A stretch of 64,000 bases of DNA from Acidimicrobiia bacterium (GTDB taxonomy: Bacteria > Actinomycetota > Acidimicrobiia > IMCC26256 > PALSA-610). The stretch lies in the NCBI GenBank assembly GCA_038238245.1, contig JBBRXX010000003.1:21486-85485 (forward strand), in the 5' to 3' direction. The notes below the pieces were generated by a model. The model was not told where the DNA came from, searched no databases, and was given only the letters and a program-made list of their open reading frames with translations. The position numbers were made by a program, and so were the translations under genes. Below are positions 1-64,000 of the stretch, piece after piece (positions within the stretch are counted from its first letter, which is position 1; each line of letters starts with the position of its first letter).

Positions 1-658
1 CCCACGCGAGCTTGCGCGCGTCGAGGTCGACGCCGATGATCGTCCGGGCGCCCGCGAGTCGGGCCGCCGCGATCGCGGCATCGCCCACGCCGCCGCAGCC
101 GAACACCGCGACCGTGTCATCACGGCCTATCGCGCCGGTGTAGGTCGCCGCGCCGAAGCCGGCCATCACCCCGCAACCGAGGAGACCGGCGGCGGCGGCG
201 TCGGCCCGGGCATCCACCGGTGTCGCCTGCCCCGCGGCGACGATCGTCTTCTCCGCGAACGCGCCGATGCCGAGCGCGGGCGACAGGGCCGTGCCGTCCG
301 CGAGCGTCATCTTCTGCTGCGCGTTGTGTGTGCTGAAGCAGTACCACGGCCGGCCGCGCCGGCACGCCCGGCACTCGCCGCACACCGCCCGCCAGTTCAA
401 CACGACGAAGTCACCCGGCGCGACGCTCGCAACCCCCTCACCGACGGCCTCGACCTCGCCCGCGGCCTCATGGCCCAGCAGGTACGGGAAGTCGGCGCCG
501 ATACCGCCTTCGCGATAGTGGAGGTCGGTGTGGCACACGCCGCACGCCTGCACGCGCACCTTCACCTCGCCGGGTCCGGGGTCGGGCACGACGATCGTCT
601 CGACGGAGACCGGTTGCTTCACGCCCTTCGCGACGACGCCGCGCACCTCTTCGCTCAC
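1..658 (-). CDS. mscR: Zn-dependent class III alcohol dehydrogenase, MscR/AdhC-like (mycothiol-dependent formaldehyde dehydrogenase / S-nitrosomycothiol reductase family); C-terminus lies beyond window start
   Basis: Minus-strand translation [52 protein letters not shown]...[15 protein letters not shown]...[20 protein letters not shown] shows zinc-ADH ligand motifs and a class III ADH N-terminus. GTG at 656-658 chosen by N-terminal alignment to recalled MscR; in-frame ATG at 683-685 is an alternative. Absent from ORF track because the frame is open at the window edge. Confidence 0.8.
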
Positions 659-660
659 GA

Positions 661-826
661 CCACATAGCTCCCTCGCTGCGCCATTCCTGGCTCCGCTGC
701 GTCCGCACGGTCACATGGCTCCCTCGCTGCGCCTTCCCTGGCCCCGCTGCGTCCGCACGGTCACATGGCTCCCTCGCTGCGCCTTCCCTGGCTCCGCTGC
801 GTCCGCACGGTCACATGGCTGCCTCG
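661..826. repeat. Tandem direct repeat: 50-bp unit x3 plus a partial fourth copy, filling the intergenic gap between the small upstream ORF stop and the ADH start
   Basis: Plus-strand units tcacatggctccctcgctgcgccttccctggc(t/c)ccgctgcgtccgcacgg at 711-760 and 761-810; diverged copy 661-710; partial copy 811-826. Read on the gene (minus) strand each unit carries GAGGGAG followed 4 nt later by ATGTGA. Confidence 0.85.
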
Positions 827-1122
827 AGCGGCGCGGTGAACATGGCCACCAGCTCCTTGGCCTCATCGGGCGCCCGCACACCGAGCAGGATCGCATCGCG
901 CGACACGGTCAGCGTGAACGTGAAGAACCCGCAGCAGTCGACTTCGCGTGCGACGAGGTCGGCGAGCTCGCTCGCGAGCGCCGGGTCGCGGGGAAAGGTG
1001 AGCTCGGCGCGGCCGTCGGTGAGCGTACGGCTCGACGCACGCGCGAGCATCCGCGCCCACTCACCACCGCGATCGACCTGCTGGTCCGGCGCGAGCGTGC
1101 ACGCGATCGGGATCTTGGTCAC
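811..1122 (-). CDS. Hypothetical small protein (~103 aa) with vicinal cysteine pair (VDCCGFFTF); GTG start overlaps stop of upstream dehydrogenase (GTGA)
   Basis: In-frame continuation after the TGA of the 1119..2063 gene: VTKIPIACTLAPDQQVDRGGEWARMLARASSRTLTDGRAELTFPRDPALASELADLVAREVDCCGFFTFTLTVSRDAILLGVRAPDEAKELVAMFTAPLEAAM. Strong GC3 bias. Shown in the ORF track only as the C-terminal tail of the spurious 811..1785 frame. Confidence 0.6.
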   Translation of the reverse strand: MTKIPIACTLAPDQQVDRGGEWARMLARASSRTLTDGRAELTFPRDPALASELADLVAREVDCCGFFTFTLTVSRDAILLGVRAPDEAKELVAMFTAPLEAAM

Positions 1123-2063
1123 GGCTTCACGATATTCGGCGGCGTCCCGCCCTCCAACACGGTGGCGACGGCCGACGTCGCCATTGTCGCCATGCGCGTG
1201 CGCGTGGTCTGCGACGCCGACCCGATGTGCGGCAGCAACACCGTTCGCGGGGCGCGCAGCAGCTCGGGCGAGATCTCGGGCTCCCGCTCGTAGACGTCGA
1301 GCCCGGCTGCGAACAACTGCCCGGCGCGCAGTGCGGCGGCCAGCGCAGCTTCGTCGACGACGGTTCCCCGGGCCGTGTTCACCAGCACCGCGGTCGGTTG
1401 CATCAGCGCGAGTCGACGGGCATCGATCAGGTGCTGCGTCTCGGCACCCCCCGGGACGTGCAGCGACACGATGTCGGCGTCGCCGAGCATTGCATCGAGA
1501 TCGGCGACGTAGCCCTCGTGGCTGGTGTCGTGGCGGGCGTGGTGCAGCACGCGCATCCCGAACCCCTCGGCGCGGCGCGCGACCGCGCGGGCGATGCGGC
1601 CGAACCCGACGAGTCCGAGCGTCGCGCCGTGCACGTCGCGCCCGAGGTACTGGGTGATGCCCCATCCCTGCCAGTGGCCGGATCGCAGGTCGCGCTCGGC
1701 GTCGGCGGCGAGACGCGACGCCGCCAGGATCAGCGCGAACGCGAGGTCGGCCGTCGTCTCGTCGAGCACAGCGGGTGTGTTGCACACCGGAATGCCGTGG
1801 TCGTGCGCGGCCCGCACGTCGATGTTGTCGTAGCCGACCGCGACGTTCGCGATCACACGCAGCGAGCTCGCGCCCGCCTCGATCACCGCCGCGTCGATGC
1901 GGTCGGTGAGCAGGCAGACGATCGCGTCACACGAGCGCGCCTGCGCGCTCAGCTCGTCGTGCGTGTACGCGGTGTCGTCAGGCTTCGGTCCGACGACCTC
2001 GTGGCCCGCGAGCGGGTCGAGCCCGCCGTCGGGCAGACGGCGAGTCACCAACACTTGGCCCAT
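1119..2063 (-). CDS. D-isomer-specific 2-hydroxyacid dehydrogenase (glyoxylate/hydroxypyruvate reductase, GhrB-like)
   Basis: 314-aa ORF with NAD-binding GLVGFGRIARAVARRAEGFGM and catalytic-domain pattern of the D-2-hydroxyacid dehydrogenase family. Confidence 0.85.
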   Translation of the reverse strand: MGQVLVTRRLPDGGLDPLAGHEVVGPKPDDTAYTHDELSAQARSCDAIVCLLTDRIDAAVIEAGASSLRVIANVAVGYDNIDVRAAHDHGIPVCNTPAVLDETTADLAFALILAASRLAADAERDLRSGHWQGWGITQYLGRDVHGATLGLVGFGRIARAVARRAEGFGMRVLHHARHDTSHEGYVADLDAMLGDADIVSLHVPGGAETQHLIDARRLALMQPTAVLVNTARGTVVDEAALAAALRAGQLFAAGLDVYEREPEISPELLRAPRTVLLPHIGSASQTTRTRMATMATSAVATVLEGGTPPNIVKP

Positions 2064-2072
2064 CGTGCGGGC

Positions 2073-2457
2073 TCAGTGCTCGGTGTAGTTGACGGCTCCC
2101 GCGCCGTCGACACCGACCGCGAAGCAGAAGCAGTGGATCGGCGCGTGGTCGCTGACCGGCCGGAGCGAGTGCACGGCGTTCGGCGGGATGTGCACGAGAT
2201 CGCCCTGGCTGATCTCGCGGTCCTCGCCTTCGATCGTCATGATCCCGCGTCCCGCCGTCACGTAATAGAACTCGTGGGTCGGATGGTTGTGCGGGTCCAC
2301 GAGACCGCCGCCCGCAACCTCGAACTCGCTGACGAGCTCCAGGTGTCCGCCCTTGGTGATGTCGAACATCTCGCGGGGGTTCACCAGCCACCACACCGGC
2401 ACGGTGCCGTTGTGCTCGACCACCGGCTCGACGTCCTCGATCGACCGCACGTCCATC
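2073..2457 (-). CDS. Cupin domain protein
   Basis: C-terminal 127 aa of ORF 2073..3119 (MDVRSIEDVEP...HNHPTHEFYYVTAGRGIMTIEGEDREISQGDLVHIPPNAVHSL) has two-His cupin motifs; upstream part of that ORF is Arg-rich non-coding. Confidence 0.65.
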
Positions 2458-2567
2458 TCGCAACCTCCGTAATGTGCTGAGTCGCCCGGAGGCGAAGCCG
2501 TGCGGGCGACGTGGCCCGAGCGGCCCGCAGAGCGGGAAACTTGGTGAAGCGTACGCCAGGAGGCGTG

Positions 2568-3077
2568 ATGGGCGACCTGAAGACCGTCGGGCTGAAGCCG
2601 GTCGAGGCGACGATCGAATCGTTCGCGCCCTACGGCGTGCTGCCGCCGGACGAAGGCGACGGCAACCCGACCGCCGATCTCGAGTTCCTGTTGCACGATG
2701 GTTGGGTCAACTACATCGGCCACTCGCTCGACGAGATCGAGGTGCGCGACGGCCGCCTCCGGTGCGAGCTGCTCAACCGGCACGACACCCACACGCAGAC
2801 GCTCATGCCGCTCGACACCGACGCGATCGTGGTCGTGGCGCCCCCGGCCGCAGACTTCTCCGAGCCCGCGCATTTCGACGCGGTTCGGGCGTTCGCGCTC
2901 CCGCGCCTCACGTGTGTGCACCTGCACCGCGGCACCTGGCACTGGGGCCCGTATCCGGTGGGTGCCGAGCACGTACGCATGTTCAACATCCAAGGACGCG
3001 GCTACCCGAACGACAACGGCATCGTGTGGCTGACCCGTGATCACGGGGTCGTCTTCGAGGTCGCGGCTCAAGTCTGA
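2568..3077 (+). CDS. Ureidoglycolate lyase (AllA family)-like protein
   Basis: Motifs ESFAPYG, NRHDTHTQTLMPL and LHRGTWHWGPY resemble the AllA family. ATG 2568 is preceded by GGAGG at 2558-2562. Confidence 0.6.
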   Translation: MGDLKTVGLKPVEATIESFAPYGVLPPDEGDGNPTADLEFLLHDGWVNYIGHSLDEIEVRDGRLRCELLNRHDTHTQTLMPLDTDAIVVVAPPAADFSEPAHFDAVRAFALPRLTCVHLHRGTWHWGPYPVGAEHVRMFNIQGRGYPNDNGIVWLTRDHGVVFEVAAQV

Positions 3078-3135
3078 GGCGCCAATCGCTCGATGTAGTG
3101 GGGAAACGGACCGGGGCACTCAGGAGGGGGGAGCC

Positions 3136-3855
3136 ATGCCGGCGACGGTGACGACACTGGATCGTGAAATTGCCCGGGAGGAGCGCTCGGTCGGACTCCC
3201 GACCGACCAGCCGTTGACCGACCGCGCGATCGCGCAGCGGCGCGTGCAGATCGCGGCCGTGCTGTTGATCTGCGGCTTCGTGGCGTTGTTCGCCGTGTTC
3301 GCATCCTCCGGGGTGCTGCAGATCTCCGCGATCGCACTGGCAGGCGGGTTCGGGATGTACGCGATCGAACAGGACCGGCATCTCCGACGACTCGCGTTGC
3401 TGCGCGGTGACTCGCGGCGCATCACGCTCGTGGTCGCGGGCGAGCTCATATATTCCGGTGCGCTCGCGAGCGACCGGGAGCTGCTTGATCTGCGGGAAGG
3501 CGTCGGCAAGACCGCGGGGCGCCTCGCGGCCGCGCTGGCCGACGTCGTGCCGGCCGAGTGCACGCGCGTCCGGTTGGTCGGGCCGTCGGGTGAGGTGCCG
3601 ATCGCCGCCGAGCGCGAGCTCGTCCCCGGACGATCTGTCACCGACGACGGCGCGCCCGCGGAGGAGGCGATGCGCATCGGCGCGCCCGTGCGCAAGGAGG
3701 TCGGCGGTCGCACGGTGCTCGCCGTGCCGTTGTGGCGGCGCGACGACCTCGTCGCTGTGCTCGAGGCCGTGTCGCCGCCGGGGGAGCTGTACGAGCCGGT
3801 CGATGCCGCGCTCGTAGACTCCTTCGCCCGCGGCGCAATCGCAGCACTCTCCTGA
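3136..3855 (+). CDS. Hypothetical membrane-anchored protein (two N-terminal TM helices plus a cytoplasmic domain)
   Basis: ATG 3136 preceded by caggagggggga; hydrophobic stretches IAAVLLICGFVALFAVF and ISAIALAGGFGMYAI; high GC3. Confidence 0.55.
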   Translation: MPATVTTLDREIAREERSVGLPTDQPLTDRAIAQRRVQIAAVLLICGFVALFAVFASSGVLQISAIALAGGFGMYAIEQDRHLRRLALLRGDSRRITLVVAGELIYSGALASDRELLDLREGVGKTAGRLAAALADVVPAECTRVRLVGPSGEVPIAAERELVPGRSVTDDGAPAEEAMRIGAPVRKEVGGRTVLAVPLWRRDDLVAVLEAVSPPGELYEPVDAALVDSFARGAIAALS

Positions 3856-3876
3856 GCGGCGGTAGCTTCGCCGCCT

Positions 3877-4641
3877 GTGGGTGAGCTCGAAGGACGGGCC
3901 GCGCTCGTCACCGGTGGCGCGTCGGGGATCGGCGCGGCGACCGCGCGGCTCTTCGCGGAGCAGGGCGCAATCGTCGGCGTGATCGACCGCGCGGGCGCAT
4001 CGGGCGAGCACACGTTCGACGTCGACGTGCGCGACGGCGACGCGGTGACGCGCGCCGTGAACGAGTTCGCCGACGCGGTCGGCGGCCTCGACGTGTTCGT
4101 CAACAACGCGGGAGCAGGTGACCTCCGACCGTTGCACACCGTCGACGACAAGCTGTGGCACCGCCTCATCGACGTGAACCTCACCGGCACCTACCACGGC
4201 ATGCGCGCCGCGGTCCCGCTCATGCTCGAGGCGGGCGGCGGATCGATCGTCAACAACGCGTCACTGTCGGGCTTCATGCCGACCCGCAACGAAGCGGCGT
4301 ACTCGGCCGCCAAGGCCGGAGTGATCGCGCTCACGAAGAGCGGTGCCCTCGAGTACGGGCCGACGGTGCGGGTGAACTGCGTTGCTCCGGGTCACGTGCG
4401 GACGCCGCTGACGTCGGTGTGGGACCAGTTCCCGGAGGCGTTCGCGCCCATCGCCGACGCGCTGCCGTTGCGACGCATCGGCGAGGCCGATGAGGTGGCG
4501 GAAGTGATCCTCTTCCTCGCGTCCGATCGCGCGAGCTACATCACCGGGCAGACCGTCGTCGTCGACGGTGGCGCATCCCTCCCGCAGGCCGGGACCGATG
4601 CCGCGCTCGCCCGGCTCCTCGACGACCTCTCGGGCGCCTGA
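3877..4641 (+). CDS. SDR family oxidoreductase (3-oxoacyl-ACP reductase-like)
   Basis: ALVTGGASGIGAATA Rossmann motif, NNAG, and the catalytic YSAAK motif. Confidence 0.85.
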   Translation: MGELEGRAALVTGGASGIGAATARLFAEQGAIVGVIDRAGASGEHTFDVDVRDGDAVTRAVNEFADAVGGLDVFVNNAGAGDLRPLHTVDDKLWHRLIDVNLTGTYHGMRAAVPLMLEAGGGSIVNNASLSGFMPTRNEAAYSAAKAGVIALTKSGALEYGPTVRVNCVAPGHVRTPLTSVWDQFPEAFAPIADALPLRRIGEADEVAEVILFLASDRASYITGQTVVVDGGASLPQAGTDAALARLLDDLSGA

Positions 4642-4779
4642 GTTTCAGACGTCCCGGCCAGCGCCGATGACACGCACGTGTTCGATCCCTCGTCGATGCC
4701 GATCGGCGTGGAGACGCGAACGAACCTGCGTCATGAGGTGCCTCTCGACACCTCGCGGACGCAGGTTCGCCGGAAAACT

Positions 4780-5733
4780 TTAGACGGCTTCGAGCAGCTC
4801 GCGGGCGCCGACGTCCGCAGACGGGTGCCGCAGCTTCGACATGGCCCGGGCCTCGATCTGGCGGATCCGCTCGCGGGTGAGGCCGAAGTGCTCGGCCACT
4901 TCCTCGAGCGTGCGCTCGCCGCCGCCGTCGAGACCGAAGCGCAGGGTCAAGATCGTGCGCTCCCGCTCGTCGAGCACCGACAGGACCTTGGCCACCTCGT
5001 TCGGCAGCAGGCTCGTGGCGGCATGATCGAACGGCGCAACCGCATTGCGGTCCTCGACGAAGTCGCCGAGCTCGGCGTCGCCGTCGTCGCGTACCGGCTC
5101 GTCGAGCGAGACCGTGTCGACTGCATAGCGGAGCACCTCGACGACCTTCTCGAGCGGCAACTCGGCTTCTCGCGCCAGCTCGGCCAGCGTCGGCGTGCGG
5201 CCGAGCGTGCCTTCGAGCGACGCGCGCAGCTTGAGCAGCGCGGTGAGCATGTCGCCGGCGTGGACGGGAAGCCGGATCACCCGGGCCGAGTTCGCGATGC
5301 CGCGCTGGATCGCCTGACGGATCCACCACGTGGCGTAGGTCGAGAACTTGAAGCCCTTGCGCCAGTCGAACTTGTCGACCGCGTGGATGAGACCGAGATT
5401 GCCCTCCTGGACGATGTCGAGGAGAGGGAGTCCCGAGCTCTGGTACTTCTTGGCGATCGACACGACCAGCCGCAGGTTCGAGTTCACGAACTGGCGGTGG
5501 CCCTCTTCACCTTGGCGGATCGCGCGACGAAGCTGGCGCCGTTGTGTGGGCGTCAGCTTCTTGGCGGTCTCGAGCTGCGCTCGCGCGGCAACGCCGCCTT
5601 CGATGGCTTGGGCGAGGCGGATCTCGTCGTCCTTGGTGAGGAGGTCATGACGACCGACGTCCTCGAGGTAGAGACGGACGAGATCCTCGTAGTCACGGTC
5701 TTCGCGACGTGGTTTCACGTGCTTTGCGGGCAT
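4780..5733 (-). CDS. RNA polymerase sigma factor, sigma-70 family group 2 (SigB-like)
   Basis: Regions 2-4 conserved: LDIVQEGNLGLIHAVDKFDWRKGFKFSTYATWWIRQAI, RLPVH, LTLRFGLDGG...TLEEVAEHFGLTRERIRQIEARAMSKLRH; 317 aa. Confidence 0.9.
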   Translation of the reverse strand: MPAKHVKPRREDRDYEDLVRLYLEDVGRHDLLTKDDEIRLAQAIEGGVAARAQLETAKKLTPTQRRQLRRAIRQGEEGHRQFVNSNLRLVVSIAKKYQSSGLPLLDIVQEGNLGLIHAVDKFDWRKGFKFSTYATWWIRQAIQRGIANSARVIRLPVHAGDMLTALLKLRASLEGTLGRTPTLAELAREAELPLEKVVEVLRYAVDTVSLDEPVRDDGDAELGDFVEDRNAVAPFDHAATSLLPNEVAKVLSVLDERERTILTLRFGLDGGGERTLEEVAEHFGLTRERIRQIEARAMSKLRHPSADVGARELLEAV

Positions 5734-6010
5734 TGCTTCACTTTCAACGGCGGACGGTGGAACTGGCTGTGAGATCTCTTCGTACGATCAATATCGGCCG
5801 GACGGCCTCGAAGGGCGAGCACCCTTGGGAAACGCCGGCGCCCGGGGAGGTTGTTCCCCAAGGCTGAGGAAGTGCTGGGGGGGAAACGTCGGACGGGCAG
5901 CGGCCGGAGCCGGTCCCAGAGCGTAACGGATCCGAGCCCCGCTGTCGAGTTGGAATAATGGCTCTGACCAGGCCAAACGCGCCTTCACGAGCCGTTCACA
6001 ACCCGGCCAA

Positions 6011-7390
6011 TCAGTGCCTTGCCGACCCGTTGGACCATACGTGCATGGCGCCGTAGGCCCGCCAGGGACGCCATGCCTCGGCCCGCCGGCCGACGTCCTC
6101 ACCGAGGGCTTTGCGCAGGCCGAGGTCACGGGCCGGGAACGCATCGCGTTCACCGCAACCCCGCATAGCCACGTACTGCGCGGTCCAGTCGCCGAACCCG
6201 GGGAGCGTGCGCAGCGCCTCGAGGGTCGGTCCGAGCCCGGCGCCGACCTCGAGATCGATCCGGCCCGACGCGATCGCACCGGCGAATCCGTTGACAGCTC
6301 CCGCCCGGGCGCCGGTCAGGCCCACCCCGCCGAGATCGGCCCGCGCCAGCCGGCGGGGCGACGGGAAGAGATGCGTCAGGCCCAGTGGCTCGATGCCGGG
6401 CACGGACCGCCCGTGCGCGGCGACGAGCCGTCCTGCCAGCCGCGTCGCGGCCGCCACGGAGACCTGCTGGCCGAGCACTGCCCGGACGCCGACCTCGAAC
6501 GGGTCGATCGCGCCGGGCACGCGGAGCCCGGGCCGGGCGCGCACGAGCGGACGCAGCACGGCGTCGCGCGCGAGGACCGGGTCGATCGCCCGCGGGTCGG
6601 CGTCGAGGTCGAACAGCCGGCGCACGCCGCCGACGACATGGACGAGACCGTCGAACGCGGGCAGGTGGGCGCGGAGCCGGAGCGCGTTGCGGTCGGGTTC
6701 GTTCCATACCTCGAGCACGCCGGGCGCGCCCGCCACTTCGAGCGTGCGCCGGTAGACACCGGCGTCGACGTCGACTGCCTCGACCCCCGGGATCGCGCGC
6801 GGCGCCAGGAACGCGAGCAGCGCGTCCCACGCCAGCGGCGGGCGGTACGGCACGCGCAGCTCGAGACCGCCGTCGGTGACGCACCGGTCCGGCGCGCGGC
6901 GGCGAGCGCGCAACTCCAGCGGCGTGAAATGGAACACGTCCTTCATCACGCGGTTCATCTGCCGCACGCTGTTGAACCCGGCCGCGTCGCTGATGCGCGC
7001 GACCGGCAGATCGGTGTCGTCGAGCAACCGGCGCGCGAAGTGCGCGCGTCGCGACCGCGCCACCTCGGCCGGTGTCGCGCCCACGTGCGTGTCGAACAGC
7101 CGGCGCAAGTGGCGGGCGCTGACACCGAGGCGTGCCGCGAGGTCGTCCTCGGTGGCGCCGTCGAGCGCGCCGTCCGCGATGCTGCGCAGCGCACGGCATA
7201 CGAGCTCGGGCGCATCGACCCAGCCCGGATCCGGCTCCCGGTCGGGACGGCATCGCAGGCACGGCCGGAATCCGGCGGCCTCGGCCGCGGCCGCGTACGC
7301 ATAGGGCCGGACATTGCGGCGCAGCGGGGTTCCCGGACAGCCGGCCCGGCAGTAGATCCCGGTCGTGACGACGGCGGTGAACTGGCTCAT
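6011..7390 (-). CDS. alkA: Ada-AlkA fusion protein: Ada Zn-finger methylphosphotriester-acceptor domain + AraC-type HTH + DNA-3-methyladenine glycosylase II
   Basis: Start MSQFTAVVTTGIYCRAGCPG...CLRCRP (Ada N-terminal Zn site), AraC HTH (ARISDAAGFNSVRQMNRVMK), C-terminal AlkA HhH-glycosylase region. Upstream 177 codons of track ORF 6011..7921 are Arg-rich and rejected. Confidence 0.85.
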   Translation of the reverse strand: MSQFTAVVTTGIYCRAGCPGTPLRRNVRPYAYAAAAEAAGFRPCLRCRPDREPDPGWVDAPELVCRALRSIADGALDGATEDDLAARLGVSARHLRRLFDTHVGATPAEVARSRRAHFARRLLDDTDLPVARISDAAGFNSVRQMNRVMKDVFHFTPLELRARRRAPDRCVTDGGLELRVPYRPPLAWDALLAFLAPRAIPGVEAVDVDAGVYRRTLEVAGAPGVLEVWNEPDRNALRLRAHLPAFDGLVHVVGGVRRLFDLDADPRAIDPVLARDAVLRPLVRARPGLRVPGAIDPFEVGVRAVLGQQVSVAAATRLAGRLVAAHGRSVPGIEPLGLTHLFPSPRRLARADLGGVGLTGARAGAVNGFAGAIASGRIDLEVGAGLGPTLEALRTLPGFGDWTAQYVAMRGCGERDAFPARDLGLRKALGEDVGRRAEAWRPWRAYGAMHVWSNGSARH

Positions 7391-7416
7391 CGGTTGCGTT
7401 CTAGCCCATCGCGATA

Positions 7417-7454
7417 GACAGATCCGGACATCGAGCCGTGTGTCCGGATCTGTC
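7417..7454. promoter_or_regulatory. Perfect 14-bp inverted repeat GACAGATCCGGACA-N10-TGTCCGGATCTGTC in the divergent alkA/ogt intergenic region
   Basis: Direct reading of 7417-7430 and 7441-7454; lies 27 nt upstream of the ogt ATG and 27 nt from the alkA start. Confidence 0.6.
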
Positions 7455-7480
7455 TCGCACGTCTGACGTACAACAGCAGC

Positions 7481-7960
7481 ATGACCACCGAACTTGCAGT
7501 CGTGATGTTCCCCCTCGGGTCGTTCCGCGCGGTCGTCGAGGATGGCGTCGTGCGCGCCGCGACCTTCGACGCGACCCCACAGCAACCACGTCGAGACCGA
7601 TGGGACGTCCACGTCGTACTGAGCGCGTACTTCGACGGCGATGTCGACGCCCTCGACAGCATTGCGGTCGAGCCCGATGGCGGCACCAGCTTCCAACGCG
7701 ACGTGTGGAAGCACTTGCGCGAGGTTCCTGCCGGTTCGACGATCTCCTACGGAGAGCTGGCGCGCCGCGTCGGGCGGCCGAGCGCTTCGCGCGCCGTCGG
7801 TATGGCGAACGCGGCGAATCCGGTGACGTTGATCGTGCCGTGCCACCGCGTCGTGCGCAGCGGTGGCGCCCTCGGCGGCTACGCGTACGGCACCGACTAC
7901 AAGCGCTGGCTGCTGGACCACGAGTCGAAACTGCTCGCGGTCTCGGCGCCGGTCGCGTAA
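7481..7960 (+). CDS. ogt: Methylated-DNA--protein-cysteine methyltransferase
   Basis: Active-site PCHRVV motif and the DNA-binding domain of the Ogt/Ada-C family; 159 aa. Confidence 0.9.
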   Translation: MTTELAVVMFPLGSFRAVVEDGVVRAATFDATPQQPRRDRWDVHVVLSAYFDGDVDALDSIAVEPDGGTSFQRDVWKHLREVPAGSTISYGELARRVGRPSASRAVGMANAANPVTLIVPCHRVVRSGGALGGYAYGTDYKRWLLDHESKLLAVSAPVA

Positions 7961-7967
7961 CCCCGGG

Positions 7968-8933
7968 TCACACCGCCGCCGGTCGGCGCGGCGACCGCAA
8001 TCCTTCGAGGACGACGGCTCGTTCCGGCTCGCGGAGTTGGGTGCCGGTCTCGAGGAACGCGGCGGCCACGATGTCGTTCACGTGTGATTCGCTCATGAAG
8101 TCCGCGGTGACGTGCGCGAGCACCTCTTCGCCGGGTTCCAGCACCAGGGTGCGAATGCCCTTGCGTTCGACGATTGCCAGCTCACGGAGAAGCTGCGATC
8201 GGGCGCGCTCGCGCACCACACGCTCCAGCGAGTACCGCGGCAGCGTCGCGGTCGTCGACATCGGCGAGACCCCGATCACGAGATCGAGGTCGCAGTGGCG
8301 CAGCGCGTCGGCGTTGGTCGGTGACCCGATCCCGCCGTCGACGTATTGCTCGCCGTCGACGATGACCGGCGCGAAGTAGCCGGGCACTGCACACGATGCC
8401 GCGACGGCGGCGGTGAGCCCGTCGGCCGGAATGCGGCTACGGCCGAAGACGACGCGGTGACCACTCCGGCGGCGGCACGCGGGCACGAACAGCTTCTTGT
8501 CCGGCCACCCCGTACCGAGGAAGTCGAGGTGCTCGCGAAGTGATCGATCTCCGTCCGCGAGGTGCATCACGAGCGCACGCATCGGATCGAACCGGTGCGG
8601 GTGCCGGATCGCGGACCATACGGCGTGCGGATGCGGGACGCGCGGCAGGCGGAGGAACATGCGCATCGACACCGGATCGAAGTCCGGGTGTAACGCATCC
8701 GAGAGTGCCACGCCGTCGGGAGACAGTGCCGCGCCGACCGTCCAGGCTGCGAGATCGCTCGCGGGAACGTTCGACCGCAACAAGGCGCCGATGAGCGAGC
8801 CGGCGCTCGTTCCGACGATGACCTCGGCGGTGCGGGCGTCCCACCCGAGGTCCTGTTCGAGCGCGGTCAGCGCACCTGCGTGATATGCCGCGCCGACGAC
8901 GCCACCGGCGCCGAGCACGAGCCCAACCTTCAC
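7968..8933 (-). CDS. Patatin-like phospholipase
   Basis: GxGxxG (LVLGAGGVVG) and catalytic GTSAG motif. Confidence 0.85.
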   Translation of the reverse strand: MKVGLVLGAGGVVGAAYHAGALTALEQDLGWDARTAEVIVGTSAGSLIGALLRSNVPASDLAAWTVGAALSPDGVALSDALHPDFDPVSMRMFLRLPRVPHPHAVWSAIRHPHRFDPMRALVMHLADGDRSLREHLDFLGTGWPDKKLFVPACRRRSGHRVVFGRSRIPADGLTAAVAASCAVPGYFAPVIVDGEQYVDGGIGSPTNADALRHCDLDLVIGVSPMSTTATLPRYSLERVVRERARSQLLRELAIVERKGIRTLVLEPGEEVLAHVTADFMSESHVNDIVAAAFLETGTQLREPERAVVLEGLRSPRRPAAV

Positions 8934-8979
8934 AGAGGTCCGACTTCCCTGACGCGCGTGGAATGAAACGCTTCTGACG

Positions 8980-10179
8980 TCACTCCATCGGCACTCGGGG
9001 CACGATCTCGGCGCCGACCCGCTCGAAGATCTCGTCGAGGCTGTGACCGGTGATCGTGAGCCCGTGGTTGCGCAATCCGACTACGGCGCGGGAGGGATCG
9101 GGCGCGGATCGCACGAGGTCGGCGACCGACGCCGCGAGTTGCAACGTTCCGCACGGATAATTGACGTCGGTCGAGACCGTGCCGTCGATCCACCCGTGCA
9201 CATGGAGGATCGCACCCACGTCCGGGTGCTCCCGATAGATCATCCAATGCTCGATCGCGTCGACGGAGACGCGCCGGGTCTTCACCTCGGGGGGCACCGA
9301 GAGCACCATCGTGTCGCGGTCGGGGTCGTAGCCCCGGACGAGCAGGATGTGCTCGCCGATCAGCCTGAGGTCGCTCTTGTCGACGCCGCTCGCGCTCATC
9401 CAGTACACGGGGCCGTCGGGGTCGGGGACGCCGTGCAGGTCGTCGCGCTGATAGCGAACGCTGACGTTGCCGTAGGACAGGCCCCCGATTCCGTAGAGCA
9501 GTTGCACGTGACGGAGGTCGCGCGGACCGAGGATGTCCTCGATGGGGAACGGCGCGGGCAACAAGTCCAGCGATTCGAGCGCGCGTCCGGCACCGAGCAT
9601 CTGCGCGGTCTGCGCGTCACCGCCCCAGAGGTGCGCGGGCAGGTCGGTGACGAACTCGTTGGCGATGACCAGCTGCGACGACGCGAGCGGTTCCACACGC
9701 GTGAACACCCGCTCGAGCAGTTCCTCGTCCGCGAGACCCGGACCGACGCCGTACATCCCTTGCTCGAGGGTCACGAAGCGAACGGCCAACCCGTCCGGCG
9801 TGTCACTCACCATCACGCACAAGTTCGCGAGGCCGCGCACCAGCAACGGGTACCCGGCGCGCAAGATGTCGTCGGGAGGTTCGGGCAGCTCTGCGATCGC
9901 GACCACGAACGTGGGCGCGGCCTTGCGCCGGTAGGGACGCGCCGCGATGGCGTCCATGGAGTGGAGCACCACATTGGTGTCGGCATCGGGCGCGTCGAGC
10001 TGCGTGTAACCGGCCGTTTGCATGATCCGTGCGAGGCCGGAGACGAAGCGATCGAGGGTGGGACTCTCGTGGAGATCGTTGCGTGCGAACGTACGCGCTT
10101 CGGTCCCGATCCGCGACAGGATGGCGGCGGCAGCGAGGTCGGTCACCCATCCAGGGTGGCACTCGAGGGCGTGGGTCAC
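8980..10179 (-). CDS. Hypothetical protein with C-terminal class II aldolase/adducin-like domain
   Basis: C-terminal region AILHVHG...GLRNHGLTITGHSLDEIFERV resembles the class II aldolase/adducin fold; the N-terminal ~230 aa match nothing I recognise. Confidence 0.55.
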   Translation of the reverse strand: MTHALECHPGWVTDLAAAAILSRIGTEARTFARNDLHESPTLDRFVSGLARIMQTAGYTQLDAPDADTNVVLHSMDAIAARPYRRKAAPTFVVAIAELPEPPDDILRAGYPLLVRGLANLCVMVSDTPDGLAVRFVTLEQGMYGVGPGLADEELLERVFTRVEPLASSQLVIANEFVTDLPAHLWGGDAQTAQMLGAGRALESLDLLPAPFPIEDILGPRDLRHVQLLYGIGGLSYGNVSVRYQRDDLHGVPDPDGPVYWMSASGVDKSDLRLIGEHILLVRGYDPDRDTMVLSVPPEVKTRRVSVDAIEHWMIYREHPDVGAILHVHGWIDGTVSTDVNYPCGTLQLAASVADLVRSAPDPSRAVVGLRNHGLTITGHSLDEIFERVGAEIVPRVPME

Positions 10180-10205
10180 AAGCCGGGCGCCGGTAGCTTG
10201 CCATC

Positions 10206-11453
10206 GTGTCCGTGTCGTTCCGTTGCCGCGGCCATTCGGCCATCGCCGGCACGCACGGCAAGACGCTGGAGCTGACCCGGGATCCTCAAGTGACCCGGCG
10301 TGCCACGTGCGTGCTGGGTGTCGACAGCGACCATGACGATGCCGCGTTGCTCGCGTTGCGCGGCGCCGTGGAAGTCTCGCTCGCGTGTGGTTCGCTCACC
10401 GACACCTTCGAGGCGACGGTGACGCCCTTCTTTCTCGGTGATGACTCGTTGGTGTTCCGGCGCGGGCCCGCGCTCCGGGGCCGTACGTTCGCATACGACT
10501 CGACCAAGATCGCGGCCGACATCGACCGCGAGCTCGTGCACGCGCTCACGGACCCGAACGCGGTGCTCGACGTCACTGTGCGCGAGCTCGGCCGCGGCGA
10601 CCGCCGCGGCGTGTTGCTCATCGTCGCCGTGCCGATCGGCAACGACGACGATCTGTCGCCACGCGCGCGCCGGGTGCTCGAATCGGTGGACATCGTGCTC
10701 GCGGAGGACACGCGCCGGTTCCGCGATCTCGCACAGCGAGCCGGCCTGCACCTGCGGGGCTCGGTGGTCAGCTATCACGATCAAAACGAAGCCGCGCGCA
10801 GCGCGGACGCGCTCGAGCGTATGAACGACGGCGCGCGCATCGCGTTGGTCAGCGACGCGGGCACTCCGCTGTTCAGTGATCCCGGCTATGTCGTCGTGCG
10901 CGGCGCGCTCGATGCAGGGATCGACGTCACTCCCGTCCCGGGACCGTCGTCGCTACTCGCGGTCCTGAGCGCATCCGGACTCGCGATCGACCGGTTCACC
11001 TACGTCGGCTTCCTGCCCCGGCGCTCGGCGGCCCGCCAGGCGGAGTTGCGCCGGTTGACCGACCGGCGCGAGACGTTTGTGTTGCACGAGTCGCCGCACC
11101 GGGTCAGCGCGCTGTTCGCCGACCTCGCGATCGTGTGTCCGGACTGGCAGGTGTGCGCAGGACGCGAGGTCACGAAGGTGTTCGAGGAGTTCCGGCGCGG
11201 GACCGCGCGTGAGCTGGCCGGGGCCGTCGCCGACGAAGACCCGCGCGGTGAGTTCACCTTGGCCGTCGCGCCGCCCTCGGGCGCCGCGAGAGCCGTCGAC
11301 GCGGACTCCGACGCCCAGCTCGATCGGTTGGTGCGTGCCTTGCTCGCGCAGGGCGTGACCGCCAAGACGCTCGCTCACGCGCTGGGCGACCTCCCGGGTG
11401 TGAGTCGCAAGGAGGCGTACGCCCGCGTGCTGGCGATCGCGGACGAGCAATGA
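10206..11453 (+). CDS. rsmI: 16S rRNA (cytidine1402-2'-O)-methyltransferase RsmI with N-terminal DUF371-like extension (~120 aa)
   Basis: C-terminal tetrapyrrole-methylase-fold core LIVAVPIGNDDDLSPRARRVLESVDIVLAEDTRR...VSDAGTPLFSDPGY...FLPRR is RsmI-like. N-terminal FRCRGHSAIAGTHGKTLELTRD matches the DUF371 signature as I recall it. GTG start. Confidence 0.75.
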   Translation: MSVSFRCRGHSAIAGTHGKTLELTRDPQVTRRATCVLGVDSDHDDAALLALRGAVEVSLACGSLTDTFEATVTPFFLGDDSLVFRRGPALRGRTFAYDSTKIAADIDRELVHALTDPNAVLDVTVRELGRGDRRGVLLIVAVPIGNDDDLSPRARRVLESVDIVLAEDTRRFRDLAQRAGLHLRGSVVSYHDQNEAARSADALERMNDGARIALVSDAGTPLFSDPGYVVVRGALDAGIDVTPVPGPSSLLAVLSASGLAIDRFTYVGFLPRRSAARQAELRRLTDRRETFVLHESPHRVSALFADLAIVCPDWQVCAGREVTKVFEEFRRGTARELAGAVADEDPRGEFTLAVAPPSGAARAVDADSDAQLDRLVRALLAQGVTAKTLAHALGDLPGVSRKEAYARVLAIADEQ

Positions 11454-12115
11454 CGCTCACGCGTGTCGTCGGCAAGGGCCGGACCGCCGAGATGAAGCCG
11501 GACGAATTGTCCGCGCTGCGCGGCGCGGCGATGCGCACGATCGTCGATGCGGGCACGGGCGACGGGCGATACCCGTACGCGTTGGCATCGGCCCACTCCG
11601 ACTGGCTCGTCGTCGGTCTCGACGCGCTCGACGAACCGATGGGCGAGATGGCGCACAAGGCATTGCGCAAACCGGCCAAGGGCGGGCGCGCCAACGTCTT
11701 GTATCTGCGCGCTGCAGTCGAGGCGTTACCCGACGAGTTGCTCGGCATCGCCGACGAGGTGCATGTGCTCCTCCCGTGGGGCCGGCTCCTCGAGGGCATC
11801 GTGCTCGCGCGCGACGACGTGGTGCAGGGACTCGCGGCGCTGGGCCGTCCCGGTGCACACGTCGACATCACGTTGAACGGCGAGATCTGGGAGGAGTCGA
11901 CGCCGACCCGCTACGAGCATCTCCCGGTGCCGACGCCCGGGTATATCGCCGAGGTCGTCACCCCGGGGTTCGCGCGCGCGGGCATACACCTTGCACCGGC
12001 GCGCTATCTGCCGGCTGACGAAGCAAAGGCTGTGGCGACGACATGGGCGCGAAGGCTCGGGCACGGGCGCGCGCACCCACGTTTCGTCCAGTTCGAGGGA
12101 ACAAAGAAGGCGTGA
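11450..12115 (+). CDS. 16S rRNA (adenine1408-N1)-methyltransferase, NpmA/KamB family (aminoglycoside-resistance type)
   Basis: Colinear with recalled NpmA: IVDAGTGDGRY (SAM motif I), VGLDAL, KALRKPAKGGRANVLYLRAAVEALP, VHVLLPWGRLLEGI, and a C-terminal WARRLGHGR tail. ATG overlaps the rsmI stop (ATGA). Confidence 0.75.
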   Translation: MTLTRVVGKGRTAEMKPDELSALRGAAMRTIVDAGTGDGRYPYALASAHSDWLVVGLDALDEPMGEMAHKALRKPAKGGRANVLYLRAAVEALPDELLGIADEVHVLLPWGRLLEGIVLARDDVVQGLAALGRPGAHVDITLNGEIWEESTPTRYEHLPVPTPGYIAEVVTPGFARAGIHLAPARYLPADEAKAVATTWARRLGHGRAHPRFVQFEGTKKA

Positions 12116-13680
12116 CGCGCGTCGCATGGCGGCGCATCCAACGACGACGTAGCTTTCGCGCCGTGCGCAGCTGGCACAAGCACTGGACCGACATCGAGCT
12201 GTCGGTCCTCACGCGGTTCGGGCTGGCGAACCTCGTCGGCGCGTCGTTGTCGTTCTACGCAGGCTCACTTGTCGAAACGAGCCGGTCGGGACCGGGCCAC
12301 ACTCAACGCGACTTCGTCGTGTTCCTCGCGTACGTCGCGGTCATGTTCCCGATCGGTGGCGCCATCGCGCACCGCGACGTACACGGTGTGACCGCCTGGC
12401 GCTTCCGCGGCGCCGCGCTCGGTCCGCAGAAGCGGCGCACGTTGCTGCGTTTGCCGCTCCGCCAGGCCTGCTGGGGATTGCTGTTCTGGATCGGCGCGGC
12501 GGCGTTGTTCGGGTTGCTGCCCGTCGTGCTCGACGGCCAATCCTTCGTGTACAGCTTGCGCGTGGCGGGGTCGATCGTGCTCGGTGGCCTGACTACCGCG
12601 GGGGTCACGTTCTTGCTGCTCGAGCGCGCGATGCGCCCGGTATTCAGAGAGCTGTTCGCAACGGACGCGCCCGACGGTACGAGGACGCTGGGAATCCGCA
12701 CTCGGCTGCTCGTGTCGTGGGCTCTCGGCGCGGCGATCCCGCTGCTGATCATCGCGTTGAGCTACGTGGGCCGGCGCTCGGAGGACGCGCCGAACCATGT
12801 GGCGATCTGGGCGTTGGTGGGGATCGGCATCGCAGTGGGTGCAGTGGTCATCACCACCGCGGCCCGCTCGATCAGCGAGCCATTGGATGAGATTCGCACC
12901 GCCCTCGCGCGGGTGCAGTGCGACGAGCTCGATGTCGACGTCCCGGTCGACGACGGCGGCGAAGTCGGCCAACTCCAGGCCGGCTTCAACCGGATGGTCG
13001 CCGGTCTGCGCGACCGGCGTGCGCTGGAGGACCTGTTCGGCCGCCACGTCGGCACCGAGGTCGCCAGTCTGGCCCGCGAGCAGGGCGTGCATCTCGGTGG
13101 CGAGCGCCGCGAAGCGAGCGTCGTGTTCGTCGACCTCGTCGGTTCGAGCCGCCTCGCGCAATCACGACCGGCCGATGCCGTCGTCGGCCTGTTGAACACG
13201 TTCTTCGGGACAGTCGTCGAGCGCATCGAGCAGGAAGGTGGATGGGTCAACAAGTTCGAGGGCGACGCGGCGTTGTGCGTGTTCGGCGCACCCGCGGACC
13301 AGCCGGACCATGCCACTCGCGCGTTGCGTGCGGCACGCACCCTCCGGCGCGACCTTCTCGCCCTCTCGCTGACCCATCCCGAGCTCGTGGCCGGGATCGG
13401 CGTCTCCGCCGGCGACGTCGCCGCGGGCAACGTCGGCGCCGCGCAGCGCTACGAGTACACCCTGATCGGCGACCCCGTGAACGAAGCCTCACGCCTGACC
13501 GAAGCGGCAAAGGCGCGCCCCGGCGGTGTGCTCGCGAGCGAAGAGGCCGTTGCCCGCGCATCTTCGGAGGAGCGCAAGCGCTGGGTCGTCGCCGACGAGC
13601 TCGCGTTGCGCGGGCGCAGCCAGCCGACGCTGGCATACGAGCCCCGGATACAAAGCACCGTCACGACCACGGTGACGTGA
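12112..13680 (+). CDS. Membrane-anchored class III adenylate/guanylate cyclase with HAMP domain
   Basis: TM helices, then HAMP (EPLDEIRTALARVQ...GQLQAGFNRMVAGLRDRR), then the cyclase catalytic domain (VVFVDLVGSSRL...FEGDAALCVFGAP...YTLIGDPVNEASRL). GTG 12112 overlaps the upstream stop (GTGA); in-frame ATG 12043 would overlap the upstream gene by 73 nt. Confidence 0.8.
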   Translation: MTRVAWRRIQRRRSFRAVRSWHKHWTDIELSVLTRFGLANLVGASLSFYAGSLVETSRSGPGHTQRDFVVFLAYVAVMFPIGGAIAHRDVHGVTAWRFRGAALGPQKRRTLLRLPLRQACWGLLFWIGAAALFGLLPVVLDGQSFVYSLRVAGSIVLGGLTTAGVTFLLLERAMRPVFRELFATDAPDGTRTLGIRTRLLVSWALGAAIPLLIIALSYVGRRSEDAPNHVAIWALVGIGIAVGAVVITTAARSISEPLDEIRTALARVQCDELDVDVPVDDGGEVGQLQAGFNRMVAGLRDRRALEDLFGRHVGTEVASLAREQGVHLGGERREASVVFVDLVGSSRLAQSRPADAVVGLLNTFFGTVVERIEQEGGWVNKFEGDAALCVFGAPADQPDHATRALRAARTLRRDLLALSLTHPELVAGIGVSAGDVAAGNVGAAQRYEYTLIGDPVNEASRLTEAAKARPGGVLASEEAVARASSEERKRWVVADELALRGRSQPTLAYEPRIQSTVTTTVT

Positions 13681-13713
13681 TCTAGGGTCGCTCCCGCTTC
13701 GAGGGGGTGCGAC

Positions 13714-13869
13714 ATGGCGATTGCCGAAGAGGTTCGTGACGCGTTGTTCGAGCGCATCGCGTACCACGCGGTCAGTGCCGACGTCGACGAGGTGTTGACG
13801 CTCGCCAAGGCGTACAACTTCCTCATCGACGAGGACGACGACGACGAGGATGACGACGACGACGAATAG
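13714..13869 (+). CDS. Small acidic protein, 51 aa, with poly-Asp/Glu C-terminal tail (MAIAEEVRDALFERIAYHAVSADVDEVLTLAKAYNFLIDEDDDDEDDDDDE)
   Basis: ATG 13714 preceded by GAGGGGG; high GC3; stop TAG 13867-13869, 16 nt before the ABC-F start. Below the ORF-track size cutoff. Confidence 0.45.
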   Translation: MAIAEEVRDALFERIAYHAVSADVDEVLTLAKAYNFLIDEDDDDEDDDDDE

Positions 13870-13884
13870 TCGCCGGGACGCCGC

Positions 13885-15486
13885 ATGGCGATCCAGCTGA
13901 ATCAGGTCGGTTACGCATACCCCGGCGGCGACGCGCTCTTCGAGAACGTCTCCCTGCGGGTGGCGAGCGGCGATTGTGTCGGGCTGGTCGGACCGAACGG
14001 TGTCGGGAAGTCCACGATCTTGCGTCTCGTCGCCCGCGAGTTGGAGCCGACCTCGGGCACAGTGCACGTCGACGGAAACTTCGGCGTGCTGCCGCAGGAC
14101 CTCGGACGCGTCGAGGATCGCACGACGGTGCGTGACCTGCTCGTCGGGTTGTCGTCACCGCGCCTTCGGGAGATCGGCGAGGCACTCGCAGCCGCGGAAC
14201 GCAGGCACGAGCGGGAGGGTTCCGACGCGTCGGGCCTCGCGCTCGCGGAGGTGGTGGCGCGCTGGGCGGAGGCCGGGGGTTACCGGGAGGAGCAACACTG
14301 GACGAGCTGTACCGAGCGGGTTCTGCGCCAGCCGTTCGCCGTCGCGGAGTACCGGCTGCTCTCCGAGCTCTCCGGTGGGGAGCGCAAGCGGCTCGCGCTC
14401 GAGGTGCTGCTCGACTCCGACATCGACACGCTGCTGCTCGACGAGCCGGACAACTTCCTCGACCTCGCCGGCAAGGAATGGCTGGAAGATCGCCTTCGTA
14501 GCGCGCGCAAAACGATCCTGCTCGTGAGCCACGATCGCGCGCTGCTCTCGCGTGCACCGGGGAAGATCGTGACGATTGAGGCGCAGGGCGCGTGGACGCA
14601 CGGCGACAACTTCGCGACGTATCACGACGCGCGCGACGCGCGGAACGCGCGTCTGGGTGATGCGGTGAGCCGGTGGCAGCAGGAGGAGCGACGCCTCTTC
14701 CGGCACTACAAGCTGATGAAGCAGCGTGCCGCGCTGAACGATAGCAACCAGGGCCAGGCGAATGCGGCGGAGTCGCGGTGGCAGCGCTGGGTGCAGGCGG
14801 GACCGCCTCCGGAGCCGCCCAACACGCGCGGTGTGACGATGAGATTGCGCGGTGGCCGTTCGGGCAAGCGTGTGCTGGAGTGCACGCGGCTCGAGATCTC
14901 GGGCCTGACCGAGCCGTTCGACCTCGAGGTCTGGTTCGGGGAACGCATTGCGGTGCTCGGACCGAACGGCACCGGCAAGTCGCATTTCATGCGGCTGCTC
15001 GGCGGGGCGGCGATCGAGCACGCGGGTGCGTGGAAGCTCGGTGCCGAGGTACGTCCGGCGCTGTTCCATCAGACGAACGAGCCGGAAGGCTTCGCGGGCA
15101 GAACGCCGGTCGAGATCCTCGAGCGGTACGTGACGAAGCCGGCCGTGCTGGCCGGGCTCGCCCGGTATGGCATTCGTCAGTGCGCCGACTTGCCGTTCGA
15201 CATTCTTTCGGGCGGCCAGCGCGCGCGGGTGCAGATCCTCGCGCTCGAGCTCGAACGGGCGAACCTGCTGCTGCTCGACGAGCCGACCGACAATCTCGAC
15301 CTCGACTCTGCCGAAGCGCTGCAGGATGCGCTCGAGCAGTTCGAGGGCACGCTGCTCGCGGTCACCCACGACCGTTGGTTCATGAAGGGCTTCGATCGCT
15401 TCGTCGTGTTTCGATACGACTGCACGGTCACCGAAGCGGCGGATCTGGGCGGCGCGCTCGAGTTGATGGCGGCCGATAGGGCGTGA
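13885..15486 (+). CDS. ABC-F family ATPase (two tandem ABC domains, no TM domain)
   Basis: Two Walker A motifs (GLVGPNGVGKST, VLGPNGTGKSH), two LSGG signatures, and an inter-domain linker. Confidence 0.9.
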   Translation: MAIQLNQVGYAYPGGDALFENVSLRVASGDCVGLVGPNGVGKSTILRLVARELEPTSGTVHVDGNFGVLPQDLGRVEDRTTVRDLLVGLSSPRLREIGEALAAAERRHEREGSDASGLALAEVVARWAEAGGYREEQHWTSCTERVLRQPFAVAEYRLLSELSGGERKRLALEVLLDSDIDTLLLDEPDNFLDLAGKEWLEDRLRSARKTILLVSHDRALLSRAPGKIVTIEAQGAWTHGDNFATYHDARDARNARLGDAVSRWQQEERRLFRHYKLMKQRAALNDSNQGQANAAESRWQRWVQAGPPPEPPNTRGVTMRLRGGRSGKRVLECTRLEISGLTEPFDLEVWFGERIAVLGPNGTGKSHFMRLLGGAAIEHAGAWKLGAEVRPALFHQTNEPEGFAGRTPVEILERYVTKPAVLAGLARYGIRQCADLPFDILSGGQRARVQILALELERANLLLLDEPTDNLDLDSAEALQDALEQFEGTLLAVTHDRWFMKGFDRFVVFRYDCTVTEAADLGGALELMAADRA

Positions 15487-15525
15487 TCGTCGGCGACGCG
15501 AACGGGTGCGATCAGCGCTCGCCGG

Positions 15526-16110
15526 TCACGACTTCGCCGGCATGGTCTGCGCGCACACGATCTGGCGGAGCTCGTCAACGGCGCGGCGAAGCTCGTCGAC
15601 CTTGGCTTCGACCCGGGCGACGCCGCCCACCGACACCGAGGCCGGCACCGGATCGGTGTCGACGTGCAGCTTGAGCTGGTCGTAGCAACGTCGCAGCATG
15701 CGAGCCGTGTCGCGCTCCTCGGCGATGTAGCGACCGAGCAGCTCGCCGGTCTGGATGTCGATGGTGTGATCCTTGAAGATGCCGTCGAAGATGTCGGGCT
15801 GATCGCCAGTGTCGAGGCGGTGGAGCTTCAGCGCCTTCATCTTCTCGAGGTCCGACCGGTTCGACGTCACCACTTCCGTCGTCTTCTCCAGGCTCGCGTC
15901 CTCCTTGGCTCGGACCTGGTACCCGAGCTCGTTGATCCGCCGGGAGAAGCTCATCGCGTGCTCGCCTTCGCGTGCCGCCACGGTGCGCAACACGTTGCGG
16001 ACGTCGTCACTCGTGGTCACCTCGGCCCACGCGCAGAGATACGTGTGGGCGCGGGACTCGGCGAGCGCGATCGCGTTCAACAGACCGAGGTAGCGGGGCT
16101 TGTCCGACAT
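15526..16110 (-). CDS. Ferritin-like domain protein
   Basis: Start MSDKPRYLGLLNAIALAESRAHTYL with AAGGA SD; E..H-type motifs (AESRAH, AAREGEHAM). Upstream 38 codons of the track ORF rejected. Confidence 0.55.
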   Translation of the reverse strand: MSDKPRYLGLLNAIALAESRAHTYLCAWAEVTTSDDVRNVLRTVAAREGEHAMSFSRRINELGYQVRAKEDASLEKTTEVVTSNRSDLEKMKALKLHRLDTGDQPDIFDGIFKDHTIDIQTGELLGRYIAEERDTARMLRRCYDQLKLHVDTDPVPASVSVGGVARVEAKVDELRRAVDELRQIVCAQTMPAKS

Positions 16111-16229
16111 ATGGGGTCCTTTGGTCGAGGCGCAGTCCCATCCTCCTCCGCCCGCGTGCGGGCCGCAATCCGCACGCTTAGGCTGACGCCGCGCGTGCGT
16201 GACCAGCGCGCCGCGGGGAGGCAATCGAC

Positions 16230-17342
16230 ATGGTGCATGCCACCGAGCACGAGCCGGCGACGCAGCACGACGAGACCGGACAGACGATCGACGAGACGAC
16301 CCATTCGTGGGGACTCCCCGCGGCCGGTTCGACGATCTTCGACTTCGACTACACGAGCGGTCGCGACTCGTTGCTCCGGCTCTACGACAAGGGCACGCGC
16401 CGCCAATGGGTCGCGTCCGACCGGATCGATTGGGACGTCGACGTCAACTTCGAGAACCCCCTGGGCGTCGGCGATGAGAGCGTCATGCTCGCGGGGACGA
16501 CGTTCTGGGAGAAGATGAACGAGCGCGAGCGGGGCGAGGTCCGCCGCCACCAGGTCGCGTGGCAGTTCTCGCAGTTCCTGCACGGCGAGCAGGGCGCGCT
16601 GATGTGCGCGTCGAAGATCGTGAACACGGTGCCCACGATCGACGCGAAGTTCTACGCAGCCACGCAGGTGATCGACGAGGCTCGCCACGTCGAAGTGTTC
16701 GGCCGCTATCTGCACGAGAAGCTGGATCTGGCCTATCCGCTGAACAGCAACCTGCAGTCACTCCTCAACGATGCGCTCACCGACAGTCGTTGGGACATGA
16801 CCTATCTCGCGATGCAGGTGCTCATCGAGGGGCTCGCCCTCGCTGCTTTCAGCCTGATCCGCAACAACGCCACGGACCCGCTTGCGCGTTCCATTAACGC
16901 GTACGTCATGCAGGACGAGGCTCGTCACGTAATGTTTGGACGCCTCGCGTTGCGTGACTTCTATCCGCAGCTCACCCAGGCCGAGCGCGACGAACGCGAG
17001 GAGTTCTGCGTCGACGCCTGCTACCGCATGCGCGATCGGTTCCTCGGTGAAGAGGTCTGGGCGCGACTCGGCTTGCCCGTGGACGAGATCGTCGACATCG
17101 TGAAGCATGCCGAGCTCCAGATCATGTTCCGCGGCTTCCTGTTCACGCGCATCGTCCCGGTACTGCGTGACATCGGACTCTGGGGGCCACGTATCCGCGC
17201 CGCGTTCGAGGACATGGGCGTGCTCGGTTTCGCCGAGGCGGACATCGAACAATTGGTTTCCGAGGACGAAGCATTCGCCGATGACCTCGACCGCGGGCGA
17301 CTGCAGTCGGTGCACGCGGTGGCCGACACCGCGAACAGCTGA
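16230..17342 (+). CDS. Diiron-carboxylate ferritin-like oxygenase/oxidase family protein (AurF-like)
   Basis: Two E-x-x-H motifs (DEARHVEVFG, QDEARHVMFG) plus upstream carboxylates; GGGAGG SD 9 nt before ATG. Confidence 0.65.
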   Translation: MVHATEHEPATQHDETGQTIDETTHSWGLPAAGSTIFDFDYTSGRDSLLRLYDKGTRRQWVASDRIDWDVDVNFENPLGVGDESVMLAGTTFWEKMNERERGEVRRHQVAWQFSQFLHGEQGALMCASKIVNTVPTIDAKFYAATQVIDEARHVEVFGRYLHEKLDLAYPLNSNLQSLLNDALTDSRWDMTYLAMQVLIEGLALAAFSLIRNNATDPLARSINAYVMQDEARHVMFGRLALRDFYPQLTQAERDEREEFCVDACYRMRDRFLGEEVWARLGLPVDEIVDIVKHAELQIMFRGFLFTRIVPVLRDIGLWGPRIRAAFEDMGVLGFAEADIEQLVSEDEAFADDLDRGRLQSVHAVADTANS

Positions 17343-17376
17343 GTGTCGAGGCGTTGCCCTACACTGTCTCGGCCCA

Positions 17377-17449
17377 GCGCTCGTAGCTCAATGGATAGAG
17401 CATCTGACTACGGATCAGAAGGTTGGGGGTTCGAGTCCCTCCGAGCGCG
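17377..17449 (+). tRNA. tRNA-Arg (anticodon ACG)
   Basis: Manual cloverleaf: acceptor GCGCTCG/CGAGCGC, D-arm GCTC-AATGGATA-GAGC, anticodon stem TCTGA/TCAGA with loop CTACGGA, T-arm GGGGG-TTCGAGT-CCCTC. A20 identity element present. Confidence 0.85.
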
Positions 17450-17724
17450 CGACGCGTCCAGACTGGTTCGAGATCGTTGAGCGGCGTCTCCCGGGAGCGG
17501 TCGGTGTTCGGCTTCCCCGCTCCGGGCGACCCGTAGTGGGACGAGCAGACCTGGCCCGCGCCCGCCAGCGGGTGTCCTCTACCGCCGGGAGTGCGCGCCG
17601 TTTGACAGCGACCTCCAGGTGAACCGTCGGTCGTCGTCGTGCGATGAGTTTGGCTGCGCGCAACCGTCCAACTGGTCGTGAGTGTCCGCGAGGGGCGCCG
17701 GGGCTGCAGCAGGAGGAGCGCACC

Positions 17725-18546
17725 ATGAACTCGATGGCACGCCGGATGTTCGAGCTCGTCGAGCCGATCGGTGTCATCCCTTACTCAGCTGACGAACCCA
17801 ACGAAGCGATGTTCGCCCTCGGGTTCACCAACTACTGGGACACCTACTTCGCCGGACGGGCGGCGCCCCTGGGCCGCGCCACCGCGGAGGTAGTGGACGC
17901 GCTCTTCTACAACTTCGCTCCCGGTGAGGTGGCCCGACACATTCCGAAGGTGTGGCGCACCACCACACCGGAAGCGGCGATCCCCGCTCGCCAGGCGGGC
18001 TGCGTGAAGGCATTGCGACGGATCCTCGGCGATCACGTCGACTCTCCCGGCTTCGCCCGCGCCGCTGAACTGTTGACCAAGGCCGCGACCAGCGCACCGT
18101 TCGAGGGCCGGCCGATGTACGCCGCACTGCGCGCGATCCCGATCCCCAATGACGTGGTGGCCCGCCTGTTCCATGCCGCTTCCTTGCTGCGCGAGCACCG
18201 TGGCGACGGACACATCGCAGCCCTGATGATTGAGGGTGTCGGCGGCCTCGAGGCGCACGTCCTGTTGGCCCTCGACATGGACATGCCCGCGGAGAAGTTC
18301 GGACGCATCCACCACCTCCCGGCAGCGCAGCTCGCCGCCGTAATCGACGGAATGCGCGATCGCGGCCTGATCGGCGATGACGGTTGGCTCAGCGAACAGG
18401 GTCGCGCTGTCAAACGACGGGTCGAGGCGCTCACCGACGACCTCGCGGCGAAGCCCTACGAAAGCCTCGAGCCGGGCGAGCTCGACGAGCTCATGGCCAC
18501 GCTCGAGCCGCTCGCCGCGCTGCTCCTCGCCGCCCAGGACGGGTAG
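17725..18546 (+). CDS. Conserved hypothetical protein
   Basis: ATG 17725 with AGGAGGAG SD at 17711-17718; high GC3; no motif I can assign. Confidence 0.6.
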   Translation: MNSMARRMFELVEPIGVIPYSADEPNEAMFALGFTNYWDTYFAGRAAPLGRATAEVVDALFYNFAPGEVARHIPKVWRTTTPEAAIPARQAGCVKALRRILGDHVDSPGFARAAELLTKAATSAPFEGRPMYAALRAIPIPNDVVARLFHAASLLREHRGDGHIAALMIEGVGGLEAHVLLALDMDMPAEKFGRIHHLPAAQLAAVIDGMRDRGLIGDDGWLSEQGRAVKRRVEALTDDLAAKPYESLEPGELDELMATLEPLAALLLAAQDG

Positions 18547-18989
18547 CCGCAGCAGCGACAGTTGTGTTCGCGGCATTGTCGAGAGGCCGCCCGCAACATC
18601 TCGAAGACTGATGCGCGACATGCGGGTCGAGGCGCGATAACCGTTTGACACGTTGCGCGCGTTCCCGCATCATCGTCGTTCTATGGCACGCATATTCACC
18701 ACCGAAAGATTGCTGCGGGGACAATCCCCGAGCTTCGGCGAGCGCGCGTGCTTCTTCGATCGCTGGCTCGCATACGCGAGCCGATCGAAGCTCTCGTAGG
18801 GCGAGCGTTCTCGCACCAGCGTCGTTGCGGCTTCTGCCTTGCGCGCACCGCGTCGTGCGCGTATTCCATCCATGGGCTCGAGCCACGGTGGCGCCGCGGT
18901 CTCCAACACCGACGGCAGGGGGTTCGACACCTTCCGAGCCTGCTCAGGGACGGTCCCGGACACCAGCACCTTGACAACTGCACACACAT

Positions 18990-19063
18990 GCTGTCGTAGC
19001 TCAACTGGTTCGAGCGCCGGCCCGTCAAGCCGGAGGATGCGGGTTCGAGTCCCGTCGACGGCG
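18990..19063 (+). tRNA. tRNA-Asp (anticodon GTC)
   Basis: Acceptor GCTGTCG/CGACGGC, anticodon stem CCGGC/GCCGG with loop CCGTCAA, T-arm GCGGG-TTCGAGT-CCCGT. Confidence 0.8.
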
Positions 19064-19068
19064 CGCTC

Positions 19069-19141
19069 GTCGACGTCGCCGAATGGAAAAGGTGCCGGCC
19101 TACGAAGCCGGAGGTTGCAGGTTCGACCCCTGCCGTCGACG
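19069..19141 (+). tRNA. tRNA-Arg (anticodon ACG), second copy with 3-bp D-stem plus G13:A22; CCA encoded
   Basis: Acceptor GTCGACG/CGTCGAC, anticodon stem CCGGC/GCCGG with loop CTACGAA, T-arm GCAGG-TTCGACC-CCTGC, followed by GCCA. A20 present. Confidence 0.6.
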
Positions 19142-19153
19142 CCAATCGATCAA

Positions 19154-19227
19154 CTCGCCGTAGCTCAGCGGGACAGAGCACCGCGTTCCGAACGCGAAGG
19201 TCGCACGTTCGAATCGTGCCGGCGAGG
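19154..19227 (+). tRNA. tRNA-Arg (anticodon CCG)
   Basis: Acceptor CTCGCCG/CGGCGAG, D-arm GCTC-AGCGGGACA-GAGC, anticodon loop TTCCGAA on stem CCGCG/CGCGA (27:43 mismatch), T-arm GCACG-TTCGAAT-CGTGC. Confidence 0.6.
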
Positions 19228-19328
19228 CGCAAGCGTTCTCGGAAACGATCCGGCGAACCACTTCGGCGTTTCCTTGCTCACGAATCGGCCTGATGCGCAG
19301 ACGGGGGTTCCTTCTGCTTCAGACAGGG

Positions 19329-19358
19329 TGGTTGCGGGTTCGAGTCCCGTCGTCGTTC
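19329..19358 (+). pseudogene. tRNA 3'-half fragment: T-arm GCGGGTTCGAGTCCCGTCG identical to tRNA-Asp 18990..19063, with no matching 5' half
   Basis: 19334-19352 matches 19037-19055 exactly (19 nt); no acceptor partner found upstream; followed by CGTCG-TTCG-CGACG hairpin. Confidence 0.45.
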
Positions 19359-19458
19359 GCGACGTACACGCTCGGCGGCTTCACCGACGCGACCTTCACC
19401 GCGATCAAGGTGATCGAGGACGGCTGCAACGCGACCTGGCCGTTCTGAGACGCGCGCG

Positions 19459-20079
19459 CTACGCGCTCGCGGTTGGACCGGCCGGGCGGTAGACGCAGAT
19501 CAGCACGCCCGTCTTCGCCTGTGTCACGGAGACGAGCTCCAGCGGCCGCGCCCGGCCATCGGACGGGAAGATCGTCTTCCCGCCGCCCAGCAGGATCGGC
19601 TCGAGCATGAGCTGGTACTCGTCGACGAGATCGTGCTCGATGAGCTGGCGAGCCAGCGAGGCACTGCCCCAGATCTGCAGGCCGCCGTCACCACCACTCG
19701 TTCGCAGCGTGCGGATCGCCTCGATCGCGTCGCCGTCGCCCCCACCGAGCAGGGTCGTGTTGTTCCACCTCGACGACGCCTCCTCCGCCGACAGCGTCCG
19801 CGAGACGACGTACTTCGGGATGGCGTTCATCTGGTCGGCGTACGGATCGCCCGCGCGCTCCGGCCAGGCGGCGGCCATGCCTTCCCACGTGCGCCGCCCG
19901 AACAGCAACGCCGCGGTGCGCCCCATGACCTCGGCGATGACAGCTCCCATCGAGTCGGGGTCGAAGAACGGCATCGACCAGCCTCCGCGCTGGAACCCGC
20001 CCTCGGTGTCCTCGTCCTTTCCGCCTGGCGCCTGCACGACGCCGTCGACGCTGATGAAGTCACTGAGGATGATTCGCAT
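19459..20079 (-). CDS. Dihydrofolate reductase family protein (RibD C-terminal domain-like)
   Basis: MRIILSDFISVDGVVQAPGG...LLFGRRTWEGMAAAW...LVDEYQLMLEPILLGGGKTIF pattern. Confidence 0.8.
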   Translation of the reverse strand: MRIILSDFISVDGVVQAPGGKDEDTEGGFQRGGWSMPFFDPDSMGAVIAEVMGRTAALLFGRRTWEGMAAAWPERAGDPYADQMNAIPKYVVSRTLSAEEASSRWNNTTLLGGGDGDAIEAIRTLRTSGGDGGLQIWGSASLARQLIEHDLVDEYQLMLEPILLGGGKTIFPSDGRARPLELVSVTQAKTGVLICVYRPAGPTASA

Positions 20080-20124
20080 GTCGCATGAGACGATGCCGCG
20101 TCGCCGAACTCATCGCAACCGGCG

Positions 20125-20697
20125 ATGACTTTCGGTCTCGCGTCACGTCAGAAAGTCATGGACGCAACGAACCTCGCCGACCTGTACCGACTGCCCCCGC
20201 TCGACTGGGCCCGCATCGAAGCCCGGCTCGACCAGGGCATGACGCAAGCGCCGGAGACCGGCGGCCCGGACCGTCATACGTGCTGGTTGGCGACGATCAA
20301 CCGGGATGGCACCCCGCACCTCACGGGCGTCGGCGCGCTCTGGGTCGACAGCGCCTTCTGGTTCGAGACCGGCGGAGCGACACGCAAAGCGAGGAACCTC
20401 GCTCGCGACGCGCGCTGCACATTGAGCGTCTCGACGCGCGAGTTCGACCTCGTGGTAGAGGGCGAGGCGCGCAGGATCACCGACCCGACGACGGTCGCGG
20501 CAATGGCCGCACGATGGGCCGCCGGGGGGTGGCCTGCTCGCGTCGACGAATCCGGTCAGGCGCTCACGGCCGAATTCAGTGCTCCTTCGGCGGGACCGCC
20601 GCCATGGTTCGTCTACCGGCTGACGCCTTCCTCGGCTACGGCACTCTCGACGGTCGAGCCGGGCGGTGCGACGCGCTGGCGCAATTTCCACCAGTGA
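20125..20697 (+). CDS. Pyridoxamine 5'-phosphate oxidase family (FMN-binding split-barrel) protein
   Basis: TCWLATINRDGTPHLTGVGALWVDSAFWFETG pattern; alternative start ATG 20158. Confidence 0.65.
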   Translation: MTFGLASRQKVMDATNLADLYRLPPLDWARIEARLDQGMTQAPETGGPDRHTCWLATINRDGTPHLTGVGALWVDSAFWFETGGATRKARNLARDARCTLSVSTREFDLVVEGEARRITDPTTVAAMAARWAAGGWPARVDESGQALTAEFSAPSAGPPPWFVYRLTPSSATALSTVEPGGATRWRNFHQ

Positions 20698-20954
20698 CGC
20701 ACCGTCGACGCGCGGCGCATGGCAATGCGATCGCGCCGCCGAAGGTCATGTGCGTGCGAAATATGGGAAACGTCGTTACGCACCCGTTACGTCACGTATG
20801 CCGGGGATCGTCGGCCTGACGTCCCGCTCTGTCAGCACAGTGCGCCGGATACCTCGTCGGAGAGCGGGGGCGGCCGCTTGTGCTCTCCGCGCGTCGGGTG
20901 TAGTCCTTCGGTACTTGGAGCGGGGTCCGTTCTCAGGTCTTTGGGGGATTCTTC

Positions 20955-22349
20955 ATGCGCAAGTTGTTCTTGATCGGCATGGTTGTCGCGCTCGTCATCG
21001 CCGCGGCCGGATGCAAGCTGGTGGTCACACCGAACGCGCCGAACGGCTGGTCCTTCGTCAACGAGGGAAGCAACGGGAGCGGGTACTACGTCAACGGCCC
21101 GGGCGATCCGCCGGCCGGTCGTGGGAGCGCGCTCTTGACGATCGATGGCACCGGCCGTGAGGCGGTCGCAACCGGCCTCTTCAGCGGGAGACGGCTCGAC
21201 ACGTTCACCACGTTGAAGTACTCGACGTATCAGGCGTTCTCGGGCTCGCCCAACGAGACGCTTTATCTCCAGTTCGACGTCGATTACGACTCCACCGACT
21301 CGTCCACCGTCTACCAGGGCCGGCTCGTGTACGTGCCGTCAGCCTCTCAGACGGTCTTGCCAAAGACGTGGCAGGAGTGGAACACGATGGACACGAATGC
21401 GTCGTGGTATTCGTCGGCCAGCGGTGCATCTGGGAACCGCCCGATCGTCAATGACACCCCGGAGGCGAACCCGCCCTGCGACGGGACCCCGTCCTGCACG
21501 TGGGCGACCATATTGGCCGACTACCCGAACGCGCGAGTGCGCCCGACGCTGAACAGCGTGCCGAGCCCGCTCCTCATTCGTGCCGGGGGTCCGGTCACCG
21601 GTGGCTTCGTAGGCGCGACCGACAACGTGATCGTCGGCATCAGCGGCACCGACGTCGAAACGAACTTCGAGCCCGGTGACGGCAACGTCGTCATCAACAC
21701 GTCGAACGCGGCCTCCCGCGGGTTCGCGTTCGTGAACGAGGGGGCGAACGGCAGCGGATCCTTCGTCGGCGGGCCGAGCGGTTCGGACGGCTCGGGCAGC
21801 GCGAAGCTCACGGTCGACCAGACTGGAGGCGAGGCGTTGGTGAACGGTCTCTACGCCGGAACGCGGCTCGATCACCTCAGCTTCTTGTCGTACAAGACCT
21901 ACCAGGCGGCCGCAACGCACGCGACGACGCTGCAGCTCGACGCCGACTACGACGCCACCGACAACACGACGCAGTTCCAGGGCCGCATCGTGTTCGAACC
22001 CGAACTCGCGGGAGCGGCGCCGATCACGAACGAGATCTGGCAAACGTGGAACCCCCTTACCACGCCGTCAGGTTGGTGGCAGACCGGCACGCCGAGGGTC
22101 GGCGGGATCGTCGTCGCACAGGAATGCACCCAGGCGAACCCGTGCTCGTTTGCCGAGCTCCTCGGCCACTACCCCAACGCGGCGATCCGCCCCATCACCG
22201 GGCAGACCGGTGGGCAACCGATCGCCGGCGGGATCTGGCTCAAGGCCGGGAGCGGCTGGGGGAACTTCACCGGCAACATCGACTCGCTGACCACGGCGGT
22301 CAACGTCGGTGCAGTCAACGGCACCGCGACCTACGACTTCGAGCCGTAA
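20955..22349 (+). CDS. Secreted lipoprotein with two tandem ~215-aa internal repeat domains
   Basis: Signal peptide with lipobox IAAAGC; repeat 1 WSFVNEGSNGSGYYVNGPGD...LKYSTYQA, repeat 2 FAFVNEGANGSGSFVGGPSG...LSYKTYQA; GGGGGA SD. Confidence 0.75.
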   Translation: MRKLFLIGMVVALVIAAAGCKLVVTPNAPNGWSFVNEGSNGSGYYVNGPGDPPAGRGSALLTIDGTGREAVATGLFSGRRLDTFTTLKYSTYQAFSGSPNETLYLQFDVDYDSTDSSTVYQGRLVYVPSASQTVLPKTWQEWNTMDTNASWYSSASGASGNRPIVNDTPEANPPCDGTPSCTWATILADYPNARVRPTLNSVPSPLLIRAGGPVTGGFVGATDNVIVGISGTDVETNFEPGDGNVVINTSNAASRGFAFVNEGANGSGSFVGGPSGSDGSGSAKLTVDQTGGEALVNGLYAGTRLDHLSFLSYKTYQAAATHATTLQLDADYDATDNTTQFQGRIVFEPELAGAAPITNEIWQTWNPLTTPSGWWQTGTPRVGGIVVAQECTQANPCSFAELLGHYPNAAIRPITGQTGGQPIAGGIWLKAGSGWGNFTGNIDSLTTAVNVGAVNGTATYDFEP

Positions 22350-22367
22350 ACCGACCCGGAGAAACTC

Positions 22368-22405
22368 ACGGCCGCCGCGTCCTCGGACGCGGCGGCCGTT
22401 TCTTG
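22368..22405 (+). terminator. Rho-independent terminator between convergent lipoprotein and phospholipase C genes
   Basis: ACGGCCGCCGCGTCC-TCG-GGACGCGGCGGCCGT perfect stem followed by TTCTT. Confidence 0.7.
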
Positions 22406-22464
22406 CGACGGGTGTCGCGCGCCCTGCAGGACCCGATCTCGTTGGGTCTACGAGCGCGCGCCGA

Positions 22465-24846
22465 TCATGGGATGACGACCTCGCGTGTCGACGAAGACGG
22501 TGGGCCGGTCCCGTTCGCGTTCACCGCTGCGATCACGAACGTGTACGGCTGCCCGTGAATGAGACCGGAGACGGTTCCTGAGGTTGCGCCCGCCGGGAAG
22601 CTCACGGCCGCGGACGTCAGCGGCACGGCCTTGTAGCGCGGCGTCACGACGTAGCCCGTGATCGCCGACCCGTTGTTGTTCGCGGGCGCTGTCCAGCTCA
22701 CCGTTGCCGAACCAGGCGGCCCGGTCGTCACCATTTGATTGGATGGTCGGGTGGGTGCGCCGACAGTGATCGCGGAGGTCGTCGTCGGCAGGCCTGCACC
22801 GCGGCCGTTCACGGCGACGATGCTGAACGTGTAGTTCTCGGCGTTGCTCAGGCCGGTCACGACCCCACCCGTCGCGGATGCAGGGAACGAGGTGGTCGGA
22901 AGGGTCGTGAACCCCAAGTGCGGAGTGACGCGGTATGTGACGATCCCGGAGCCGTTCGTCGTCGTCGGAGGCTTCCAGTGGAGGGTGGCACTCTGGTTGC
23001 CGGGCGTCACCGTGACCGACAAAGGCGGCGTCGGCGCGCCGATCGTGATCGGGGGGGTCGCTTGCCAGGGAATGCCGAGCCCGAGGGCGTTCGTGGCGTA
23101 CATCGTGAACGTGTACGCCTGCCCGTTGGTGAGATTCTTCACGCTGCCGGTAAGGGGACCGGTCGAGGCGCTGCCCGGGTAGCTGGTCGACGGCAAGACG
23201 GTCGTTCCCTTACGGGGAACCACCTTGTAGCTCGTGATCGGTGAGCCGCCCGTGCTGAGCGGAGCGAACCACGTGAGGGTTGCCTTGCCGTCGCCCGTGA
23301 CGGCCGTGACGTTCCGTGGCGGGTACGGGGGCACGTTCGTCAGCGTCGTCGCCGGATGGACCGGGAGCAGCATTGGCGGTCGCGGCGCCTGCGTGAAGTC
23401 GAAGTCGTTGACGAGATCTCCGAGGATCCCGACGTTCTCGCGGATGGTCGGCCGCGGGTCCGGGCGGCCATCGTTGGTCGGGTCGAGACGCTGACCGCCG
23501 AGAAAGTCGTCCTCGATGAACTTGAGGTACGCGTCGAAGCTCAATGTCTGATGGTCGACATAGCCGCGCTTTGCGTACGGGCTGATCACGATGCCCGGGA
23601 CGCGCAGGCCGTAGCCGTTGACGTCGACGTTCGGCGGCACGACGTGATCGTAGAAACCGCCCCAGTCGTCCCACGCCAAGAAGATCGCGGTCGATGACCA
23701 TTCCGGGCTCTTCATCACGGCGTTCACGAGGCTGGTCACGTACGACTGCCCGGCGCTGACCGACGAAGGCGGGTGCTCGCTCACGTCGCCGGACGGCACG
23801 ATCCACGACACCGCGGGCAACGTTCCGTTTTTCGCGGCCGAGTAGAAGTTTCCGATCGACTGAATGTTGCCGACCTGGCCGTTGTTGCGGACGGTGTCGA
23901 AGTACGGCAGCGGGTTCCAGATGCCGAACGTGGTCGGCTGCTGCACGACCGGCGCGCACGAGACGGAAGCGTCATCCTCGCAGTCGGGTTCGGTTCCCGC
24001 CACGACGTAGTAGCCCCACGACACCGCGTTCTTGTGCAGCAGGTAGGTCAGATCCGTCCACGCATAAGTGGGTGACAGGGGGTTGATCTGTAGGTTCGTC
24101 GGATCACCCGCGATCGCGGGTTGGGCCCCCGCCTGGTCGGGGTCGTTCGTGCACGATGAGGGGGCGTGGCTCGTGCATTTCGCCGACCAGCCTGACACTT
24201 GGAAGAGGTGGGCGGGCAGGCTCCAGGACGCGTTCGGCTGAAACATGCGGTCTTGCAGCACGAAGTTGCGCGCGTACGCCCAGTAGTTCCTGATGTCGGA
24301 CTCCGTGTGATAACCGAGGACGTTCACCGGGTTGTAACGGCAGCCCACGGCGATCCCGCCGCACGCCTCCGCGTTTCTCTGCGCCTCGGTCAAGAAGCCG
24401 TCCATCCTGCCGCCGTCGATGTTGGCGATCGCGTTGGCGCCCCCGTGCGGACCACCCACGACATAGCCGCGGTGATCGACGAACGGGTGCACGCAGGGAC
24501 CGCTGCCGCTCGGGATGCACGGGCTGGGCTTGCCGTTCACCATCGGGATGCCGTCGGCGCCCGGGTAGGTCCCGAAGTACTGGTCGAACGAACGGTTCTC
24601 CTGCATGATCATCACGACGTGCTGGATCTTCTGGATGCCCGTCAGTGGCGCAGGCGCTGCCGCCGATGCGCGTTCCGCACCAGAAGTCGTTGCAATCACC
24701 AAGTTGACCGCCATCACGGCGAGCACCAGCGCGATTGATCCGTAACGCCAACCCGGACGCCGTGCGCGTCGGCGCGACGTGAAAGCGTCAGCGACGTTCG
24801 GACGCGAGGACTCGACCGACAGGTGAACCGAATCGAGATCGCGCAT
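22465..24846 (-). CDS. Phospholipase C / phosphoesterase-family protein with three C-terminal fibronectin type III repeats; N-terminal membrane anchor or signal
   Basis: Phosphoesterase motifs [37 protein letters not shown], and three WxAP...G(S/A)..(I/V)TxY(K/R)V FN3-like repeats. Start ATG 24846 with GGAGG SD; 5' extension to 24999 rejected. Confidence 0.85.
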
Positions 24847-24863
24847 ACGAACCTCCGACTGAT

Positions 24864-25073
24864 TCAGTCGCGAGTGTTGTCCGTGGTCTTCGAAGGATCG
24901 GCCTGCTGCGCGGCTGCGCGCTCGGCCTTTCGTACCCAGGCGTGCAGGGCCTGTCGCGTCGTACCGATTTGCGAGGCGACATGCATCATCGTTTGCCACT
25001 CCGTGCGGCGATCTCGCCGGGAATCGAGGACCAATTGCACCGCGCGCTGGCGTTCCTCTGCCGAGAATTCCTT
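24864..25073 (-). mobile_element. IS3-family insertion sequence remnant (N-terminal ~69 codons of orfA only)
   Basis: HTH_Tnp_1-like peptide; no orfB, frameshift site or terminal inverted repeats remain. Immediately abuts the phospholipase C start. Confidence 0.5.
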
Positions 25074-25766
25074 CCTCTTGCAGTCCACGACGACGCTGAC
25101 CCGTTTGCCCCGTAGGTAGTCGAGCATCTGCTCCCTGTCGAGCAGTCCCGATGTTGCCCAGTCGAAATATTCATACGTCCACGCGAAGCTGGACAACATC
25201 GCGTCGAGCGCTCCGCGGCTGGGATAACCCTCCACTGATTCTCCGAGCCGAAGCGGACGACCGTCGACCGGGCCCCGAAGCTCGATGACCGCACCCTCGA
25301 GGAGAGAGATGTTGGTGTCGATGATCAAGGTTCGAGGATCGAGCTCAGCGATCTTTGTCAACAACAGCAGGTGAGAGTTGACGTGATAGAGGATCCCGAA
25401 GCAGAGAACAACGTCACAATGCTCGATCTGGTCGATGAGCTCGTAGATGTCTCCGACAAGGAACTCGTACTTGTCGGAGGGGACGTTGTAGTACGCCATG
25501 TTGTCGAGACTCTTTTGTACCAAGTCTGCACCGAACTCGATTCCGATCACCCGGGCCGCGCCGGCCTGCAAGGCGGCGAAACTGAACCGGCCGTCGTGGC
25601 TCGCGAGGTCGAGGACCGTTGCTCCTTCGATGAGCTTGCGGTTCTCGTGAATTATCCCCAGGTAACGAGCGTTGAGCCGATCCACGACAGAGCCCAACTG
25701 GTCCGTCTCGACGAATCTCGAAAAGTGGTCGAAGAATCGAGTTGGATCGAAGGACTGATCGGTCAT
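24864..25766 (-). CDS. Class I SAM-dependent methyltransferase (paralog of 28224..29231) with in-frame C-terminal IS3-family transposase OrfA HTH fragment
   Basis: SAM motif [12 protein letters not shown], motif GILYHV; last ~69 aa [49 protein letters not shown] match the IS3/IS911 OrfA N-terminal HTH. Confidence 0.7.
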
Positions 25767-26191
25767 CCAAGTTCTCCTACGAGGTACGCCGGTGCGGCGA
25801 GCGCCGCGATACTACGCGGCTGCTCGCGCGCCCTCTCCGGAGCGCACGCGAGGTGGTTCGATCTGCCAGCGGCGTGCATCTTGCGAAACTCACTGGAGTG
25901 CGCCGATCCTTCGGGGACCACATGACGGCTGCCTCGCTAGCTGCCGCACTCGACGATCCGGTCGGGCTTGACTTCGCAGACGATCTCTTGCGTGACCCAC
26001 GGATGTTGCAGGTCGGAACGCCGCACCAGCGGTGTGCGAACAAGGTCGACTTCTTCTCCGCGCACCACAGCTCGGCGAGACGGCGGACGATCTCATCGCG
26101 CTCCCCGCTGGACACGTCCGAAGGGTACCGACGCCCCAGGTGCACAGAAAGGACGTAATGGCTACAGTTTGCTCCCTCGGAGAGGGACAAC

Positions 26192-28162
26192 GTGGGGAAA
26201 ATTGGCAGGGATTGCTCGAGCATTGGTGCGCGGCGTGAGCGAGGCATCGCTCGTGTCGTGACTACGGCGGTGGTCGTCGCGATCGCGGCATCCACGTTGA
26301 TCTTCGTGATGCCGCAGGCACGTGCGGCGACCGAGGTCCATCTGACTGCCGCCGGCGACTACGGCGCCAGAGCGAGCACCGCGACCGTGCTCCAGAAGAT
26401 CGCCGATCTCGACCCGGATGCCCACCTGGCGCTGGGAGACCTGCGCTACGGCGACGTCGCCTCGGAGAATGCGTGGTGCAGCTACGTGAAGGCCCGGGTG
26501 GGTGAAGGCTTTCCCTTCGAGCTGATCTCGGGCAACCACGAGAGCCTCGACGAAGCAGAAGGGCTCATCAACAACTACAGCGCGTGCCTGCCGAATCAGG
26601 TCCCGGGTGTCGTCGGCACGTACGGCCGCGAGTACTACATGGACTTTCCGCAGGGCGCACCGCTTGTTCGCGTGATTCAGGCCTCGGCCACGCTGACCTT
26701 CGAGGACGGCAGGTGGGCCTATGCGCTCGGGGACGCGCACTACAACTGGGTCTCCAACGCCATCGACGATGGTCGTGCGAAGGGTGCGAAGTGGATCATC
26801 GTGACGTCGCACATTCCTTGCCTGTCGGTCGGTATCTACAACTGCCCGGCAACGGACCTCTATCGACTCTTGGCCGCGAAGAAGGTCGACCTCGTCCTGC
26901 ACGGTCATGAGCACGGGTACATGCGCACGCACCAGTTGCGCTCCGGGGTCGCGGGCTGCACCACGATTCCGTCAGGGACCTTCAACCCTGCGTGTGTCGC
27001 GGATTCCGACAACGCGTACGTCGCCGGGGCGGGTTCGGTCTTCGCGACCGTCGGCACCGGAGGAACGGCCCTCAGGGATGTCAACGCGGCCGATACGGAG
27101 GCCGGATATTTTGCGGCGTTCGAAGGGCTCAATTCCAACCCGACCTATGGCTTGCTCGACCTGTCGATCACCGACTCGCAGTTGACCGCGCAGTTCGTTC
27201 CCACGTCGGGAGGGACCTTCTCCGATTCGTTCACCATCACCAAGGGCGCGCCGCCGGAGAACCAGCCGCCGGTCGCAGCGTTCACCACACAGGTCCAGGA
27301 CCGCACGTTGACCGTCGATGGCTCCACCTCGTCGGACGCGGACGGCACCATCGCCACCTACGACTGGGACTTCGGTGACGGGTCCGTCGCGACCGGGCGT
27401 AACCCCGCCGCGCACGTCTACGCCGTGGCCGGGACCTACCAGGTCACGCTGACCGTCCACGACGACCAGGGGGCGATCAACAGCACGACGAAGTCGGTGA
27501 CCGTCACCGATCCGGTCCCGCCGAACAAGTTGGCGGAGGATCTGTTCGCGCGCACGCTCGCGTCGGGTTGGGGTTCTGCTCCGCTCGGAGGCGCGTGGAC
27601 GGTTTCCACGGCATCCGCCTTCTCGGTCAACGGGGCGGAAGGATCGATCTCCTCGAACGCAGGGGGCGGACGCAACGCGTACCTGCGCAGCATCTCGAGC
27701 AACACCACCGACGTCGTCTTCACGATGGGCAGCAACAAGGTCGTGACGGGGAGTGGTCTGTACGTGAGTGCGGTGGGTCGGTCCGTCACCGGCGCCGGCG
27801 ACTACCGATCGGTCGTGCGTTTCATGGCCGACGGGAGGGTGTCGGTCCGGCTGGGCCGCACGACGGCTGACGGTACCGAAACCGTCCTGAGGCCCGAGAC
27901 CATCGTGGCCGGCCTCACGTACGGCGCTTCGGACAAGCTGCAGACGCGCGTCCAGGTCACGGGAACGAATCCCACCACGGTGCGAACGAAGGTGTGGAAG
28001 GTCGGTGCATCCGAACCTGCCGCGTGGACGCTGACCACCACCGACGCAACCGCGAACCTGCAAGCAGCCGGGGTGACAGGCCTCGTGACCTACTTGTCGA
28101 GCAGTGCCACCAACACGCCGATCGTCTTGTCGGTGGACAACTACGTCGTGACGAAGCCGTGA
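26192..28162 (+). CDS. Secreted metallophosphoesterase (calcineurin-like) with PKD domain and C-terminal beta-rich domain
   Basis: GDLRYGD, GNHE, GHEHGY metallophosphatase motifs; PKD signature WDFGDGS; signal peptide VVVAIAASTLIFVMPQARAA. First ~22 codons have low GC3; GTG 26258 may be the true start. Confidence 0.8.
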   Translation: MGKIGRDCSSIGARRERGIARVVTTAVVVAIAASTLIFVMPQARAATEVHLTAAGDYGARASTATVLQKIADLDPDAHLALGDLRYGDVASENAWCSYVKARVGEGFPFELISGNHESLDEAEGLINNYSACLPNQVPGVVGTYGREYYMDFPQGAPLVRVIQASATLTFEDGRWAYALGDAHYNWVSNAIDDGRAKGAKWIIVTSHIPCLSVGIYNCPATDLYRLLAAKKVDLVLHGHEHGYMRTHQLRSGVAGCTTIPSGTFNPACVADSDNAYVAGAGSVFATVGTGGTALRDVNAADTEAGYFAAFEGLNSNPTYGLLDLSITDSQLTAQFVPTSGGTFSDSFTITKGAPPENQPPVAAFTTQVQDRTLTVDGSTSSDADGTIATYDWDFGDGSVATGRNPAAHVYAVAGTYQVTLTVHDDQGAINSTTKSVTVTDPVPPNKLAEDLFARTLASGWGSAPLGGAWTVSTASAFSVNGAEGSISSNAGGGRNAYLRSISSNTTDVVFTMGSNKVVTGSGLYVSAVGRSVTGAGDYRSVVRFMADGRVSVRLGRTTADGTETVLRPETIVAGLTYGASDKLQTRVQVTGTNPTTVRTKVWKVGASEPAAWTLTTTDATANLQAAGVTGLVTYLSSSATNTPIVLSVDNYVVTKP

Positions 28163-28223
28163 CCACCCCCAAGGCGCGCTGACCTGGGTTGCCATTGTCG
28201 GCCCACGCGACCCGCACTCGGAT

Positions 28224-29231
28224 TTGGCCGGCAGTCGGCCGGACCGACCATTCTTAGCGTGCTCATCGTCAAGCTGGGGTCACCGCGTGGACGTGCAACG
28301 GATCCGAGAGCTCTTTCCGGTCGACGAATCCGTCGTCTCAGCGTTGCGCGACGACGATGCGATCAGATCGCAAGGGAGATATCACGCGTGGGTACAGGCG
28401 ATGGGTGGTGAGCAGCGCTTCCCCGTCGAGTTCCTGTTGCCACGTATCCACCGAACCATTCGTGAAGAGTGGCCGCCGTTCATCTCACGTCGGCGCGGAC
28501 ATGTCGACATGTCGCCGGACGACCTTCGCGCCGTCGTAGAAGGTCTCGGCCCTTGGAACATTCCCCTGCGGATCGCGGAAGGTGTCAGCACGATGCCCGA
28601 TGCCACGTTGCTTGCCGCCGCCGTCGTGACGAGCCGGCTCCTCTTTCGCCGGGACTTGATCGCCGGCACCATCGCAGCGGTGCTCGGCGCCGACGCATCG
28701 CGCACCACCGTCTTGGACATCGGTTGCGCGAGCGGCTTCTTCAGCATGGATCTTGCCGACCGCGGCGTGGGCGAGGTGCAGGGCATCGACCTCCGGCCGG
28801 CCAACGTCGCGCAGGCAAAATTCCTCGCCGAACACTACGGAGTCGACCGGGTCAACTTCGACGTGAGTGATGCCGACGCACTTGGCACCGACAAGACGTG
28901 GGACGTCGTCATGAACCTCGGCGTTTTGTACCACGTCGTCAACCCGCTGCAGTTCATCCGCCAGACCTACGAACTCTGCAATCGGTTCGCGATCATCGAC
29001 ACCGTGTGTCATCGCGAACCTGTCTCGGGCTATTTCATCTTCGGCGACAAGGACGTCGCCGAATTCACCGAAGGCCGCGAGATCTACGAGCTGCACCCTA
29101 CGTACCGCGGCGTGATCGACACGATCCGGTACGCCGGCTTCCGCGAAGTGTTCGAGGTGGTGGGCGACGCCGAAAGACCTCACCCGCTGTACGAGAACGG
29201 CGGAAGAAGGTGCTTCCTCGCGGTCAAGTAG
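28224..29231 (+). CDS. Class I SAM-dependent methyltransferase (CmoB/DUF1698-like architecture)
   Basis: VLDIGCASGFFS (motif I), MNLGVLYHV; start possibly GTG near 28287. Confidence 0.7.
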   Translation: MAGSRPDRPFLACSSSSWGHRVDVQRIRELFPVDESVVSALRDDDAIRSQGRYHAWVQAMGGEQRFPVEFLLPRIHRTIREEWPPFISRRRGHVDMSPDDLRAVVEGLGPWNIPLRIAEGVSTMPDATLLAAAVVTSRLLFRRDLIAGTIAAVLGADASRTTVLDIGCASGFFSMDLADRGVGEVQGIDLRPANVAQAKFLAEHYGVDRVNFDVSDADALGTDKTWDVVMNLGVLYHVVNPLQFIRQTYELCNRFAIIDTVCHREPVSGYFIFGDKDVAEFTEGREIYELHPTYRGVIDTIRYAGFREVFEVVGDAERPHPLYENGGRRCFLAVK

Positions 29232-29251
29232 TTGGACGACTCACCGCGCGC

Positions 29252-31324
29252 TCATCCGAGCACATGCGTTCGTCGCAGGAGGTTGTCGACCTCAGCGGCT
29301 CGCGACCGGGCGAAGGTAGCCGTGAGGTGATTCACGTCGCGCTTGACGATGATGTCGTCAACGATCGGGTCACACGTGGGCAGGCGTGGACACACGACCC
29401 GATCGAGGTCCAGCGTCACGATTTGTGGCGGCGAGGCACTCTGCCGGAAGAACTGCTCGAGAGGTGTCGGGCCCCGACTGGCTTGATACGTGCAGCGCGA
29501 GCGCCCTTCGGAGATGCAAGACAGCGGGTCGAAGGGATCAGGTGGTCGCGGCGTCGGTTCGATGATCACGATTCTTCTTCCCGCCGTCATCAGGGCGCGA
29601 AGGCTGTCCGCCGAACGCGCTTGGAGGAACGGCTCGAATTGCTCCGAGCGAGCATCGACGACGCGGCCGTCTGGCCCGAGGAAACGGTTTGAACGTATGG
29701 GATCGTCGTACGGGGCTTGCGCAAGCACCACGATGTCGGGTGCGTACTGCGGGACGACACGGTCGTACCAATCTTTCTGATGGGCGTCGCATTGCCGCGT
29801 GACTACGGCAGCCCCGGCGTACTGCAGCCCGCGTTGCCACGGACAGCCCGGGTAGATCGCGACCGAGAGCTGGAACGACTCGCGCTTCGCGATCTCGGTG
29901 AACGTCGGGAGCCACATCCGGGCGATGCTGTCGCCGACCAGTAAGACGCGACGACCGCCGCCGCGAACGGCCGCGCAACGATCGATCGGTGCGTGGAGGC
30001 AGTCGGGAAGCTTCGGGACGTCAGCCCGTGCGGTCCGCCAATCGAGGAGACGCAGACCGGTCTTCGTGCCGGTCGAGATGGATTGCGCCGCGACCGAGGA
30101 GCTGGTGCGGTCGAGGATCGCCGGCATGACGAGAAGTCCCATGAGCGCGCTCGACACCAGGCCGACCGCGATGACCGGCAGTTTCACACGATCGAGCGGG
30201 CGCGAAGTCCGCACCGGGCGCTCGAGCAGGTGGAAGCTCAGCATTGCGAGGCCGGTTGCGCCCAGCGTCGCGAGGATGAACAGCGGCACGGGATCGATGT
30301 CGCGGTCGTGGGTGACCAAGACGACGACCGGCCAGTGCCACAGATAGGTGCCGTAGGAAACGCGGCCCAGGTAGGTGAGCGGCCGCCACGAGAGAAATCC
30401 CCGTGCCGCGCCGCCATCGGCTTCTCCCAGCGCCACGATGACCACCGCAGTGAGGACTGCCGCCACGACTCCCCGGGAGATCGGGCCGAGATCCAACGCG
30501 GCCGTCCCGGTGAACACGAGCGCGACAAGCGCGAGCGCGGCGCAAACCCGGGCCGGTCTCCGGACGCGCTCGCTTGCGTTGAACAGCTGGGGAGTCAGTG
30601 CGAGGAATGCCCCCGCAAGGAGCTGATACGCGCGCGTGTCGGTGCCGTAGTACGCGCGGTCGAGATTCGTCCGCGCGATGTAGAGCGCCTCGATCGCCGA
30701 GACAATGCCGAAGGCAAGCACGAACCCTCGCAAGACGACCCAGCGCTGCCTTCCGGCCCGCTTTGCGACGAAGTACAGGCCGCCCAGCAGCGCCGGCCAG
30801 AAGATGTAGAACTGCTCCTCGACCGCGAGGGACCAGAAATGCAGAACCGGGTTCGAGCCGACCGCCCCCGCGGCGAAGTAGTCAGTCGATTGACGAATGA
30901 AGAACCAGTTCGCGACGTACAAGAAGGCCGCGCGAAACCCACCGAGGGCGTCCTGCATCTCCGCAGGCGACGCGACGACTGAATAGGCGATCGCGGTGAC
31001 GAGCAGCGCGAGCAGCGCGGCGGGCAGCAATCGGCGCACGCGCCGCGCGTAGAAGCGTGGCCAGTTGATGCTGCCGGTCGTCCGCAGGTCACCGAGCAGG
31101 ATCGAGGTGACGAGAAACCCCGACAACACATAGAAGACGTCGACGCCGATGAACCCGCCGCGGAACCAGCCCAGGCGCGAGTGAAACGCGACCACCAGGT
31201 ACACCGCCACCGCTCTGAGCCCGTCGAGCTCAGGCCGATACTTGAAGGCCGACTCATGCGAACGCGCGTCGGGCGAGATCTCTCGCCGCGGCCCGTCGGT
31301 AGCCCCAATTGTCGGTGTCGCCAT
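29252..31324 (-). CDS. Acyltransferase family 3 membrane protein with C-terminal SGNH hydrolase domain (OatA/OafA-type O-acyltransferase)
   Basis: LDGLRAVAVYLVVAFH, VDVFYVLSGFLVT; ten TM helices then an SGNH-like region. Start ATG 31324. Confidence 0.85.
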   Translation of the reverse strand: MATPTIGATDGPRREISPDARSHESAFKYRPELDGLRAVAVYLVVAFHSRLGWFRGGFIGVDVFYVLSGFLVTSILLGDLRTTGSINWPRFYARRVRRLLPAALLALLVTAIAYSVVASPAEMQDALGGFRAAFLYVANWFFIRQSTDYFAAGAVGSNPVLHFWSLAVEEQFYIFWPALLGGLYFVAKRAGRQRWVVLRGFVLAFGIVSAIEALYIARTNLDRAYYGTDTRAYQLLAGAFLALTPQLFNASERVRRPARVCAALALVALVFTGTAALDLGPISRGVVAAVLTAVVIVALGEADGGAARGFLSWRPLTYLGRVSYGTYLWHWPVVVLVTHDRDIDPVPLFILATLGATGLAMLSFHLLERPVRTSRPLDRVKLPVIAVGLVSSALMGLLVMPAILDRTSSSVAAQSISTGTKTGLRLLDWRTARADVPKLPDCLHAPIDRCAAVRGGGRRVLLVGDSIARMWLPTFTEIAKRESFQLSVAIYPGCPWQRGLQYAGAAVVTRQCDAHQKDWYDRVVPQYAPDIVVLAQAPYDDPIRSNRFLGPDGRVVDARSEQFEPFLQARSADSLRALMTAGRRIVIIEPTPRPPDPFDPLSCISEGRSRCTYQASRGPTPLEQFFRQSASPPQIVTLDLDRVVCPRLPTCDPIVDDIIVKRDVNHLTATFARSRAAEVDNLLRRTHVLG

Positions 31325-31388
31325 CTGGGGACCGCCCCGTTGTACGCGAACGGGGGAGAGGTGCTTCTTCGCGATTAGGGAGTCGGGC

Positions 31389-32639
31389 TCATGGCGAGGT
31401 TGGCGGGGGTGTCGTGCCCGTTCCGCCGCTTCCACTGGTCGGCAGCGGGATGAGCGGTGTGAGGTTCTTGTCGAACGGCAGGATGATCGTGCTGTTGTTC
31501 GGCGAGTTGACGAGCTGCTTCAGCGCCTGGATGTAGCTGAACTGCAGGTACGCCGGCGTCAACTGTGCTTGCGAGCACTCGGCGATCGGGTTCGGAATGA
31601 CGGTCTGCACCACCTGGCCGTCCCGCAGCGTCGTGGACGGCTTGCCGCCACACGCGAGGATCTGCTGCGAATCAGCCGTCGCCAACGCCTGGATCCTGGT
31701 GATGTCCGCGGCCTGCCTTGCCGTGAGAAGTTCGAACTTCTGCTGCTGTGCATTCTGCTGTGACGCCACCTTGTTGTTCACCGCGGTCTGCAGGCCTGTG
31801 CCGAGCGCCACTTCACGCAGCTGGAACTCCTGGAGCAGGAGGCCCTGCGGCTCGATCTTGGTCTTCATGCACTGGGCGACCTCGGACTCGAGGCGCCGCC
31901 ACGCCGTCGTCGCCGCCTCGACGATCGTGTAGAGCGTGAACTGCGTGCGAATGCACGTCCTGGCGGTCGGCCGAACGATCTGGCTCGCATACTTGGTTCC
32001 GAGGGTGCGGTACACGTCGGTCGCGCGCCTCGGGTCGAGGCGGTACAGCACGGTTGCATTCACGTTCGCGGCACCGCCGTCCGAACCCAGCACCGCAACG
32101 GAGTCATCGGCGCTCGCCGCCGCGCCCTCACCCTTGAGCGCCGACATCGTGTAGTTCTGCGTCCGCACAGACATCCCATAGGTAGTAGTGAACGGAAGCG
32201 TGATGTGGAAACCCGCCGACAACGGCTTGCTCGCGTGGCCGAGGGTTACCGGCACCGCGACCGAGCCCGGCTTGACGATGTGAATCGACGTCCACACGAA
32301 CACGATGGCGAACGCGATGGCAATCGACGTCCCGAGGCGCTTCCACGAGCGCGGCCCGATGGTGCCGTCGGGGTTGCGGGGACGCATGATGCCCAAGGTG
32401 ATCAGGACGGTGCTGATCCCGGCGCCGATCTGACGGAAGAGGAACCGCCCGAACGACGGCGCCGTCTTGGGCTCCCGGCGTTCGGAGACCAGGGCGCCGA
32501 TGGGCCGCTGTACCCGAGGTTCGCTGGTCATTCTGGGCGGCTGGTCGATCGGCGGCCCGTCGCCACCATTGCCGCCATCACTGAAGTCGTCCGTGGAACC
32601 GCTGTCCGGCATCGGCGCATCGTAACGAATATCGACCAA
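31389..32639 (-). CDS. SPFH/band-7 domain membrane protein
   Basis: TM anchor, then an SPFH-like core, then a Gln/Ala-rich coiled region and Pro/Thr-rich tail. Confidence 0.7.
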   Translation of the reverse strand: MVDIRYDAPMPDSGSTDDFSDGGNGGDGPPIDQPPRMTSEPRVQRPIGALVSERREPKTAPSFGRFLFRQIGAGISTVLITLGIMRPRNPDGTIGPRSWKRLGTSIAIAFAIVFVWTSIHIVKPGSVAVPVTLGHASKPLSAGFHITLPFTTTYGMSVRTQNYTMSALKGEGAAASADDSVAVLGSDGGAANVNATVLYRLDPRRATDVYRTLGTKYASQIVRPTARTCIRTQFTLYTIVEAATTAWRRLESEVAQCMKTKIEPQGLLLQEFQLREVALGTGLQTAVNNKVASQQNAQQQKFELLTARQAADITRIQALATADSQQILACGGKPSTTLRDGQVVQTVIPNPIAECSQAQLTPAYLQFSYIQALKQLVNSPNNSTIILPFDKNLTPLIPLPTSGSGGTGTTPPPTSP

Positions 32640-32684
32640 CGCGTACCGTCGTCCCCGTCGGCCGCCCGTCCCTGTACCCGCCCT

Positions 32685-33581
32685 CTATTTGGCACTCCAA
32701 CGCGCGCGGAACGCAGCGAGCTCGTCCGGTGCGTAGAAATGCCGTGCGTACGCAGTCGCGTACGCACGTTCGAGCACGGCGTCGGGCAGGGACACTTCAC
32801 GAAGGAACGAGCGGTACGCGGCGGCGTACTCCAAGGCCTCGGCGTCGTTGCGGCGCGCGATCGGTACGGTCGCCGGGAGGCGGAGGAACTCACGCAGCGC
32901 TTCCGGTGCGCGGTCGAGATCCTCCTGCCGCGCGAGCAGCACGCGAACGGCGGGCGTGTCGATTGTCGAGAAGCCGGCCGATGGGTCGAACGGGTACGCG
33001 AACACGTCGACGCCGAGCGTTGGCAGGAATTCCCGTTCGAACCAACGCATCGGCATGCGGAGCCAATCCTCGGCGAGTATGCGCTCGGTCAACGCCGCGA
33101 CATCCTGGTGGTCCTGCAGCGTGCCGCTGCGCCGGCCGCCGTGGAAGAACGCGGACACGGCCTGGGCGACCGGCTCGCGCACGGTCGTGATGACATCCCA
33201 CGGCTTCTGCGGCGTGGGCATGTGCCGGAGGAGGAATTCCGTCTCCCAGAGGTGAAGCGCTCCGGGGAACCGCACAGTCGACGCATCCTTACGACCACGT
33301 TTCGCATCGCGGTGCGATGCGCGGTAGCGCTTCTCGGCGCCGGCGAGCTCGGCCGCGTTGAGCCGGAAGACCTGAAATGCGCGTCGACCCGTCGCGTCCG
33401 AGACGGCGCGCGCGATTGCAGTGCTTCCGGTCTTGCCCATCGTGAAGACGACGATTCGCCGGTCGGCATCACCGCGCATCTGCCACATGGCGTAGCGCTT
33501 CGAGATCGCGTAGCTCCGCCCCGCGATACTTCGAGCTGCATCGTGCGCCCGGCGCCGAGCGCGGATCGAGGGTGGCGCCAT
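32685..33581 (-). CDS. Sulfotransferase-family protein (Stf0-like, P-loop type)
   Basis: IVVFTMGKTGSTAIARAV resembles the PAPS 5'-phosphosulfate-binding loop of Stf0-type sulfotransferases. Confidence 0.55.
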   Translation of the reverse strand: MAPPSIRARRRAHDAARSIAGRSYAISKRYAMWQMRGDADRRIVVFTMGKTGSTAIARAVSDATGRRAFQVFRLNAAELAGAEKRYRASHRDAKRGRKDASTVRFPGALHLWETEFLLRHMPTPQKPWDVITTVREPVAQAVSAFFHGGRRSGTLQDHQDVAALTERILAEDWLRMPMRWFEREFLPTLGVDVFAYPFDPSAGFSTIDTPAVRVLLARQEDLDRAPEALREFLRLPATVPIARRNDAEALEYAAAYRSFLREVSLPDAVLERAYATAYARHFYAPDELAAFRARWSAK

Positions 33582-33591
33582 GTTCGCGTCC

Positions 33592-34419
33592 CTAGACGTC
33601 TTCGAGCGCTGCCGCGTCCGTGTCCTCGATGTCCTCTTCCGCGAAATACGCCTCGACCGCTTCGGACGCGGGGGCGTCCATGCGGAGCTCGCCGCGGTCG
33701 AGCCAGATGCAATGCTCCGCGAGCAGCCTCACCACCTCGAGTCCGTGCGACACGATCAACACCGTGCAGTCCCGCTCGCAGAGCTCACGGATCTTTTCCA
33801 TGCATCTCAGCTTGAACGCGGCGTCACCGGCGGAGAGCGCCTCGTCGATCAGCAGGATCTCCGGGTTCAGGTGCACGGCGACCGCGAACGCGAGGCGGCC
33901 GAACATGCCCGACGAGTACGTGCGCATCGGGAAGTCGATGGCGCCACCGAGCCCTGCGAACTCCTCGATCTCGTCCTCGTGGACCCGCACCTCGTCGCCG
34001 GCGAGACCGACGGTCAATCCTCCGAGGAGGATGTTCTCTCTTCCGGTGAGCTCACGGTTGAATCCGATGCCGAGCGACAGCAGCGGCGTGACGTGGCCCC
34101 ACACCGCGACCCGCCCCGCCGTAGGCGGCAGGATGCCGGCGATGCAGCGCAGCAGTGTGGTCTTGCCGGCGCCGTTGCGGCCGATGATCCCGTACACGGC
34201 GCCCGACGGCACCTCGAAGCTCACGCCGCGCAACGCCTCGACGAGCATCGCCTGCTTGCGCTCGCTGCGGCGATGCAAGCCGACGAGCCGGTTTCTCAGG
34301 GTCGGGCGTCCCTCTCGGTTGGCGCGAAAGGTCACCCAGAGGTCGTCGACCCATATCGCCGGAGGACGATCAGAGCCGGACGGCAAATTCCCGCTCCTTC
34401 GCAAGGAAGATGAGTGCAC
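33592..34419 (-). CDS. Polysaccharide ABC exporter ATP-binding protein (Wzt/TagH-like)
   Basis: Walker A GRNGAGKTT, signature YSSGM, Walker B LLIDEA. Confidence 0.85.
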   Translation of the reverse strand: MHSSSLRRSGNLPSGSDRPPAIWVDDLWVTFRANREGRPTLRNRLVGLHRRSERKQAMLVEALRGVSFEVPSGAVYGIIGRNGAGKTTLLRCIAGILPPTAGRVAVWGHVTPLLSLGIGFNRELTGRENILLGGLTVGLAGDEVRVHEDEIEEFAGLGGAIDFPMRTYSSGMFGRLAFAVAVHLNPEILLIDEALSAGDAAFKLRCMEKIRELCERDCTVLIVSHGLEVVRLLAEHCIWLDRGELRMDAPASEAVEAYFAEEDIEDTDAAALEDV

Positions 34420-35218
34420 CGACGACGAAGATGCCGACCGCCCACGCGGCGGCCGCGAGCAAGTTTCCCGAAGAAGGGAACTGCGCGTTGAAGATCTGCT
34501 CGAGAGCCCCGAAGAACGGGTAGAGCGGATTCCACTGCAGGTACACCTTGAGGTTCGCCGGGATCTCCTTCGTCGAGTACAGCACCGGTGTCATGTACAG
34601 CCAGAGTCTGTTGAGGTACGGCAGAAAGTTCGCCGTGTCTCGAAAGAACACGTTGGCGGCGGCCATGATGAAGATGACGCCCAGATTGAAGACGGTCAGG
34701 AGCGGCACCACGAGCAGCAGGCTCAGCAGGGAAAGGCCGAACGGCTGGCCGAGAATGGCATGGAAGATTCCGTAGATGGCCAGCGTCGGCAGGAAATCGA
34801 GAATGCTTTTCACGATCGCGACGAGCGGGAGCACGGCGCGCGGAAACGACGCGTTGAGGACCAAGCCCCTCCCGCTGATGAGCGAGCGCGCGCCATAGCT
34901 CATCGAGTTGTTCGTGAAGGTGAAGAAGAAGACGCCCCAGATCAGGTGCGACAGGATGAGGGCGCGGGTGTCGCCGGTGCCGGCCGACTTCACGACGGAG
35001 CGGAAGAAGAAGTACACGCCGGCCGACAGCAACGGATCGAGGATGATCCACGCCTGTCCGATGACCGTCCCGTAGTTCTTCGACTTGAGGTCGGTGCGGG
35101 CGAGGTGCCAGATGAAACGGCGCCGTACACGCAGGTCGTGGAGGTAACGCCGCATCGGCGGAAGACCGGACTCGGTCGCCTCGTAGACCGATGGCATGCG
35201 GATGGAGGACGCCGACAT
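34370..35218 (-). CDS. ABC-2 type polysaccharide exporter permease (Wzm-like)
   Basis: Six TM helices and the ABC-2 signature region; start uncertain (MSASSIR 35218 or MPSVYEAT 35197). Confidence 0.8.
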   Translation of the reverse strand: MSASSIRMPSVYEATESGLPPMRRYLHDLRVRRRFIWHLARTDLKSKNYGTVIGQAWIILDPLLSAGVYFFFRSVVKSAGTGDTRALILSHLIWGVFFFTFTNNSMSYGARSLISGRGLVLNASFPRAVLPLVAIVKSILDFLPTLAIYGIFHAILGQPFGLSLLSLLLVVPLLTVFNLGVIFIMAAANVFFRDTANFLPYLNRLWLYMTPVLYSTKEIPANLKVYLQWNPLYPFFGALEQIFNAQFPSSGNLLAAAAWAVGIFVVGALIFLAKEREFAVRL

Positions 35219-35270
35219 GGATTCCCGGTGCTGCCTCGAGCGAAATTCTGGGAGCGATTGCTCCGGCATC

Positions 35271-36506
35271 CTACCGATTGCCGGGCGCGCTGGTTTCGAG
35301 GCGCTCGAGTGCGCTCACCACCCGTTCCACCGACCGGTCCCACGACCAGTGTGCAACCGCGGCCGCTCGTCCTTGCCGTCCGAGGCGTGCACGCTCCTCC
35401 GGACGATCGCGCAGCCAAGTGAGGGAGCGAGTGAGCTGCGCGACGTCTCCCGGGTCGACCAGCAGCGCGTCGACGCCGTCATCGAGTTGGGCGGGTATCG
35501 CGCCCGCCCGGGGCGCGACGACGGCGACGCCGCACGCGAGGTACTCGGCGAGCTTGAGCGGCGAATAATGGAAGTCGGCGCCCGGCTCCGCGAGGACCAC
35601 CGCCGCGTCCATCGCGGCAATGTGCGCCGGGAGCTCTTCGTGCGGGACGGTCCCCGTGGACACCAGCGGGACGCCGCGCTCGCGTGCGAGCGTCTCGATC
35701 GTGGCGCGCTCCGGTCCGTCGCCGACGAGCAGTAACACCGTGCCCGGCATCGCCGTCAGCGCGTTGACGAGTTGGCCGAGGCCGTGGAACTTGCGAAAGC
35801 TGCCGACCCACCCGACGACGAACTCGCGGCCGAGACCCAACCGGCGACGAACAGCCGCCCCATCGGCGCGCGCGTTGAAGACGTCAGGATCGAAACCCGT
35901 GCGTACGATGACGACGCGCTCCTCGGCGACGCCGAGGCGACCGACCTGCTCCGCGACGAGCTCGGAGCCGCACGCAACCAGATCGGCACGGCCGAGGACC
36001 CGCGCCTCTCCGAACTGTTCGAGCAGACGACTCCAACCCGGTCTCCGGACGCCCCACTGTCGTGCCTGCCACATCAGTGGCGCGGGCACGAACAGCACCG
36101 AGGGCACGCCGAGCGCACCCGCGAGCTCGACGCCGGCGGTATGGAACAACTCGTGCCGCTGCCAGACGAAGCGCACGTCGTGCTTCGCCCAGGCGCCATC
36201 GGGCGTGACGTGAAACGTCTGCGCGCGGCGAAATTCGCGAGCGTCCTTCACCGCCGTCTTCGCGACGACGGGCAGCCGGCGCCGCCACGAAGTCGTCGGC
36301 GCGGCCGCGAGCTGAGGGTGCGCGGCCCGGCGACGCACGTCGTCGACACTCATCAGACCGGCGGGCGCGACGATCCAGATGTCGCCGACGACCCGTCGGA
36401 TCGCCGTGGCCCACCCGGCGGTGCTGACCCATGCCGCTACGGGGCCTTGTTGTCCGGCCGTCGTGGTGGGCAGCACGAGGATCGCGCCTGCAGGCCGATC
36501 ATTCAC
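35271..36506 (-). CDS. Glycosyltransferase family 4 (GT-B, retaining)
   Basis: C-terminal EX7E-type region: GVPLVSTGTVPHEELPAHIAAMDAAVVLAEPGADFHYSPLKLAEYLACGVAVVAP. Confidence 0.8.
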   Translation of the reverse strand: MNDRPAGAILVLPTTTAGQQGPVAAWVSTAGWATAIRRVVGDIWIVAPAGLMSVDDVRRRAAHPQLAAAPTTSWRRRLPVVAKTAVKDAREFRRAQTFHVTPDGAWAKHDVRFVWQRHELFHTAGVELAGALGVPSVLFVPAPLMWQARQWGVRRPGWSRLLEQFGEARVLGRADLVACGSELVAEQVGRLGVAEERVVIVRTGFDPDVFNARADGAAVRRRLGLGREFVVGWVGSFRKFHGLGQLVNALTAMPGTVLLLVGDGPERATIETLARERGVPLVSTGTVPHEELPAHIAAMDAAVVLAEPGADFHYSPLKLAEYLACGVAVVAPRAGAIPAQLDDGVDALLVDPGDVAQLTRSLTWLRDRPEERARLGRQGRAAAVAHWSWDRSVERVVSALERLETSAPGNR

Positions 36507-36549
36507 ACGGCCACGCTATCGCCGGCGTCGCGAGTGGCACGATGACGGC

Positions 36550-37674
36550 GTGCGCATCCTCCATGTCGTGACGCGGAGTCAACGCCGTGGCGCCGAGCTC
36601 GTGGCACTCGAGCTCGCGCGCGCGCTCGACCGGCTCGGTTGCGAAGACCGTGTGATCGCCCTCGCTCGCGCGTTCGACGGGAGTGCGGTCGACGAGCTGC
36701 CCTCGCTCACACCGCGTTCGGATCTCGGAGTTCGGACGTTGTTCTCGAGTATGCGTGCACTACGCCGGGAGCTCGTCCGCGAACCCGTCGACATCGTGCT
36801 CGCGCACGGCGGACGCGCGGCAGAGATCGCGGCCCTCGCGCGACGCGGCGCGCGCCCCAGAATCGTGTGGCAGCGCATCCTCGGCTTGCCGCCGCGTTTC
36901 TCGCACCCGCTGCGCCGGCGATGGTGGCGGTTGCTCCTGCGCCGCACCGACGCCGCCGTCGCGCTCACGGAGGAGCTCGAGAACGAGCTGCGCCAGCTCG
37001 GCTTCAAAGGGCGTATCTGGAGGATCCCGAACTTCCGCGATCCGACGCGCTTCGAGGGCTTGAACCGCGCGGACGAGTCGACGCGATTGCGCGCAGAGCT
37101 CGGAGTCGCGAGCGACGAGCCTCTGATCGGTTTCGTCGGGCATCTGATCGCGCAGAAGCGTCCGGACCGCGCGATAGAAGTGCTCGCCGAGGTGCACCGG
37201 CTCGGAACGCGCGCCCACCTCGTCGTCGCAGGCGACGGGCCTTTGCGCGCGGCGCTCGAGGACCAGGTTGCCGAGCGACTCCTCGACACCTACGTGCACG
37301 TCTTGGGAGAGCGCGAAGACGTCGAGCACATCTTCGGCGGTATCGACGTCTTCGTGCTCACGAGTGATCACGAAGGCATTCCGGGAGTACTCATCGAAGC
37401 GCAGATGGCGGGCTGCCCGGTCGTCACTCCACTGATAGGTGGCGTGCGCGATGTCATCGAGGACGGCGTGACGGGGATGATCACGGCCCACTCTGACCCC
37501 AAAGAGATCGCTCATGGAGTCGTGGAGCTCCTCGGCGACCAGCAGCGGCGCACGCGCATGGTCGAAGCGGCGCGTCGCCGCGCTTCGCAGTTCACGTCGA
37601 GCCGAGCCGCTGCAATCTACGAGCAATATCTCACCGGACTCTTGACTGACGGCCTCAGATTGCCTCACGAGTAA
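36550..37674 (+). CDS. Glycosyltransferase family 4
   Basis: VRILHVVTRSQRRGAE N-terminus (GTG 36550) and C-terminal VFVLTSDHEGIPGVLIEAQMAGCPVV. Confidence 0.8.
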   Translation: MRILHVVTRSQRRGAELVALELARALDRLGCEDRVIALARAFDGSAVDELPSLTPRSDLGVRTLFSSMRALRRELVREPVDIVLAHGGRAAEIAALARRGARPRIVWQRILGLPPRFSHPLRRRWWRLLLRRTDAAVALTEELENELRQLGFKGRIWRIPNFRDPTRFEGLNRADESTRLRAELGVASDEPLIGFVGHLIAQKRPDRAIEVLAEVHRLGTRAHLVVAGDGPLRAALEDQVAERLLDTYVHVLGEREDVEHIFGGIDVFVLTSDHEGIPGVLIEAQMAGCPVVTPLIGGVRDVIEDGVTGMITAHSDPKEIAHGVVELLGDQQRRTRMVEAARRRASQFTSSRAAAIYEQYLTGLLTDGLRLPHE

Positions 37675-37912
37675 CAAAGGGTTGCTTCAGAAGTAACAAA
37701 ACCGGGCCGGACAGCCTTTGTTCTACGTGCACGTGGCGCGATAGCGTAGTGAAGGCGTTGTTGAGGTTGACAGCGCCGAGGAAATCTCGGAACCGACGGG
37801 AAATCCAGGGAACCGATCAAATTTTCGCAAAAAGGTGGAAGTTCAAGTTCCCGGAAGTTTGGGCAGAGCGGTTTGAGTGCCATGAGCCGCTAAACGGTCG
37901 GGGGGACACAAC
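37675..37912. promoter_or_regulatory. AT-rich non-coding region upstream of the dehydratase-aminotransferase operon, with direct repeat GGAACCGA x2 and inverted repeat TAACAAA...TTTGTTcTA
   Basis: Local AT content well above genome background (e.g. gatcaaattttcgcaaaaaggtggaagttcaagtt); repeats read directly. Confidence 0.4.
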
Positions 37913-40900
37913 GTGGGGTCGGCGAGGACGCCGGATCGTTTCGCACGAAGCGTCTACGACGTCGCGCGCGGGCGCGGTAACACAAGCCTGCGTATCTTGG
38001 ATATCGGCGTCATCACGGCGGCGTGGCTTCTCGCGTACGTCGCGGGCTTCGACGGTGCGGTGCCGCTCGGAACGCGCGGCCTGATCCCGTACCTGGTGAT
38101 TCCGGTCGCGACGCAGCTGCTCTTCAACCACCTCGTCGGCCTTTACGGGCCGGTGTGGCGCTATGCCTCCGTCGAGGAGGCGTTGCGCGTCGTCGGCGCG
38201 GTCGCCGGCGGTCTGTTGGTCTCGGTCTTCGAGCTCGCCTGGTACGCGGACCTTCGCGGAACGCGACTCCCGTTGCTGAGCGCGCCGCCGATTGCGGCGC
38301 TGCTGATGTTGTTGGGATGCGGCGGTCTCCGATTCCAAGCGCGACTGTTCGCGCTGGAGCGTGAGCGGAACAGCAAGAACCGGTTGCGAACGCTGATCGT
38401 CGGCGCGGGCGATTCGGGTGCCGGGCTCGCGCGTGAGCTCACGCAACGCAGGTCCACGGATTCGATGCCGGTCGGCTTCGTCGACGACGACCGAACGCTC
38501 TTCCGACGGTCGGTGCGCGGCCTGCCGGTGTTCGGCCCGATCGACGACCTCGAGAAGGTCTGCCGGGACGAGCGCATCGATCGCATCATGATCGCGCTGC
38601 CGGGTGCACCTCGTGAGCGGTTGCGCGACGTCGTCACCCAGTCATTGCGAACGGACGCGCAGGTCAAGGTGCTCTCCGACGCGTCCGGGCCCCACGGCGA
38701 GCCTCTTGTCGACAACCTGCGCAACCTCGACCCTGCCGACCTCCTCCGTCGAGAGCCTGCGCTCATCGACTCAGAAGGGATCGCGGCCTACCTGCACGGC
38801 GCGACCGTGCTCGTCACCGGCGCCGGTGGGTCGATCGGCTCCGAGATCTGTCGGCAGGTGGCTTCCTACGCGCCGCGCAAGCTCCTGCTGCTCGACCGCG
38901 ACGAGAGTCTCCTCTTCGAGGCGATGTCGACGATGCCCACCGGCGAGCCTCTTCTCGTCGACATTCGCGACGAGGGGCGGTTGCAGGACGTCTTCGAGCG
39001 CCACCGGCCCGACGTCGTCTTCCACGCCGCCGCGTTCAAGCACGTTCCGATCCTCGAGACGCACGCCGCGGAGGCGGTCGAGACGAATCTGCTCGCGACC
39101 TGGACGCTCGCGCAGATCTCGGCCAAGTACGGCTGTCGCTTCGTGTACATCTCCACCGACAAGGCGGCCGCGCCGCACTCGGTGCTCGGCGCGACAAAAC
39201 GCGCGGCCGAACAAGTCGTCCTCGCCGTTGGCCGGGAGAACGGGCTCGCGTTCTCGGCCTTGCGTTTCGGCAATGTGCTCGGAAGCCGAGGAAGCGTCGT
39301 GCCGACGTTCTTCCGGCAGATCCTCGAGGGTGGTCCGGTCACCGTGACCGACCCGGGGATGACGCGCTACTTCATGACGATCCCCGAAGCCGTGCGACTC
39401 GTACTGCAGACCGGCGCGATCGCCGAGGAACGAAAAGTGTTCTTGCTCAACATGGGCGAGCCGGTACGCATCGTCGAGCTCGCGCGCCAGATGATTCGCA
39501 TGAGCGGCTTGCGTCCCGATCGGGACATCGAGATCAAGTTCGTGGGCATGCGGCCCGGCGAGAAGCTTTGCGAGCAGCTCTACGACGACACCGAGACCAT
39601 CGCACCCACCTGGCACCCCTCGATCCTCGGTGTGACCTCGCACGTCGTCGCCGAGAACGACTTCTTCGGCGCCCTCGAGCTGATGCGAGACAGGTGCGCG
39701 GGCGCAGAGAACACTGACGTGTTGGAGCTTCTCGACGAGCTCTTGCGGGAGTGCGGCGTCACCTGCAACCTCGCGGGGCAGGCGCGTATCGAGACCGAGA
39801 GCGACGACCACGACCTCGGTACCGCGCCTGCGCAGGTCACCGACCTCACCGAGACGAGCGCAGATCGCAAGCGCATCGTCCTGCCGACGCGGCCCGCGCT
39901 GCTCGGTGGCACACCCGCCTTTGCCGCGGGCCTCCCGTTCGCGCGTCCTACCCGACCGTCACTCGGTCGCGTGATGCGGCGGCTGCGCTCATCGTACGAA
40001 GCCGGCATCCTGACGAACGGTCCTCTCGTCGCGGAGCTCGAAGAACGCGCCGCAGAGCGTCTCGCCGTCCGGCATGTCATCGCGATGAGCTCGTGCACCT
40101 CGGGGCTGATGCTCGCAGTGCAGGCGCTCACCGACGGCAGATCCGGACCCGTGGTGCTGCCGAGCTTCACCTTCTCGGCAACTGCCCATGCCGTCATGTG
40201 GAACGCGCGCCTGCCGAGGTTCGCCGACTGCGTGCGTGAGTCGATGCAGATCGATGCAGTACACGCCGCGGCCCTGCTGGACGGTGCCAGCGCGCTCATC
40301 GCCACGCATGTCTTCGGCGCCCCATGCGATCCCGACGGCATCGTCCGGCTCGCACGGGCCCACGATGTCCCGGTGCTCTTCGACTCCGCGCATGCATTCG
40401 GCGCGCGCGCCGGAAGCGACGTCGTGGGGGGATTCGGCGCGGCGGAGGTCTTCAGCTTGACACCCACCAAGGTGTTGGTCGCGGGGGAAGGCGGCCTCGT
40501 TGCGACGAACGATGCCTCGCTCGCAGAGCTTTTGCGCATGGGCCGCAACTACGGCGACCCGGGCGACTACGACACGAAGTTTGCGGGCTTGAACGCGCGC
40601 ATGTCGGAGTTCCACGCCGCAACTGCTCTCCAGTCGCTCGAGCTCCTCGATGACGCATTGCACCGGCGGAATGCGATCGCACAGATCTACCGCAACAACC
40701 TGCGCGACGTGCCCGGCGTCGGGTTCCAGCACGTACCGCAAGGCGACTTCAGTACCTACAAGGATTTCGTGATCACGATCGATCCCAATGCGTTCGGTGT
40801 GACGCGGGACGTCCTGGTGCTCGCGCTCGCCGCCGAGGGGATCGACACACGGAGCTATTTCGATCCGCCGGTGCACCGCCAACGCGCGTACCAGCACGTT

Positions 40901-41068
40901 GCGCACGACGATCTCCCGGATACCGAGGCCGTGTCCTCGCGTATCCTCGCGCTGCCGATGTTCACGGACCTTCGTGACGAAGAAGTCGAGCGGGTCGCCG
41001 ACGTCATCGCCGCGGTACACGAGCACGCGGATGCGATCGTGGCCAGCGGCCACGCCTACGCCGACTGA
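37913..41068 (+). CDS. Bifunctional fusion: membrane-anchored NDP-sugar 4,6-dehydratase (CapD/PglF/WbpM-like) + DegT/DnrJ/EryC1-family PLP aminotransferase (PglE-like)
   Basis: N-terminal four TM helices; two Rossmann motifs (LIVGAGDSGAGLA, VLVTGAGGSIGSEIC); Polysacc_synt_2 core (GATKRAAEQ...FGNVLGSRGSV). After ~650 aa an aminotransferase core (GILTNGPLVAELEERAAERL...AMSSCTSGLMLA...SLTPTKVL). Confidence 0.85.
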   Translation: MGSARTPDRFARSVYDVARGRGNTSLRILDIGVITAAWLLAYVAGFDGAVPLGTRGLIPYLVIPVATQLLFNHLVGLYGPVWRYASVEEALRVVGAVAGGLLVSVFELAWYADLRGTRLPLLSAPPIAALLMLLGCGGLRFQARLFALERERNSKNRLRTLIVGAGDSGAGLARELTQRRSTDSMPVGFVDDDRTLFRRSVRGLPVFGPIDDLEKVCRDERIDRIMIALPGAPRERLRDVVTQSLRTDAQVKVLSDASGPHGEPLVDNLRNLDPADLLRREPALIDSEGIAAYLHGATVLVTGAGGSIGSEICRQVASYAPRKLLLLDRDESLLFEAMSTMPTGEPLLVDIRDEGRLQDVFERHRPDVVFHAAAFKHVPILETHAAEAVETNLLATWTLAQISAKYGCRFVYISTDKAAAPHSVLGATKRAAEQVVLAVGRENGLAFSALRFGNVLGSRGSVVPTFFRQILEGGPVTVTDPGMTRYFMTIPEAVRLVLQTGAIAEERKVFLLNMGEPVRIVELARQMIRMSGLRPDRDIEIKFVGMRPGEKLCEQLYDDTETIAPTWHPSILGVTSHVVAENDFFGALELMRDRCAGAENTDVLELLDELLRECGVTCNLAGQARIETESDDHDLGTAPAQVTDLTETSADRKRIVLPTRPALLGGTPAFAAGLPFARPTRPSLGRVMRRLRSSYEAGILTNGPLVAELEERAAERLAVRHVIAMSSCTSGLMLAVQALTDGRSGPVVLPSFTFSATAHAVMWNARLPRFADCVRESMQIDAVHAAALLDGASALIATHVFGAPCDPDGIVRLARAHDVPVLFDSAHAFGARAGSDVVGGFGAAEVFSLTPTKVLVAGEGGLVATNDASLAELLRMGRNYGDPGDYDTKFAGLNARMSEFHAATALQSLELLDDALHRRNAIAQIYRNNLRDVPGVGFQHVPQGDFSTYKDFVITIDPNAFGVTRDVLVLALAAEGIDTRSYFDPPVHRQRAYQHVAHDDLPDTEAVSSRILALPMFTDLRDEEVERVADVIAAVHEHADAIVASGHAYAD

Positions 41069-41093
41069 CGGAGCGCCCGGCCCGAATCCTGTG

Positions 41094-42029
41094 TCAGGGC
41101 TCGGCTGCCCACGAACGAGGCGACGTGAACACGACGAGCGCCGCGATCCCGATACCCGCGACTGTGACGATCGTGATCCCGATCGCGGTCGTGGACGCGA
41201 GCGACGCAACGCCTATTCCGACGGCCGTCAGCGCGACCTGCCCGGCTGCGCACGCGAGCACTGACGCCTCGAGCGGCCAGCCCCGGTCGACGAGCTGATC
41301 GTAGACATGGCCGCGATCGCCTCGGAGCACGGGACGTCGCGCGCGCACTCGCCGGACGATCGCGACGACGGTGTCGCCGACGGGAACGCCGACGAACAGG
41401 ATCGCGCCGCTGATCACCGGGGAACCGTGCTGCGTCGCATCGGCGAACATCACCGCGAGTGCAGTCCCGATCAGGTAGCTGCCGGCGTCGCCGAGATACA
41501 CGCGCGCCGGAGGCCGGTTCCACACGAGGAAGCCCGCGAGCGCGCCGACGAGTGCGAGCGCCAGCGTCGACACCGCCCCGCCCAGAACGACTGAGAAGCC
41601 GACCGCGCCGGTCAGGGTCACTGTGGCGGCGAGGCCGTCGAGACCGTCGAGCAGGTTCACGGCATTGAGCAGCACGAGCTCGACGACGAGCGCGACGGCC
41701 AGGTGCCAGAAGTCGTGGGGTGCGACCATCCACGCCACGATGACCCCGAGCACGGCCTCGGCCGGCAGCCGGATCCTCACTGACAGGTCGCGGATGTCGT
41801 CGACGAGGCCGAGCGCGGACGCCAGGCCGAGGGGAACCAGCAGCGACGGGCGGTCCACCGCCACCGGTACGACGATCGCGAGCAGGACCGCGATGCCGCC
41901 CGCATACGGCACGGCCTGCTGGTGGACCTTCAGCGGTCCGGGCCGATCGACGAGACCGACACGTGTCGCAGCCCACGCGGCGACCGGCGAAAGGATCACC
42001 GCGACCGCAAAGCCCGCGATCAGGGCCAC
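41094..42029 (-). CDS. Polyprenyl-phosphate N-acetylhexosamine-1-phosphate transferase (GT4 MraY/WecA/WbpL family), initiating phosphoglycosyltransferase
   Basis: NAVNLLDGLDGLA signature, multiple TM helices. Confidence 0.85.
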   Translation of the reverse strand: MALIAGFAVAVILSPVAAWAATRVGLVDRPGPLKVHQQAVPYAGGIAVLLAIVVPVAVDRPSLLVPLGLASALGLVDDIRDLSVRIRLPAEAVLGVIVAWMVAPHDFWHLAVALVVELVLLNAVNLLDGLDGLAATVTLTGAVGFSVVLGGAVSTLALALVGALAGFLVWNRPPARVYLGDAGSYLIGTALAVMFADATQHGSPVISGAILFVGVPVGDTVVAIVRRVRARRPVLRGDRGHVYDQLVDRGWPLEASVLACAAGQVALTAVGIGVASLASTTAIGITIVTVAGIGIAALVVFTSPRSWAAEP

Positions 42030-42616
42030 ACGAGCACCTGTTGCGTGACGTCGCGGTGCACCTGATCGAACCCGTGGCGGCGGAATCCGCCGAGCTCATA
42101 GGCGCGGATGGCGGCGACGTTGTCGACTGCAGTGACGACGCGGGCCGTGGGGACACCACGGCGCCTGAGCTCGCTCACTGCAGACACGACGAGGAGCGCA
42201 CCGAGCCCGCGTCGCTGCACGCCTGCTGCGACGGCGATGGCCATGATCTCGGCCGCGGGCGCGTCCTCGTCGCCGCGAAAGCCGTACCGCATGGTCTCGA
42301 AGACCGCGCGGGGCGCCCGCGCGATGCCCGCAATCGCCGTCACACCGGCCGCGAGTCCGTCGTGCATGAGGAACTCTCGATAGAACGCGCCCGTGTCCTC
42401 GGCGGCGGCAACGAAGCCGCAGACCTTCCCGCCGTCGTCGACGACAAGTGCGAACGCCCGGTGCGACCGCACGACGCGACGATAGAGCCGGCGCAGGAAC
42501 GGGCGCCCGAGCGTGACGAGGAAGCCGTCATCGATGCGACCCGCGTGAAGGTCGACGATTGCGTCGACGTCGTCGAGCGTCGCCCGCCGTACCCCGACAT
42601 CCGCATCCTGCGGCAT
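42020..42616 (-). CDS. GNAT family N-acetyltransferase
   Basis: Start MPQDADVGVRRATLDD; acetyl-CoA binding region AVAAGVQRRGLGALLV. Confidence 0.8.
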   Translation of the reverse strand: MPQDADVGVRRATLDDVDAIVDLHAGRIDDGFLVTLGRPFLRRLYRRVVRSHRAFALVVDDGGKVCGFVAAAEDTGAFYREFLMHDGLAAGVTAIAGIARAPRAVFETMRYGFRGDEDAPAAEIMAIAVAAGVQRRGLGALLVVSAVSELRRRGVPTARVVTAVDNVAAIRAYELGGFRRHGFDQVHRDVTQQVLVWP

Positions 42617-43792
42617 CACCGGTGCGGCACGCGTGACGCCGGGCGTTCCTCCATGAGCCGACGATACGTCTCGAGCGTGATCTCGATGCACCGTTGCTGG
42701 TCGAACTCTCGCTGGGCCTTGTCGCGTGCGGCGACCCCAAGCCTCTGCCTTCGGTCTGCGTCGGCCGCCAACGTCTGGATCGCGCCTGCCAGCGCGTGCG
42801 TGTCGCGTACGGGTACGAGGATGCCCGTCACGCCGTCGTCGACCACCTGCCGGCAGCCGCGGATGTTCGTTGCCACGATCGGCAGACCCATCGCGGCCGC
42901 CTCCATGGCCGCGCGCGGGAACCCCTCGCGATGCGACGCCAGCACGAACAGATCCATTCCTGCGCACAGTCGCACGATGTCGTCGCGCGCCCCCAAGAGG
43001 GAGACGCCGGCTGCGCGCGCTTGTTCGAGATCACTCGGTGTAAGTGCGTCAGCCTTCTCGTGCTCGTCGCCGCCGATGACCGCGAACCGGAGCCGGGGGT
43101 CGAGGTCGCGGAGCTGTCGCGCCGCCTCGAAGACCTCGAGATAGCCCTTCTCGCGTACGAGGCGGCCGACGAGCCCCACAACGACGTCGTCAGGTTGGCG
43201 TGCGCCCAGCTCGGCGCGTGCCGCAGCGCTCTCGACGGGCGAGACGGCCGCCGGATCGAACCTTCGCAGGTCGATGCCGTTCCCGAGCAGCGTGAGCTTG
43301 CGCGCGGGCACGCCGACGCGACGGAGCGTCTCCAGATCTTCCTTGTTCTGCACGAGCTCCGCCTGAGAGCACATGCTCGCGACGCGTTCCGCGCCGTAGA
43401 CGAGAGTCCGTTTCGACAGGGCACTGTCGGCTTGGGCGTACAAGCCGTGCACGGTGTTCACGATCACGGGGACGCGTGCCGCTCGCGCCGCGACGCGGCC
43501 GTAGAGCCCCGGCTTCGGATTGTGGGTGTGCACGATCGTCGGCCGGAGTTGCCGCAGCAATTGCACGAGCTCGAGCAGCGCTCGTGCGTCGCTTGCCGGT
43601 GCGAAGGCACGCGTCGCATGACGCAGCGCCACGTGTCGTATGCCGCGTCGCTCGATCGCCTCGACGAATGGACCGGCGGCCGAGATGCCGACGACCTCGA
43701 AACCGTCTCGGGAAAATGCTTCGAGCTGCGGTCCGAGCAACAATTCCAAGCTGATGTCGGTCGTCGTGATGTGGGCGACGAGCGGGCGCGTC
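42616..43792 (-). CDS. Glycosyltransferase family 4
   Basis: GT4 C-terminal pattern LFVLASHREGFPRAAMEAAAMGLPIVATN; start assigned to GTG 43792 (IVTATRPLVAHITTTD); longer track ORF is Arg-rich upstream. Confidence 0.75.
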
Positions 43793-43796
43793 GCGG

Positions 43797-44705
43797 TCAC
43801 GATGCAGACCGCGAGTAGCGGATCCGATCCACCCAGCGTCGCGCCGTACCCTCGAGGGCCATCCCTCCGGCGGCCTTGCGCTCGAACCAGCGCATGCCGT
43901 CGCTCGTCTGGATCGGCGAACGCCCGAGGCGGTACGCGTCGCTGCGGCCATAGGGATTCGTGCGGTTCCCGGCGATCGCCGCCGACCGGAAACGGCGGCG
44001 CACCTCCCGAGCGGCCTCGGGTGATCCCAGCACGGCCTTGGGATAGGCGAAGTCGACGGGCGCTCGCCCGAGACGCTCGCCGATCAGGTCGATCGACCGG
44101 TCGAGCTCGTCGGCGACGTCTCGTCCCGGCAGGCGATCGAGCAGGCGATGCGTGTGCGTGTGCGAGCCGACGTTGACCAGGCCGGTCGCGCACGCGTCGG
44201 CGAGGGCGGACCACGACAACGGACGGCCGTTGTCGGGAAACGATCGGTCCTCGTCGACGAACGCGGTGGCGAGGTAGAGCGTGGCCGGCACCCGGTGCCG
44301 CACCATGATCGGCAACGCGACCTCGGCGAAATCGGCCGTGCCGTCGTCGAAGGTGACGACCACCTGCGAGTCGGCGGACGCCGGTGGATTCGTCAAGCGA
44401 TCGAGCGCGTCGCCGAGCGCGACGACGCGGCCCGACGCGCGGAGTGCGGCCATCTGCTCCTCGAAGAGCACGGGGTCGAGATCGATCTCGAGCGGGGACC
44501 GCCGTCCGACCCGGTGGTAGAGGAGTACCACCGCGCCCGGGGCCGGCCGTCGTCCACGGTCAGCGAGCGAGCAAGCGACCTTGAACGACTGGCGGAGGAG
44601 CTCCTCAGGCGCCACGGCCGCCGGCACCGAGAGTCTGCGGCGTGGAGAGGACGGGCATCTCGGGCGAGGGTCGCGCGCGAGAAGTATCGAGACACAAGAG
44701 CACAT
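43797..44705 (-). CDS. Polysaccharide deacetylase (NodB homology domain)
   Basis: VVTFDDGTADF and HTHTH motifs; start uncertain. Confidence 0.75.
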   Translation of the reverse strand: MCSCVSILLARDPRPRCPSSPRRRLSVPAAVAPEELLRQSFKVACSLADRGRRPAPGAVVLLYHRVGRRSPLEIDLDPVLFEEQMAALRASGRVVALGDALDRLTNPPASADSQVVVTFDDGTADFAEVALPIMVRHRVPATLYLATAFVDEDRSFPDNGRPLSWSALADACATGLVNVGSHTHTHRLLDRLPGRDVADELDRSIDLIGERLGRAPVDFAYPKAVLGSPEAAREVRRRFRSAAIAGNRTNPYGRSDAYRLGRSPIQTSDGMRWFERKAAGGMALEGTARRWVDRIRYSRSAS

Positions 44706-46074
44706 AGAGCGCCGGGAGGACGAGCGATCGCTGGCGAACGAGGAGGCCGAAGTTCGCGAAGGCCTGGAAGCTCACCGCATAGAGAAGTGTCAGCGTCCAG
44801 CAGTAGAACAGGAACGGCGAGCTTCGTATCTGGCGCAGTGACAACGCCACCGACGATCTTCGATAGATGATGAACCCCGCGAGCGCGACGCCCTCGAGCG
44901 ACGCGAGGATCTGGAGACCGGTGCTCACCTCCCAGGGGAAGGGCCGCAACAGCACGGTCATCGCGCCTTGGGGAAGGTGCAGCGGCGACAGCGAGTTGCC
45001 GCCGTTCGTGAATTTCGCGCTGCCCTGCTGGGTGCTCTCGGTCGTCTTGTCGAGCTCGGCCTGCACGGATTCGAGCGACAGAGAGGGCAATCCGAGGGAC
45101 TTCGCACCCTGGCTCACCGTGAACACCACGAGGAAGCCGACAACGATAAGCCCGATCGGCTTGAAGAGTGAGCCGCGATCTTCCGCGGTGCTGCGTCTCG
45201 TTCTTCCTGCCGCGTAGGCCGCCGCCGCGGCGAGCGTGACGAGGGCCAAGAGGTGTGGCCGCACCACCCACATCATCCACGCGCCGGGAAGCGCGACGAT
45301 CAGCCCGCGGATGACCCGGTTGTGCAGGAGATGCGCCGTGCCGAGCGCGGTCGACCCGATCCCGAACTGCATCAGGGCTTCCTTGCCGAGGGAAGAAGGC
45401 CAGAAGGCGATGCTCGGCGCGAACATGACGAGGATGAAGAAGAGGCGCCGGTCGAGGGACGGGAGTGCTTGCTCGGCCGCGCGGTACCAGAGATACGAGC
45501 CGACGAAGGCGATGAGGCCGAACACGAAGTAGCCCGCGACCATGTCGGAACCGAACAGGTAGTACACGACGCCCGTGAACCAACGGACGAAGTTGCTCTT
45601 CCGCAAGTCTGGGAAGTCGGGCGCGATCACGCCCGCCTTGTGCAGCCAGAACCCGGCGAAGCGCTTGCCGTACTTGTCGTACACCGAGGCGTCGCCGGCG
45701 TCACCGAAGGTCCGGTACCGAAGTCCGGACCCGATCAGCTTCACGATCACGCCGCCGACCAGCAGGCGCGGGAGCCACGGTTCGTCCGGGTGCCGCCGGA
45801 AGAGCAAGCGCGCCGCCCCCACGGTCGCTGTCAGACCGATGACCGGCACGAGCACGCGCGACAGGACGGGCTGTGGGAACCAGTGCGCGCTTGCGACGAG
45901 GAACGCGAGCAGGGCCGCGGCGGCGACGACCATCGCGACCCCCGACCCGGAGTCGACCGCGTGCGGGGCCTCCCCCCCGGCCGGCGGCGTGCGCGGATCC
46001 TCGACGGGCATCGCCTTCGGGTCGGCAACCGGCCCGGGCACGCGCGCCTGAGACCCGCCGGGCCGGCGATACAT
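44605..46074 (-). CDS. Polytopic membrane protein, O-antigen ligase/polymerase-like (putative)
   Basis: About 10 predicted TM helices and a periplasmic loop; start uncertain (ATG 46074 or 46011). Confidence 0.5.
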   Translation of the reverse strand: MYRRPGGSQARVPGPVADPKAMPVEDPRTPPAGGEAPHAVDSGSGVAMVVAAAALLAFLVASAHWFPQPVLSRVLVPVIGLTATVGAARLLFRRHPDEPWLPRLLVGGVIVKLIGSGLRYRTFGDAGDASVYDKYGKRFAGFWLHKAGVIAPDFPDLRKSNFVRWFTGVVYYLFGSDMVAGYFVFGLIAFVGSYLWYRAAEQALPSLDRRLFFILVMFAPSIAFWPSSLGKEALMQFGIGSTALGTAHLLHNRVIRGLIVALPGAWMMWVVRPHLLALVTLAAAAAYAAGRTRRSTAEDRGSLFKPIGLIVVGFLVVFTVSQGAKSLGLPSLSLESVQAELDKTTESTQQGSAKFTNGGNSLSPLHLPQGAMTVLLRPFPWEVSTGLQILASLEGVALAGFIIYRRSSVALSLRQIRSSPFLFYCWTLTLLYAVSFQAFANFGLLVRQRSLVLPALYVLLCLDTSRARPSPEMPVLSTPQTLGAGGRGA

Positions 46075-46171
46075 CCACCAAGGCGCGCCCGGGCGGCTGC
46101 GGTCGACCGAACCGCTCGGTACCAGGTCCGGAGACGCGGGCAGCGAGCCGTCCTCGCCCACGCTCACCGGT

Positions 46172-47719
46172 TCACGATCCGTTCGAGCTCGCCCCGACCA
46201 TGACCACGCCGAACGACGATACGCCCGCGAGCTCGAGCCGGGCGGTCGCGGCGCGCGCGTCGGCACGAGTGATCTCACCCGGCGAGATCGCCCACATCAC
46301 CGAACGCGTCGCCCAGGCGATGATCGTCGCGTCGGCAGCCTCGAGGAACGGTGGACCCGCGATGACCGTCACGTCGACACCCATCTCGGAGATTGCTTCG
46401 AGCAACGGCGGGAGGCCGTCGATCGGGAGCTGCGCCATCGGGCCCGCCGCAGGCGGAACGACGACGAGGTTCGGCGTCCTGTTGTCCGACGATTGGAGCT
46501 CGGCGATCAGTTCGCCGTTGAGCGTGCCGCTGTGCGCGCGCGTGAGGAGCTCGGGAAGGGTGGTCTGGCCGTCGGGCGGCCTGGAGAACGACTTCAGATA
46601 CCAATTCTGATGCGACGACGTCGCGATCAGCGCGACCTTGACCCCGAGACTCGAGAGCGCAACCGCGAAGTTGGCGGCGACCTCCTCATAGGCGCCGCCG
46701 GTCGGGGCGCTCACCATGATCGCCGTCGGCAGACGATCGGTCGCGATCGACAGCGCTGCGAGCCCTCGATATGCCTCGCCGATTGCCGAATGCGGCGAGG
46801 CAACCTCCCTCGAGATCCACGGAATCACCGAGAGGACGGGCGCCGAGAACGCCGCCGCGGCCTGTTCGGGATACCGGATCGTGCGATCGGAGAAATCGAC
46901 GAGCACCGCGGCCGCGAGCGCAACGAGGAGTCCGACGAGCAGCGCGATGAGGGCCGGGTTCCTCGCCGACTCGGCATTCGACAGGCGTGCGGCCGGAGTC
47001 TGGCCGAGGATCTGGCCGAACACGTTGGGCGTCCCGGCAAGCGCCTCGACCTGTGCGCGCTTCTGGCCGGTCTCGGTGAGCTGCGCGATCAGGTTGATCC
47101 GCTCGTAGGCCTTGTTGACCAGGTAGACCGACACCTTCGAGGTCTCGGGGATCGGCGGCGGCGGTGGTCCATGATCCCCGCTGGCGCTCCCCCCGTTGGT
47201 CTGTCCGAACTGCTGGTCGAAGTTCAAGGCGTTGCCGTATTGCTTGGGCAGCAACTTGGCAAGGTGCATGTCGACTTCGACGAGCGCGTTGTGCAGGTCG
47301 GTCGCGCGGTGGAACAACGCCGTCTGCTTCCGCTGGACGGCCTTTGCGGCATCCTGTTTGCGGGCGACGATGAATTGGTTCGCCCAGTTCTTGGCGACCG
47401 ACGTTGCTTCGACACGTGTCGGCGCGCTCACCTGGAGCGTGAGAAAGTCGGCGGCCTTGCTCACGTTCGCGCGGAAGCCGATCCTCGGAGCTTCGTCGGA
47501 CGCAATACTCGACGCGGTCAGCGCGGCCTGCTCGTTGGCGGGGAGCAGCGCGAGCTTGCTCGCCGGGGAGAGGATCACCGCAGGCGCGGTCGTCGAGGGG
47601 GTCTTCTTCGGGTCCTTGCTCGTCGGCGGCGTCGGTGCGATGCGTATCGTCACCGCGGTGACATAACGCACTGGATGGTTCTGGGTCCGTCGATTGAACA
47701 CGAAGACGCCCACGCCCAC
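46172..47719 (-). CDS. Polysaccharide chain-length determinant / Wzc-like protein with degenerate C-terminal P-loop domain
   Basis: Two TM segments flank a large extracytoplasmic region; C-terminal VSAPTGGAYEE resembles a degenerate Walker A. Confidence 0.6.
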   Translation of the reverse strand: MGVGVFVFNRRTQNHPVRYVTAVTIRIAPTPPTSKDPKKTPSTTAPAVILSPASKLALLPANEQAALTASSIASDEAPRIGFRANVSKAADFLTLQVSAPTRVEATSVAKNWANQFIVARKQDAAKAVQRKQTALFHRATDLHNALVEVDMHLAKLLPKQYGNALNFDQQFGQTNGGSASGDHGPPPPPIPETSKVSVYLVNKAYERINLIAQLTETGQKRAQVEALAGTPNVFGQILGQTPAARLSNAESARNPALIALLVGLLVALAAAVLVDFSDRTIRYPEQAAAAFSAPVLSVIPWISREVASPHSAIGEAYRGLAALSIATDRLPTAIMVSAPTGGAYEEVAANFAVALSSLGVKVALIATSSHQNWYLKSFSRPPDGQTTLPELLTRAHSGTLNGELIAELQSSDNRTPNLVVVPPAAGPMAQLPIDGLPPLLEAISEMGVDVTVIAGPPFLEAADATIIAWATRSVMWAISPGEITRADARAATARLELAGVSSFGVVMVGASSNGS

Positions 47720-47904
47720 ACAGACGAGCAGGAAGACTCCGATGACGATGCGCCATCTGCGCTTGACCGCACGGAAGACGTCTTGAGCGCTCAGCGTTCG
47801 ATCCTTAGCATCGGAATTTGGCCTCCGTACGTGTCTTCAGAATACTACGCACCGTGACGACCGCAGAGAGTGCGGTGCCGACCGCGCGGGATGAGTATCT
47901 GAGG

Positions 47905-49005
47905 GTGTTGTGGCTGATTAAGGGCCTCGGTGTCGGTGGTGCCGAGCAGCTGCTCTTGATGAGTGCCCGGAATCGGGATCGCAGCCGCATCCGCCCGACG
48001 GTGGCATATCTGCTCCGGGTGAAGTCCGATCTGGCCGGAGCCCTCCGTGACGAGGACGTCGAGACACACTGTTTCGACGGCCGCACGTCGTGGAATGTCC
48101 GCTGGCTGTTCGCGCTCAGACGGTTGTTGCAGATCGGTCGCTTCGATGTGATCCACGTCCATTCGCCTCTGATGGCGGTCGGGGCCCGGCTCGTCGTGAA
48201 ATCGCTGCCCGGTAGGGACCGGCCGCGAATCATCGTCACGGAGCACAACGTCTGGAAGAGCCACACTCGCCTTACCCGTTTCTCGGACCGCCTGACCGCC
48301 AGTCCTCGAGAGGTCCGCCTGGCCGTCTCGGCAGCGGTGCGCGATTCGATGCCGCCGGCGATCCGGGCACGTGCCCGGGTCGTGCGACAAGGGATCGATA
48401 CTGCCAAAGTGCGCGCCGCCGCTCCGGCCCGGGATGCCATGCGCGAAACGCTCGGTGTGCCGTCGGGCGTCCTTCTCGTGGGGACCGTCGCGAACCTCCG
48501 CGCGACGAAGGGCTATCCCGACCTCATGCGTGCCGCGCGGATGGTCCTCGACGAGCTCGAAGACGTCATGTTCGTCTCGGTCGGGCGCGGACCACTCGAA
48601 TCCGAGCTGCGGGCGATGCACGCACAGCTCGAGCTCGGCGATCGGTTCCAGCTCCTCGGTCACCGCCCCGACGGCGTGCGAGTGATGTCTGCGTTCGACA
48701 TCTTCTGTCTTCCGTCACATTACGAAGGCCTCCCTCTCGCGCTGATGGAAGCGCTGGCGTTGGGGTTGCCGGTCGTGGCAACCCGCGTCGGCGGTCTCGC
48801 CGAGCTCGTCACGGACGGCCGGGACGCGGTGCTGGTCCCGCCGCGCGATCCCGAACAACTCGCCGCGGCATTGCTCGCGCTCTTGCGCGATCCGCGCCGT
48901 CGCGCCGAGATGTCGCGTTGCGCCTTGCAAACCGCAGAGACACTGAACATCGAGCACACCGTGCGCGAGGTCGAAGCCGTCTACCGCGAGGTGATGGGTT
49001 CGTGA
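47905..49005 (+). CDS. Glycosyltransferase family 4
   Basis: N-terminal VLWLIKGLGVGGAEQ and C-terminal FCLPSHYEGLPLALMEALALGLPVVAT. GTG 47905 preferred over ATG 47818 because of rare codons in between. Confidence 0.75.
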   Translation: MLWLIKGLGVGGAEQLLLMSARNRDRSRIRPTVAYLLRVKSDLAGALRDEDVETHCFDGRTSWNVRWLFALRRLLQIGRFDVIHVHSPLMAVGARLVVKSLPGRDRPRIIVTEHNVWKSHTRLTRFSDRLTASPREVRLAVSAAVRDSMPPAIRARARVVRQGIDTAKVRAAAPARDAMRETLGVPSGVLLVGTVANLRATKGYPDLMRAARMVLDELEDVMFVSVGRGPLESELRAMHAQLELGDRFQLLGHRPDGVRVMSAFDIFCLPSHYEGLPLALMEALALGLPVVATRVGGLAELVTDGRDAVLVPPRDPEQLAAALLALLRDPRRRAEMSRCALQTAETLNIEHTVREVEAVYREVMGS

Positions 49006-49988
49006 GCGACGTCGAGGCAGTCGACGTGCGTCGTGCCGTCGCCGACGACCGCGCCGCGGTCCTCGACCTGCTCGCGCTCTCGCTCGGCTGGGAACGTGGC
49101 CCTGAGTTCCGCGACTTCTTCGCGTGGAAGCACGAACAAAATCCCTTCGGGCAGTCGCCGGGATGGGTCGCGGTCGTCGAGGGACGCGTCGTCGGGTTCC
49201 GGACGTTCCTGCGATGGGAGTTCGAGCACCCCGATGGACGACTGCGCCGCGCGGTGCGCGCCGTCGACACTGCGACCGCGCCCGATCAACAGGGTCGCGG
49301 CATCTTTCGCCGGCTCACCCTGGCCGCGATCGACGACCTTCGACGAGAAGGCGTCGACTTCGTGTTCAACACGCCGAACACCAAGAGCCGCCCCGGATAT
49401 CTGAAGATGGGCTGGACGCAGATCGGCCGCCTTCCCGCGGCGGCGCGTGTCATGGGCCCGGGCGGTGCCCGCCGAATGCTGGCGTCGAGGGTCCCGGCCG
49501 AGCGGTGGTCGCTGCCGGTCGCGGCGGGGGTGCCGGCGACCGAGCTCTTTGCGGACGCGCGCGTCGAGACCTTGTTGGCCCACGTCCGTCACGCCCCTGG
49601 ATTGCGCACGGCGCGCACCACCGCCTACCTGCGCTGGCGCTACGGGCACCCGCCGCTCGGCTATCGCGCGATCGCGGCCGGCGGCGACCCGGCATCGGGA
49701 CTCGTCGTCTTCCGGGTTCGCCGCCGCGGCAAGGCGACCGAAGTTGCCGTGTCCGACGTCCTCGTGCCCGACGGCGCGGCGAGCACCAGGGTCAGACTGC
49801 TGCGCGAGGTCGCCCGCGCTACCGCCGCCGACTACGCGATCATCGTGGGTACGTCTTCGTTGCGCGCCCGGTACGTTCCGATCCCCCGCCAAGGTCCGAT
49901 CCTCACCTGGCGTCCCCTCGCCGATCCGTCACCGCCTCCGCATTTGCACAGCCTCGATCTCTCGCTCGGCGACGTGGAACTGTTTTGA
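49002..49988 (+). CDS. GNAT-fold acetyltransferase family protein
   Basis: GTG 49002 overlaps upstream stop (GTGA); VRAVDTATAPDQQGRGIFRRL acetyl-CoA binding-like segment. Confidence 0.6.
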   Translation: MSDVEAVDVRRAVADDRAAVLDLLALSLGWERGPEFRDFFAWKHEQNPFGQSPGWVAVVEGRVVGFRTFLRWEFEHPDGRLRRAVRAVDTATAPDQQGRGIFRRLTLAAIDDLRREGVDFVFNTPNTKSRPGYLKMGWTQIGRLPAAARVMGPGGARRMLASRVPAERWSLPVAAGVPATELFADARVETLLAHVRHAPGLRTARTTAYLRWRYGHPPLGYRAIAAGGDPASGLVVFRVRRRGKATEVAVSDVLVPDGAASTRVRLLREVARATAADYAIIVGTSSLRARYVPIPRQGPILTWRPLADPSPPPHLHSLDLSLGDVELF

Positions 49989-50086
49989 TCCCGCGTCCAA
50001 GTGTGTGGCCGCGCGCGTTGGCGCGTCGCCTGCGCGCCGCGCTCGTGACGCGCGGCTCACACCGCGGGACCCGCGCCGCGGCCACG

Positions 50087-51760
50087 ATGGCCCGCCACGC
50101 TCTGCAGACGGCGGCACTGCGCGTGCGCGGCGCGGCGTCGTACTTCGGTGCGAAGAAACGGTGGACGCAGCTCGTCGAACGGGTCGCTGCGTTGCCCCCG
50201 CCGCCGGAGCAGGACGTTCGTGTCGAGATCGTCGACCCCCGCCATGCACGAGGCGCCGAGGGGACTCAGCGCGAGCTTGTGTGCTTCGTCTTGCCGTCGA
50301 CCGAACCACTTTCGTCGGAGTGGGTGGCGCGGCTCGCCGCGGAAGTGGACGGCCGGACCGTTGCCGCAGCACCGCAGGTGGTGCACCCGCGCCGCGCACT
50401 CATCCGGGCGACTCCCCACGACGCGCGCATTCGCCAACTCGGCTTCGATCTCGCTGTCGACGATGACGCGCCGGGAGTCGTCGCGCGGGCCGCGGGTCGC
50501 ACGGCCGCAATCGGCCGCGTCCCCCTGAGCGTTTCGGGCGCTTCGGCCGCGGGTCTGGTCGTCGACCGCCGGGCGCTGGAGGCCGTGGGTGGGCTCCCCA
50601 TGTTCGAGGACGCGGACCTGGCAGTGTTCGAGCTGTGCCGGAGGCTCCGGGCGCGGGGCGGCCGGATCGTCGCAGTGCCTGACGCGGTCGTGGTCGACCA
50701 ACGGCCTGTGCGGTCGACGCCTGCGCTCACTCGGCCGCTGGCGACCAACGCCGAGGGGTGGCGCACCTACGTCGAACGACACGGACCCGCGCTCATGCGC
50801 GACGCCGCGCCGCTCCCCGGCGGCAGGTTGCGCATCGCCCTCACGATCGCCGCGCCGTCCGAGAAGGTGGCGCCGCGGTGGGGTGACTGGCACCTCGCGC
50901 AGGGGTTCGCGCGTGCGTTGCGCGAGCTCGGCCATGTCGTGCGCGTGCAGACGTTCGATCACGCAGACGACCTCGCGACGCGCGCCAGCGACGTCCATTG
51001 CGTGCTCCGCGGTCTTCGCGCGGTCCGCAGGTCACCGGGACAGGCGCACGTGCTCTGGATCATCAGCCACCCCGACAGCATCGATGCGGCGGAGTGCGAC
51101 GAGGCCGACCTCGTACTGGTCGCATCGCAGCGCTTCGCCGACGAGCTGGGGCGCCGGACGCGTACGCCTGTCGAGGTCATGTTGCAGGCCACCGACGCGA
51201 CGCGTTTCCACCCGATGCCGGGCGACCCGCGGCACGCGCACGATGTCGCGGTCGTCGCGAAGAGCCGCGACGTGTATCGAACCGCGGTGGCCGACGCGAT
51301 CTCGGTCGGGCTCCGGCCGGCGATCTACGGCAGCGGTTGGGAAACGCTGGTCGACCGCACCCTCATTGCGAGCGAGTACGTGGCAAACGAGGAGCTCCCG
51401 GTCGTCTACTCGTCCATCGGTGTCCTCTTGAACGACCACTGGCGCGACATGCAAGAGCACGGCTTCGTCTCCAACCGGCTGTTCGACGCGCTCGCGTGCG
51501 GCACGCCGGTGATCTCGGACGACGTGCCGGAGATCGCCGAGATCTTCGGGGATGTCGTCGACACGTATCACGATCCCGCGGAGCTCCGCGCGCTCGTCGA
51601 GGCGACGCTTGCGGATCGCGTCGTCGCCCGGGAGCGTGCCGCGCGCGGCGGCGAGCTCGTGCGACAGCACCACACGTTCGACCAGCGCGCGGCACAGTTC
51701 GCCGGCACGCTGAAGCGGCACGGACTCGATCGGAACGGTCTGACGCGCTCGATGCCGTGA
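50087..51760 (+). CDS. Multidomain glycosyltransferase (GT2-like N-terminal region + CgeB/GT1-like C-terminal domain)
   Basis: FEDADLAVFELCRRLRARGGRIVAVPDAVVVD (GT2-like C-terminal half), then HVLWIISHPDSID...VAVVAKSRDVYR...GSGWE (CgeB-like). Start ATG 50087; upstream part of track ORF 49124 is a spurious Arg-rich extension. Confidence 0.6.
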   Translation: MARHALQTAALRVRGAASYFGAKKRWTQLVERVAALPPPPEQDVRVEIVDPRHARGAEGTQRELVCFVLPSTEPLSSEWVARLAAEVDGRTVAAAPQVVHPRRALIRATPHDARIRQLGFDLAVDDDAPGVVARAAGRTAAIGRVPLSVSGASAAGLVVDRRALEAVGGLPMFEDADLAVFELCRRLRARGGRIVAVPDAVVVDQRPVRSTPALTRPLATNAEGWRTYVERHGPALMRDAAPLPGGRLRIALTIAAPSEKVAPRWGDWHLAQGFARALRELGHVVRVQTFDHADDLATRASDVHCVLRGLRAVRRSPGQAHVLWIISHPDSIDAAECDEADLVLVASQRFADELGRRTRTPVEVMLQATDATRFHPMPGDPRHAHDVAVVAKSRDVYRTAVADAISVGLRPAIYGSGWETLVDRTLIASEYVANEELPVVYSSIGVLLNDHWRDMQEHGFVSNRLFDALACGTPVISDDVPEIAEIFGDVVDTYHDPAELRALVEATLADRVVARERAARGGELVRQHHTFDQRAAQFAGTLKRHGLDRNGLTRSMP

Positions 51761-51770
51761 CGTCCGGGGA

Positions 51771-52586
51771 TCAGCCGGCCGTCCCGGCGGCTGCGACCGG
51801 CTCGCCATGGGGGTTCCATCGAGACAAGTCGATGGCGAACATGTCCTCGAGCCGCGCGACGTCGCGCCGGAAGTACTCCCACATCTCGAGGCGATCGTCT
51901 TCCGACAATTCGTAGCGGTGGAGCGCCGTTCCTCTGCGATTGCTGAAGACGACTCTGGAGATACGGCCGGGGACGAACCCGGGCTCGGCACCGACGTGGC
52001 GGAGCGCGGCCTCGTATACGCCGGCCGGATCGTCACTCACGTCGTCGTGCAGCAGCACGAGCAGCTGGTCGCCGAAGTGCTTGACGAACGGCGCGAGACT
52101 CCTGGCGTACCAGCCGCCGGAGACGAGACAGAACCAGTCTTTCTCGGGCGGTCGGCGCGCGCGCACCAGATCGACGAGCCGCAGGCCGGGCACGATCCGC
52201 CCCCGGCGGACGTGATGCAGCATCGCCGAGTTGGCGCGGTCGATGGGGTTGCGCAGGATGGCGATCAGGCGGGCGTCCGGTAGCCCGTCGGCCAATCGGC
52301 GCGCGACCCGGCGGGGATCGTGGCGCCAGATCATGTAACCGGGCGTTGCCTCGCCGACGATCGGCTGGCCCTTCCAACCCGCGAACTGCTCCCGGTAGCT
52401 CTCCAGGCCCTTGTTCTTCACCTTCCATCTCGCGTTCCAGAAATGGAGCTCGGAGCGCGCCGTGAAGATCTGCGGGTGTTGCCCGAGATTGATCCGCAAC
52501 CAGCGCGTTGCGCTCTTCTGGGCGCCGATGATCACGAACGTCGGCAGCGGGTTCTGGGTCATGGAGCCGATCGATTCCAGCAGCAC
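51771..52586 (-). CDS. Carbohydrate sulfotransferase (Sulfotransfer_1 family)
   Basis: 5'-PSB loop FVIIGAQKSATRWL and 3'-PB motif ILRNPIDRANS; start GTG 52586 or ATG 52562. Confidence 0.75.
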   Translation of the reverse strand: MLLESIGSMTQNPLPTFVIIGAQKSATRWLRINLGQHPQIFTARSELHFWNARWKVKNKGLESYREQFAGWKGQPIVGEATPGYMIWRHDPRRVARRLADGLPDARLIAILRNPIDRANSAMLHHVRRGRIVPGLRLVDLVRARRPPEKDWFCLVSGGWYARSLAPFVKHFGDQLLVLLHDDVSDDPAGVYEAALRHVGAEPGFVPGRISRVVFSNRRGTALHRYELSEDDRLEMWEYFRRDVARLEDMFAIDLSRWNPHGEPVAAAGTAG

Positions 52587-52605
52587 ATTCGCGGTCCTGC
52601 GGGAG

Positions 52606-53676
52606 CTAGCGGTGTCGTATGCGAGATGCGCGTCGCGACGTCCATCGCTTCGCGCGCTGCACGAATTCTGTCAGACCGGCGGGCGCCTGCTGATCGGGGC
52701 CCTTGCGAGCGGGCTCGGGGGCCGACGCGGCCCCCGGCTCCGACGCGAGCCGCACGGGGTTCTCGAGACCCCGGGCGCCGTTCCGCTCCACCACTTTCTC
52801 GGTGGTGCGAGCGACCGTCTGCCAGTTGCCGTTCTGGCGCATACGCAGCCTTGCCGTCCGTGACTTGTAGTCGGCTGCGGTCGTGTAGTGCACGACGAAG
52901 CTCTTGCGGGTGCGCTCCGGGTCCTTGATCACTTCGCCGCCGTGCACGAGTCCGCCGTGCCAGAGAAAGGCGTCACCGCGCTTGCAGGTGAACGGGCGCG
53001 CCTCGAGGCCCTTCTCCCGCATGATGCCTTGCAGCCAGATCGCGAACTCGGTGCGCTTCTCCTTCGGCACAGCCTCCTTGCACGCAATCGTTCCCGCCTC
53101 GAACTCGTACCAGGGCAGGCGATGGGAGCCCGGTGCGTAGAGGAGTGGTCCGCTGTCCGGGGTGATGTCCTCGAGTGCGATCCATGCCGCGCACATGTTC
53201 AACGGCGGGTGTGTCGCCACGAACATGGGATCCCGATGGAGTCCCTGCGACGAGCCGTATTCGAAGTAGAGCGACTGGAACGCAAGCGCGGGCGCGTCGA
53301 AGATCAACTCGACCATGCGGAACAGCGTCGGCTGCAGGTAGAGATCCAACGCGTGGGCCGAATGGCTGTGCAGATCGGGGATGCGGTAGCCGCGTGCCCG
53401 CACCGGACCGTCGTAGTCGGGGAACGACATGGGTCGATCGAATGCGGGCGAGACGGCCAGGTCCTTCGGCCGCCGCTCCCAGAGCCCGGTGATTTCGCCG
53501 TCCATCGCGGCGCAGAACTCTTCATCGAGACCGAGCGAGACCGTCATGTAACCGTCGTCGACGTAGCCGTGCAGCTTTTCGGCTTCCGTTGCGGAGAGCG
53601 CGCCCGCGGCCCGTCGTTCTTCTATCCGGTCGTGCGCATCGGGCTGGTCGAGCCACAAATCGGAGTGCACGTGCAC
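52606..53676 (-). CDS. Phytanoyl-CoA dioxygenase (PhyH) family Fe(II)/2-oxoglutarate-dependent oxygenase
   Basis: HRD iron motif (GLHRDPM), distal His (LWHGGLVHGG) and Arg for 2-oxoglutarate. Confidence 0.8.
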   Translation of the reverse strand: MHVHSDLWLDQPDAHDRIEERRAAGALSATEAEKLHGYVDDGYMTVSLGLDEEFCAAMDGEITGLWERRPKDLAVSPAFDRPMSFPDYDGPVRARGYRIPDLHSHSAHALDLYLQPTLFRMVELIFDAPALAFQSLYFEYGSSQGLHRDPMFVATHPPLNMCAAWIALEDITPDSGPLLYAPGSHRLPWYEFEAGTIACKEAVPKEKRTEFAIWLQGIMREKGLEARPFTCKRGDAFLWHGGLVHGGEVIKDPERTRKSFVVHYTTAADYKSRTARLRMRQNGNWQTVARTTEKVVERNGARGLENPVRLASEPGAASAPEPARKGPDQQAPAGLTEFVQRAKRWTSRRASRIRHR

Positions 53677-53837
53677 GCTTCCCCCCTGGAGTTACGCCAT
53701 ACGCGCCGTCTCCCAGGTTACGGGGCCCGAAACGGGGTTCGCTACTCGCAGTGTGCGCTTCCTCTCGCCGGCACACGCGCCGGGACGGCCCGCGACGAGT
53801 TGCGCGTTCGGCGCTCGGGAGCCATTGTCAGCCACTC

Positions 53838-54533
53838 GTGAAGGCTCCGAGCAGGCGCATCCTCGTCACGGGTTCCAACCGTGGCATCGGGCTGGAGTTT
53901 GTTCGCCAGTACCTGGCGTGCGGAGACGAAGTCATCGCGACCTGCCGGGATCCGGCGCGCGCCGACGAGCTGCGCGCGCTCGACGGCGATCTGCGTCTCG
54001 CAAAGCTGGATATCTCCTCGGAAGCCGATCTCGACGCACTGACGGCAGAGCTCGAAGGCCTCGCGATCGATCTTCTCATCTGCAACGGTGCAGTCTTCGG
54101 CGGTCCTCGGTCACGGCTCGACAACCTCGACGTGGGCGCGTGGCGAGCGGCCCTCGAGGTGAACCTCCTCGGCACGATTCGCGGGGCAATGCGCCTTTCG
54201 AAGAACGTCGCCGAGAGCAACGAGCGGAAGATCTTGGTGCTCTCCAGTCGCGCCGGCTTGCCACGCGAGGCTCGACCCCACATGTCGTACATCTACGCGT
54301 CCAGCAAGGCGGCCCTCAACGCCGCGGTCCGATGCCTCGCGCTCGACCTGCGCGAGCAGGGCGTGTTGGTCGCCCTGCTCAACCCCGGACACGTGAAGAC
54401 GGGCATCGGAGGCCCGGGCGCGCCGATGCGCACCGACGAGAGCGTGTCGATGATGCGTGACGTGATCGCGAACCTCGCGATCGAGCACACAGGTCGGTTC
54501 TGGCACTTCGACGGGACCGAGCTGCGACTCTGA
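53838..54533 (+). CDS. SDR family oxidoreductase (C-factor/CsgA-like short form)
   Basis: RILVTGSNRGIGLEF, catalytic YIYASSKAA; GTG 53838. Confidence 0.75.
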   Translation: MKAPSRRILVTGSNRGIGLEFVRQYLACGDEVIATCRDPARADELRALDGDLRLAKLDISSEADLDALTAELEGLAIDLLICNGAVFGGPRSRLDNLDVGAWRAALEVNLLGTIRGAMRLSKNVAESNERKILVLSSRAGLPREARPHMSYIYASSKAALNAAVRCLALDLREQGVLVALLNPGHVKTGIGGPGAPMRTDESVSMMRDVIANLAIEHTGRFWHFDGTELRL

Positions 54534-54605
54534 CGACATCTGCGCGCGACATCCGCACGGGTGCGGGCCGAGTACCGTGCGGCCATGTCGAGTCCCCGGC
54601 GCGGC

Positions 54606-56510
54606 ATGCGTCTCGGCTTCGTGGAGCCACACCTGAGGCGCTTCGGCGGCATCCGGCGGATGATCGAGTTCGCGAATCGACTGACCGCACGCGGTCACGT
54701 CGTGACGTTCTACCTTCCCGACGACGTCGAACACCGGTGCACATGGATGCGCTGCGACGCGACAGTGAAGTCGATCCAGGAAGGCTTCCGCGACGAGCTC
54801 GACGTCGTGCTGTTCAACAGCGAGCCGCACTGGCATTTGCTGGATCGCTTCGAGGGGGCCCGGCGGCGCGTGTTCTACGCCCTGCACTACGCGCGTCTCT
54901 ACGGGAAGGAAGGGAGCTGGGAGAGCCTCCGCGCGCCGGTCGACCTGCAGCTCGCGAACAGCAACTGGACCGCCGACCAGATCTTTGCCGAGACGGGATC
55001 CCGCCCGGTGGTGCAGCTCGGCGGCGTCAACCGAGAGGTGTTCCATCCGTATCCGGGCGCCAAGAAGCTGACGCTGCTGACGAACGGTGAGCGCGGACGG
55101 TCGTGGAAGGGCACCGAGACCGTGCTCGATGCCGGCCGCCTCCTCGACATCCGCGTGGAGTCGTACGCAGGCAAGAACCTCGAGCAGCCGGAGCTCGGCC
55201 GCAGGTACGCGGCGGCACGCGTCTTCGCGGTCGGAAGCTGGTTCGAAGGGTTCTGTCAGCCCGGTCTGGAATCGCTCGCGTGCGGAACCGCGCTCGTCAC
55301 GACCGACAACGGTGGATGTCGCGAGTACGCGATCGACGGTGAGACCGCGCTCGTGGTGCCGCCGCGCGACGCGCCGGCGATGGCCGCGGCGATCCGCAAG
55401 CTGCTCGACGACGACGAGCTCTCGAAGCGACTCGTCGCGAACGGTCTCGACGTCGTCGCGCGCGACTTCGACTGGGAGCAGCGAACTGACGAGTTCGCGG
55501 CCGTGCTCGACGGCGTGTGCGCGAACCCGGCCGCGCCGGCATCCCCACCCCGACCGGACGTGTCCCGGGATCCCGAGGTCTCGGTCGTCGTGCCGGCATG
55601 GGACAACCTCCGGTACACGCAGCAATTCGTGGAGTCCGTGCGGCGGCACACTTCCGTCCCGTACGAGCTCGTCATCGTCGACAACGGCTCCCATTGGGAG
55701 GCGGCGAACTACGCGCGGGTCGCCGCCGACCGCGCGGTGCTCAACGACGCGAACCTCGGGTTCGCGCGAGGGATGAACCAGGGCTTCGCGGTGGCGCGCG
55801 GCCGGTACGTTGCCTTCTGCAACAACGACACGGTGTTGCCTCCCCGGTGGGCGGAGCAGCTGCTCGAGACCGCGCGATCCCATCCGCGTGCAGCGGTCGT
55901 CGTGCCGGCGATCACCGCCGCGCGCAATCCGGTGAACGTGCGGCAGACACCGGGCGACGAGGTCGAACTGCTCCCGCCGTTCTCCGCCCCACCGGCGGCG
56001 GTCGTGTACGTGATGCCCGCCGAGGTGCTGACCGAGCTCAGAGGTTGGGGAGAGGAGTACGAGATCGCGAGCGGCGAGGATGTCGATCTCTGTTTCAAGG
56101 CTTGGGTGAACGACCTCGACATCGTCTACGACCAGCGGGTGCTGGTGAAGCACGTCTCCAAGGTGTCGGCGTCGCAGCTCGACGACTGGAAGGGCTTGTG
56201 GGCGCGGAACCGGCAGCGATTCCTCGACAAGTGGACGGGCGACGCGTCCGTGCCCCGCATTGATTCGTGTGACCCCGCGCGTTTCGCCCGCAACCGTGAG
56301 ATCGCGCGCGCGGTCGCCGAATGGATGGCTCGCTACTTCGCCGTCCGCGATCGTGAGGATCGACGGATCCGCCGCCTGATCGCGCGCGACGGCCCGATTC
56401 AGGCGGCGCTGCTCGATCGCGCGCACCGCGGATGGCGGCGCGTCCGTCCGCACCTGCCGGCGCAGGTCGCACATCGCCTCGGCGCCTTCGCGCGCCGCGC
56501 CGAGCCTTGA
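54606..56510 (+). CDS. Bifunctional glycosyltransferase: N-terminal GT4 domain + C-terminal GT2 domain
   Basis: GT4 half (MRLGFVEPHLRRFGGIRR...FEGFCQPGLESLACGTALVTT); GT2 half (VSVVVPAWDNLRYTQQFVESV...VIVDNGS...DEDV). Confidence 0.8.
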   Translation: MRLGFVEPHLRRFGGIRRMIEFANRLTARGHVVTFYLPDDVEHRCTWMRCDATVKSIQEGFRDELDVVLFNSEPHWHLLDRFEGARRRVFYALHYARLYGKEGSWESLRAPVDLQLANSNWTADQIFAETGSRPVVQLGGVNREVFHPYPGAKKLTLLTNGERGRSWKGTETVLDAGRLLDIRVESYAGKNLEQPELGRRYAAARVFAVGSWFEGFCQPGLESLACGTALVTTDNGGCREYAIDGETALVVPPRDAPAMAAAIRKLLDDDELSKRLVANGLDVVARDFDWEQRTDEFAAVLDGVCANPAAPASPPRPDVSRDPEVSVVVPAWDNLRYTQQFVESVRRHTSVPYELVIVDNGSHWEAANYARVAADRAVLNDANLGFARGMNQGFAVARGRYVAFCNNDTVLPPRWAEQLLETARSHPRAAVVVPAITAARNPVNVRQTPGDEVELLPPFSAPPAAVVYVMPAEVLTELRGWGEEYEIASGEDVDLCFKAWVNDLDIVYDQRVLVKHVSKVSASQLDDWKGLWARNRQRFLDKWTGDASVPRIDSCDPARFARNREIARAVAEWMARYFAVRDREDRRIRRLIARDGPIQAALLDRAHRGWRRVRPHLPAQVAHRLGAFARRAEP

Positions 56511-58981
56511 CGGATCCCCTACCGAACCCCGTCGACGACGCCGAGCAAGCCGCCAGATGGCTTCGCGTCAGGGCATACATCGCGACGTTCGCGGTCGTCG
56601 AGCTCGGCGGCTTCGTGTTGTGTGTGCTGCTCGGAAGCCCGGCATGGTTCAACCGAGACGAGTGGGACTTCGTCGCCGGCCGCCGAGCCGGCAATCTGCG
56701 AGACCTGTTCCGCCCGCACAACGAGCACTGGACCACGCTGCCGATCCTCGTCTACCGGGCGCTCTTCGGACTGTTCGGCCTGCGGACGTACCTGCCGTAC
56801 CGCCTCGTGGTGCTGTTGCTCCACCTCGCGGCGGCTGCACTGCTGTTCGTCGTGATGCGGCGTGCCGGCGTCCGGCCGTGGATCGCGCCCGCCGCCGCCT
56901 CGCTGTTCGTGTTCTTCGGTGCGGGTTGGCAGAACATCATCCAGCCGTTTCAGATGTGCTTCACCGGCGCGTTGGCGCTCGGCCTCGCGCACCTGCTGCT
57001 CGCCGACCACGACGGAGGAATCAATCGACGGGACGCGCTCGGTCTGTTCGCCGGGCTCGCCGCGTTGATGACGTCCGGCGTGGGCGTGACGATGGTGGTC
57101 GTCGTCGGCCTCGCCGTGCTGTTGCGGCGCGGGTGGCGACCAGCGCTCTTGCACACCGCGCCGCTCGCCGCGTGCTTTCTCGTCTGGCTGTGGGCGATCG
57201 GCGGTGACAGCTACAGGAACGAGCATCCGTCGGTCGGCGACGTGTTTCGATTCGTTTCGACAGGGCTGCGTGCCGCCTACTCGGCGATGGGACGGTTGCC
57301 GGCGTCCGGCCTCGTCCTGGCGATCGTGCTGATCGTCGGGATCGCTCTGGCGTGGCGCCAGCGCGCGCGATCGCGCGAGCTTCGGGGACTGGCCGCACCG
57401 GTCGCCTTGCTGATGGGATCGGCGGTCTTTCTCGCGATCACATCGACCGGTCGCCTCGTCAACGGTCTCGAGACCGCACGCGCCTCACGCTACCTCTACC
57501 TCATCGCCGCGATGACGCTGCCCGCGCTCGCGGTCGCCGCAGACGCGTTGGTCAGGCGATGGCGAGTATTGGCCCCGGTTGCGATGGCCCTCTTCCTCAT
57601 CGGTGTGCCGAGCAATGTGCGCGCGCTCGTGAACTCGCAACACACGATGCGGCCGTTCTACGCCTCCACGCGGGAGATGTTCCTGGCACTGCCGCGCGAT
57701 CCGTTCGCGCGACAAGTCCCGCGGTCGCTCCGGCCCGAGAGAGTTGCGGCGAGCGAGGTCACGATTGGATGGCTGCTCGATCTCGTGGCGCACCACCGGA
57801 TCCCCGCGCCGCACCAGACGTCCACGAGAACGCTCGAATCGAATCGATTTCGGCTGTCGTTCGACCAGCAAGACGCGTCCGCACCGACGAGCCCGTGTCG
57901 CGCTTTGACCCATCCATTCACGGTCGCGCTGAGGAAGGGCGACATCATCGGTGTGCACGAGCATCCGTTGACGATCTCGCCGGCGGGGGGCTTGCGGCTT
58001 GTCGGTCCGCCGATCTCGTTCAGGCCCGGCGCGGATCTGGTGGTCGAGGCGCTTCGTGACACCGGTCCCGTACGCCTCGGTGCCGCGTCGGTCCTCGCAC
58101 CGCGCTTGTGCGGGACCCGGGTTGGCACGTCCCTCTCCAACTGCTGCACGCACGCTGAGCTGCACGCATACGCTCGTTTTCGGGGACGCCGCACTACCGT
58201 GACTCGAGTGTTGCGACTGACGGTTCGTCTTCGCGACGGTCCTGACGACGTGCGGGATTGCGCCCTGAGGTTGCGGCGCGCCGCACCACCTGAGATGCGC
58301 ATCGTGGCCGCGTTCGCGGAATCGAAGTCCGTCGAGGCGTACTTCGATGTCGGCGAAGGAGTCGAGCCGCACGCGATCGGGCTGCTCGCAGAGCGCCTCG
58401 GCTTCGACGACTACGAGCTGACGGGCGTCGAACCCGTGTCGGCGGATGTCAGTGGACGCGAGCCGGCGCTGGAAGTTGCGCCGTTGCGGTGTCACCGGCA
58501 CCCCGCCACGATCATGCAGATCGTCCTGCAGCCCGACGGCCGCACACTGCGCATCCAGGCTCGGCATCGACGCCACGAGACCATCCAAGGCGTCGACGTC
58601 GACGAGACCGACCGAGATGTGCGCGTCGACGTTCTCGTCGGTATTCCTCGGGCCGACCCGTACGCCGGCCGCGTTTCCTTCGCCCTCGACTTCAGCGTCG
58701 TGCGGATCCGTTTGGATCAGCCGCTCGGCGACCGTCAGGTCGTCGGGGGAGGCAAGGCGTTCTCGGTGCGGCGCGAGGGGGCCGTTGACGATCTCGCTCA
58801 TGCGTCCGCCGAGGAGGTGCTGGCGCGCCTCGAGCGCTACGCCGCGGCCGTTCGCGGATCGTCGCTCGAGCAGGGGGTGCCGGCCGGCGGCGGCGTCGGG
58901 GTCGCTCCCGCCGCGGTTGGCGACACCCGGCGGCCATGGTGGCGTCCACGCGCCTGGAGGCGACCGATCACGGTCCCGTAG
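56432..58981 (+). CDS. GT-C-fold-like polytopic membrane protein (putative polyprenyl-phosphate-sugar-dependent glycosyltransferase) with large C-terminal extracytoplasmic domain
   Basis: About 11 TM helices; conserved N-terminal DEWDFVAGRRAGNLRDLFRPHNEHWTTLPILVYR shared with the paralog at 61923..63539. Start uncertain (ATG 56432 overlaps the upstream gene by 79 nt). Confidence 0.55.
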   Translation: MAARPSAPAGAGRTSPRRLRAPRRALTDPLPNPVDDAEQAARWLRVRAYIATFAVVELGGFVLCVLLGSPAWFNRDEWDFVAGRRAGNLRDLFRPHNEHWTTLPILVYRALFGLFGLRTYLPYRLVVLLLHLAAAALLFVVMRRAGVRPWIAPAAASLFVFFGAGWQNIIQPFQMCFTGALALGLAHLLLADHDGGINRRDALGLFAGLAALMTSGVGVTMVVVVGLAVLLRRGWRPALLHTAPLAACFLVWLWAIGGDSYRNEHPSVGDVFRFVSTGLRAAYSAMGRLPASGLVLAIVLIVGIALAWRQRARSRELRGLAAPVALLMGSAVFLAITSTGRLVNGLETARASRYLYLIAAMTLPALAVAADALVRRWRVLAPVAMALFLIGVPSNVRALVNSQHTMRPFYASTREMFLALPRDPFARQVPRSLRPERVAASEVTIGWLLDLVAHHRIPAPHQTSTRTLESNRFRLSFDQQDASAPTSPCRALTHPFTVALRKGDIIGVHEHPLTISPAGGLRLVGPPISFRPGADLVVEALRDTGPVRLGAASVLAPRLCGTRVGTSLSNCCTHAELHAYARFRGRRTTVTRVLRLTVRLRDGPDDVRDCALRLRRAAPPEMRIVAAFAESKSVEAYFDVGEGVEPHAIGLLAERLGFDDYELTGVEPVSADVSGREPALEVAPLRCHRHPATIMQIVLQPDGRTLRIQARHRRHETIQGVDVDETDRDVRVDVLVGIPRADPYAGRVSFALDFSVVRIRLDQPLGDRQVVGGGKAFSVRREGAVDDLAHASAEEVLARLERYAAAVRGSSLEQGVPAGGGVGVAPAAVGDTRRPWWRPRAWRRPITVP

Positions 58982-60030
58982 ACGGCGGCCTCGCTCCGCG
59001 GCCGTCCGGCTTCGTGGGGTGCCGTCAGAACCGGCTGTGTGGCCCCCAGGGGCGCTCGGGCGCCATCCCGACACCGAGGGGCGGGCGGGACTTCACAGGA
59101 CGTGAGCGGTCGCCGGTCGCGCGAGTAGCGTGCTGCGTCTTGCAGGTTCCGCACTCCGAACACGCCGCCGAGATACTCGCCCAACGGGTCGCCGGCCGTT
59201 ACTCCGACCTCCTGCCCCGCCCCGAGCACAAATTCGACCTGCCGGCGGACCTTGTACAGGGCAAGCGCGTCCTGGTCACGGGTGCGGATGGCTTCCTCGG
59301 CCGCCGGATCGCCGAACGCCTCGATGCCGGCGGCGCGGAGACATACCTGACCGACCTCGAAGATCTCGACATCACCAACGGCGAGCTGGTGGATCAGACG
59401 ATGCGCCGGCTGCGGCCGGACCTCGTGATCCACCTCGCGGCCATGAAGCACGCGCCGGTCGGCGAGGTTCACCCACTCGAAACGACGCAGGTCAACGTGG
59501 TCGGCACGCACAACGTCATCGAAGCTGCGACGGTTGCCGGCGTACTTCCCGGCAACCTTGTCTTCGTGTCGACGTGCAAGGCCGCCGCGCCCGAGACGGT
59601 GTACGGGGCGACGAAGCTCTTGGGCGAGCGCATCACGCTGCGCGCCGGATACTCCGCGGTGCGGCTCGGCAACGTGCTCGGCTCGAGCGGCTCGGTGCTC
59701 GAGACCTGGGTCGCGCAACGTGAGAACGGCGACCCCCTGGCCGTGTCTCCGTGCCTGCGCTACTGGCTGACGCCGGACGAAGCCGTCGGTTTGAACCTGT
59801 CGGCGTTCTTCCTCGGCCCCGGTCTGTACTACCTCGACGCCGGTGTGCCCGAGCCGGTCGAGAATCTGGCGCGGCGCTTCGAGCCCGGCGTCGAGCTCGA
59901 GGAGATCCCACCCCGGCTCGGTGACCGGCTGGTGGAACGGTTCGTTTCCGACGGAGAGGTTTCCGTGCCGACCGCGATCTCATGCGTGCTGCGCATCCGG
60001 GAAGTGTGGGAAGCGACCGCAGAGGCGTAG
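58936..60030 (+). CDS. NDP-sugar dehydratase/epimerase, CapD (Polysacc_synt_2) family, soluble short form
   Basis: KRVLVTGADGFLG Rossmann motif and GATKLLGERIT...RLGNVLGSSGSV. Codon usage suggests the true start is near TTG 59140 rather than ATG 58936. Confidence 0.6.
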   Translation: MVASTRLEATDHGPVDGGLAPRPSGFVGCRQNRLCGPQGRSGAIPTPRGGRDFTGRERSPVARVACCVLQVPHSEHAAEILAQRVAGRYSDLLPRPEHKFDLPADLVQGKRVLVTGADGFLGRRIAERLDAGGAETYLTDLEDLDITNGELVDQTMRRLRPDLVIHLAAMKHAPVGEVHPLETTQVNVVGTHNVIEAATVAGVLPGNLVFVSTCKAAAPETVYGATKLLGERITLRAGYSAVRLGNVLGSSGSVLETWVAQRENGDPLAVSPCLRYWLTPDEAVGLNLSAFFLGPGLYYLDAGVPEPVENLARRFEPGVELEEIPPRLGDRLVERFVSDGEVSVPTAISCVLRIREVWEATAEA

Positions 60031-60181
60031 CCGTGCCGGGCCCCCATCGCTGGACACCGCTGCGGCATTGCGTCGAAAATGGCGGTTTGGGGGTTGGCTG
60101 CGTGGGGATCGGAAGCGGCATGGCTCGTTCGATCGAGGTTGCGATCCACGGGCGGCGCGGTCGGCCGCGGGCCGGATTCCG

Positions 60182-61213
60182 ATGACCGAGCCCGAGTTCT
60201 CCTTCGTCGTACCGATCCTCAACGAGCGCGAGACGCTCCCCGAGCTGTGCCGGCGCCTTGCGGCGGTCATGGACATGCTCCCGGGCTCCGCGGAAGTCGT
60301 GCTCGTCGACGACGGTTCGACCGACGGCTCGTACGAGCTGATGCTCGACGTGCGCCGGCGCGACCCCCGCATCAAGGCGCTGCGACTGTCGCGGAACTTC
60401 GGGCACCAGATGGCGCTCACCGCGGGACTCGACCACGCGCAGGGCCGCGCCGTCATCATCATGGACGGCGACCTCCAGGACCCGCCCGAGGTTGCGCTCG
60501 AGCTCGTAGCCAAATGGCAAGAGGGCTACGAGGTCGTGTACGCCGTGCGCGACCACCGCTCGGGCGAGTCGTGGCTCAAACGCAAGACCGCGACCGCGTT
60601 CTACCGTCTGATGAGCCGGCTCGGGGAGATCAAGATTCCTCAAGAGACCGGCGACTTCCGTCTGGTCGATCGCCGGGCAGTCGACGCGGTCACCGCGATG
60701 CGAGAACACCGCAGGTACCTGCGGGGCATGTTCGCCTGGGTCGGATATCGTCAAACGGGGGTCTCGTACGAACGCGATGCTCGCTACGCGGGCCAGACGA
60801 AGTTCTCGATCAAACGCATGATCGCGTTCGCGGTCGACGGAATCGTCTCGTTCTCCGAGGTGCCTCTCCGCCTCGCGTTGGCGGGAGGATTCGTCGTCTC
60901 GGTGCTGTCGTTCCTCCTCGGCGTCCTCGCCATCCTGCTCAAGATCGCGGGGATCTACACGGTTCCGGGCTGGGCGTCGATCGTGGTCGGCCTGGCGTTC
61001 TTCAGCGGTGTGCAGCTGAGCGTTCTCGGCGTGATGGGCATCTATGTCGCGCGCATCCACGAAGAGGTGAAACAGCGCCCGCTCTACCTCGTGCGGGACT
61101 CGGCCGGCTTCGCCTTCACGCGATCACGCGCTGACGAGTGGTCGGTCCACGAGCCTGACCTGGCGAACGACGGCGGCGACGAGCCGTTGACGCGTCGCGC
61201 GCCGTTTCGATGA
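60182..61213 (+). CDS. Polyprenyl-phosphate glycosyltransferase, GT2 family (GtrB/ArnC/dolichol-phosphate mannosyltransferase-like)
   Basis: FSFVVPILNERETLPEL, VVLVDDGSTDGS, IIMDGDLQDPPE, two C-terminal TM helices. ATG 60182; upstream 113 codons of track ORF rejected. Confidence 0.85.
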   Translation: MTEPEFSFVVPILNERETLPELCRRLAAVMDMLPGSAEVVLVDDGSTDGSYELMLDVRRRDPRIKALRLSRNFGHQMALTAGLDHAQGRAVIIMDGDLQDPPEVALELVAKWQEGYEVVYAVRDHRSGESWLKRKTATAFYRLMSRLGEIKIPQETGDFRLVDRRAVDAVTAMREHRRYLRGMFAWVGYRQTGVSYERDARYAGQTKFSIKRMIAFAVDGIVSFSEVPLRLALAGGFVVSVLSFLLGVLAILLKIAGIYTVPGWASIVVGLAFFSGVQLSVLGVMGIYVARIHEEVKQRPLYLVRDSAGFAFTRSRADEWSVHEPDLANDGGDEPLTRRAPFR

Positions 61214-61893
61214 GCCGTTTCGACTCGTACACCGATTCGTACGAAGCAGCGGTCGAGCAATCGATCGGATTCTCGGGGCAGAAGGTTTCCTATTTCGGGC
61301 GGCGAAAAGCGGTGCAGTTGCTCGACGTGTGCCGCCGATACGTCGGCAGTCCCGAGAAACTCTCCGTACTCGATGTCGGTTGCGGCATCGGCATCACCGA
61401 CGAGCATCTCGTCGGGCAAGTGCGAGAGCTGCACGGCGTCGATGTTTCTGCCGAGGCGGTCGAGCGCGCGGCGGCGCGCAATCCAGAGGCCCGCTATGGC
61501 GTCTGCTCGGAACACTCGCTGCCGTTCGATTCGGGGAGCTTCGACGTCGCGTTCGCGGTGTGCGTGATCCATCACCTCAGCCCCGAGAAGCGCGTCAATT
61601 TCGCCTGCGAGATGCGCCGGGTCGTGCGCCCGGGCGGGGTCGTCGTGCTCTTCGAACACAACCCGCTGAACCCGCTCACGCGGTTCGCCGTGAGCAGGTG
61701 CGAGTTCGATGACGACGCCATCCTGCTCGGTAGGCACGCGGCCGGCGAACTGCTGAAGAGTGCGGCGCTTCGTCCGGTCGAGCGTCGTTACGTCGTGTTC
61801 TTCACGCGGGGTGAAGCCCGTGTTCGTGCAGTCGAGCGGCTGCTGCGTGCCGTGCCGCTCGGCGCGCAGTACTACGTCGTCGGCGCTCGCTGA
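61210..61893 (+). CDS. Class I SAM-dependent methyltransferase
   Basis: VLDVGCGIGIT (motif I), FDVAFAVCVIHHL; ATG overlaps upstream stop (ATGA). Confidence 0.75.
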   Translation: MSRFDSYTDSYEAAVEQSIGFSGQKVSYFGRRKAVQLLDVCRRYVGSPEKLSVLDVGCGIGITDEHLVGQVRELHGVDVSAEAVERAAARNPEARYGVCSEHSLPFDSGSFDVAFAVCVIHHLSPEKRVNFACEMRRVVRPGGVVVLFEHNPLNPLTRFAVSRCEFDDDAILLGRHAAGELLKSAALRPVERRYVVFFTRGEARVRAVERLLRAVPLGAQYYVVGAR

Positions 61894-61922
61894 AGGAGTC
61901 GAGGCGCGCTGGATTCCGGGTA

Positions 61923-63539
61923 CTAGCCGCAGAGCGTCGCGCGAGGACTGGTGTTCGAGTTCACGGGCGCAATACGGAGTTGGAGCGGTCCGGCCAGTGC
62001 TATGAAGGTCGCGGGCGTGATGGGCATGGGCGCCGAAGGCGCGCGCCCTTGCGGCACATAGGTCACCGTAGCGTTCGCGTCTCGCAGCGTCAGACGCTGG
62101 TCCTTCTGGACGGTGCGCACCACTGGTCGGATGAGCGTCTCGCACGGTCCGGTCTGCGGCAGGTTCGAGGGAACGAGCGCGAGCGCGAGTGTTTCGTTCG
62201 AGATCGCGGCCGGCGGGCGCGCCGGTGGCTCCGGTATTCGGCCGGACGGCAGGCTGTCGATCAGCCACCCGAGGGTGAGACGGGGGGCGAGCGCGACCGA
62301 GCGGGGCAGCTGACGCGCAAGCGGCAATCGTGGCGCGGTCAAGATGTACGGGCGGCGCGCTTTCACGAAGGCGGAGCGGTTGATGTCGGCGTAGCTCGCG
62401 AGCTTGTCGATGTTGCCGGGAACGCCGACGAGCAGGAGCGCGACGACGACGATCGCCGCGCGGCGCCAGTGCCTGATCAGCGTGTCGGCGGCGAGCGTCA
62501 GGGCCGGCAGGACCATCGCGGCGACGATGTGGACGTACCGCGACGTGCGCGCGTGCTCCGGTCCGAATCCCTTGTACAACACGGCCAAGCCGTTCTCTGT
62601 GCCCGCGCGGTAGAGCGCGGTGATGGCCAGGAACGTGACTGCGCCGCCGAGCAACGCGACCGCCGCCGACGCACTCCCGCGCAGGACGCGCGGATTCTCG
62701 CGTACGCATACCGCGAGACCCACGATGAGGAGCACGGCGAGCGCGACCCCGACGCCCGGCAGCTGACCCATGCCGCGGAACACTGCGCGGAACCCGACCG
62801 CGATGAAGCGGATCATCTCGCCCGGCGAGTTGGCGTGGTAGTACGCGGGCGAGTCCTCCTTCGGTGCGGCGGCCCGCCACACGAGGTAGACGGCCGCGAG
62901 GGGCGCGGTGTGCAGGAGTGCGACGCGCCAACCGCGACGCAACAGGGTCGCGTAGCCGACGACGATGGCCATGGTCACCGCGACGCCCGAGCACATGAGG
63001 CCGGCGATTCCGGCGAGCAGGCCCAACCAGTCCCGCCGGTCGACCGGCCCGTCGTGATCCGCGAGCAGCAGGTGCGCGAGACCGAACACGAGCGCGAACA
63101 CGAACGTGATCTGAAATGCGACGAGAATGTTTTCGGCTCCCGCGCCGAAGAACACGAACAACGTCGCGGCGGCCGTTGAGAGCCACGGTCCGACCCCGGC
63201 GCGGCGCATCACAACCTGCAACAGGGCCGCAACCGTGAGGTGGCCGAGGATCACGAGCAGTTGGTACGGCGCTGCACTGTGAAGACCCGTCAACTGCCAC
63301 ATCAGCCGGTACGCGACGATGGGGATCGTGGTCCAGTGCTCGTAGTGCGCACGGAAGAGATCGCCGAGATTGCCGCCTGTGCGCGCCGCGAGGAAGTCCC
63401 AGTCGTCGAGCTGGAACCACGTGCCACGGTCCCACCACAACATGAGGGGCACGGCGACGAGCTCGATCGCTCCGAACACGAGCAGCGCCGCGTGGGCCTG
63501 CGACGCGGGTCGGTCGACCCGAGCTTCCGTCTTCTGCAC
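61923..63539 (-). CDS. GT-C-fold-like polytopic membrane protein, paralog of 56432..58981
   Basis: DDWDFLAARTGGNLGDLFRAHYEHWTTIPIVAYR and colinear TM topology with the paralog. Confidence 0.6.
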   Translation of the reverse strand: MQKTEARVDRPASQAHAALLVFGAIELVAVPLMLWWDRGTWFQLDDWDFLAARTGGNLGDLFRAHYEHWTTIPIVAYRLMWQLTGLHSAAPYQLLVILGHLTVAALLQVVMRRAGVGPWLSTAAATLFVFFGAGAENILVAFQITFVFALVFGLAHLLLADHDGPVDRRDWLGLLAGIAGLMCSGVAVTMAIVVGYATLLRRGWRVALLHTAPLAAVYLVWRAAAPKEDSPAYYHANSPGEMIRFIAVGFRAVFRGMGQLPGVGVALAVLLIVGLAVCVRENPRVLRGSASAAVALLGGAVTFLAITALYRAGTENGLAVLYKGFGPEHARTSRYVHIVAAMVLPALTLAADTLIRHWRRAAIVVVALLLVGVPGNIDKLASYADINRSAFVKARRPYILTAPRLPLARQLPRSVALAPRLTLGWLIDSLPSGRIPEPPARPPAAISNETLALALVPSNLPQTGPCETLIRPVVRTVQKDQRLTLRDANATVTYVPQGRAPSAPMPITPATFIALAGPLQLRIAPVNSNTSPRATLCG

Positions 63540-63543
63540 GGGT

Positions 63544-64000
63544 CTATTTTTGCGCGACGCGCTCGTACAACGCCGCGTAGTCGCGGGCGACGGCCTGGAT
63601 CGAGAAATGGTCGACGACGAATCTGCGTTGTCCTTCGCCGACGTGGCGAGCCAGCTCGCGGTTTTCGACCAGTTGCAGGATCGCGTCTGCGAGGGCCTTG
63701 GGATCGTCCTCGGGCACGATCGTGATGTTCTCGCCCGAGCGGAGCTCGAGGCCCGGGAAGTTGTCGGTGCGTACCACTGACACGACCGGTACGCCGGCCG
63801 CCATCACCTCGAGCGTCGAGGTGCCGAGCCCGAAGTAGTGGAAGTCGTGTGCCTCGACGTCGGAAGCGGCGACGTAGGCGGGAACTTCGTCCTTCGCCAC
63901 CTCACCGGTGCAGACCACATGGTCGCGGACGCCGAGGTCGTCGGCGAGCCCGAGGAACGTGTCGTCGAACACGTGGCCGACCACGAGCACCACGAGATCG
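63544..64000 (-). CDS. Glycosyltransferase family 4, C-terminal part (N-terminus beyond window end)
   Basis: GT4 C-terminal pattern EAHDFHYFGLGTSTLEVMAAGVPVV. Confidence 0.7.
   Translation of the reverse strand, partial: DLVVLVVGHVFDDTFLGLADDLGVRDHVVCTGEVAKDEVPAYVAASDVEAHDFHYFGLGTSTLEVMAAGVPVVSVVRTDNFPGLELRSGENITIVPEDDPKALADAILQLVENRELARHVGEGQRRFVVDHFSIQAVARDYAALYERVAQK

Follow-up and report, generated by a model that had tools for sequence, protein, structure and literature searches.

Here, we report that positions 29252-64000 of the window (the whole 64-kb stretch of DNA that was analyzed) contain a multi-operon locus that probably makes a complex anionic cell-envelope glycopolymer, with a cytoplasmic stage followed by an extracytoplasmic one. 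Genes were mapped by codon usage and assigned to families by Pfam, NCBIfam and PDB sequence searches. The segment carries 27 closely spaced genes with short or negative intergenic gaps, arranged in at least seven transcription units of alternating orientation, and stop/start overlaps join g38-g37-g36-g35-g34, g40-g41-g42, g46-g47 and g49-g50. All genes except the SPFH gene g27 could be assigned to a glycan-related family, and their co-location and synteny suggest functional links among them. A preliminary description of this DNA had correctly delimited a ~35-kb neighborhood but counted more than 30 genes in it. Its calls on gene content were nearly all borne out by the searches; four genes had been missed or left unnamed (g27, the second GNAT gene g41, the third GT-C gene g38 and the pseudokinase gene g39). 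Since the last gene, g52, is cut by the window end, the locus extends beyond the window, as had been proposed. The two methyltransferases placed at its 5' border were also recovered by Pfam: g23 (24864..25766, minus strand), whose homolog (53%) adjoins Wzm/Wzt homologs in the related locus L039, is possibly a locus member, and the membership of g25 (28287..29231, plus strand; Methyltransf_31, 6e-16), for which no homolog was found in any related locus, is uncertain.

Export of the Wzm/Wzt type, as previously suggested, is indicated by two genes at 33592-35218. The ABC ATPase g29 (33592..34404, minus strand; 270 aa; Pfam ABC_tran) is of the Wzt/TarH type (PDB matches: TarH 2.4e-51, Aquifex Wzt 2.5e-47 and Mycobacterium tuberculosis RfbE 3.6e-46) and lacks a C-terminal carbohydrate-binding domain, and the ABC-2 permease g30 (34370..35218, minus strand; Pfam ABC2_membrane, 1.3e-7) is of the Wzm/TarG type (Aquifex Wzm 3.8e-10, TarG 5e-10). 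The solved relatives nearest to this exporter (TarGH, Aquifex Wzm/Wzt and mycobacterial RfbE/RfbD) all move polyprenyl-PP-linked polymers. The SPFH/Band-7 membrane protein g27 (31389..32639, minus strand; Band_7, 7.2e-21) has an ortholog (69%) adjoining the g28 and g29 orthologs in L049.

The candidate initiating enzyme, g34 (41094..42029, minus strand), is polytopic, carries an NLLDGLDGL motif and falls into the WecA/TagO/MraY family of polyprenyl-phosphate HexNAc-1-P transferases (Pfam Glycos_transf_4, PF00953, 5.9e-25), in agreement with the WecA-type initiator described earlier; its match to the NCBIfam WecA model TIGR02380 (4.6e-23) was under cutoff. The 1051-aa g33 (37913..41068, plus strand) is a fusion of a membrane CapD/PglF/WbpM-type NDP-HexNAc 4,6-dehydratase with four to five N-terminal TM segments and a DegT-type 4-aminotransferase (Pfam CoA_binding_3, Polysacc_synt_2 4e-98 and DegT 3.4e-84), a fusion that is kept in L049 (1048 aa, 63%). 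The GNAT protein g35 (42020..42619, minus strand; Acetyltransf_1, with a weak WecD match of 6e-7) is a candidate 4-amino-sugar N-acetyltransferase, and the overlap of its coding sequence with both g34 and g36 suggests that these genes are translationally coupled. Thus, the fusion and the GNAT of the earlier proposal are present, but because of the CapD/PglF architecture of g33 the amino sugar is probably a 2-acetamido-4-amino-2,4,6-trideoxyhexose from UDP-GlcNAc and not a plain 4-amino-4,6-dideoxyhexose. No other sugar-nucleotide pathway, no LCP ligase and no Wzx/Wzy was found within the 64-kb window. The expected deacetylase is g37 (43797..44627, minus strand), a member of the CE4/ArnD/PgaB superfamily (Polysacc_deac_1, 1.5e-16) matching the N-terminal region of PgaB (NCBIfam, 2.5e-8).

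At least nine GT4/GT2 transferases had been counted before; nine recognizable glycosyltransferase domains could be identified, and they lie on eight proteins (g31, g32, g36, g40, g42, g46, g49 and g52). Only g46 is clearly bifunctional where two such proteins had been claimed. Single GT4 domains were assigned by Pfam to g31 (35271..36506, minus strand; Glycos_transf_1/Glyco_trans_1_4), g32 (36550..37674, plus strand; Glycos_transf_1, 2.2e-35), g36 (42616..43800, minus strand) and g40 (47818..49005, plus strand), as well as to the C-terminal 151 aa of g52 (63544..64000, minus strand; Glycos_transf_1, 2.1e-17), whose full-length ortholog in L001 (5099-6301) has 400 aa. The 591-aa g42 (49985..51760, plus strand) has a C-terminal Glyco_trans_1_2 domain (4.9e-21); its N-terminal 440 aa gave a sub-threshold GT2-like match (E 0.03), and no PDB sequence match was obtained for this protein. 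The two-domain g46 (54561..56510, plus strand; Glycos_transf_1 at residues 208-295 and Glycos_transf_2 at 341-453), with orthologs in L001 (93%) and in L002 and L005 (73-74%), is a candidate polymerizing enzyme.

The 3' part of the locus contains the components for extracytoplasmic decoration, and both the GtrB-like lipid-sugar synthase and the two GT-C paralogs of the preliminary description were confirmed. The former, g49 (60182..61213, plus strand), is a GtrB-type polyprenyl-phosphate glycosyltransferase, that is, a lipid-linked sugar donor synthase (Pfam GT2, 1.5e-30), with a C-terminal TM pair and PDB matches to Synechocystis GtrB (5ekp, 5.9e-93) and ArnC (1e-45); its NCBIfam matches to PgfS (1.4e-79) and ArnC (7.3e-48) were both under cutoff. 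The polytopic g51 (61923..63539, minus strand) had no Pfam match, and its GT-C fold was recognized from an AlphaFold2 model (pLDDT 80.9) searched with Foldseek, which returned ArnT (1.7e-3, probability 1.0), then AftB, AftA, AglB and STT3; all high-probability PDB matches were GT-C enzymes, including oligosaccharyltransferases. Its family is large (4145 clusters at E<=1e-3), unannotated and centered on Acidimicrobiia, with invariant D45/D48 directly after TM1. Residues 1 to ~540 of the likewise polytopic g47 (56507..58981, plus strand) are 45% identical to g51. It continues in frame, as the GC3 profile supports, into a part of ~230 aa for which the nearest relative has a gene of its own: residues 597-792 share 77% identity with L001 10343-11056, which stands alone. 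Two further genes belong to this group: g48 (59140..60030, plus strand), a short CapD/PseB-like NAD-dependent epimerase/dehydratase (Polysacc_synt_2, 7.9e-39, and Epimerase) with orthologs of 87-93% across L001-L007, and g50 (61210..61893, plus strand; Methyltransf_11, 2e-20), the one class I SAM methyltransferase reported inside the locus, whose first 4 nt are also the last 4 of g49. Wherever g51 has an ortholog of at least 65% identity, g48 and g52 are found in its neighborhood, and so are g49 and g50 where the contig is long enough; in the wider g51 family a GtrB homolog is adjacent in just 8 of 48 loci. The locus has three GT-C-fold proteins but a single GtrB-type synthase, and the searches of the 64-kb window revealed no GtrA, Wzx-like or ArnEF-like flippase for a lipid-linked sugar.

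The third GT-C-fold membrane protein, g38 (44605..46167, minus strand), represents another unannotated family, one with no sequence relationship to g47/g51. Next to it lies g39 (46172..47719, minus strand), a polysaccharide co-polymerase (PCP)-like protein with weak NCBIfam EpsG/eps_fam matches and PDB matches to BceF (8.9e-5) and CapA/B. Its C-terminal BY-kinase-fold domain lacks the Walker A lysine and the Walker B aspartate, and these degenerate motifs are conserved in four orthologs; g39 resembles chain-length regulators, and its tyrosine-kinase domain is conserved but dead. In a monoderm, a PCP-like protein is unusual for an ABC-transporter pathway. The pairing of g39 with g38 is a hint that a second step, of assembly or attachment, takes place outside the cytoplasm, and what looks like a single WecA-initiated, ABC-exported polymer may therefore be two coupled assembly lines.

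With regard to tailoring, of the two sulfotransferases claimed before, g43 (51771..52586, minus strand) is a carbohydrate-type enzyme by Pfam (Sulfotransfer_3/_1) and PDB matches (3rnl 1.1e-24, heparan-sulfate 3-O-sulfotransferase 3.7e-13 and NDST 3.5e-7), with the motifs GAQKSAT and RNPIDRANS. The other, g28 (32685..33488, minus strand), matches the NKWYS family ('putative capsular polysaccharide synthesis', 2e-14) but no Pfam sulfotransferase model and no PDB sequence, and is probably a sulfotransferase to judge from the PAPS-loop-like motifs MGKTGST and REPVAQAVS read by eye. PAPS-synthesis genes were not found within the 64-kb window. In g26 (29252..31324, minus strand), an AT3 membrane domain (Acyl_transf_3, 3.8e-31; eight hydrophobic segments) is fused to SGNH (1.9e-22), as noted earlier, which makes it a candidate O-acyltransferase for an extracytoplasmic glycan. 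The predicted PhyH and SDR enzymes correspond to g44 (52606..53676, minus strand; Fe(II)/2-oxoglutarate dioxygenase, 5e-19) and to g45 (53838..54533, plus strand; adh_short, 8.1e-27) together with g48, and g41 (49002..49988, plus strand; 328 aa) is a GNAT protein (Acetyltransf_9, 4.1e-11).

The host is a metagenome-assembled genome (MAG) of an uncultured soil Acidimicrobiia bacterium. The search for a conserved core that had been recommended revealed a gene order shared with other Acidimicrobiia MAGs. The contig JBBQGQ010000001.1 (Acidimicrobiia) carries the same genes colinearly over about 50-52 kb, with proteins mostly ~47-75% identical (83-87% for g48 and g52). L049 holds g27-g29, g33-g42 and sulfotransferases, and L002 holds g46 and g48-g52. 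Blocks of the locus recur in at least eight other MAG contigs: the g34-g45 block is present in L011, L013 and L014 and partially in L009 and L043, L011 having no g38 between its g39 and g37 homologs; and the g42-g52 block is present in L001 (80-93% identity), which lacks g47 and g50. Tailoring sets differ, as TylF, CmcI, hexapeptide transferases and UDP-glucose dehydrogenase occur in L002/L052 and are absent here. Because the same genes recur in the same order in other genomes, the clustering is not due to chance. All relatives found are MAG proteins of uncultured Acidimicrobiia/Actinomycetota named 'hypothetical'.

In the first stage, g33 would convert UDP-GlcNAc into a UDP-4-amino-4,6-dideoxy-HexNAc that g35 N-acetylates, and g34 would start a chain on polyprenyl phosphate, to be extended by g31, g32, g36, g40, g42 and g52, with g46 as the likely polymerase; g30/g29 would then export the lipid-linked polymer. 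In the second stage, g49 would load onto polyprenyl phosphate a sugar possibly shaped by g48 and methylated by g50, and from the flipped lipid-sugar g47 and g51 would add side branches to the exported polymer. A further outside step would be performed by g38, grouped with g37 and g39: it would either attach or polymerize a unit carried on a lipid, following the lactococcal dual-chain model, or transfer an amino sugar that has been deacetylated, by an ArnD/ArnT-like logic. Tailoring would involve g43, probably g28, g44, g45, g41 and g26. The family or fold of each protein, the paralogy of g47 and g51 and the conserved gene order are direct observations. Both the polymer and its sulfation are predicted from gene content, as are the substrates, the order of steps, the number of polymers (one or two) and the final acceptor, which may be peptidoglycan, lipid or protein.

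This two-stage reading is favored by the colinear relatives, the solved relatives of the exporter, the g49-GtrB match, the GT-C fold of g51, the overlapping genes, the conserved neighbors of g51 orthologs and the existence of a documented scheme. Points counted against it are the flippase, LCP ligase, other sugar-nucleotide pathways and PAPS synthesis missing from the window, the one-to-three ratio of GtrB to GT-C proteins, the PCP-like protein, the low GtrB adjacency, the motif-only call for g28 and the position of g34. The last of these, g34 being translationally coupled to g35-g38 and co-transcribed with g39 apart from the exporter operon, suggests that it may start a chain other than the exported one. 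It is possible, though we consider it rather unlikely, that the exporter operon g26-g31 (perhaps with g32) makes and exports one backbone, while the g34-g42 block, which moves as a unit in L011, L013, L014 and L049, builds a second lipid-carried oligosaccharide; outside the cell, g38 would polymerize it or attach it to the backbone, g39 would set its length, and g47, g49 and g51 would add monosaccharide branches. The g38/g39 pair indeed mirrors lactococcal WpsH/WpsI/WpsJ (PMC10821137), but the PCP-like g39 domain is a pseudokinase, g38 is not obligatory given its absence in L011, and neither a Wzx-type flippase nor a second initiating transferase for the exporter-linked chain was found in the window.

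A surface-protein or S-layer O-glycan, passed from the ABC-route lipid carrier to protein by a GT-C oligosaccharyltransferase and/or directly from a polyprenyl-P-sugar in a Pmt- or streptococcal Pgf-like manner, appears improbable: the PgfS score of g49 (267.6) is far under the equivalog cutoff (500), ArnT rather than an oligosaccharyltransferase is the best fold match of both g38 and g51, and no S-layer or candidate acceptor gene and no WsaB/PglL-type O-oligosaccharyltransferase was found in the locus. Even harder to accept is a fortuitous neighborhood of unrelated glycan, lipid and secondary-metabolite tailoring genes forming no single system; the alternating transcription units, the variable tailoring genes (L002, L052) and the lack of g47 and g50 in L001 would fit it, but colinearity over ~50 kb despite such diverged proteins, the recurrence of blocks in other contigs and the near-complete assignment to glycan-related families argue against it.

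The logic of the two-stage reading, an ABC-exported chain with three-component GT-C decoration, is a scheme well described in mycobacteria as well as in streptococci and lactococci. As had been stated, the locus is elaborate, but it is not unprecedented in kind. An ABC-exported chain with GtrB/GT-C decoration is documented for streptococcal GAC and SCC and lactococcal Rha-CWPS (PMC10821137, PMC11754754, PMC11127046, 10.1101/180810). The earlier statement that no described pathway corresponds to the locus holds as far as testable, since no locus protein reached an NCBIfam equivalog cutoff and all relatives are 'hypothetical'. The overall design is known, whereas many of its components are members of unstudied families, among them three membrane glycosyltransferases that lack annotation and the two sulfotransferases.

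The GC content of the window (~68%) cluttered raw ORF lists, and genes were mapped with a codon-usage model trained on clear genes, followed by selection of the best non-overlapping set. The resulting map contains 52 genes (g1-g52), of which g26-g52 lie within the glycan locus (29252-64000). The genes of the locus are separated by short gaps, and stop/start overlaps occur in g38-g37-g36-g35-g34, g40-g41-g42, g46-g47 and g49-g50. The analysis as a whole confirmed the overall observation of the preliminary description and supported its interpretation, with corrections. Pfam searches bore out an acyltransferase-3/SGNH protein (g26), an ABC ATPase and an ABC-2 permease (g29, g30), a 1051-aa fusion of CoA_binding_3, Polysacc_synt_2 and DegT domains (g33), a PF00953 initiating transferase (g34), a polysaccharide deacetylase (g37), a sulfotransferase (g43), a PhyH protein (g44), an SDR (g45), a short CapD-like epimerase/dehydratase (g48) and a methyltransferase inside the locus (g50). 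The GNAT call also held, with two such proteins now found (g35, g41). The proposed repertoire of at least nine GT4/GT2 transferases, two of them bifunctional, was recovered in part, as five GT4 genes (g31, g32, g36, g40, g52), one GT4+GT2 fusion (g46), a Glyco_trans_1_2 protein (g42) and a GT2 protein (g49); the N-terminal domain of g42 gave only a sub-threshold GT2-like match (E 0.03) and no PDB sequence match.

The left border chosen previously appears reasonable, since g1-g20 are housekeeping or regulatory genes unrelated to the locus, with four tRNA genes lying between them. It should be noted that a homolog of g23 adjoins Wzm/Wzt homologs in another MAG (locus L039). The two further methyltransferases placed at the 5' border (g23, g25) were recovered by Pfam as well, set among secreted phosphoesterases. 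These, a PF04185 phosphoesterase carrying three FN3 domains and a metallophosphoesterase carrying a PKD domain, belong to a run of secreted proteins at 20955-28162, together with a lipoprotein-like protein of 464 aa that is internally duplicated and has no Pfam match; the run may have a role in phosphate scavenging on the cell surface. An Rfam search of the window returned only the four tRNAs, all outside the locus (Arg-acg at 17377-17450; Asp-gtc, Arg-acg and Arg-ccg within 18990-19228; all on the + strand), directly upstream of a stretch of lower GC (0.62-0.67 between 20 and 30 kb) that runs into the glycan locus. In addition, 11450-12115 (+) strongly matched the NpmA/KamB-type 16S rRNA (A1408) N1-methyltransferase family, scoring 225 bits where the PF24675 cutoff is 60; this is an aminoglycoside-resistance-type enzyme in an environmental Acidimicrobiia genome.

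Initiation and export could be assigned at the family level. The g34 protein is a polytopic WecA/TagO-family phosphoglycosyl transferase (PF00953, 5.9e-25) whose match to TIGR02380 (81.9 bits; equivalog cutoff 326 bits) holds only at that level; no Bac_transf match was found in the window, and none of the locus proteins reached an NCBIfam equivalog cutoff. The closest solved relatives of the ATPase g29 were TarH (2.4e-51), Aquifex Wzt (2.5e-47) and mycobacterial RfbE (3.6e-46), and those of the permease g30 were Wzm (3.8e-10) and TarG (5e-10) (PDB sequences). TarGH, Aquifex Wzm/Wzt and the mycobacterial RfbE relatives all export polyprenyl-PP-linked polymers. At 270 aa, g29 consists of the nucleotide-binding domain only, with no C-terminal carbohydrate-binding domain and no O9a-type chain-end recognition feature in Pfam or PDB comparisons; it is therefore of the TarH/O2a type, without end-cap recognition. 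No Wzx or Wzy Pfam match was found in the window, in which the locus is cut at 64000; a PCP-like protein (g39) is present, and the fold of g38 is GT-C rather than Wzy/WaaL. For amino-sugar synthesis, both the CapD/PglF dehydratase and the DegT aminotransferase domains of g33 were matched, the latter resembling ArnB (1.2e-50, NCBIfam) below the equivalog cutoff. The window contains no rml (rhamnose) genes and no Glf, GlfT, UbiA or DprE (galactofuranose/arabinofuranose) genes.

The synthase of a GtrB/flippase/GT-C glycosylation system would be supplied by g49, which matched the Synechocystis GtrB structure 5ekp at 5.9e-93 and the solved ArnC structure at 1e-45 (PDB sequences), scored 7.3e-48 against the ArnC NCBIfam model (below its equivalog cutoff) and carries a TM pair near the C-terminus (residues 221-285). 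Its score against the streptococcal PgfS equivalog NF047588 was 267.6 bits, short of the cutoff of 500. Polytopic transferases of GT-C fold, the last component of such systems, are also present. A dedicated flippase (GtrA, Wzx-like or ArnE/F-like) was not found in any of the 52 genes of the window, and the intergenic gaps of the locus are all too small to accommodate one; it may be located beyond 64000 or elsewhere.

The paralogs g47 and g51 share 45% identity over about 537 residues. At least 871 homologs of g51 were found, nearly all from uncultured Actinomycetota or Acidimicrobiia; every named one is 'hypothetical' and none has a Pfam domain. A family profile search retrieved 4145 clusters (50% identity) at E<=1e-3 and 1399 at E<=1e-30. 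An AlphaFold model of g51, built from a 17-sequence alignment (pLDDT 80.9), had ArnT, AftB, AftA (two chains) and AglB as its five best PDB matches, with yeast STT3 lower in the list; match probabilities were 0.96-1.0 and TM-scores modest (about 0.4). GT-C enzymes carry an acidic motif in the first loop, and the pair D45 and D48 (WFxxDDWDF), invariant directly after TM1 in the 17 sequences of the g51/g47 alignment, is consistent with such a motif. ArnT was the best fold match for g38 as well, with AftA and AftB among the top matches, and g38 conserves D159/D164 and D128/E129 as candidate residues for such a motif. None of these proteins has detectable sequence similarity to any Pfam family, and profile searches of both families against PDB sequences gave nothing useful. 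Grouping g38 and g51 in one family was rejected (hhalign probability 0.2). Since g38 is unrelated in sequence to g51, the three predicted GT-C-fold proteins of the window represent two new families, as judged from sequence comparison and structural models.

Several other features of these genes were observed. The g51 family forms tandem arrays in several MAGs of Acidimicrobiia (L012, L016, L022), with at least three copies inside 6 kb, and 40 of 48 g51-family loci have no adjoining GtrB homolog. In g47 (56507-58981, + strand), the GT-C domain extends to about residue 540 and is followed in frame by an Arg-rich linker of lower GC3 and a tail of about 230 aa from M597 (nt 58295). This tail is a stand-alone 237-aa gene (77% identity) at 10343-11056 of the nearest related locus, L001, which lacks the GT-C part. 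The g47 protein would be either a true fusion or the product of a stop codon lost after paralog insertion.

The protein encoded by g39 (46172-47719, - strand) combines a PCP-like N-terminal part, one TM segment and a C-terminal domain homologous to BY-kinases (BceF at 8.9e-5; CapB aligned). It lacks the lysine of Walker A, the aspartate of Walker B and the Tyr cluster of active BY-kinases; the P-loop reads P-T-G-G-A-Y-E-E and Walker B V-I-A-G-P-P. An active tyrosine kinase was rejected on these motifs. Because the degenerate state is kept in 3-4 orthologs from three other MAG loci, g39 is best described as a predicted pseudokinase that is maintained, and not as a decaying gene.

Among solved sulfotransferases, g43 matched 3rnl (1.1e-24), HS 3-OST (3.7e-13) and also NDST (PDB sequences), and it has both PAPS-binding motifs, 5'-PSB (GAQKSAT) and 3'-PB (RNPIDRANS). 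The second candidate, g28, matched only NKWYS in Pfam, with no sulfotransferase model in Pfam and no PDB sequence match; its putative assignment comes from sulfotransferase-like motifs read by eye.

A genome scan for g51 relatives yielded 48 loci, all in MAGs and mostly labelled Acidimicrobiia or Actinomycetota; a few are probably mis-binned. In the nearest one, L001 (g51 80% identical), g42-g46, g48, g49, g51 and g52 occur in the same order at 80-93% identity, and g50 is missing along with the GT-C part of g47. The 80% match of g51 to L001 places the source among uncultured Acidimicrobiia. In three others (L011, L013, L014), g34/g35-g45 are present at 47-72% identity together with an inserted gene of the g51 family, and parts of this block occur in L009 and L043. 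On contig JBBQGQ010000001.1 (L002 and L049 together), the whole set is colinear with the window over about 52 kb: exporter ATPase, g28, SPFH, a 1048-aa g33 fusion, g34-g42, sulfotransferases, g46, g49-g51, g48 and g52. This conservation rules out a chance aggregate of genes, and the gene-order comparison supports a single conserved supercluster whose tailoring genes vary. A protein search with the truncated g52 returned only fragments, of at most 94% identity. Past g52, the relatives encode a polytopic protein resembling PMT_2 (E 2.6e-4), hexapeptide acyltransferases and a further member of the g51 family. PhyH, TylF/CmcI methyltransferases, a GDSL protein and large membrane proteins without annotation also occur there. 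Related loci also have further large polytopic membrane proteins without a Pfam match (L002 1764-3968 and 20096-21568; L001 3108-4700), two of which are paralogs (37% identity) and one of which has a sub-threshold PMT_2 match; there are probably more unrecognised GT-C-like families in these clusters. One further locus (L051; ENA contig_26498, 335366-356928) is a long-read assembly of this region, 99% identical, in which many gene calls are broken; the g33 fusion and GT4 genes, for example, are fragmented. These breaks are probably assembly frameshift errors and not biology.

An ABC-exported chain decorated outside by GT-C enzymes with GtrB-made lipid-sugars is a documented scheme (PMC11127046, PMC10821137, PMC11754754, 10.1101/180810). 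In the streptococcal and lactococcal wall polysaccharides GAC, SCC and Rha-CWPS, a TagO/WecA-family initiator, cytoplasmic GTs and a Wzm/Wzt-type ABC exporter build the chain, a GtrB-type synthase (GacI/WpsA) makes polyprenyl-P-sugars, and GT-C enzymes (GacL, WpsJ) transfer them (PMC10821137; 10.1101/180810; PMC11754754). The locus shares the initiator, cytoplasmic GTs, exporter, GtrB-type synthase and GT-C proteins, whereas it has no rml genes, GacJ/WpsB-type activator or Wzx-type flippase in the window and also encodes 4-amino-sugar synthesis, sulfotransferases, a PhyH dioxygenase and an AT3-SGNH protein. In lactococci, a GT-C polymerase is paired with a chain-length partner (PMC10821137), and this dual-chain model is the best analogy for g38/g39.

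Mycobacterial arabinogalactan/LAM synthesis (WecA, RfbD/RfbE, Ppm1/PpgS and the GT-C enzymes AftA-D/Emb/Rv3779), from the same phylum, resembles the locus in its WecA start, homologous ABC exporter and several GT-C enzymes using polyprenyl-P-sugars. Its GalN decoration uses a polyprenyl-P-HexNAc synthase and a GT-C enzyme for an amino-sugar branch. However, the window has no Galf/Araf genes, the GT-C families differ, and sulfation and the PCP-like protein are without counterpart there. In the Arn pathway, ArnB resembles g33, ArnC resembles g49, g37 falls in the ArnD superfamily, and ArnT is the best fold match of g38 and g51; the ArnD product feeds ArnT, and g37 adjoins g38. On the other hand, all scores fall below equivalog cutoffs, ArnA and ArnE/F are absent, the dehydratase belongs to the UDP-GlcNAc CapD type, and the host is a monoderm without lipid A, the target of Arn aminoarabinose. 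The bacillosamine/2,4-diamino-2,4,6-trideoxyhexose route (PglF-PglE-PglD; WbpM type) likewise has a membrane-anchored dehydratase, a DegT aminotransferase and an N-acetyltransferase. In the locus, in contrast, one fusion protein carries the first two, a GNAT (WecD/PseH-like) takes the place of a left-handed beta-helix PglD, and the initiator is polytopic PF00953 instead of monotopic; neither a hexapeptide-repeat PglD acetyltransferase nor a monotopic PglC-type PGT was found in it. Finally, Actinoplanes missouriensis wps-1 is a candidate sulfated exopolysaccharide cluster, Wzx/Wzy/Wzz-dependent, with predicted sulfation, two sulfotransferases of different families (one of heparan-sulfate type) and a methyltransferase (PMC13390465). 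Both are Actinomycetota glycan clusters with a methyltransferase and two sulfotransferases (g43 and putative g28 in the locus), whereas wps-1, from the class Actinomycetes, lacks the ABC exporter and GT-C module present in the locus, which belongs to another class.

The kind of system is known; what is new is the variant, which combines a fusion enzyme for amino-sugar synthesis with three GT-C proteins of unannotated families, a pseudokinase of PCP type and sulfotransferases. We infer its product, substrates and acceptor. A more specific reading, which we consider unlikely, is that this conserved ~50-kb supercluster makes a sulfated, phosphate-free anionic wall polymer, a functional stand-in for teichoic acid, in uncultured soil Acidimicrobiia. 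Outside the cell, two GT-C families not recognised before would add branches to the ABC-exported backbone; one of them (that of g51) is expanded to thousands of sequence clusters and also forms tandem arrays. The dead-kinase PCP partner would govern polymer length or attachment. The secreted phosphoesterases at the 5' border would be in keeping with an envelope strategy that spares phosphate, and the deacetylase near a heparan-type sulfotransferase would allow N-sulfated amino sugars, of which we know no established case in Actinomycetota.

Sulfated glycans in this phylum have so far been a prediction only, in Actinoplanes (PMC13390465). If the sulfotransferases do act on the polymer, the locus would add to this very thin evidence; if they do not, it would be a rich but conventional case of an ABC-exported, GT-C-decorated wall polysaccharide. 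Our analysis also defines two sizeable 'hypothetical', Pfam-less membrane families as GT-C-fold by prediction, that of g51 with ~4,100 clusters at 50% identity and that of g38 with >400 homologs. To our knowledge, the envelope glycopolymers of Acidimicrobiia, a lineage widespread in soil, water and wastewater, have not been described, and a literature search for polysaccharides or sulfotransferases in this class found nothing relevant. The locus provides a concrete, conserved candidate pathway for such an envelope glycopolymer.

Follow-up and report, generated by a model that had tools for sequence, protein, structure and literature searches.

Capsule loci that combine ABC-transporter export with several sulfotransferases are already known in marine bacteria. 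Chemically proven sulfated polysaccharides come from sulfotransferase-bearing clusters in Vibrio sp. KMM 8419 and Cobetia marina KMM 1449 (PMC11641403, PMC11766843). These capsule loci resemble the locus described here in that an ABC transporter and glycosyltransferases are found together with one or more sulfotransferases. There are also clear differences. First, the Vibrio and Cobetia loci carry their own cysDNC and cysQ genes, whereas the window, i.e., the whole 64-kb stretch of DNA analysed, has no PAPS genes. Second, the marine loci belong to diderm cells and export their capsules by the Kps-type group 2/3 route, whereas the host of the window is a probable monoderm actinobacterium. Third, the marine sulfotransferase genes are not placed after the ATPase gene, whereas the gene studied here, ST1, is fixed in a wzm-wzt-ST1-SPFH operon.

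A functional parallel is provided by WbdD of E. coli O9a, which, as is predicted for ST1, works in the cytoplasm to modify a glycan that an ABC transporter exports. WbdD acts on the lipid-linked polymer ahead of export (PMC3482155). WbdD is a kinase and methyltransferase whose cap is read by a module of Wzt; in the present locus, ST1 would instead add sulfate, and Wzt lacks a module of this kind.

Among proteins in the PDB, the best sequence match to a wide profile of ST1 relatives is heparan sulfate 2-O-sulfotransferase (HS2ST, or 2-OST; Sulfotransfer_2; PDB 3F5F/4NDZ), a Golgi type II membrane enzyme. The two align at the PSB lysine (K50 of ST1 with K83), at the strand after helix 1 that holds a histidine column (H106), and at the 3'-PB R-D-P-x5-S. 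In contrast to HS2ST, ST1 has no PF03567 match, its C-terminal half is assigned to a separate Pfam family (PF10364), its H106-equivalent residue is Phe, and the catalytic HGH pair is not aligned residue for residue. Moreover, ST1 is a predicted soluble bacterial protein encoded in an exporter operon. NDST1 (1NST), 3-OST-3 (1T8T) and 3-OST-5 (3BD9) are linked to ST1 only at the level of fold and profile, with 13–16% identity, and NDST1 and the 3-OSTs have unrelated acceptors, animal glycosaminoglycans. Mycobacterial Stf0 (PF09037, PDB 1TEX) shares with ST1 the sulfotransferase superfamily fold and an actinobacterial host.

The ST1 gene and the exporter operon

The two sulfotransferase-type genes of the window are:

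32685..33581 (-): ST1, ATG start, 298 aa, predicted soluble, sulfotransferase-fold protein with PF10364 as its C-terminal half
51771..52586 (-): ST2, 271 aa, canonical carbohydrate sulfotransferase of the Sulfotransfer_1/3, 3-OST/NDST-like type

A preliminary description of this DNA had reported the ST1 reading frame, with a P-loop-like GKTGST motif, and had placed it between an SPFH gene and a Wzt-type ATPase gene. Translation confirms an ORF at exactly these coordinates with the motif at aa 49–54, and the neighbors are as described, the SPFH protein matching Band_7 (E 7e-21) and the ATPase being Wzt/TagH-like. ST1 has at least 189 homologues at E<=1e-3 and belongs to a family of 4,896 representative clusters at 50% identity; these numbers rule out a chance ORF. 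At third codon positions, the GC of ST1 is 0.81, as in real genes of this 67% GC window. Neither ST1 nor ST2 has a predicted transmembrane segment or signal peptide, and the predicted location of ST1 is cytoplasmic. An HMM search of the 64-kb window found no further ST1- or ST2-type paralogues, meaning that each type is single-copy there.

The genes around ST1 are:

29252..31435 (-): AT3-SGNH O-acyltransferase, last gene of the string (Acyl_transf_3 E 4e-31, SGNH E 2e-22)
31389..32639 (-): SPFH/Band_7 membrane protein, downstream of ST1, one TM-like segment
33592..34419 (-): Wzt-type ABC ATPase, upstream of ST1 (ABC_tran E 1.5e-19, aa 63-195)
34370..35269 (-): Wzm-type ABC-2 permease (ABC2_membrane E 1.5e-7; galactan_ABC_perm E 8e-15)
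35271..36506 (-): GT4 glycosyltransferase, first gene of the GT4-wzm-wzt-ST1-SPFH string conserved by synteny
37913..41068 (+): PglF-like 4,6-dehydratase fused to a DegT aminotransferase (Polysacc_synt_2 E 4e-98, DegT E 3e-84)
41094..42029 (-): WecA/MraY-family polyprenyl-phosphate sugar-1-phosphate transferase, the initiating enzyme (Glycos_transf_4 E 6e-25)

ST1 is a fixed member of the GT4-wzm-wzt-ST1-SPFH operon in its clade, which consists of uncultured soil Actinomycetota and has an Acidimicrobiia MAG as the nearest named relative. Among metagenome loci that leave room of >500 nt, wzt lies directly upstream of ST1 on the same strand in all 24, and SPFH lies directly downstream in 20 of 22 loci with room. 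In the window, the stop codon of wzt and the start codon of ST1 are separated by 10 nt with no terminator between them, and a scan of the operon for promoters and terminators found nothing above chance. The module has the same gene order in the related loci L001 to L006, at 42–82% identity. The PglF-DegT gene, which would supply an amino-dideoxy-hexose, is conserved with the exporter module, and the AT3-SGNH gene is also found in L001 and L002. The best NCBIfam matches of Wzt are exporters of galactan or teichoic acid (Wzt/TagH), with a galactan_ABC_ATP score of 183.9 bits against a cutoff of 400, which it does not reach. Divergence is faster in ST1 (82% identity in L001) than in the neighboring Wzm, Wzt, SPFH and PglF-DegT (90–94%), which weighs against the function proposed below.

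What seemed to be a fusion of Wzt with ST1, the 514-aa protein P0008, proved to be an assembly artefact: the L002 DNA is frameshifted in wzt as well as in ST1, and the supposed linker arises from reading out of frame.

What is the likely function of ST1? Its constant place just after the exporter genes suggests that the clade makes a sulfated cell-wall sugar polymer. The explanation that we favor, and that as a whole is probably correct, with fair rather than high confidence, is that ST1 is a soluble, cytoplasmic, PAPS-dependent sulfotransferase-type enzyme that sulfates the lipid-linked glycan bound for the exporter. Specifically, the WecA-like enzyme would start a polyprenyl-diphosphate-linked glycan, cytoplasmic GT4 enzymes would elongate it, and ST1 would transfer sulfate from PAPS to a hydroxyl of the lipid-linked glycan at the cytoplasmic face. 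Wzm/Wzt would then export the sulfated polymer. ST2, encoded 18 kb away, may add a second, different sulfate. For ST1, the analysis shows the fold, both motifs, membership of the superfamily, the conserved operon and a cytoplasmic location, and from these we infer the PAPS donor, the catalytic competence, the glycan acceptor and the identity of the base.

Alternatively, ST1 could be an export-coupled chain terminator and a counterpart of WbdD, with a single sulfate on the non-reducing end of the finished polymer that halts elongation and tags the chain for Wzm/Wzt. We consider this unlikely; to our knowledge, no sulfate cap has been described. The position of ST1 is consistent with such a role, since the slot directly after wzt, seen in 24/24 informative loci, is also that of wbdD in E. 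coli O8/O9a. ST1 follows the transporter, and ST2 and other tailoring genes shift position. Some ST1 relatives occur in giant proteins for glycan assembly, as tandem copies joined to GT2, GT1 and methyltransferase domains, an arrangement like that of multi-domain polymerase/terminator proteins. No sulfate is seen in the O-antigen repeat of Aeromonas salmonicida even though wzt is followed there by an ORF with a sulfotransferase domain (PMC4483657), which is how a terminal cap would look, although this ORF is not shown to be a member of the PF10364 family. The structure of the exporter argues against termination by sulfate. Wzt in the window has 275 aa (262–265 aa in relatives in homologous loci) and consists of the nucleotide-binding domain only, without a C-terminal carbohydrate-binding module, whereas cap-dependent exporters recognize the cap via such a module (PMC9445017).

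Cofactor-binding motifs and candidate catalytic residues

The segments of ST1 relevant to its proposed active site, located by translation, are:

33420..33440 (-): 5'-PSB MGKTGST, aa 48-54, with GKTGST at aa 49-54 and Lys50
33360..33374 (-): QVFRL, aa 70-74, with Phe72 in place of the family His
33243..33254 (-): HLWE, aa 110-113, with His110 and/or Glu113 as candidate catalytic base
33153..33179 (-): 3'-PB REPVAQAVS, aa 135-143, with Arg135 and Ser143

Two sets of sequences were compared: 113 diverse relatives that represent the wide family (profile A3), and 36 members of the close clade (close-clade profile A1). The 5'-PSB is conserved in the wide family at K50 (108/113), G52 (104/113) and G49 (103/113). 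In the predicted structure, it follows a strand at residues 42–46 and opens a helix at residues 50–64. The 3'-PB is still better conserved, with R135 and P137 in all 113 relatives and S143 in 103; a strand at residues 128–134 is predicted to lead into R135...S143, on a helix at residues 137–152. This segment aligns with IRDPIERLVS of 2-OST, VRDPVTRAIS of 3-OST-3, and LRNPIDRANS of ST2 (hhalign E 7e-5). Within the clade, MGKTGSTA and VREP..Q..SA.FH are invariant. In the proposed reaction, Lys50 would stabilize the leaving phosphate, Arg135 and Ser143 would grip the 3'-phosphate, with either His110 or Glu113 serving as the base.

The assignment of the candidate base to His110 and/or Glu113 reflects the spacing expected for such a residue: HLWE, also invariant in the clade, lies 60 residues past the PSB lysine and 25 ahead of the PB arginine. 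In a profile alignment, it falls 3–5 residues before the FYHGH segment of 2-OST. The loop that carries HLWE is the least confident part of the ST1 model, with block-mean pLDDT values of 52 (aa 101–110) and 69 (aa 111–120).

Residue 72 is the site of the best-conserved His in the family (110/113), and is Phe in all 36 clade members; therefore, catalysis may differ or be lost in the clade. Similarly, Lys250 is present in 102 of the 113 family members and is replaced by Leu in ST1 of the window and its closest relatives. These losses, together with retained nucleotide-binding motifs and faster evolution of ST1 than of its operon neighbors, could be explained if ST1 in this clade were a non-catalytic PAPS/PAP-binding pseudo-enzyme that serves as an exporter adaptor or sensor. 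We regard this as improbable. The clade has its own set of invariant polar residues (H110, E113, H147, R183, E184, R218, E220, N245 and H281), which fits a working active site. By profile, the residue-72 column lines up with the latter of the two His in YHVLHI of 2-OST, His106 in human numbering. The H106A substitution in 2-OST changes acceptor preference, and this residue sets acceptor preference rather than catalysis (PMC12834895). Lastly, the situation is reversed in L003, a more distant wzt-linked homologue, which has His72 but lacks H110/E113, suggesting that the base has been relocated, not lost.

A further alternative, in which ST1 phosphorylates the glycan as a P-loop kinase or another kind of NTP-dependent phosphotransferase, is very unlikely. 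The ST1 sequence does contain G-K-T, the sulfotransferase fold is related to that of nucleotide kinases, and a PDB search with the ST1 sequence alone returned only a borderline P-loop hit, to a gluconate kinase (E 0.5). Nevertheless, ST1 has no GxxxxGK[ST] Walker A motif, the residue five before G49 being Val44, and the most conserved feature of the family is an R-x-P-x5-S 3'-phosphate motif that kinases do not have. Moreover, sulfotransferase families of Pfam, four in number, are matched among the 113 relatives, and kinase families are not.

Family and superfamily placement of ST1

Sulfotransferase-type identity of ST1 is supported at the level of the superfamily. The only Pfam match of ST1 is:

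32730..33059 (-): PF10364 “NKWYS”, aa 175-284, C-terminal half of the sulfotransferase-like domain

This match scores 53.8 bits against a gathering score of 25.1 and covers profile positions 31–139 of 139, leaving the first 30 unmatched. The structural model is also most confident here, its block-mean pLDDT being mostly >90 apart from a single dip to 65 at aa 241–250. PF10364 is matched by 112 of the 113 diverse relatives.

The N-terminal half of the family is, by sequence comparison, distantly related to Sulfotransfer_2 and heparan sulfate 2-O-sulfotransferase. Because single-sequence phmmer with ST1 and the A1 profile gave only chance-level matches against all PDB sequences, the wider A3 profile was needed. 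A3 matched 2-OST (4ndz, 3f5f) at E 5.6e-4 and 3-OST-3 at E 1.6e-3, and in these matches the PSB Lys and the PB Arg and Ser of the ST1 family are aligned. Among the 113 relatives, 19 match Sulfotransfer_2 (at E<=0.01), six match Sulfotransfer_1, two match Sulfotransfer_4 and two match Sulfotransfer_3. Sulfotransfer_2 (PF03567) has no match to ST1 itself at E<=1. Three multi-domain relatives score 23.0–25.7 bits for Sulfotransfer_2 against a cutoff of 22, with no single stretch passing alone; in one of the relatives, P0246, the reported stretch is in the second copy (aa 368–418), outside the N-terminal half. The relationship of ST1 to Sulfotransfer_2 is thus judged to be remote and not one of membership. 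A comparison of the ST1 clade with the ST2 family by hhalign aligned the 3'-PB strand and helix locally; the global alignment found nothing, only the local 3'-PB alignment was significant, and the PSB alignment at low mact is of low confidence. Structural comparison places the overall alpha/beta fold of ST1 closest to solved sulfotransferases. With the superfamily fold and both cofactor motifs, ST1 is a sulfotransferase-type enzyme by prediction.

The preliminary description had called ST1 Stf0-like, i.e., of the mycobacterial trehalose or glycolipid sulfotransferase type, and this family assignment is refuted: ST1 is, like Stf0, an actinobacterial sulfotransferase-fold protein with a P-loop-like PSB, but PF09037 has no match in ST1 at E<=1 or in any of the 113 relatives at E<=0.01, the PSB of ST1 is G49-K50-T-G52 where Stf0 has Arg/Ala in place of the Lys/Gly of others (PMC11625862), sixteen other sulfotransferases fit the fold better, and the context is a polyprenyl-linked glycan exporter operon with no lipid pathway, such that the Stf0 reading has almost no chance of being right.

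The PF10364 family is a large, uncharacterised bacterial family whose members have never been labelled as sulfotransferases. NCBI annotates an ST1 homologue only as “putative capsular polysaccharide synthesis family protein”, and the Pfam label of PF10364 is “putative capsular polysaccharide synthesis protein”. Searches of the literature for “PF10364” and “NKWYS” returned nothing relevant, and no biochemistry was found for any family member. Two distant members, P0260 and P0300, are on contigs of ~1 kb, which are uninformative for gene context.

Implications

What are the implications of a sulfotransferase-type enzyme in this operon? First, the work on ST1 gives a testable sulfotransferase function to a family of ~4,900 clusters. 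A 2024 review does not include PF10364 among the sulfotransferase families that it lists, and surveys of bacterial polysaccharide sulfation that use Sulfotransfer_1 and Sulfotransfer_2 would overlook this family. Second, sulfated envelope polymers are predicted in abundant, uncultured soil actinobacteria, for which our literature search found no report of such polymers. Third, given the invariant wzm-wzt-ST1-SPFH operon, one may ask if sulfation can be coupled to ABC-transporter export or chain-length control. Phosphate-methyl and Kdo caps are linked to these processes in Gram-negative O-antigens. Fourth, polysaccharide sulfotransferases with new regio-specificities could be of practical use in the production of sulfated glycans.

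A broader proposal is that a housekeeping cell-wall glycopolymer of this widespread, Acidimicrobiia-like lineage of soil Actinomycetota is negatively charged by sulfate instead of phosphate, making it a phosphorus-free analogue of teichoic acid. The conserved GT4-wzm-wzt-ST1-SPFH core would assemble this polymer. ST1, from a sulfotransferase family (PF10364) not recognized before, would tie sulfation mechanistically to export, either by placing a terminal cap or through a licensing step at the transporter, and its base would have moved from His72 to His110/Glu113 in this clade. As a whole, this proposal is speculative and quite unlikely to hold.

ST2 and the supply of PAPS

The second sulfotransferase and the gene next to it have the following features:

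52227..52253 (-): 3'-PB of ST2, RNPIDRANS
52500..52526 (-): 5'-PSB of ST2, GAQKSATRW
52606..53676 (-): PhyH-family Fe(II)/2-oxoglutarate dioxygenase, 19 nt upstream of ST2 (PhyH E 5e-19)

ST2 scores 39.7 for Sulfotransfer_3 (gathering score 27) and 29.7 for Sulfotransfer_1 (gathering score 22). Its PDB matches include 3rnl (E 1e-24), 3-OST-3 (E 4e-13) and NDST1 (E 3.5e-7), with residue-level alignment to 3-OST-3 and 3rnl. Glu79, in GEATPGY, aligns with EKTPSYF of 3-OST-3, which holds the catalytic Glu of the 3-OST type, and the PSB Lys (K24), the Arg and Ser of the PB (R112, S120) and E79 are invariant in 23 homologues.

The interpretation in the preliminary description, of two sulfotransferases from different families within a glycan export locus, is supported in part. 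The lineages do differ, ST1 being PF10364 with a Sulfotransfer_2-like N-terminal half and ST2 being Sulfotransfer_1/3. Alignment shows intact 5'-PSB and 3'-PB motifs in both proteins, counter to the loss of motifs that the description had named as grounds for refutation, and both genes are inside the Wzm/Wzt glycan locus. The view that a dedicated pair in an export locus is unusual was overstated, given the multi-sulfotransferase ABC loci of Vibrio and Cobetia (PMC11641403, PMC11766843). Genes for PAPS synthesis (cysDNC) and PAP phosphatase (cysQ) were not found in the 64-kb window. This counts against the sulfation reading, since the Vibrio and Cobetia loci have PAPS genes within the cluster (PMC11641403, PMC11766843).

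The ST1 and ST2 gene families are both abundant in metagenomes. ST2 is apparently on the same contigs as ST1 in four other assemblies, and related loci have additional sulfotransferase paralogues. A PhyH gene is found near ST2 in locus L007 as well.

Family placement of ST1

The open reading frame at 32685..33581(-) starts with ATG and encodes a 298-aa protein, ST1, with GKTGST at aa 49-54. Its third-position GC (0.81) is in line with that of other genuine genes in the window (GC 67%), and it has hundreds of homologues. What kind of protein is ST1? Its sole Pfam match is PF10364 ("NKWYS, putative capsular polysaccharide synthesis protein"), covering aa 175-284 only. It matched neither Stf0 (PF09037) nor any Sulfotransfer_n family of Pfam even at E<=1 and nothing in NCBIfam, and searches of all PDB sequences with the single sequence and with a profile of its close clade found no match above chance. 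The sulfotransferase class is defined by a Lys and a Gly in the 5'-phosphosulfate-binding motif (PSB) and a Ser, preceded by Arg, in the helix of the 3'-phosphate-binding motif (PB); Stf0, whose PSB has Arg and Ala, is the exception (PMC11625862). ST1 has Lys and Gly, so the "Stf0-like" label of the preliminary description is wrong on this count as well as on the HMM classification.

At E<=1e-3 an exhaustive HMM search finds 4,896 representative clusters of the family, of which 996 remain at E<=1e-30. Three results were obtained with 113 diverse representatives (27-51% identity to ST1; 112 match PF10364) and with the ST1 clade of 36 close homologues. First, some representatives match sulfotransferase families of Pfam: Sulfotransfer_2 (19/113), Sulfotransfer_1 (6), Sulfotransfer_4 (2) and Sulfotransfer_3 (2); kinase families are absent from the Pfam matches of all 113. 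Second, their profile finds, among all PDB sequences, the heparan sulfate sulfotransferases 2-OST (4ndz, 3f5f; E 5.6e-4) and 3-OST-3 (E 1.6e-3), pairing mGKvGS with VPKTAST and vtlVRdPvarnvSaFF with INVIRDPIERLVSYYY. Third, when the ST1 clade is compared by hhalign with the family of ST2, the second sulfotransferase of the locus, VITTVREPVAQAVSAFFH aligns to LIAILRNPIDRANSAMLHH (E 7e-5). The best-kept columns among the representatives belong to the two cofactor motifs: all 113 have R135 and P137, 108 have K50, 104 have G52, and 103 each have G49 and S143. Given these three results and the conserved columns, ST1 is, on sequence grounds, a member of the sulfotransferase superfamily, with PF10364 making up the C-terminal half of the domain.

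Putative active site of the ST1 clade

Of the 113 representatives, 110 have His as residue 72, where the strand that follows the PSB helix ends. In ST1 and all 36 clade members this residue is Phe, and the clade reads Q70-V-F72-R73-L. In the profile alignment this column meets the latter of the two His of YHVLHI in 2-OST, which we take, by counting along the human sequence, to be His106; the same count puts R80, K83 and Y94 at what are presumably their literature positions. Of these residues, PMC12834895 names Y94 and H106 alone; there, the H106A substitution in 2-OST altered acceptor preference and did not abolish activity. Invariant in the ST1 clade is H110-L-W-E113, within a loop that is the lowest-confidence part of the predicted ST1 model. 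Counting from the PSB Lys, H110 comes 60 residues later, with the PB Arg a further 25 residues on; this spacing is known for the catalytic His in cytosolic sulfotransferases and in 2-OST. In the profile alignment H110 falls 3-5 residues ahead of the 2-OST segment FYHGH. The reverse pattern occurs in a relative at 42% identity (locus L003, 5139..5912), also encoded after wzm-wzt, which keeps the family His72 (FHVHNL) and lacks H110 and E113. A catalytic or acceptor residue may thus have moved between the two. We tentatively read the Phe72/H110 pattern as a changed acceptor pocket or a relocated base rather than as a dead enzyme.

A conserved exporter operon

The immediate neighbours of ST1 are as follows.

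31389..32639(-), Band_7/SPFH protein, downstream of ST1
33592..34419(-), Wzt-type ABC ATPase (wzt), upstream of ST1
34370..35269(-), ABC-2 permease (wzm), upstream of wzt

Coordinates, translation and domain searches thus bear out the reading frame, the GKTGST motif and the SPFH and Wzt neighbours that had been described for ST1. The wzt stop codon and the ST1 ATG are 10 nt apart, and a scan of the wzt-ST1 operon gave no terminator-like signals above chance. A single transcription unit, GT4 (35271..36506)-wzm-wzt-ST1-SPFH-AT3-SGNH, is suggested by how the genes are oriented and by how little space lies between them.

Two metagenome-assembled genomes (L001, an Acidimicrobiia bacterium, at 82% identity; L002 at 73%) share the order wzm-wzt-ST1-SPFH, and so do three loci with 53-57% identity (L004 to L006); L003 keeps wzm-wzt-ST1 as far as its contig end. 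A further 40 metagenome loci of the ST1 clade were surveyed. All 24 that have more than 500 nt of sequence ahead of ST1 carry wzt there as the immediate neighbour, on the same strand; of the 22 with over 700 nt behind it, 20 have SPFH as the next gene. Because this order is kept in both sets, ST1 belongs to the conserved core of the system and is not an accessory decoration. Genes GT4a and GT4b and a PglF-DegT fusion also recur wherever contigs are long enough. An apparent Wzt-ST1 fusion of 514 aa in the protein database (P0008, ABC_tran plus PF10364; L002, 9347..10891, contig CAWAGX010000015.1) is false and results from frameshifts inside wzt and ST1. The SPFH protein has one TM-like segment and is a fixed downstream partner of ST1, a putative flotillin-like scaffold within a polysaccharide ABC-exporter operon.

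ST2 and the surrounding glycan locus

The 271-aa protein ST2, encoded at 51771..52586(-), scores above the gathering thresholds of Sulfotransfer_3 and of Sulfotransfer_1, the family to which it had been assigned. With PDB matches to 3rnl (E 1e-24), 3-OST-3 (E 4e-13) and NDST1 (E 3.5e-7), it is by sequence a clear homologue of carbohydrate sulfotransferases of known structure. Its PSB (GAQKSATRW), PB (RNPIDRANS) and the Glu of GEATPGY are invariant in 23 homologues; GEATPGY aligns to the EKTPSYF segment of 3-OST-3, which we take to hold the catalytic Glu. The position of ST2 varies (18 kb from ST1 in the window, adjoining wzm in L040), as does its copy number (L007 and L008 carry two paralogues apiece). 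Homologues of ST1 and ST2 share contigs in four other assemblies (40,965, 10,939, 49,341 and 66,868 bp; paired on size). Beside the ST2 orthologue lie extra sulfotransferase genes (L007, 3412..4353 and ~4505..5149; L008, 7910..8689), namely a second ST2-like copy in each locus and, in L007, a Sulfotransfer_3 gene, so relatives differ in how many putative sulfation enzymes they have. A PhyH-family Fe(II)/2-oxoglutarate dioxygenase gene, 52606..53676(-), ends 19 nt ahead of ST2 on the same strand, and PhyH is also near ST2 in L007; the two could be a hydroxylate-then-sulfate pair.

A large glycan-assembly region fills the window from ~28 kb and runs past its 64-kb end. It includes an initiating transferase and the fusion.

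41094..42029, WecA-like initiating transferase
37913..41068(+), PglF-like dehydratase and DegT aminotransferase fusion

The latter is a single 1,051-aa ORF with a membrane-anchored dehydratase part and has same-length genes or full-length matches in L001, L002, L005 and L006. There are at least seven further glycosyltransferase genes (five GT4-type, one GT1-GT2 fusion, one GT2), and genes for a GNAT protein, a deacetylase, an AT3-SGNH O-acyltransferase, two methyltransferases, the PhyH dioxygenase and an SDR. The deacetylase (Polysacc_deac_1, 43797..44705(-)) is probably cytoplasmic because it has neither signal peptide nor TM segment; speculatively, it and the NDST/3-OST-like ST2 could N-deacetylate and then N-sulfate an amino sugar, like heparan sulfate NDST. 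Several polytopic membrane proteins have no Pfam match. Two of them, 56432..58981(+) and 61923..63539(-), have 8-9 TM-like segments and a common N-terminal DEWDF/DDWDF motif and may be GT-C-type extracytoplasmic glycosyltransferases; a third, 44605..46278(-), has 7 TM-like segments and no assigned family. In the longest ORF, 49124..51760(+) (878 aa), the Arg-rich first ~300 aa are probably non-coding. Only its C-terminal Glyco_trans_1_2 region has the look of genuine coding sequence, which makes a start codon further downstream likely.

Proposed pathway and alternatives

How might these proteins act together? The best-supported model, all of whose chemistry we infer, is one of assembly, sulfation and export. 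The glycan would be built on polyprenyl phosphate at the inner membrane face; ST1 and, separately, ST2 would move sulfate from PAPS onto the lipid-linked glycan; the sulfated chain would then be exported by Wzm/Wzt; and AT3-SGNH acylation and the polytopic transferases would follow outside the cytoplasm. Neither ST1 nor ST2 has predicted TM segments or a signal peptide, as expected for users of the cytoplasmic donor PAPS. The product is probably a glycopolymer linked to the wall, not LPS, given that Acidimicrobiia and Actinomycetes are the nearest named relatives and that the exporter is best matched by models of galactan and teichoic-acid exporters.

A less probable function for ST1 is the addition of a chain-terminating sulfate cap. 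This would fit its fixed slot after wzt and the precedent of Aeromonas, where a sulfotransferase-domain ORF follows wzt and the repeat unit is without sulfate (PMC4483657), but the Wzt here lacks a carbohydrate-binding module. That ST1 is a PAPS-binding pseudo-enzyme, as the change of His72 to Phe might imply, is unlikely, and a P-loop kinase is very improbable for a protein that lacks Walker A and has the 3'-PB motif.

The general scheme has parallels: in Vibrio and Cobetia, sulfated polysaccharides are known to be made by gene clusters that combine an ABC transporter with several sulfotransferases. There, cysDNC and cysQ are inside the cluster, a pairing that the authors call a pathway hallmark (PMC11641403, PMC11766843). 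In contrast, no cysD, cysN, cysC or cysQ was found anywhere in the 64-kb window. With these precedents the general idea is not new, and the preliminary description overstated how unusual a sulfotransferase pair in an export locus is. What is new? First, fold prediction and profile comparison show a large family annotated without function to be sulfotransferase-like; the sulfotransferase families listed in PMC11625862 do not include PF10364, and the NCBI name of a marine homologue is only "putative capsular polysaccharide synthesis family protein." Second, the exporter-embedded wzm-wzt-ST1-SPFH arrangement is conserved in uncultured soil actinobacteria. Third, the ST1 clade has an apparently re-modelled active site.

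Additional observations

ST1-type domains also occur in tandem, and some are joined to GT2, GT1, GT-D-like, FkbM and Methyltransf_24 domains, the largest such protein reaching 2,484 aa; this fits a putative enzyme working on a growing cytoplasmic glycan. Three proteins with one or two ST1-type domains and these partners (P0245, 2,484 aa; P0312, 1,523 aa; P0253, 944 aa) look like the modular polymerases/terminators known from ABC-dependent O-antigen systems. The marine Vibrio campbellii (NZ_CP050465.1) has two unannotated ST1-family genes, 9001..9765 and 12145..12900 of locus L012, 3 kb apart and ~7 kb from an ABC ATPase gene, and plasmid pAge77 of Thalassovita gelatinovora has a member amid GDP-fucose synthesis genes and a GT10 fucosyltransferase (L011). 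The glycan locus is bordered by two large phosphoesterases, 22465..24999(-) (PF04185 and three FN3) and 26192..28162(+) (Metallophos and PKD), whose PKD/FN3 domains suggest that both are extracellular; phosphate scavenging next to a polymer that is putatively sulfated (anionic, yet free of phosphorus) is no more than a hint. Finally, 11450..12115(+) strongly matches the NpmA-type 16S rRNA (adenine1408-N1) methyltransferase family (E 6e-67; 225 bits, cutoff 60), an aminoglycoside-resistance type of enzyme here found in an environmental actinobacterium.
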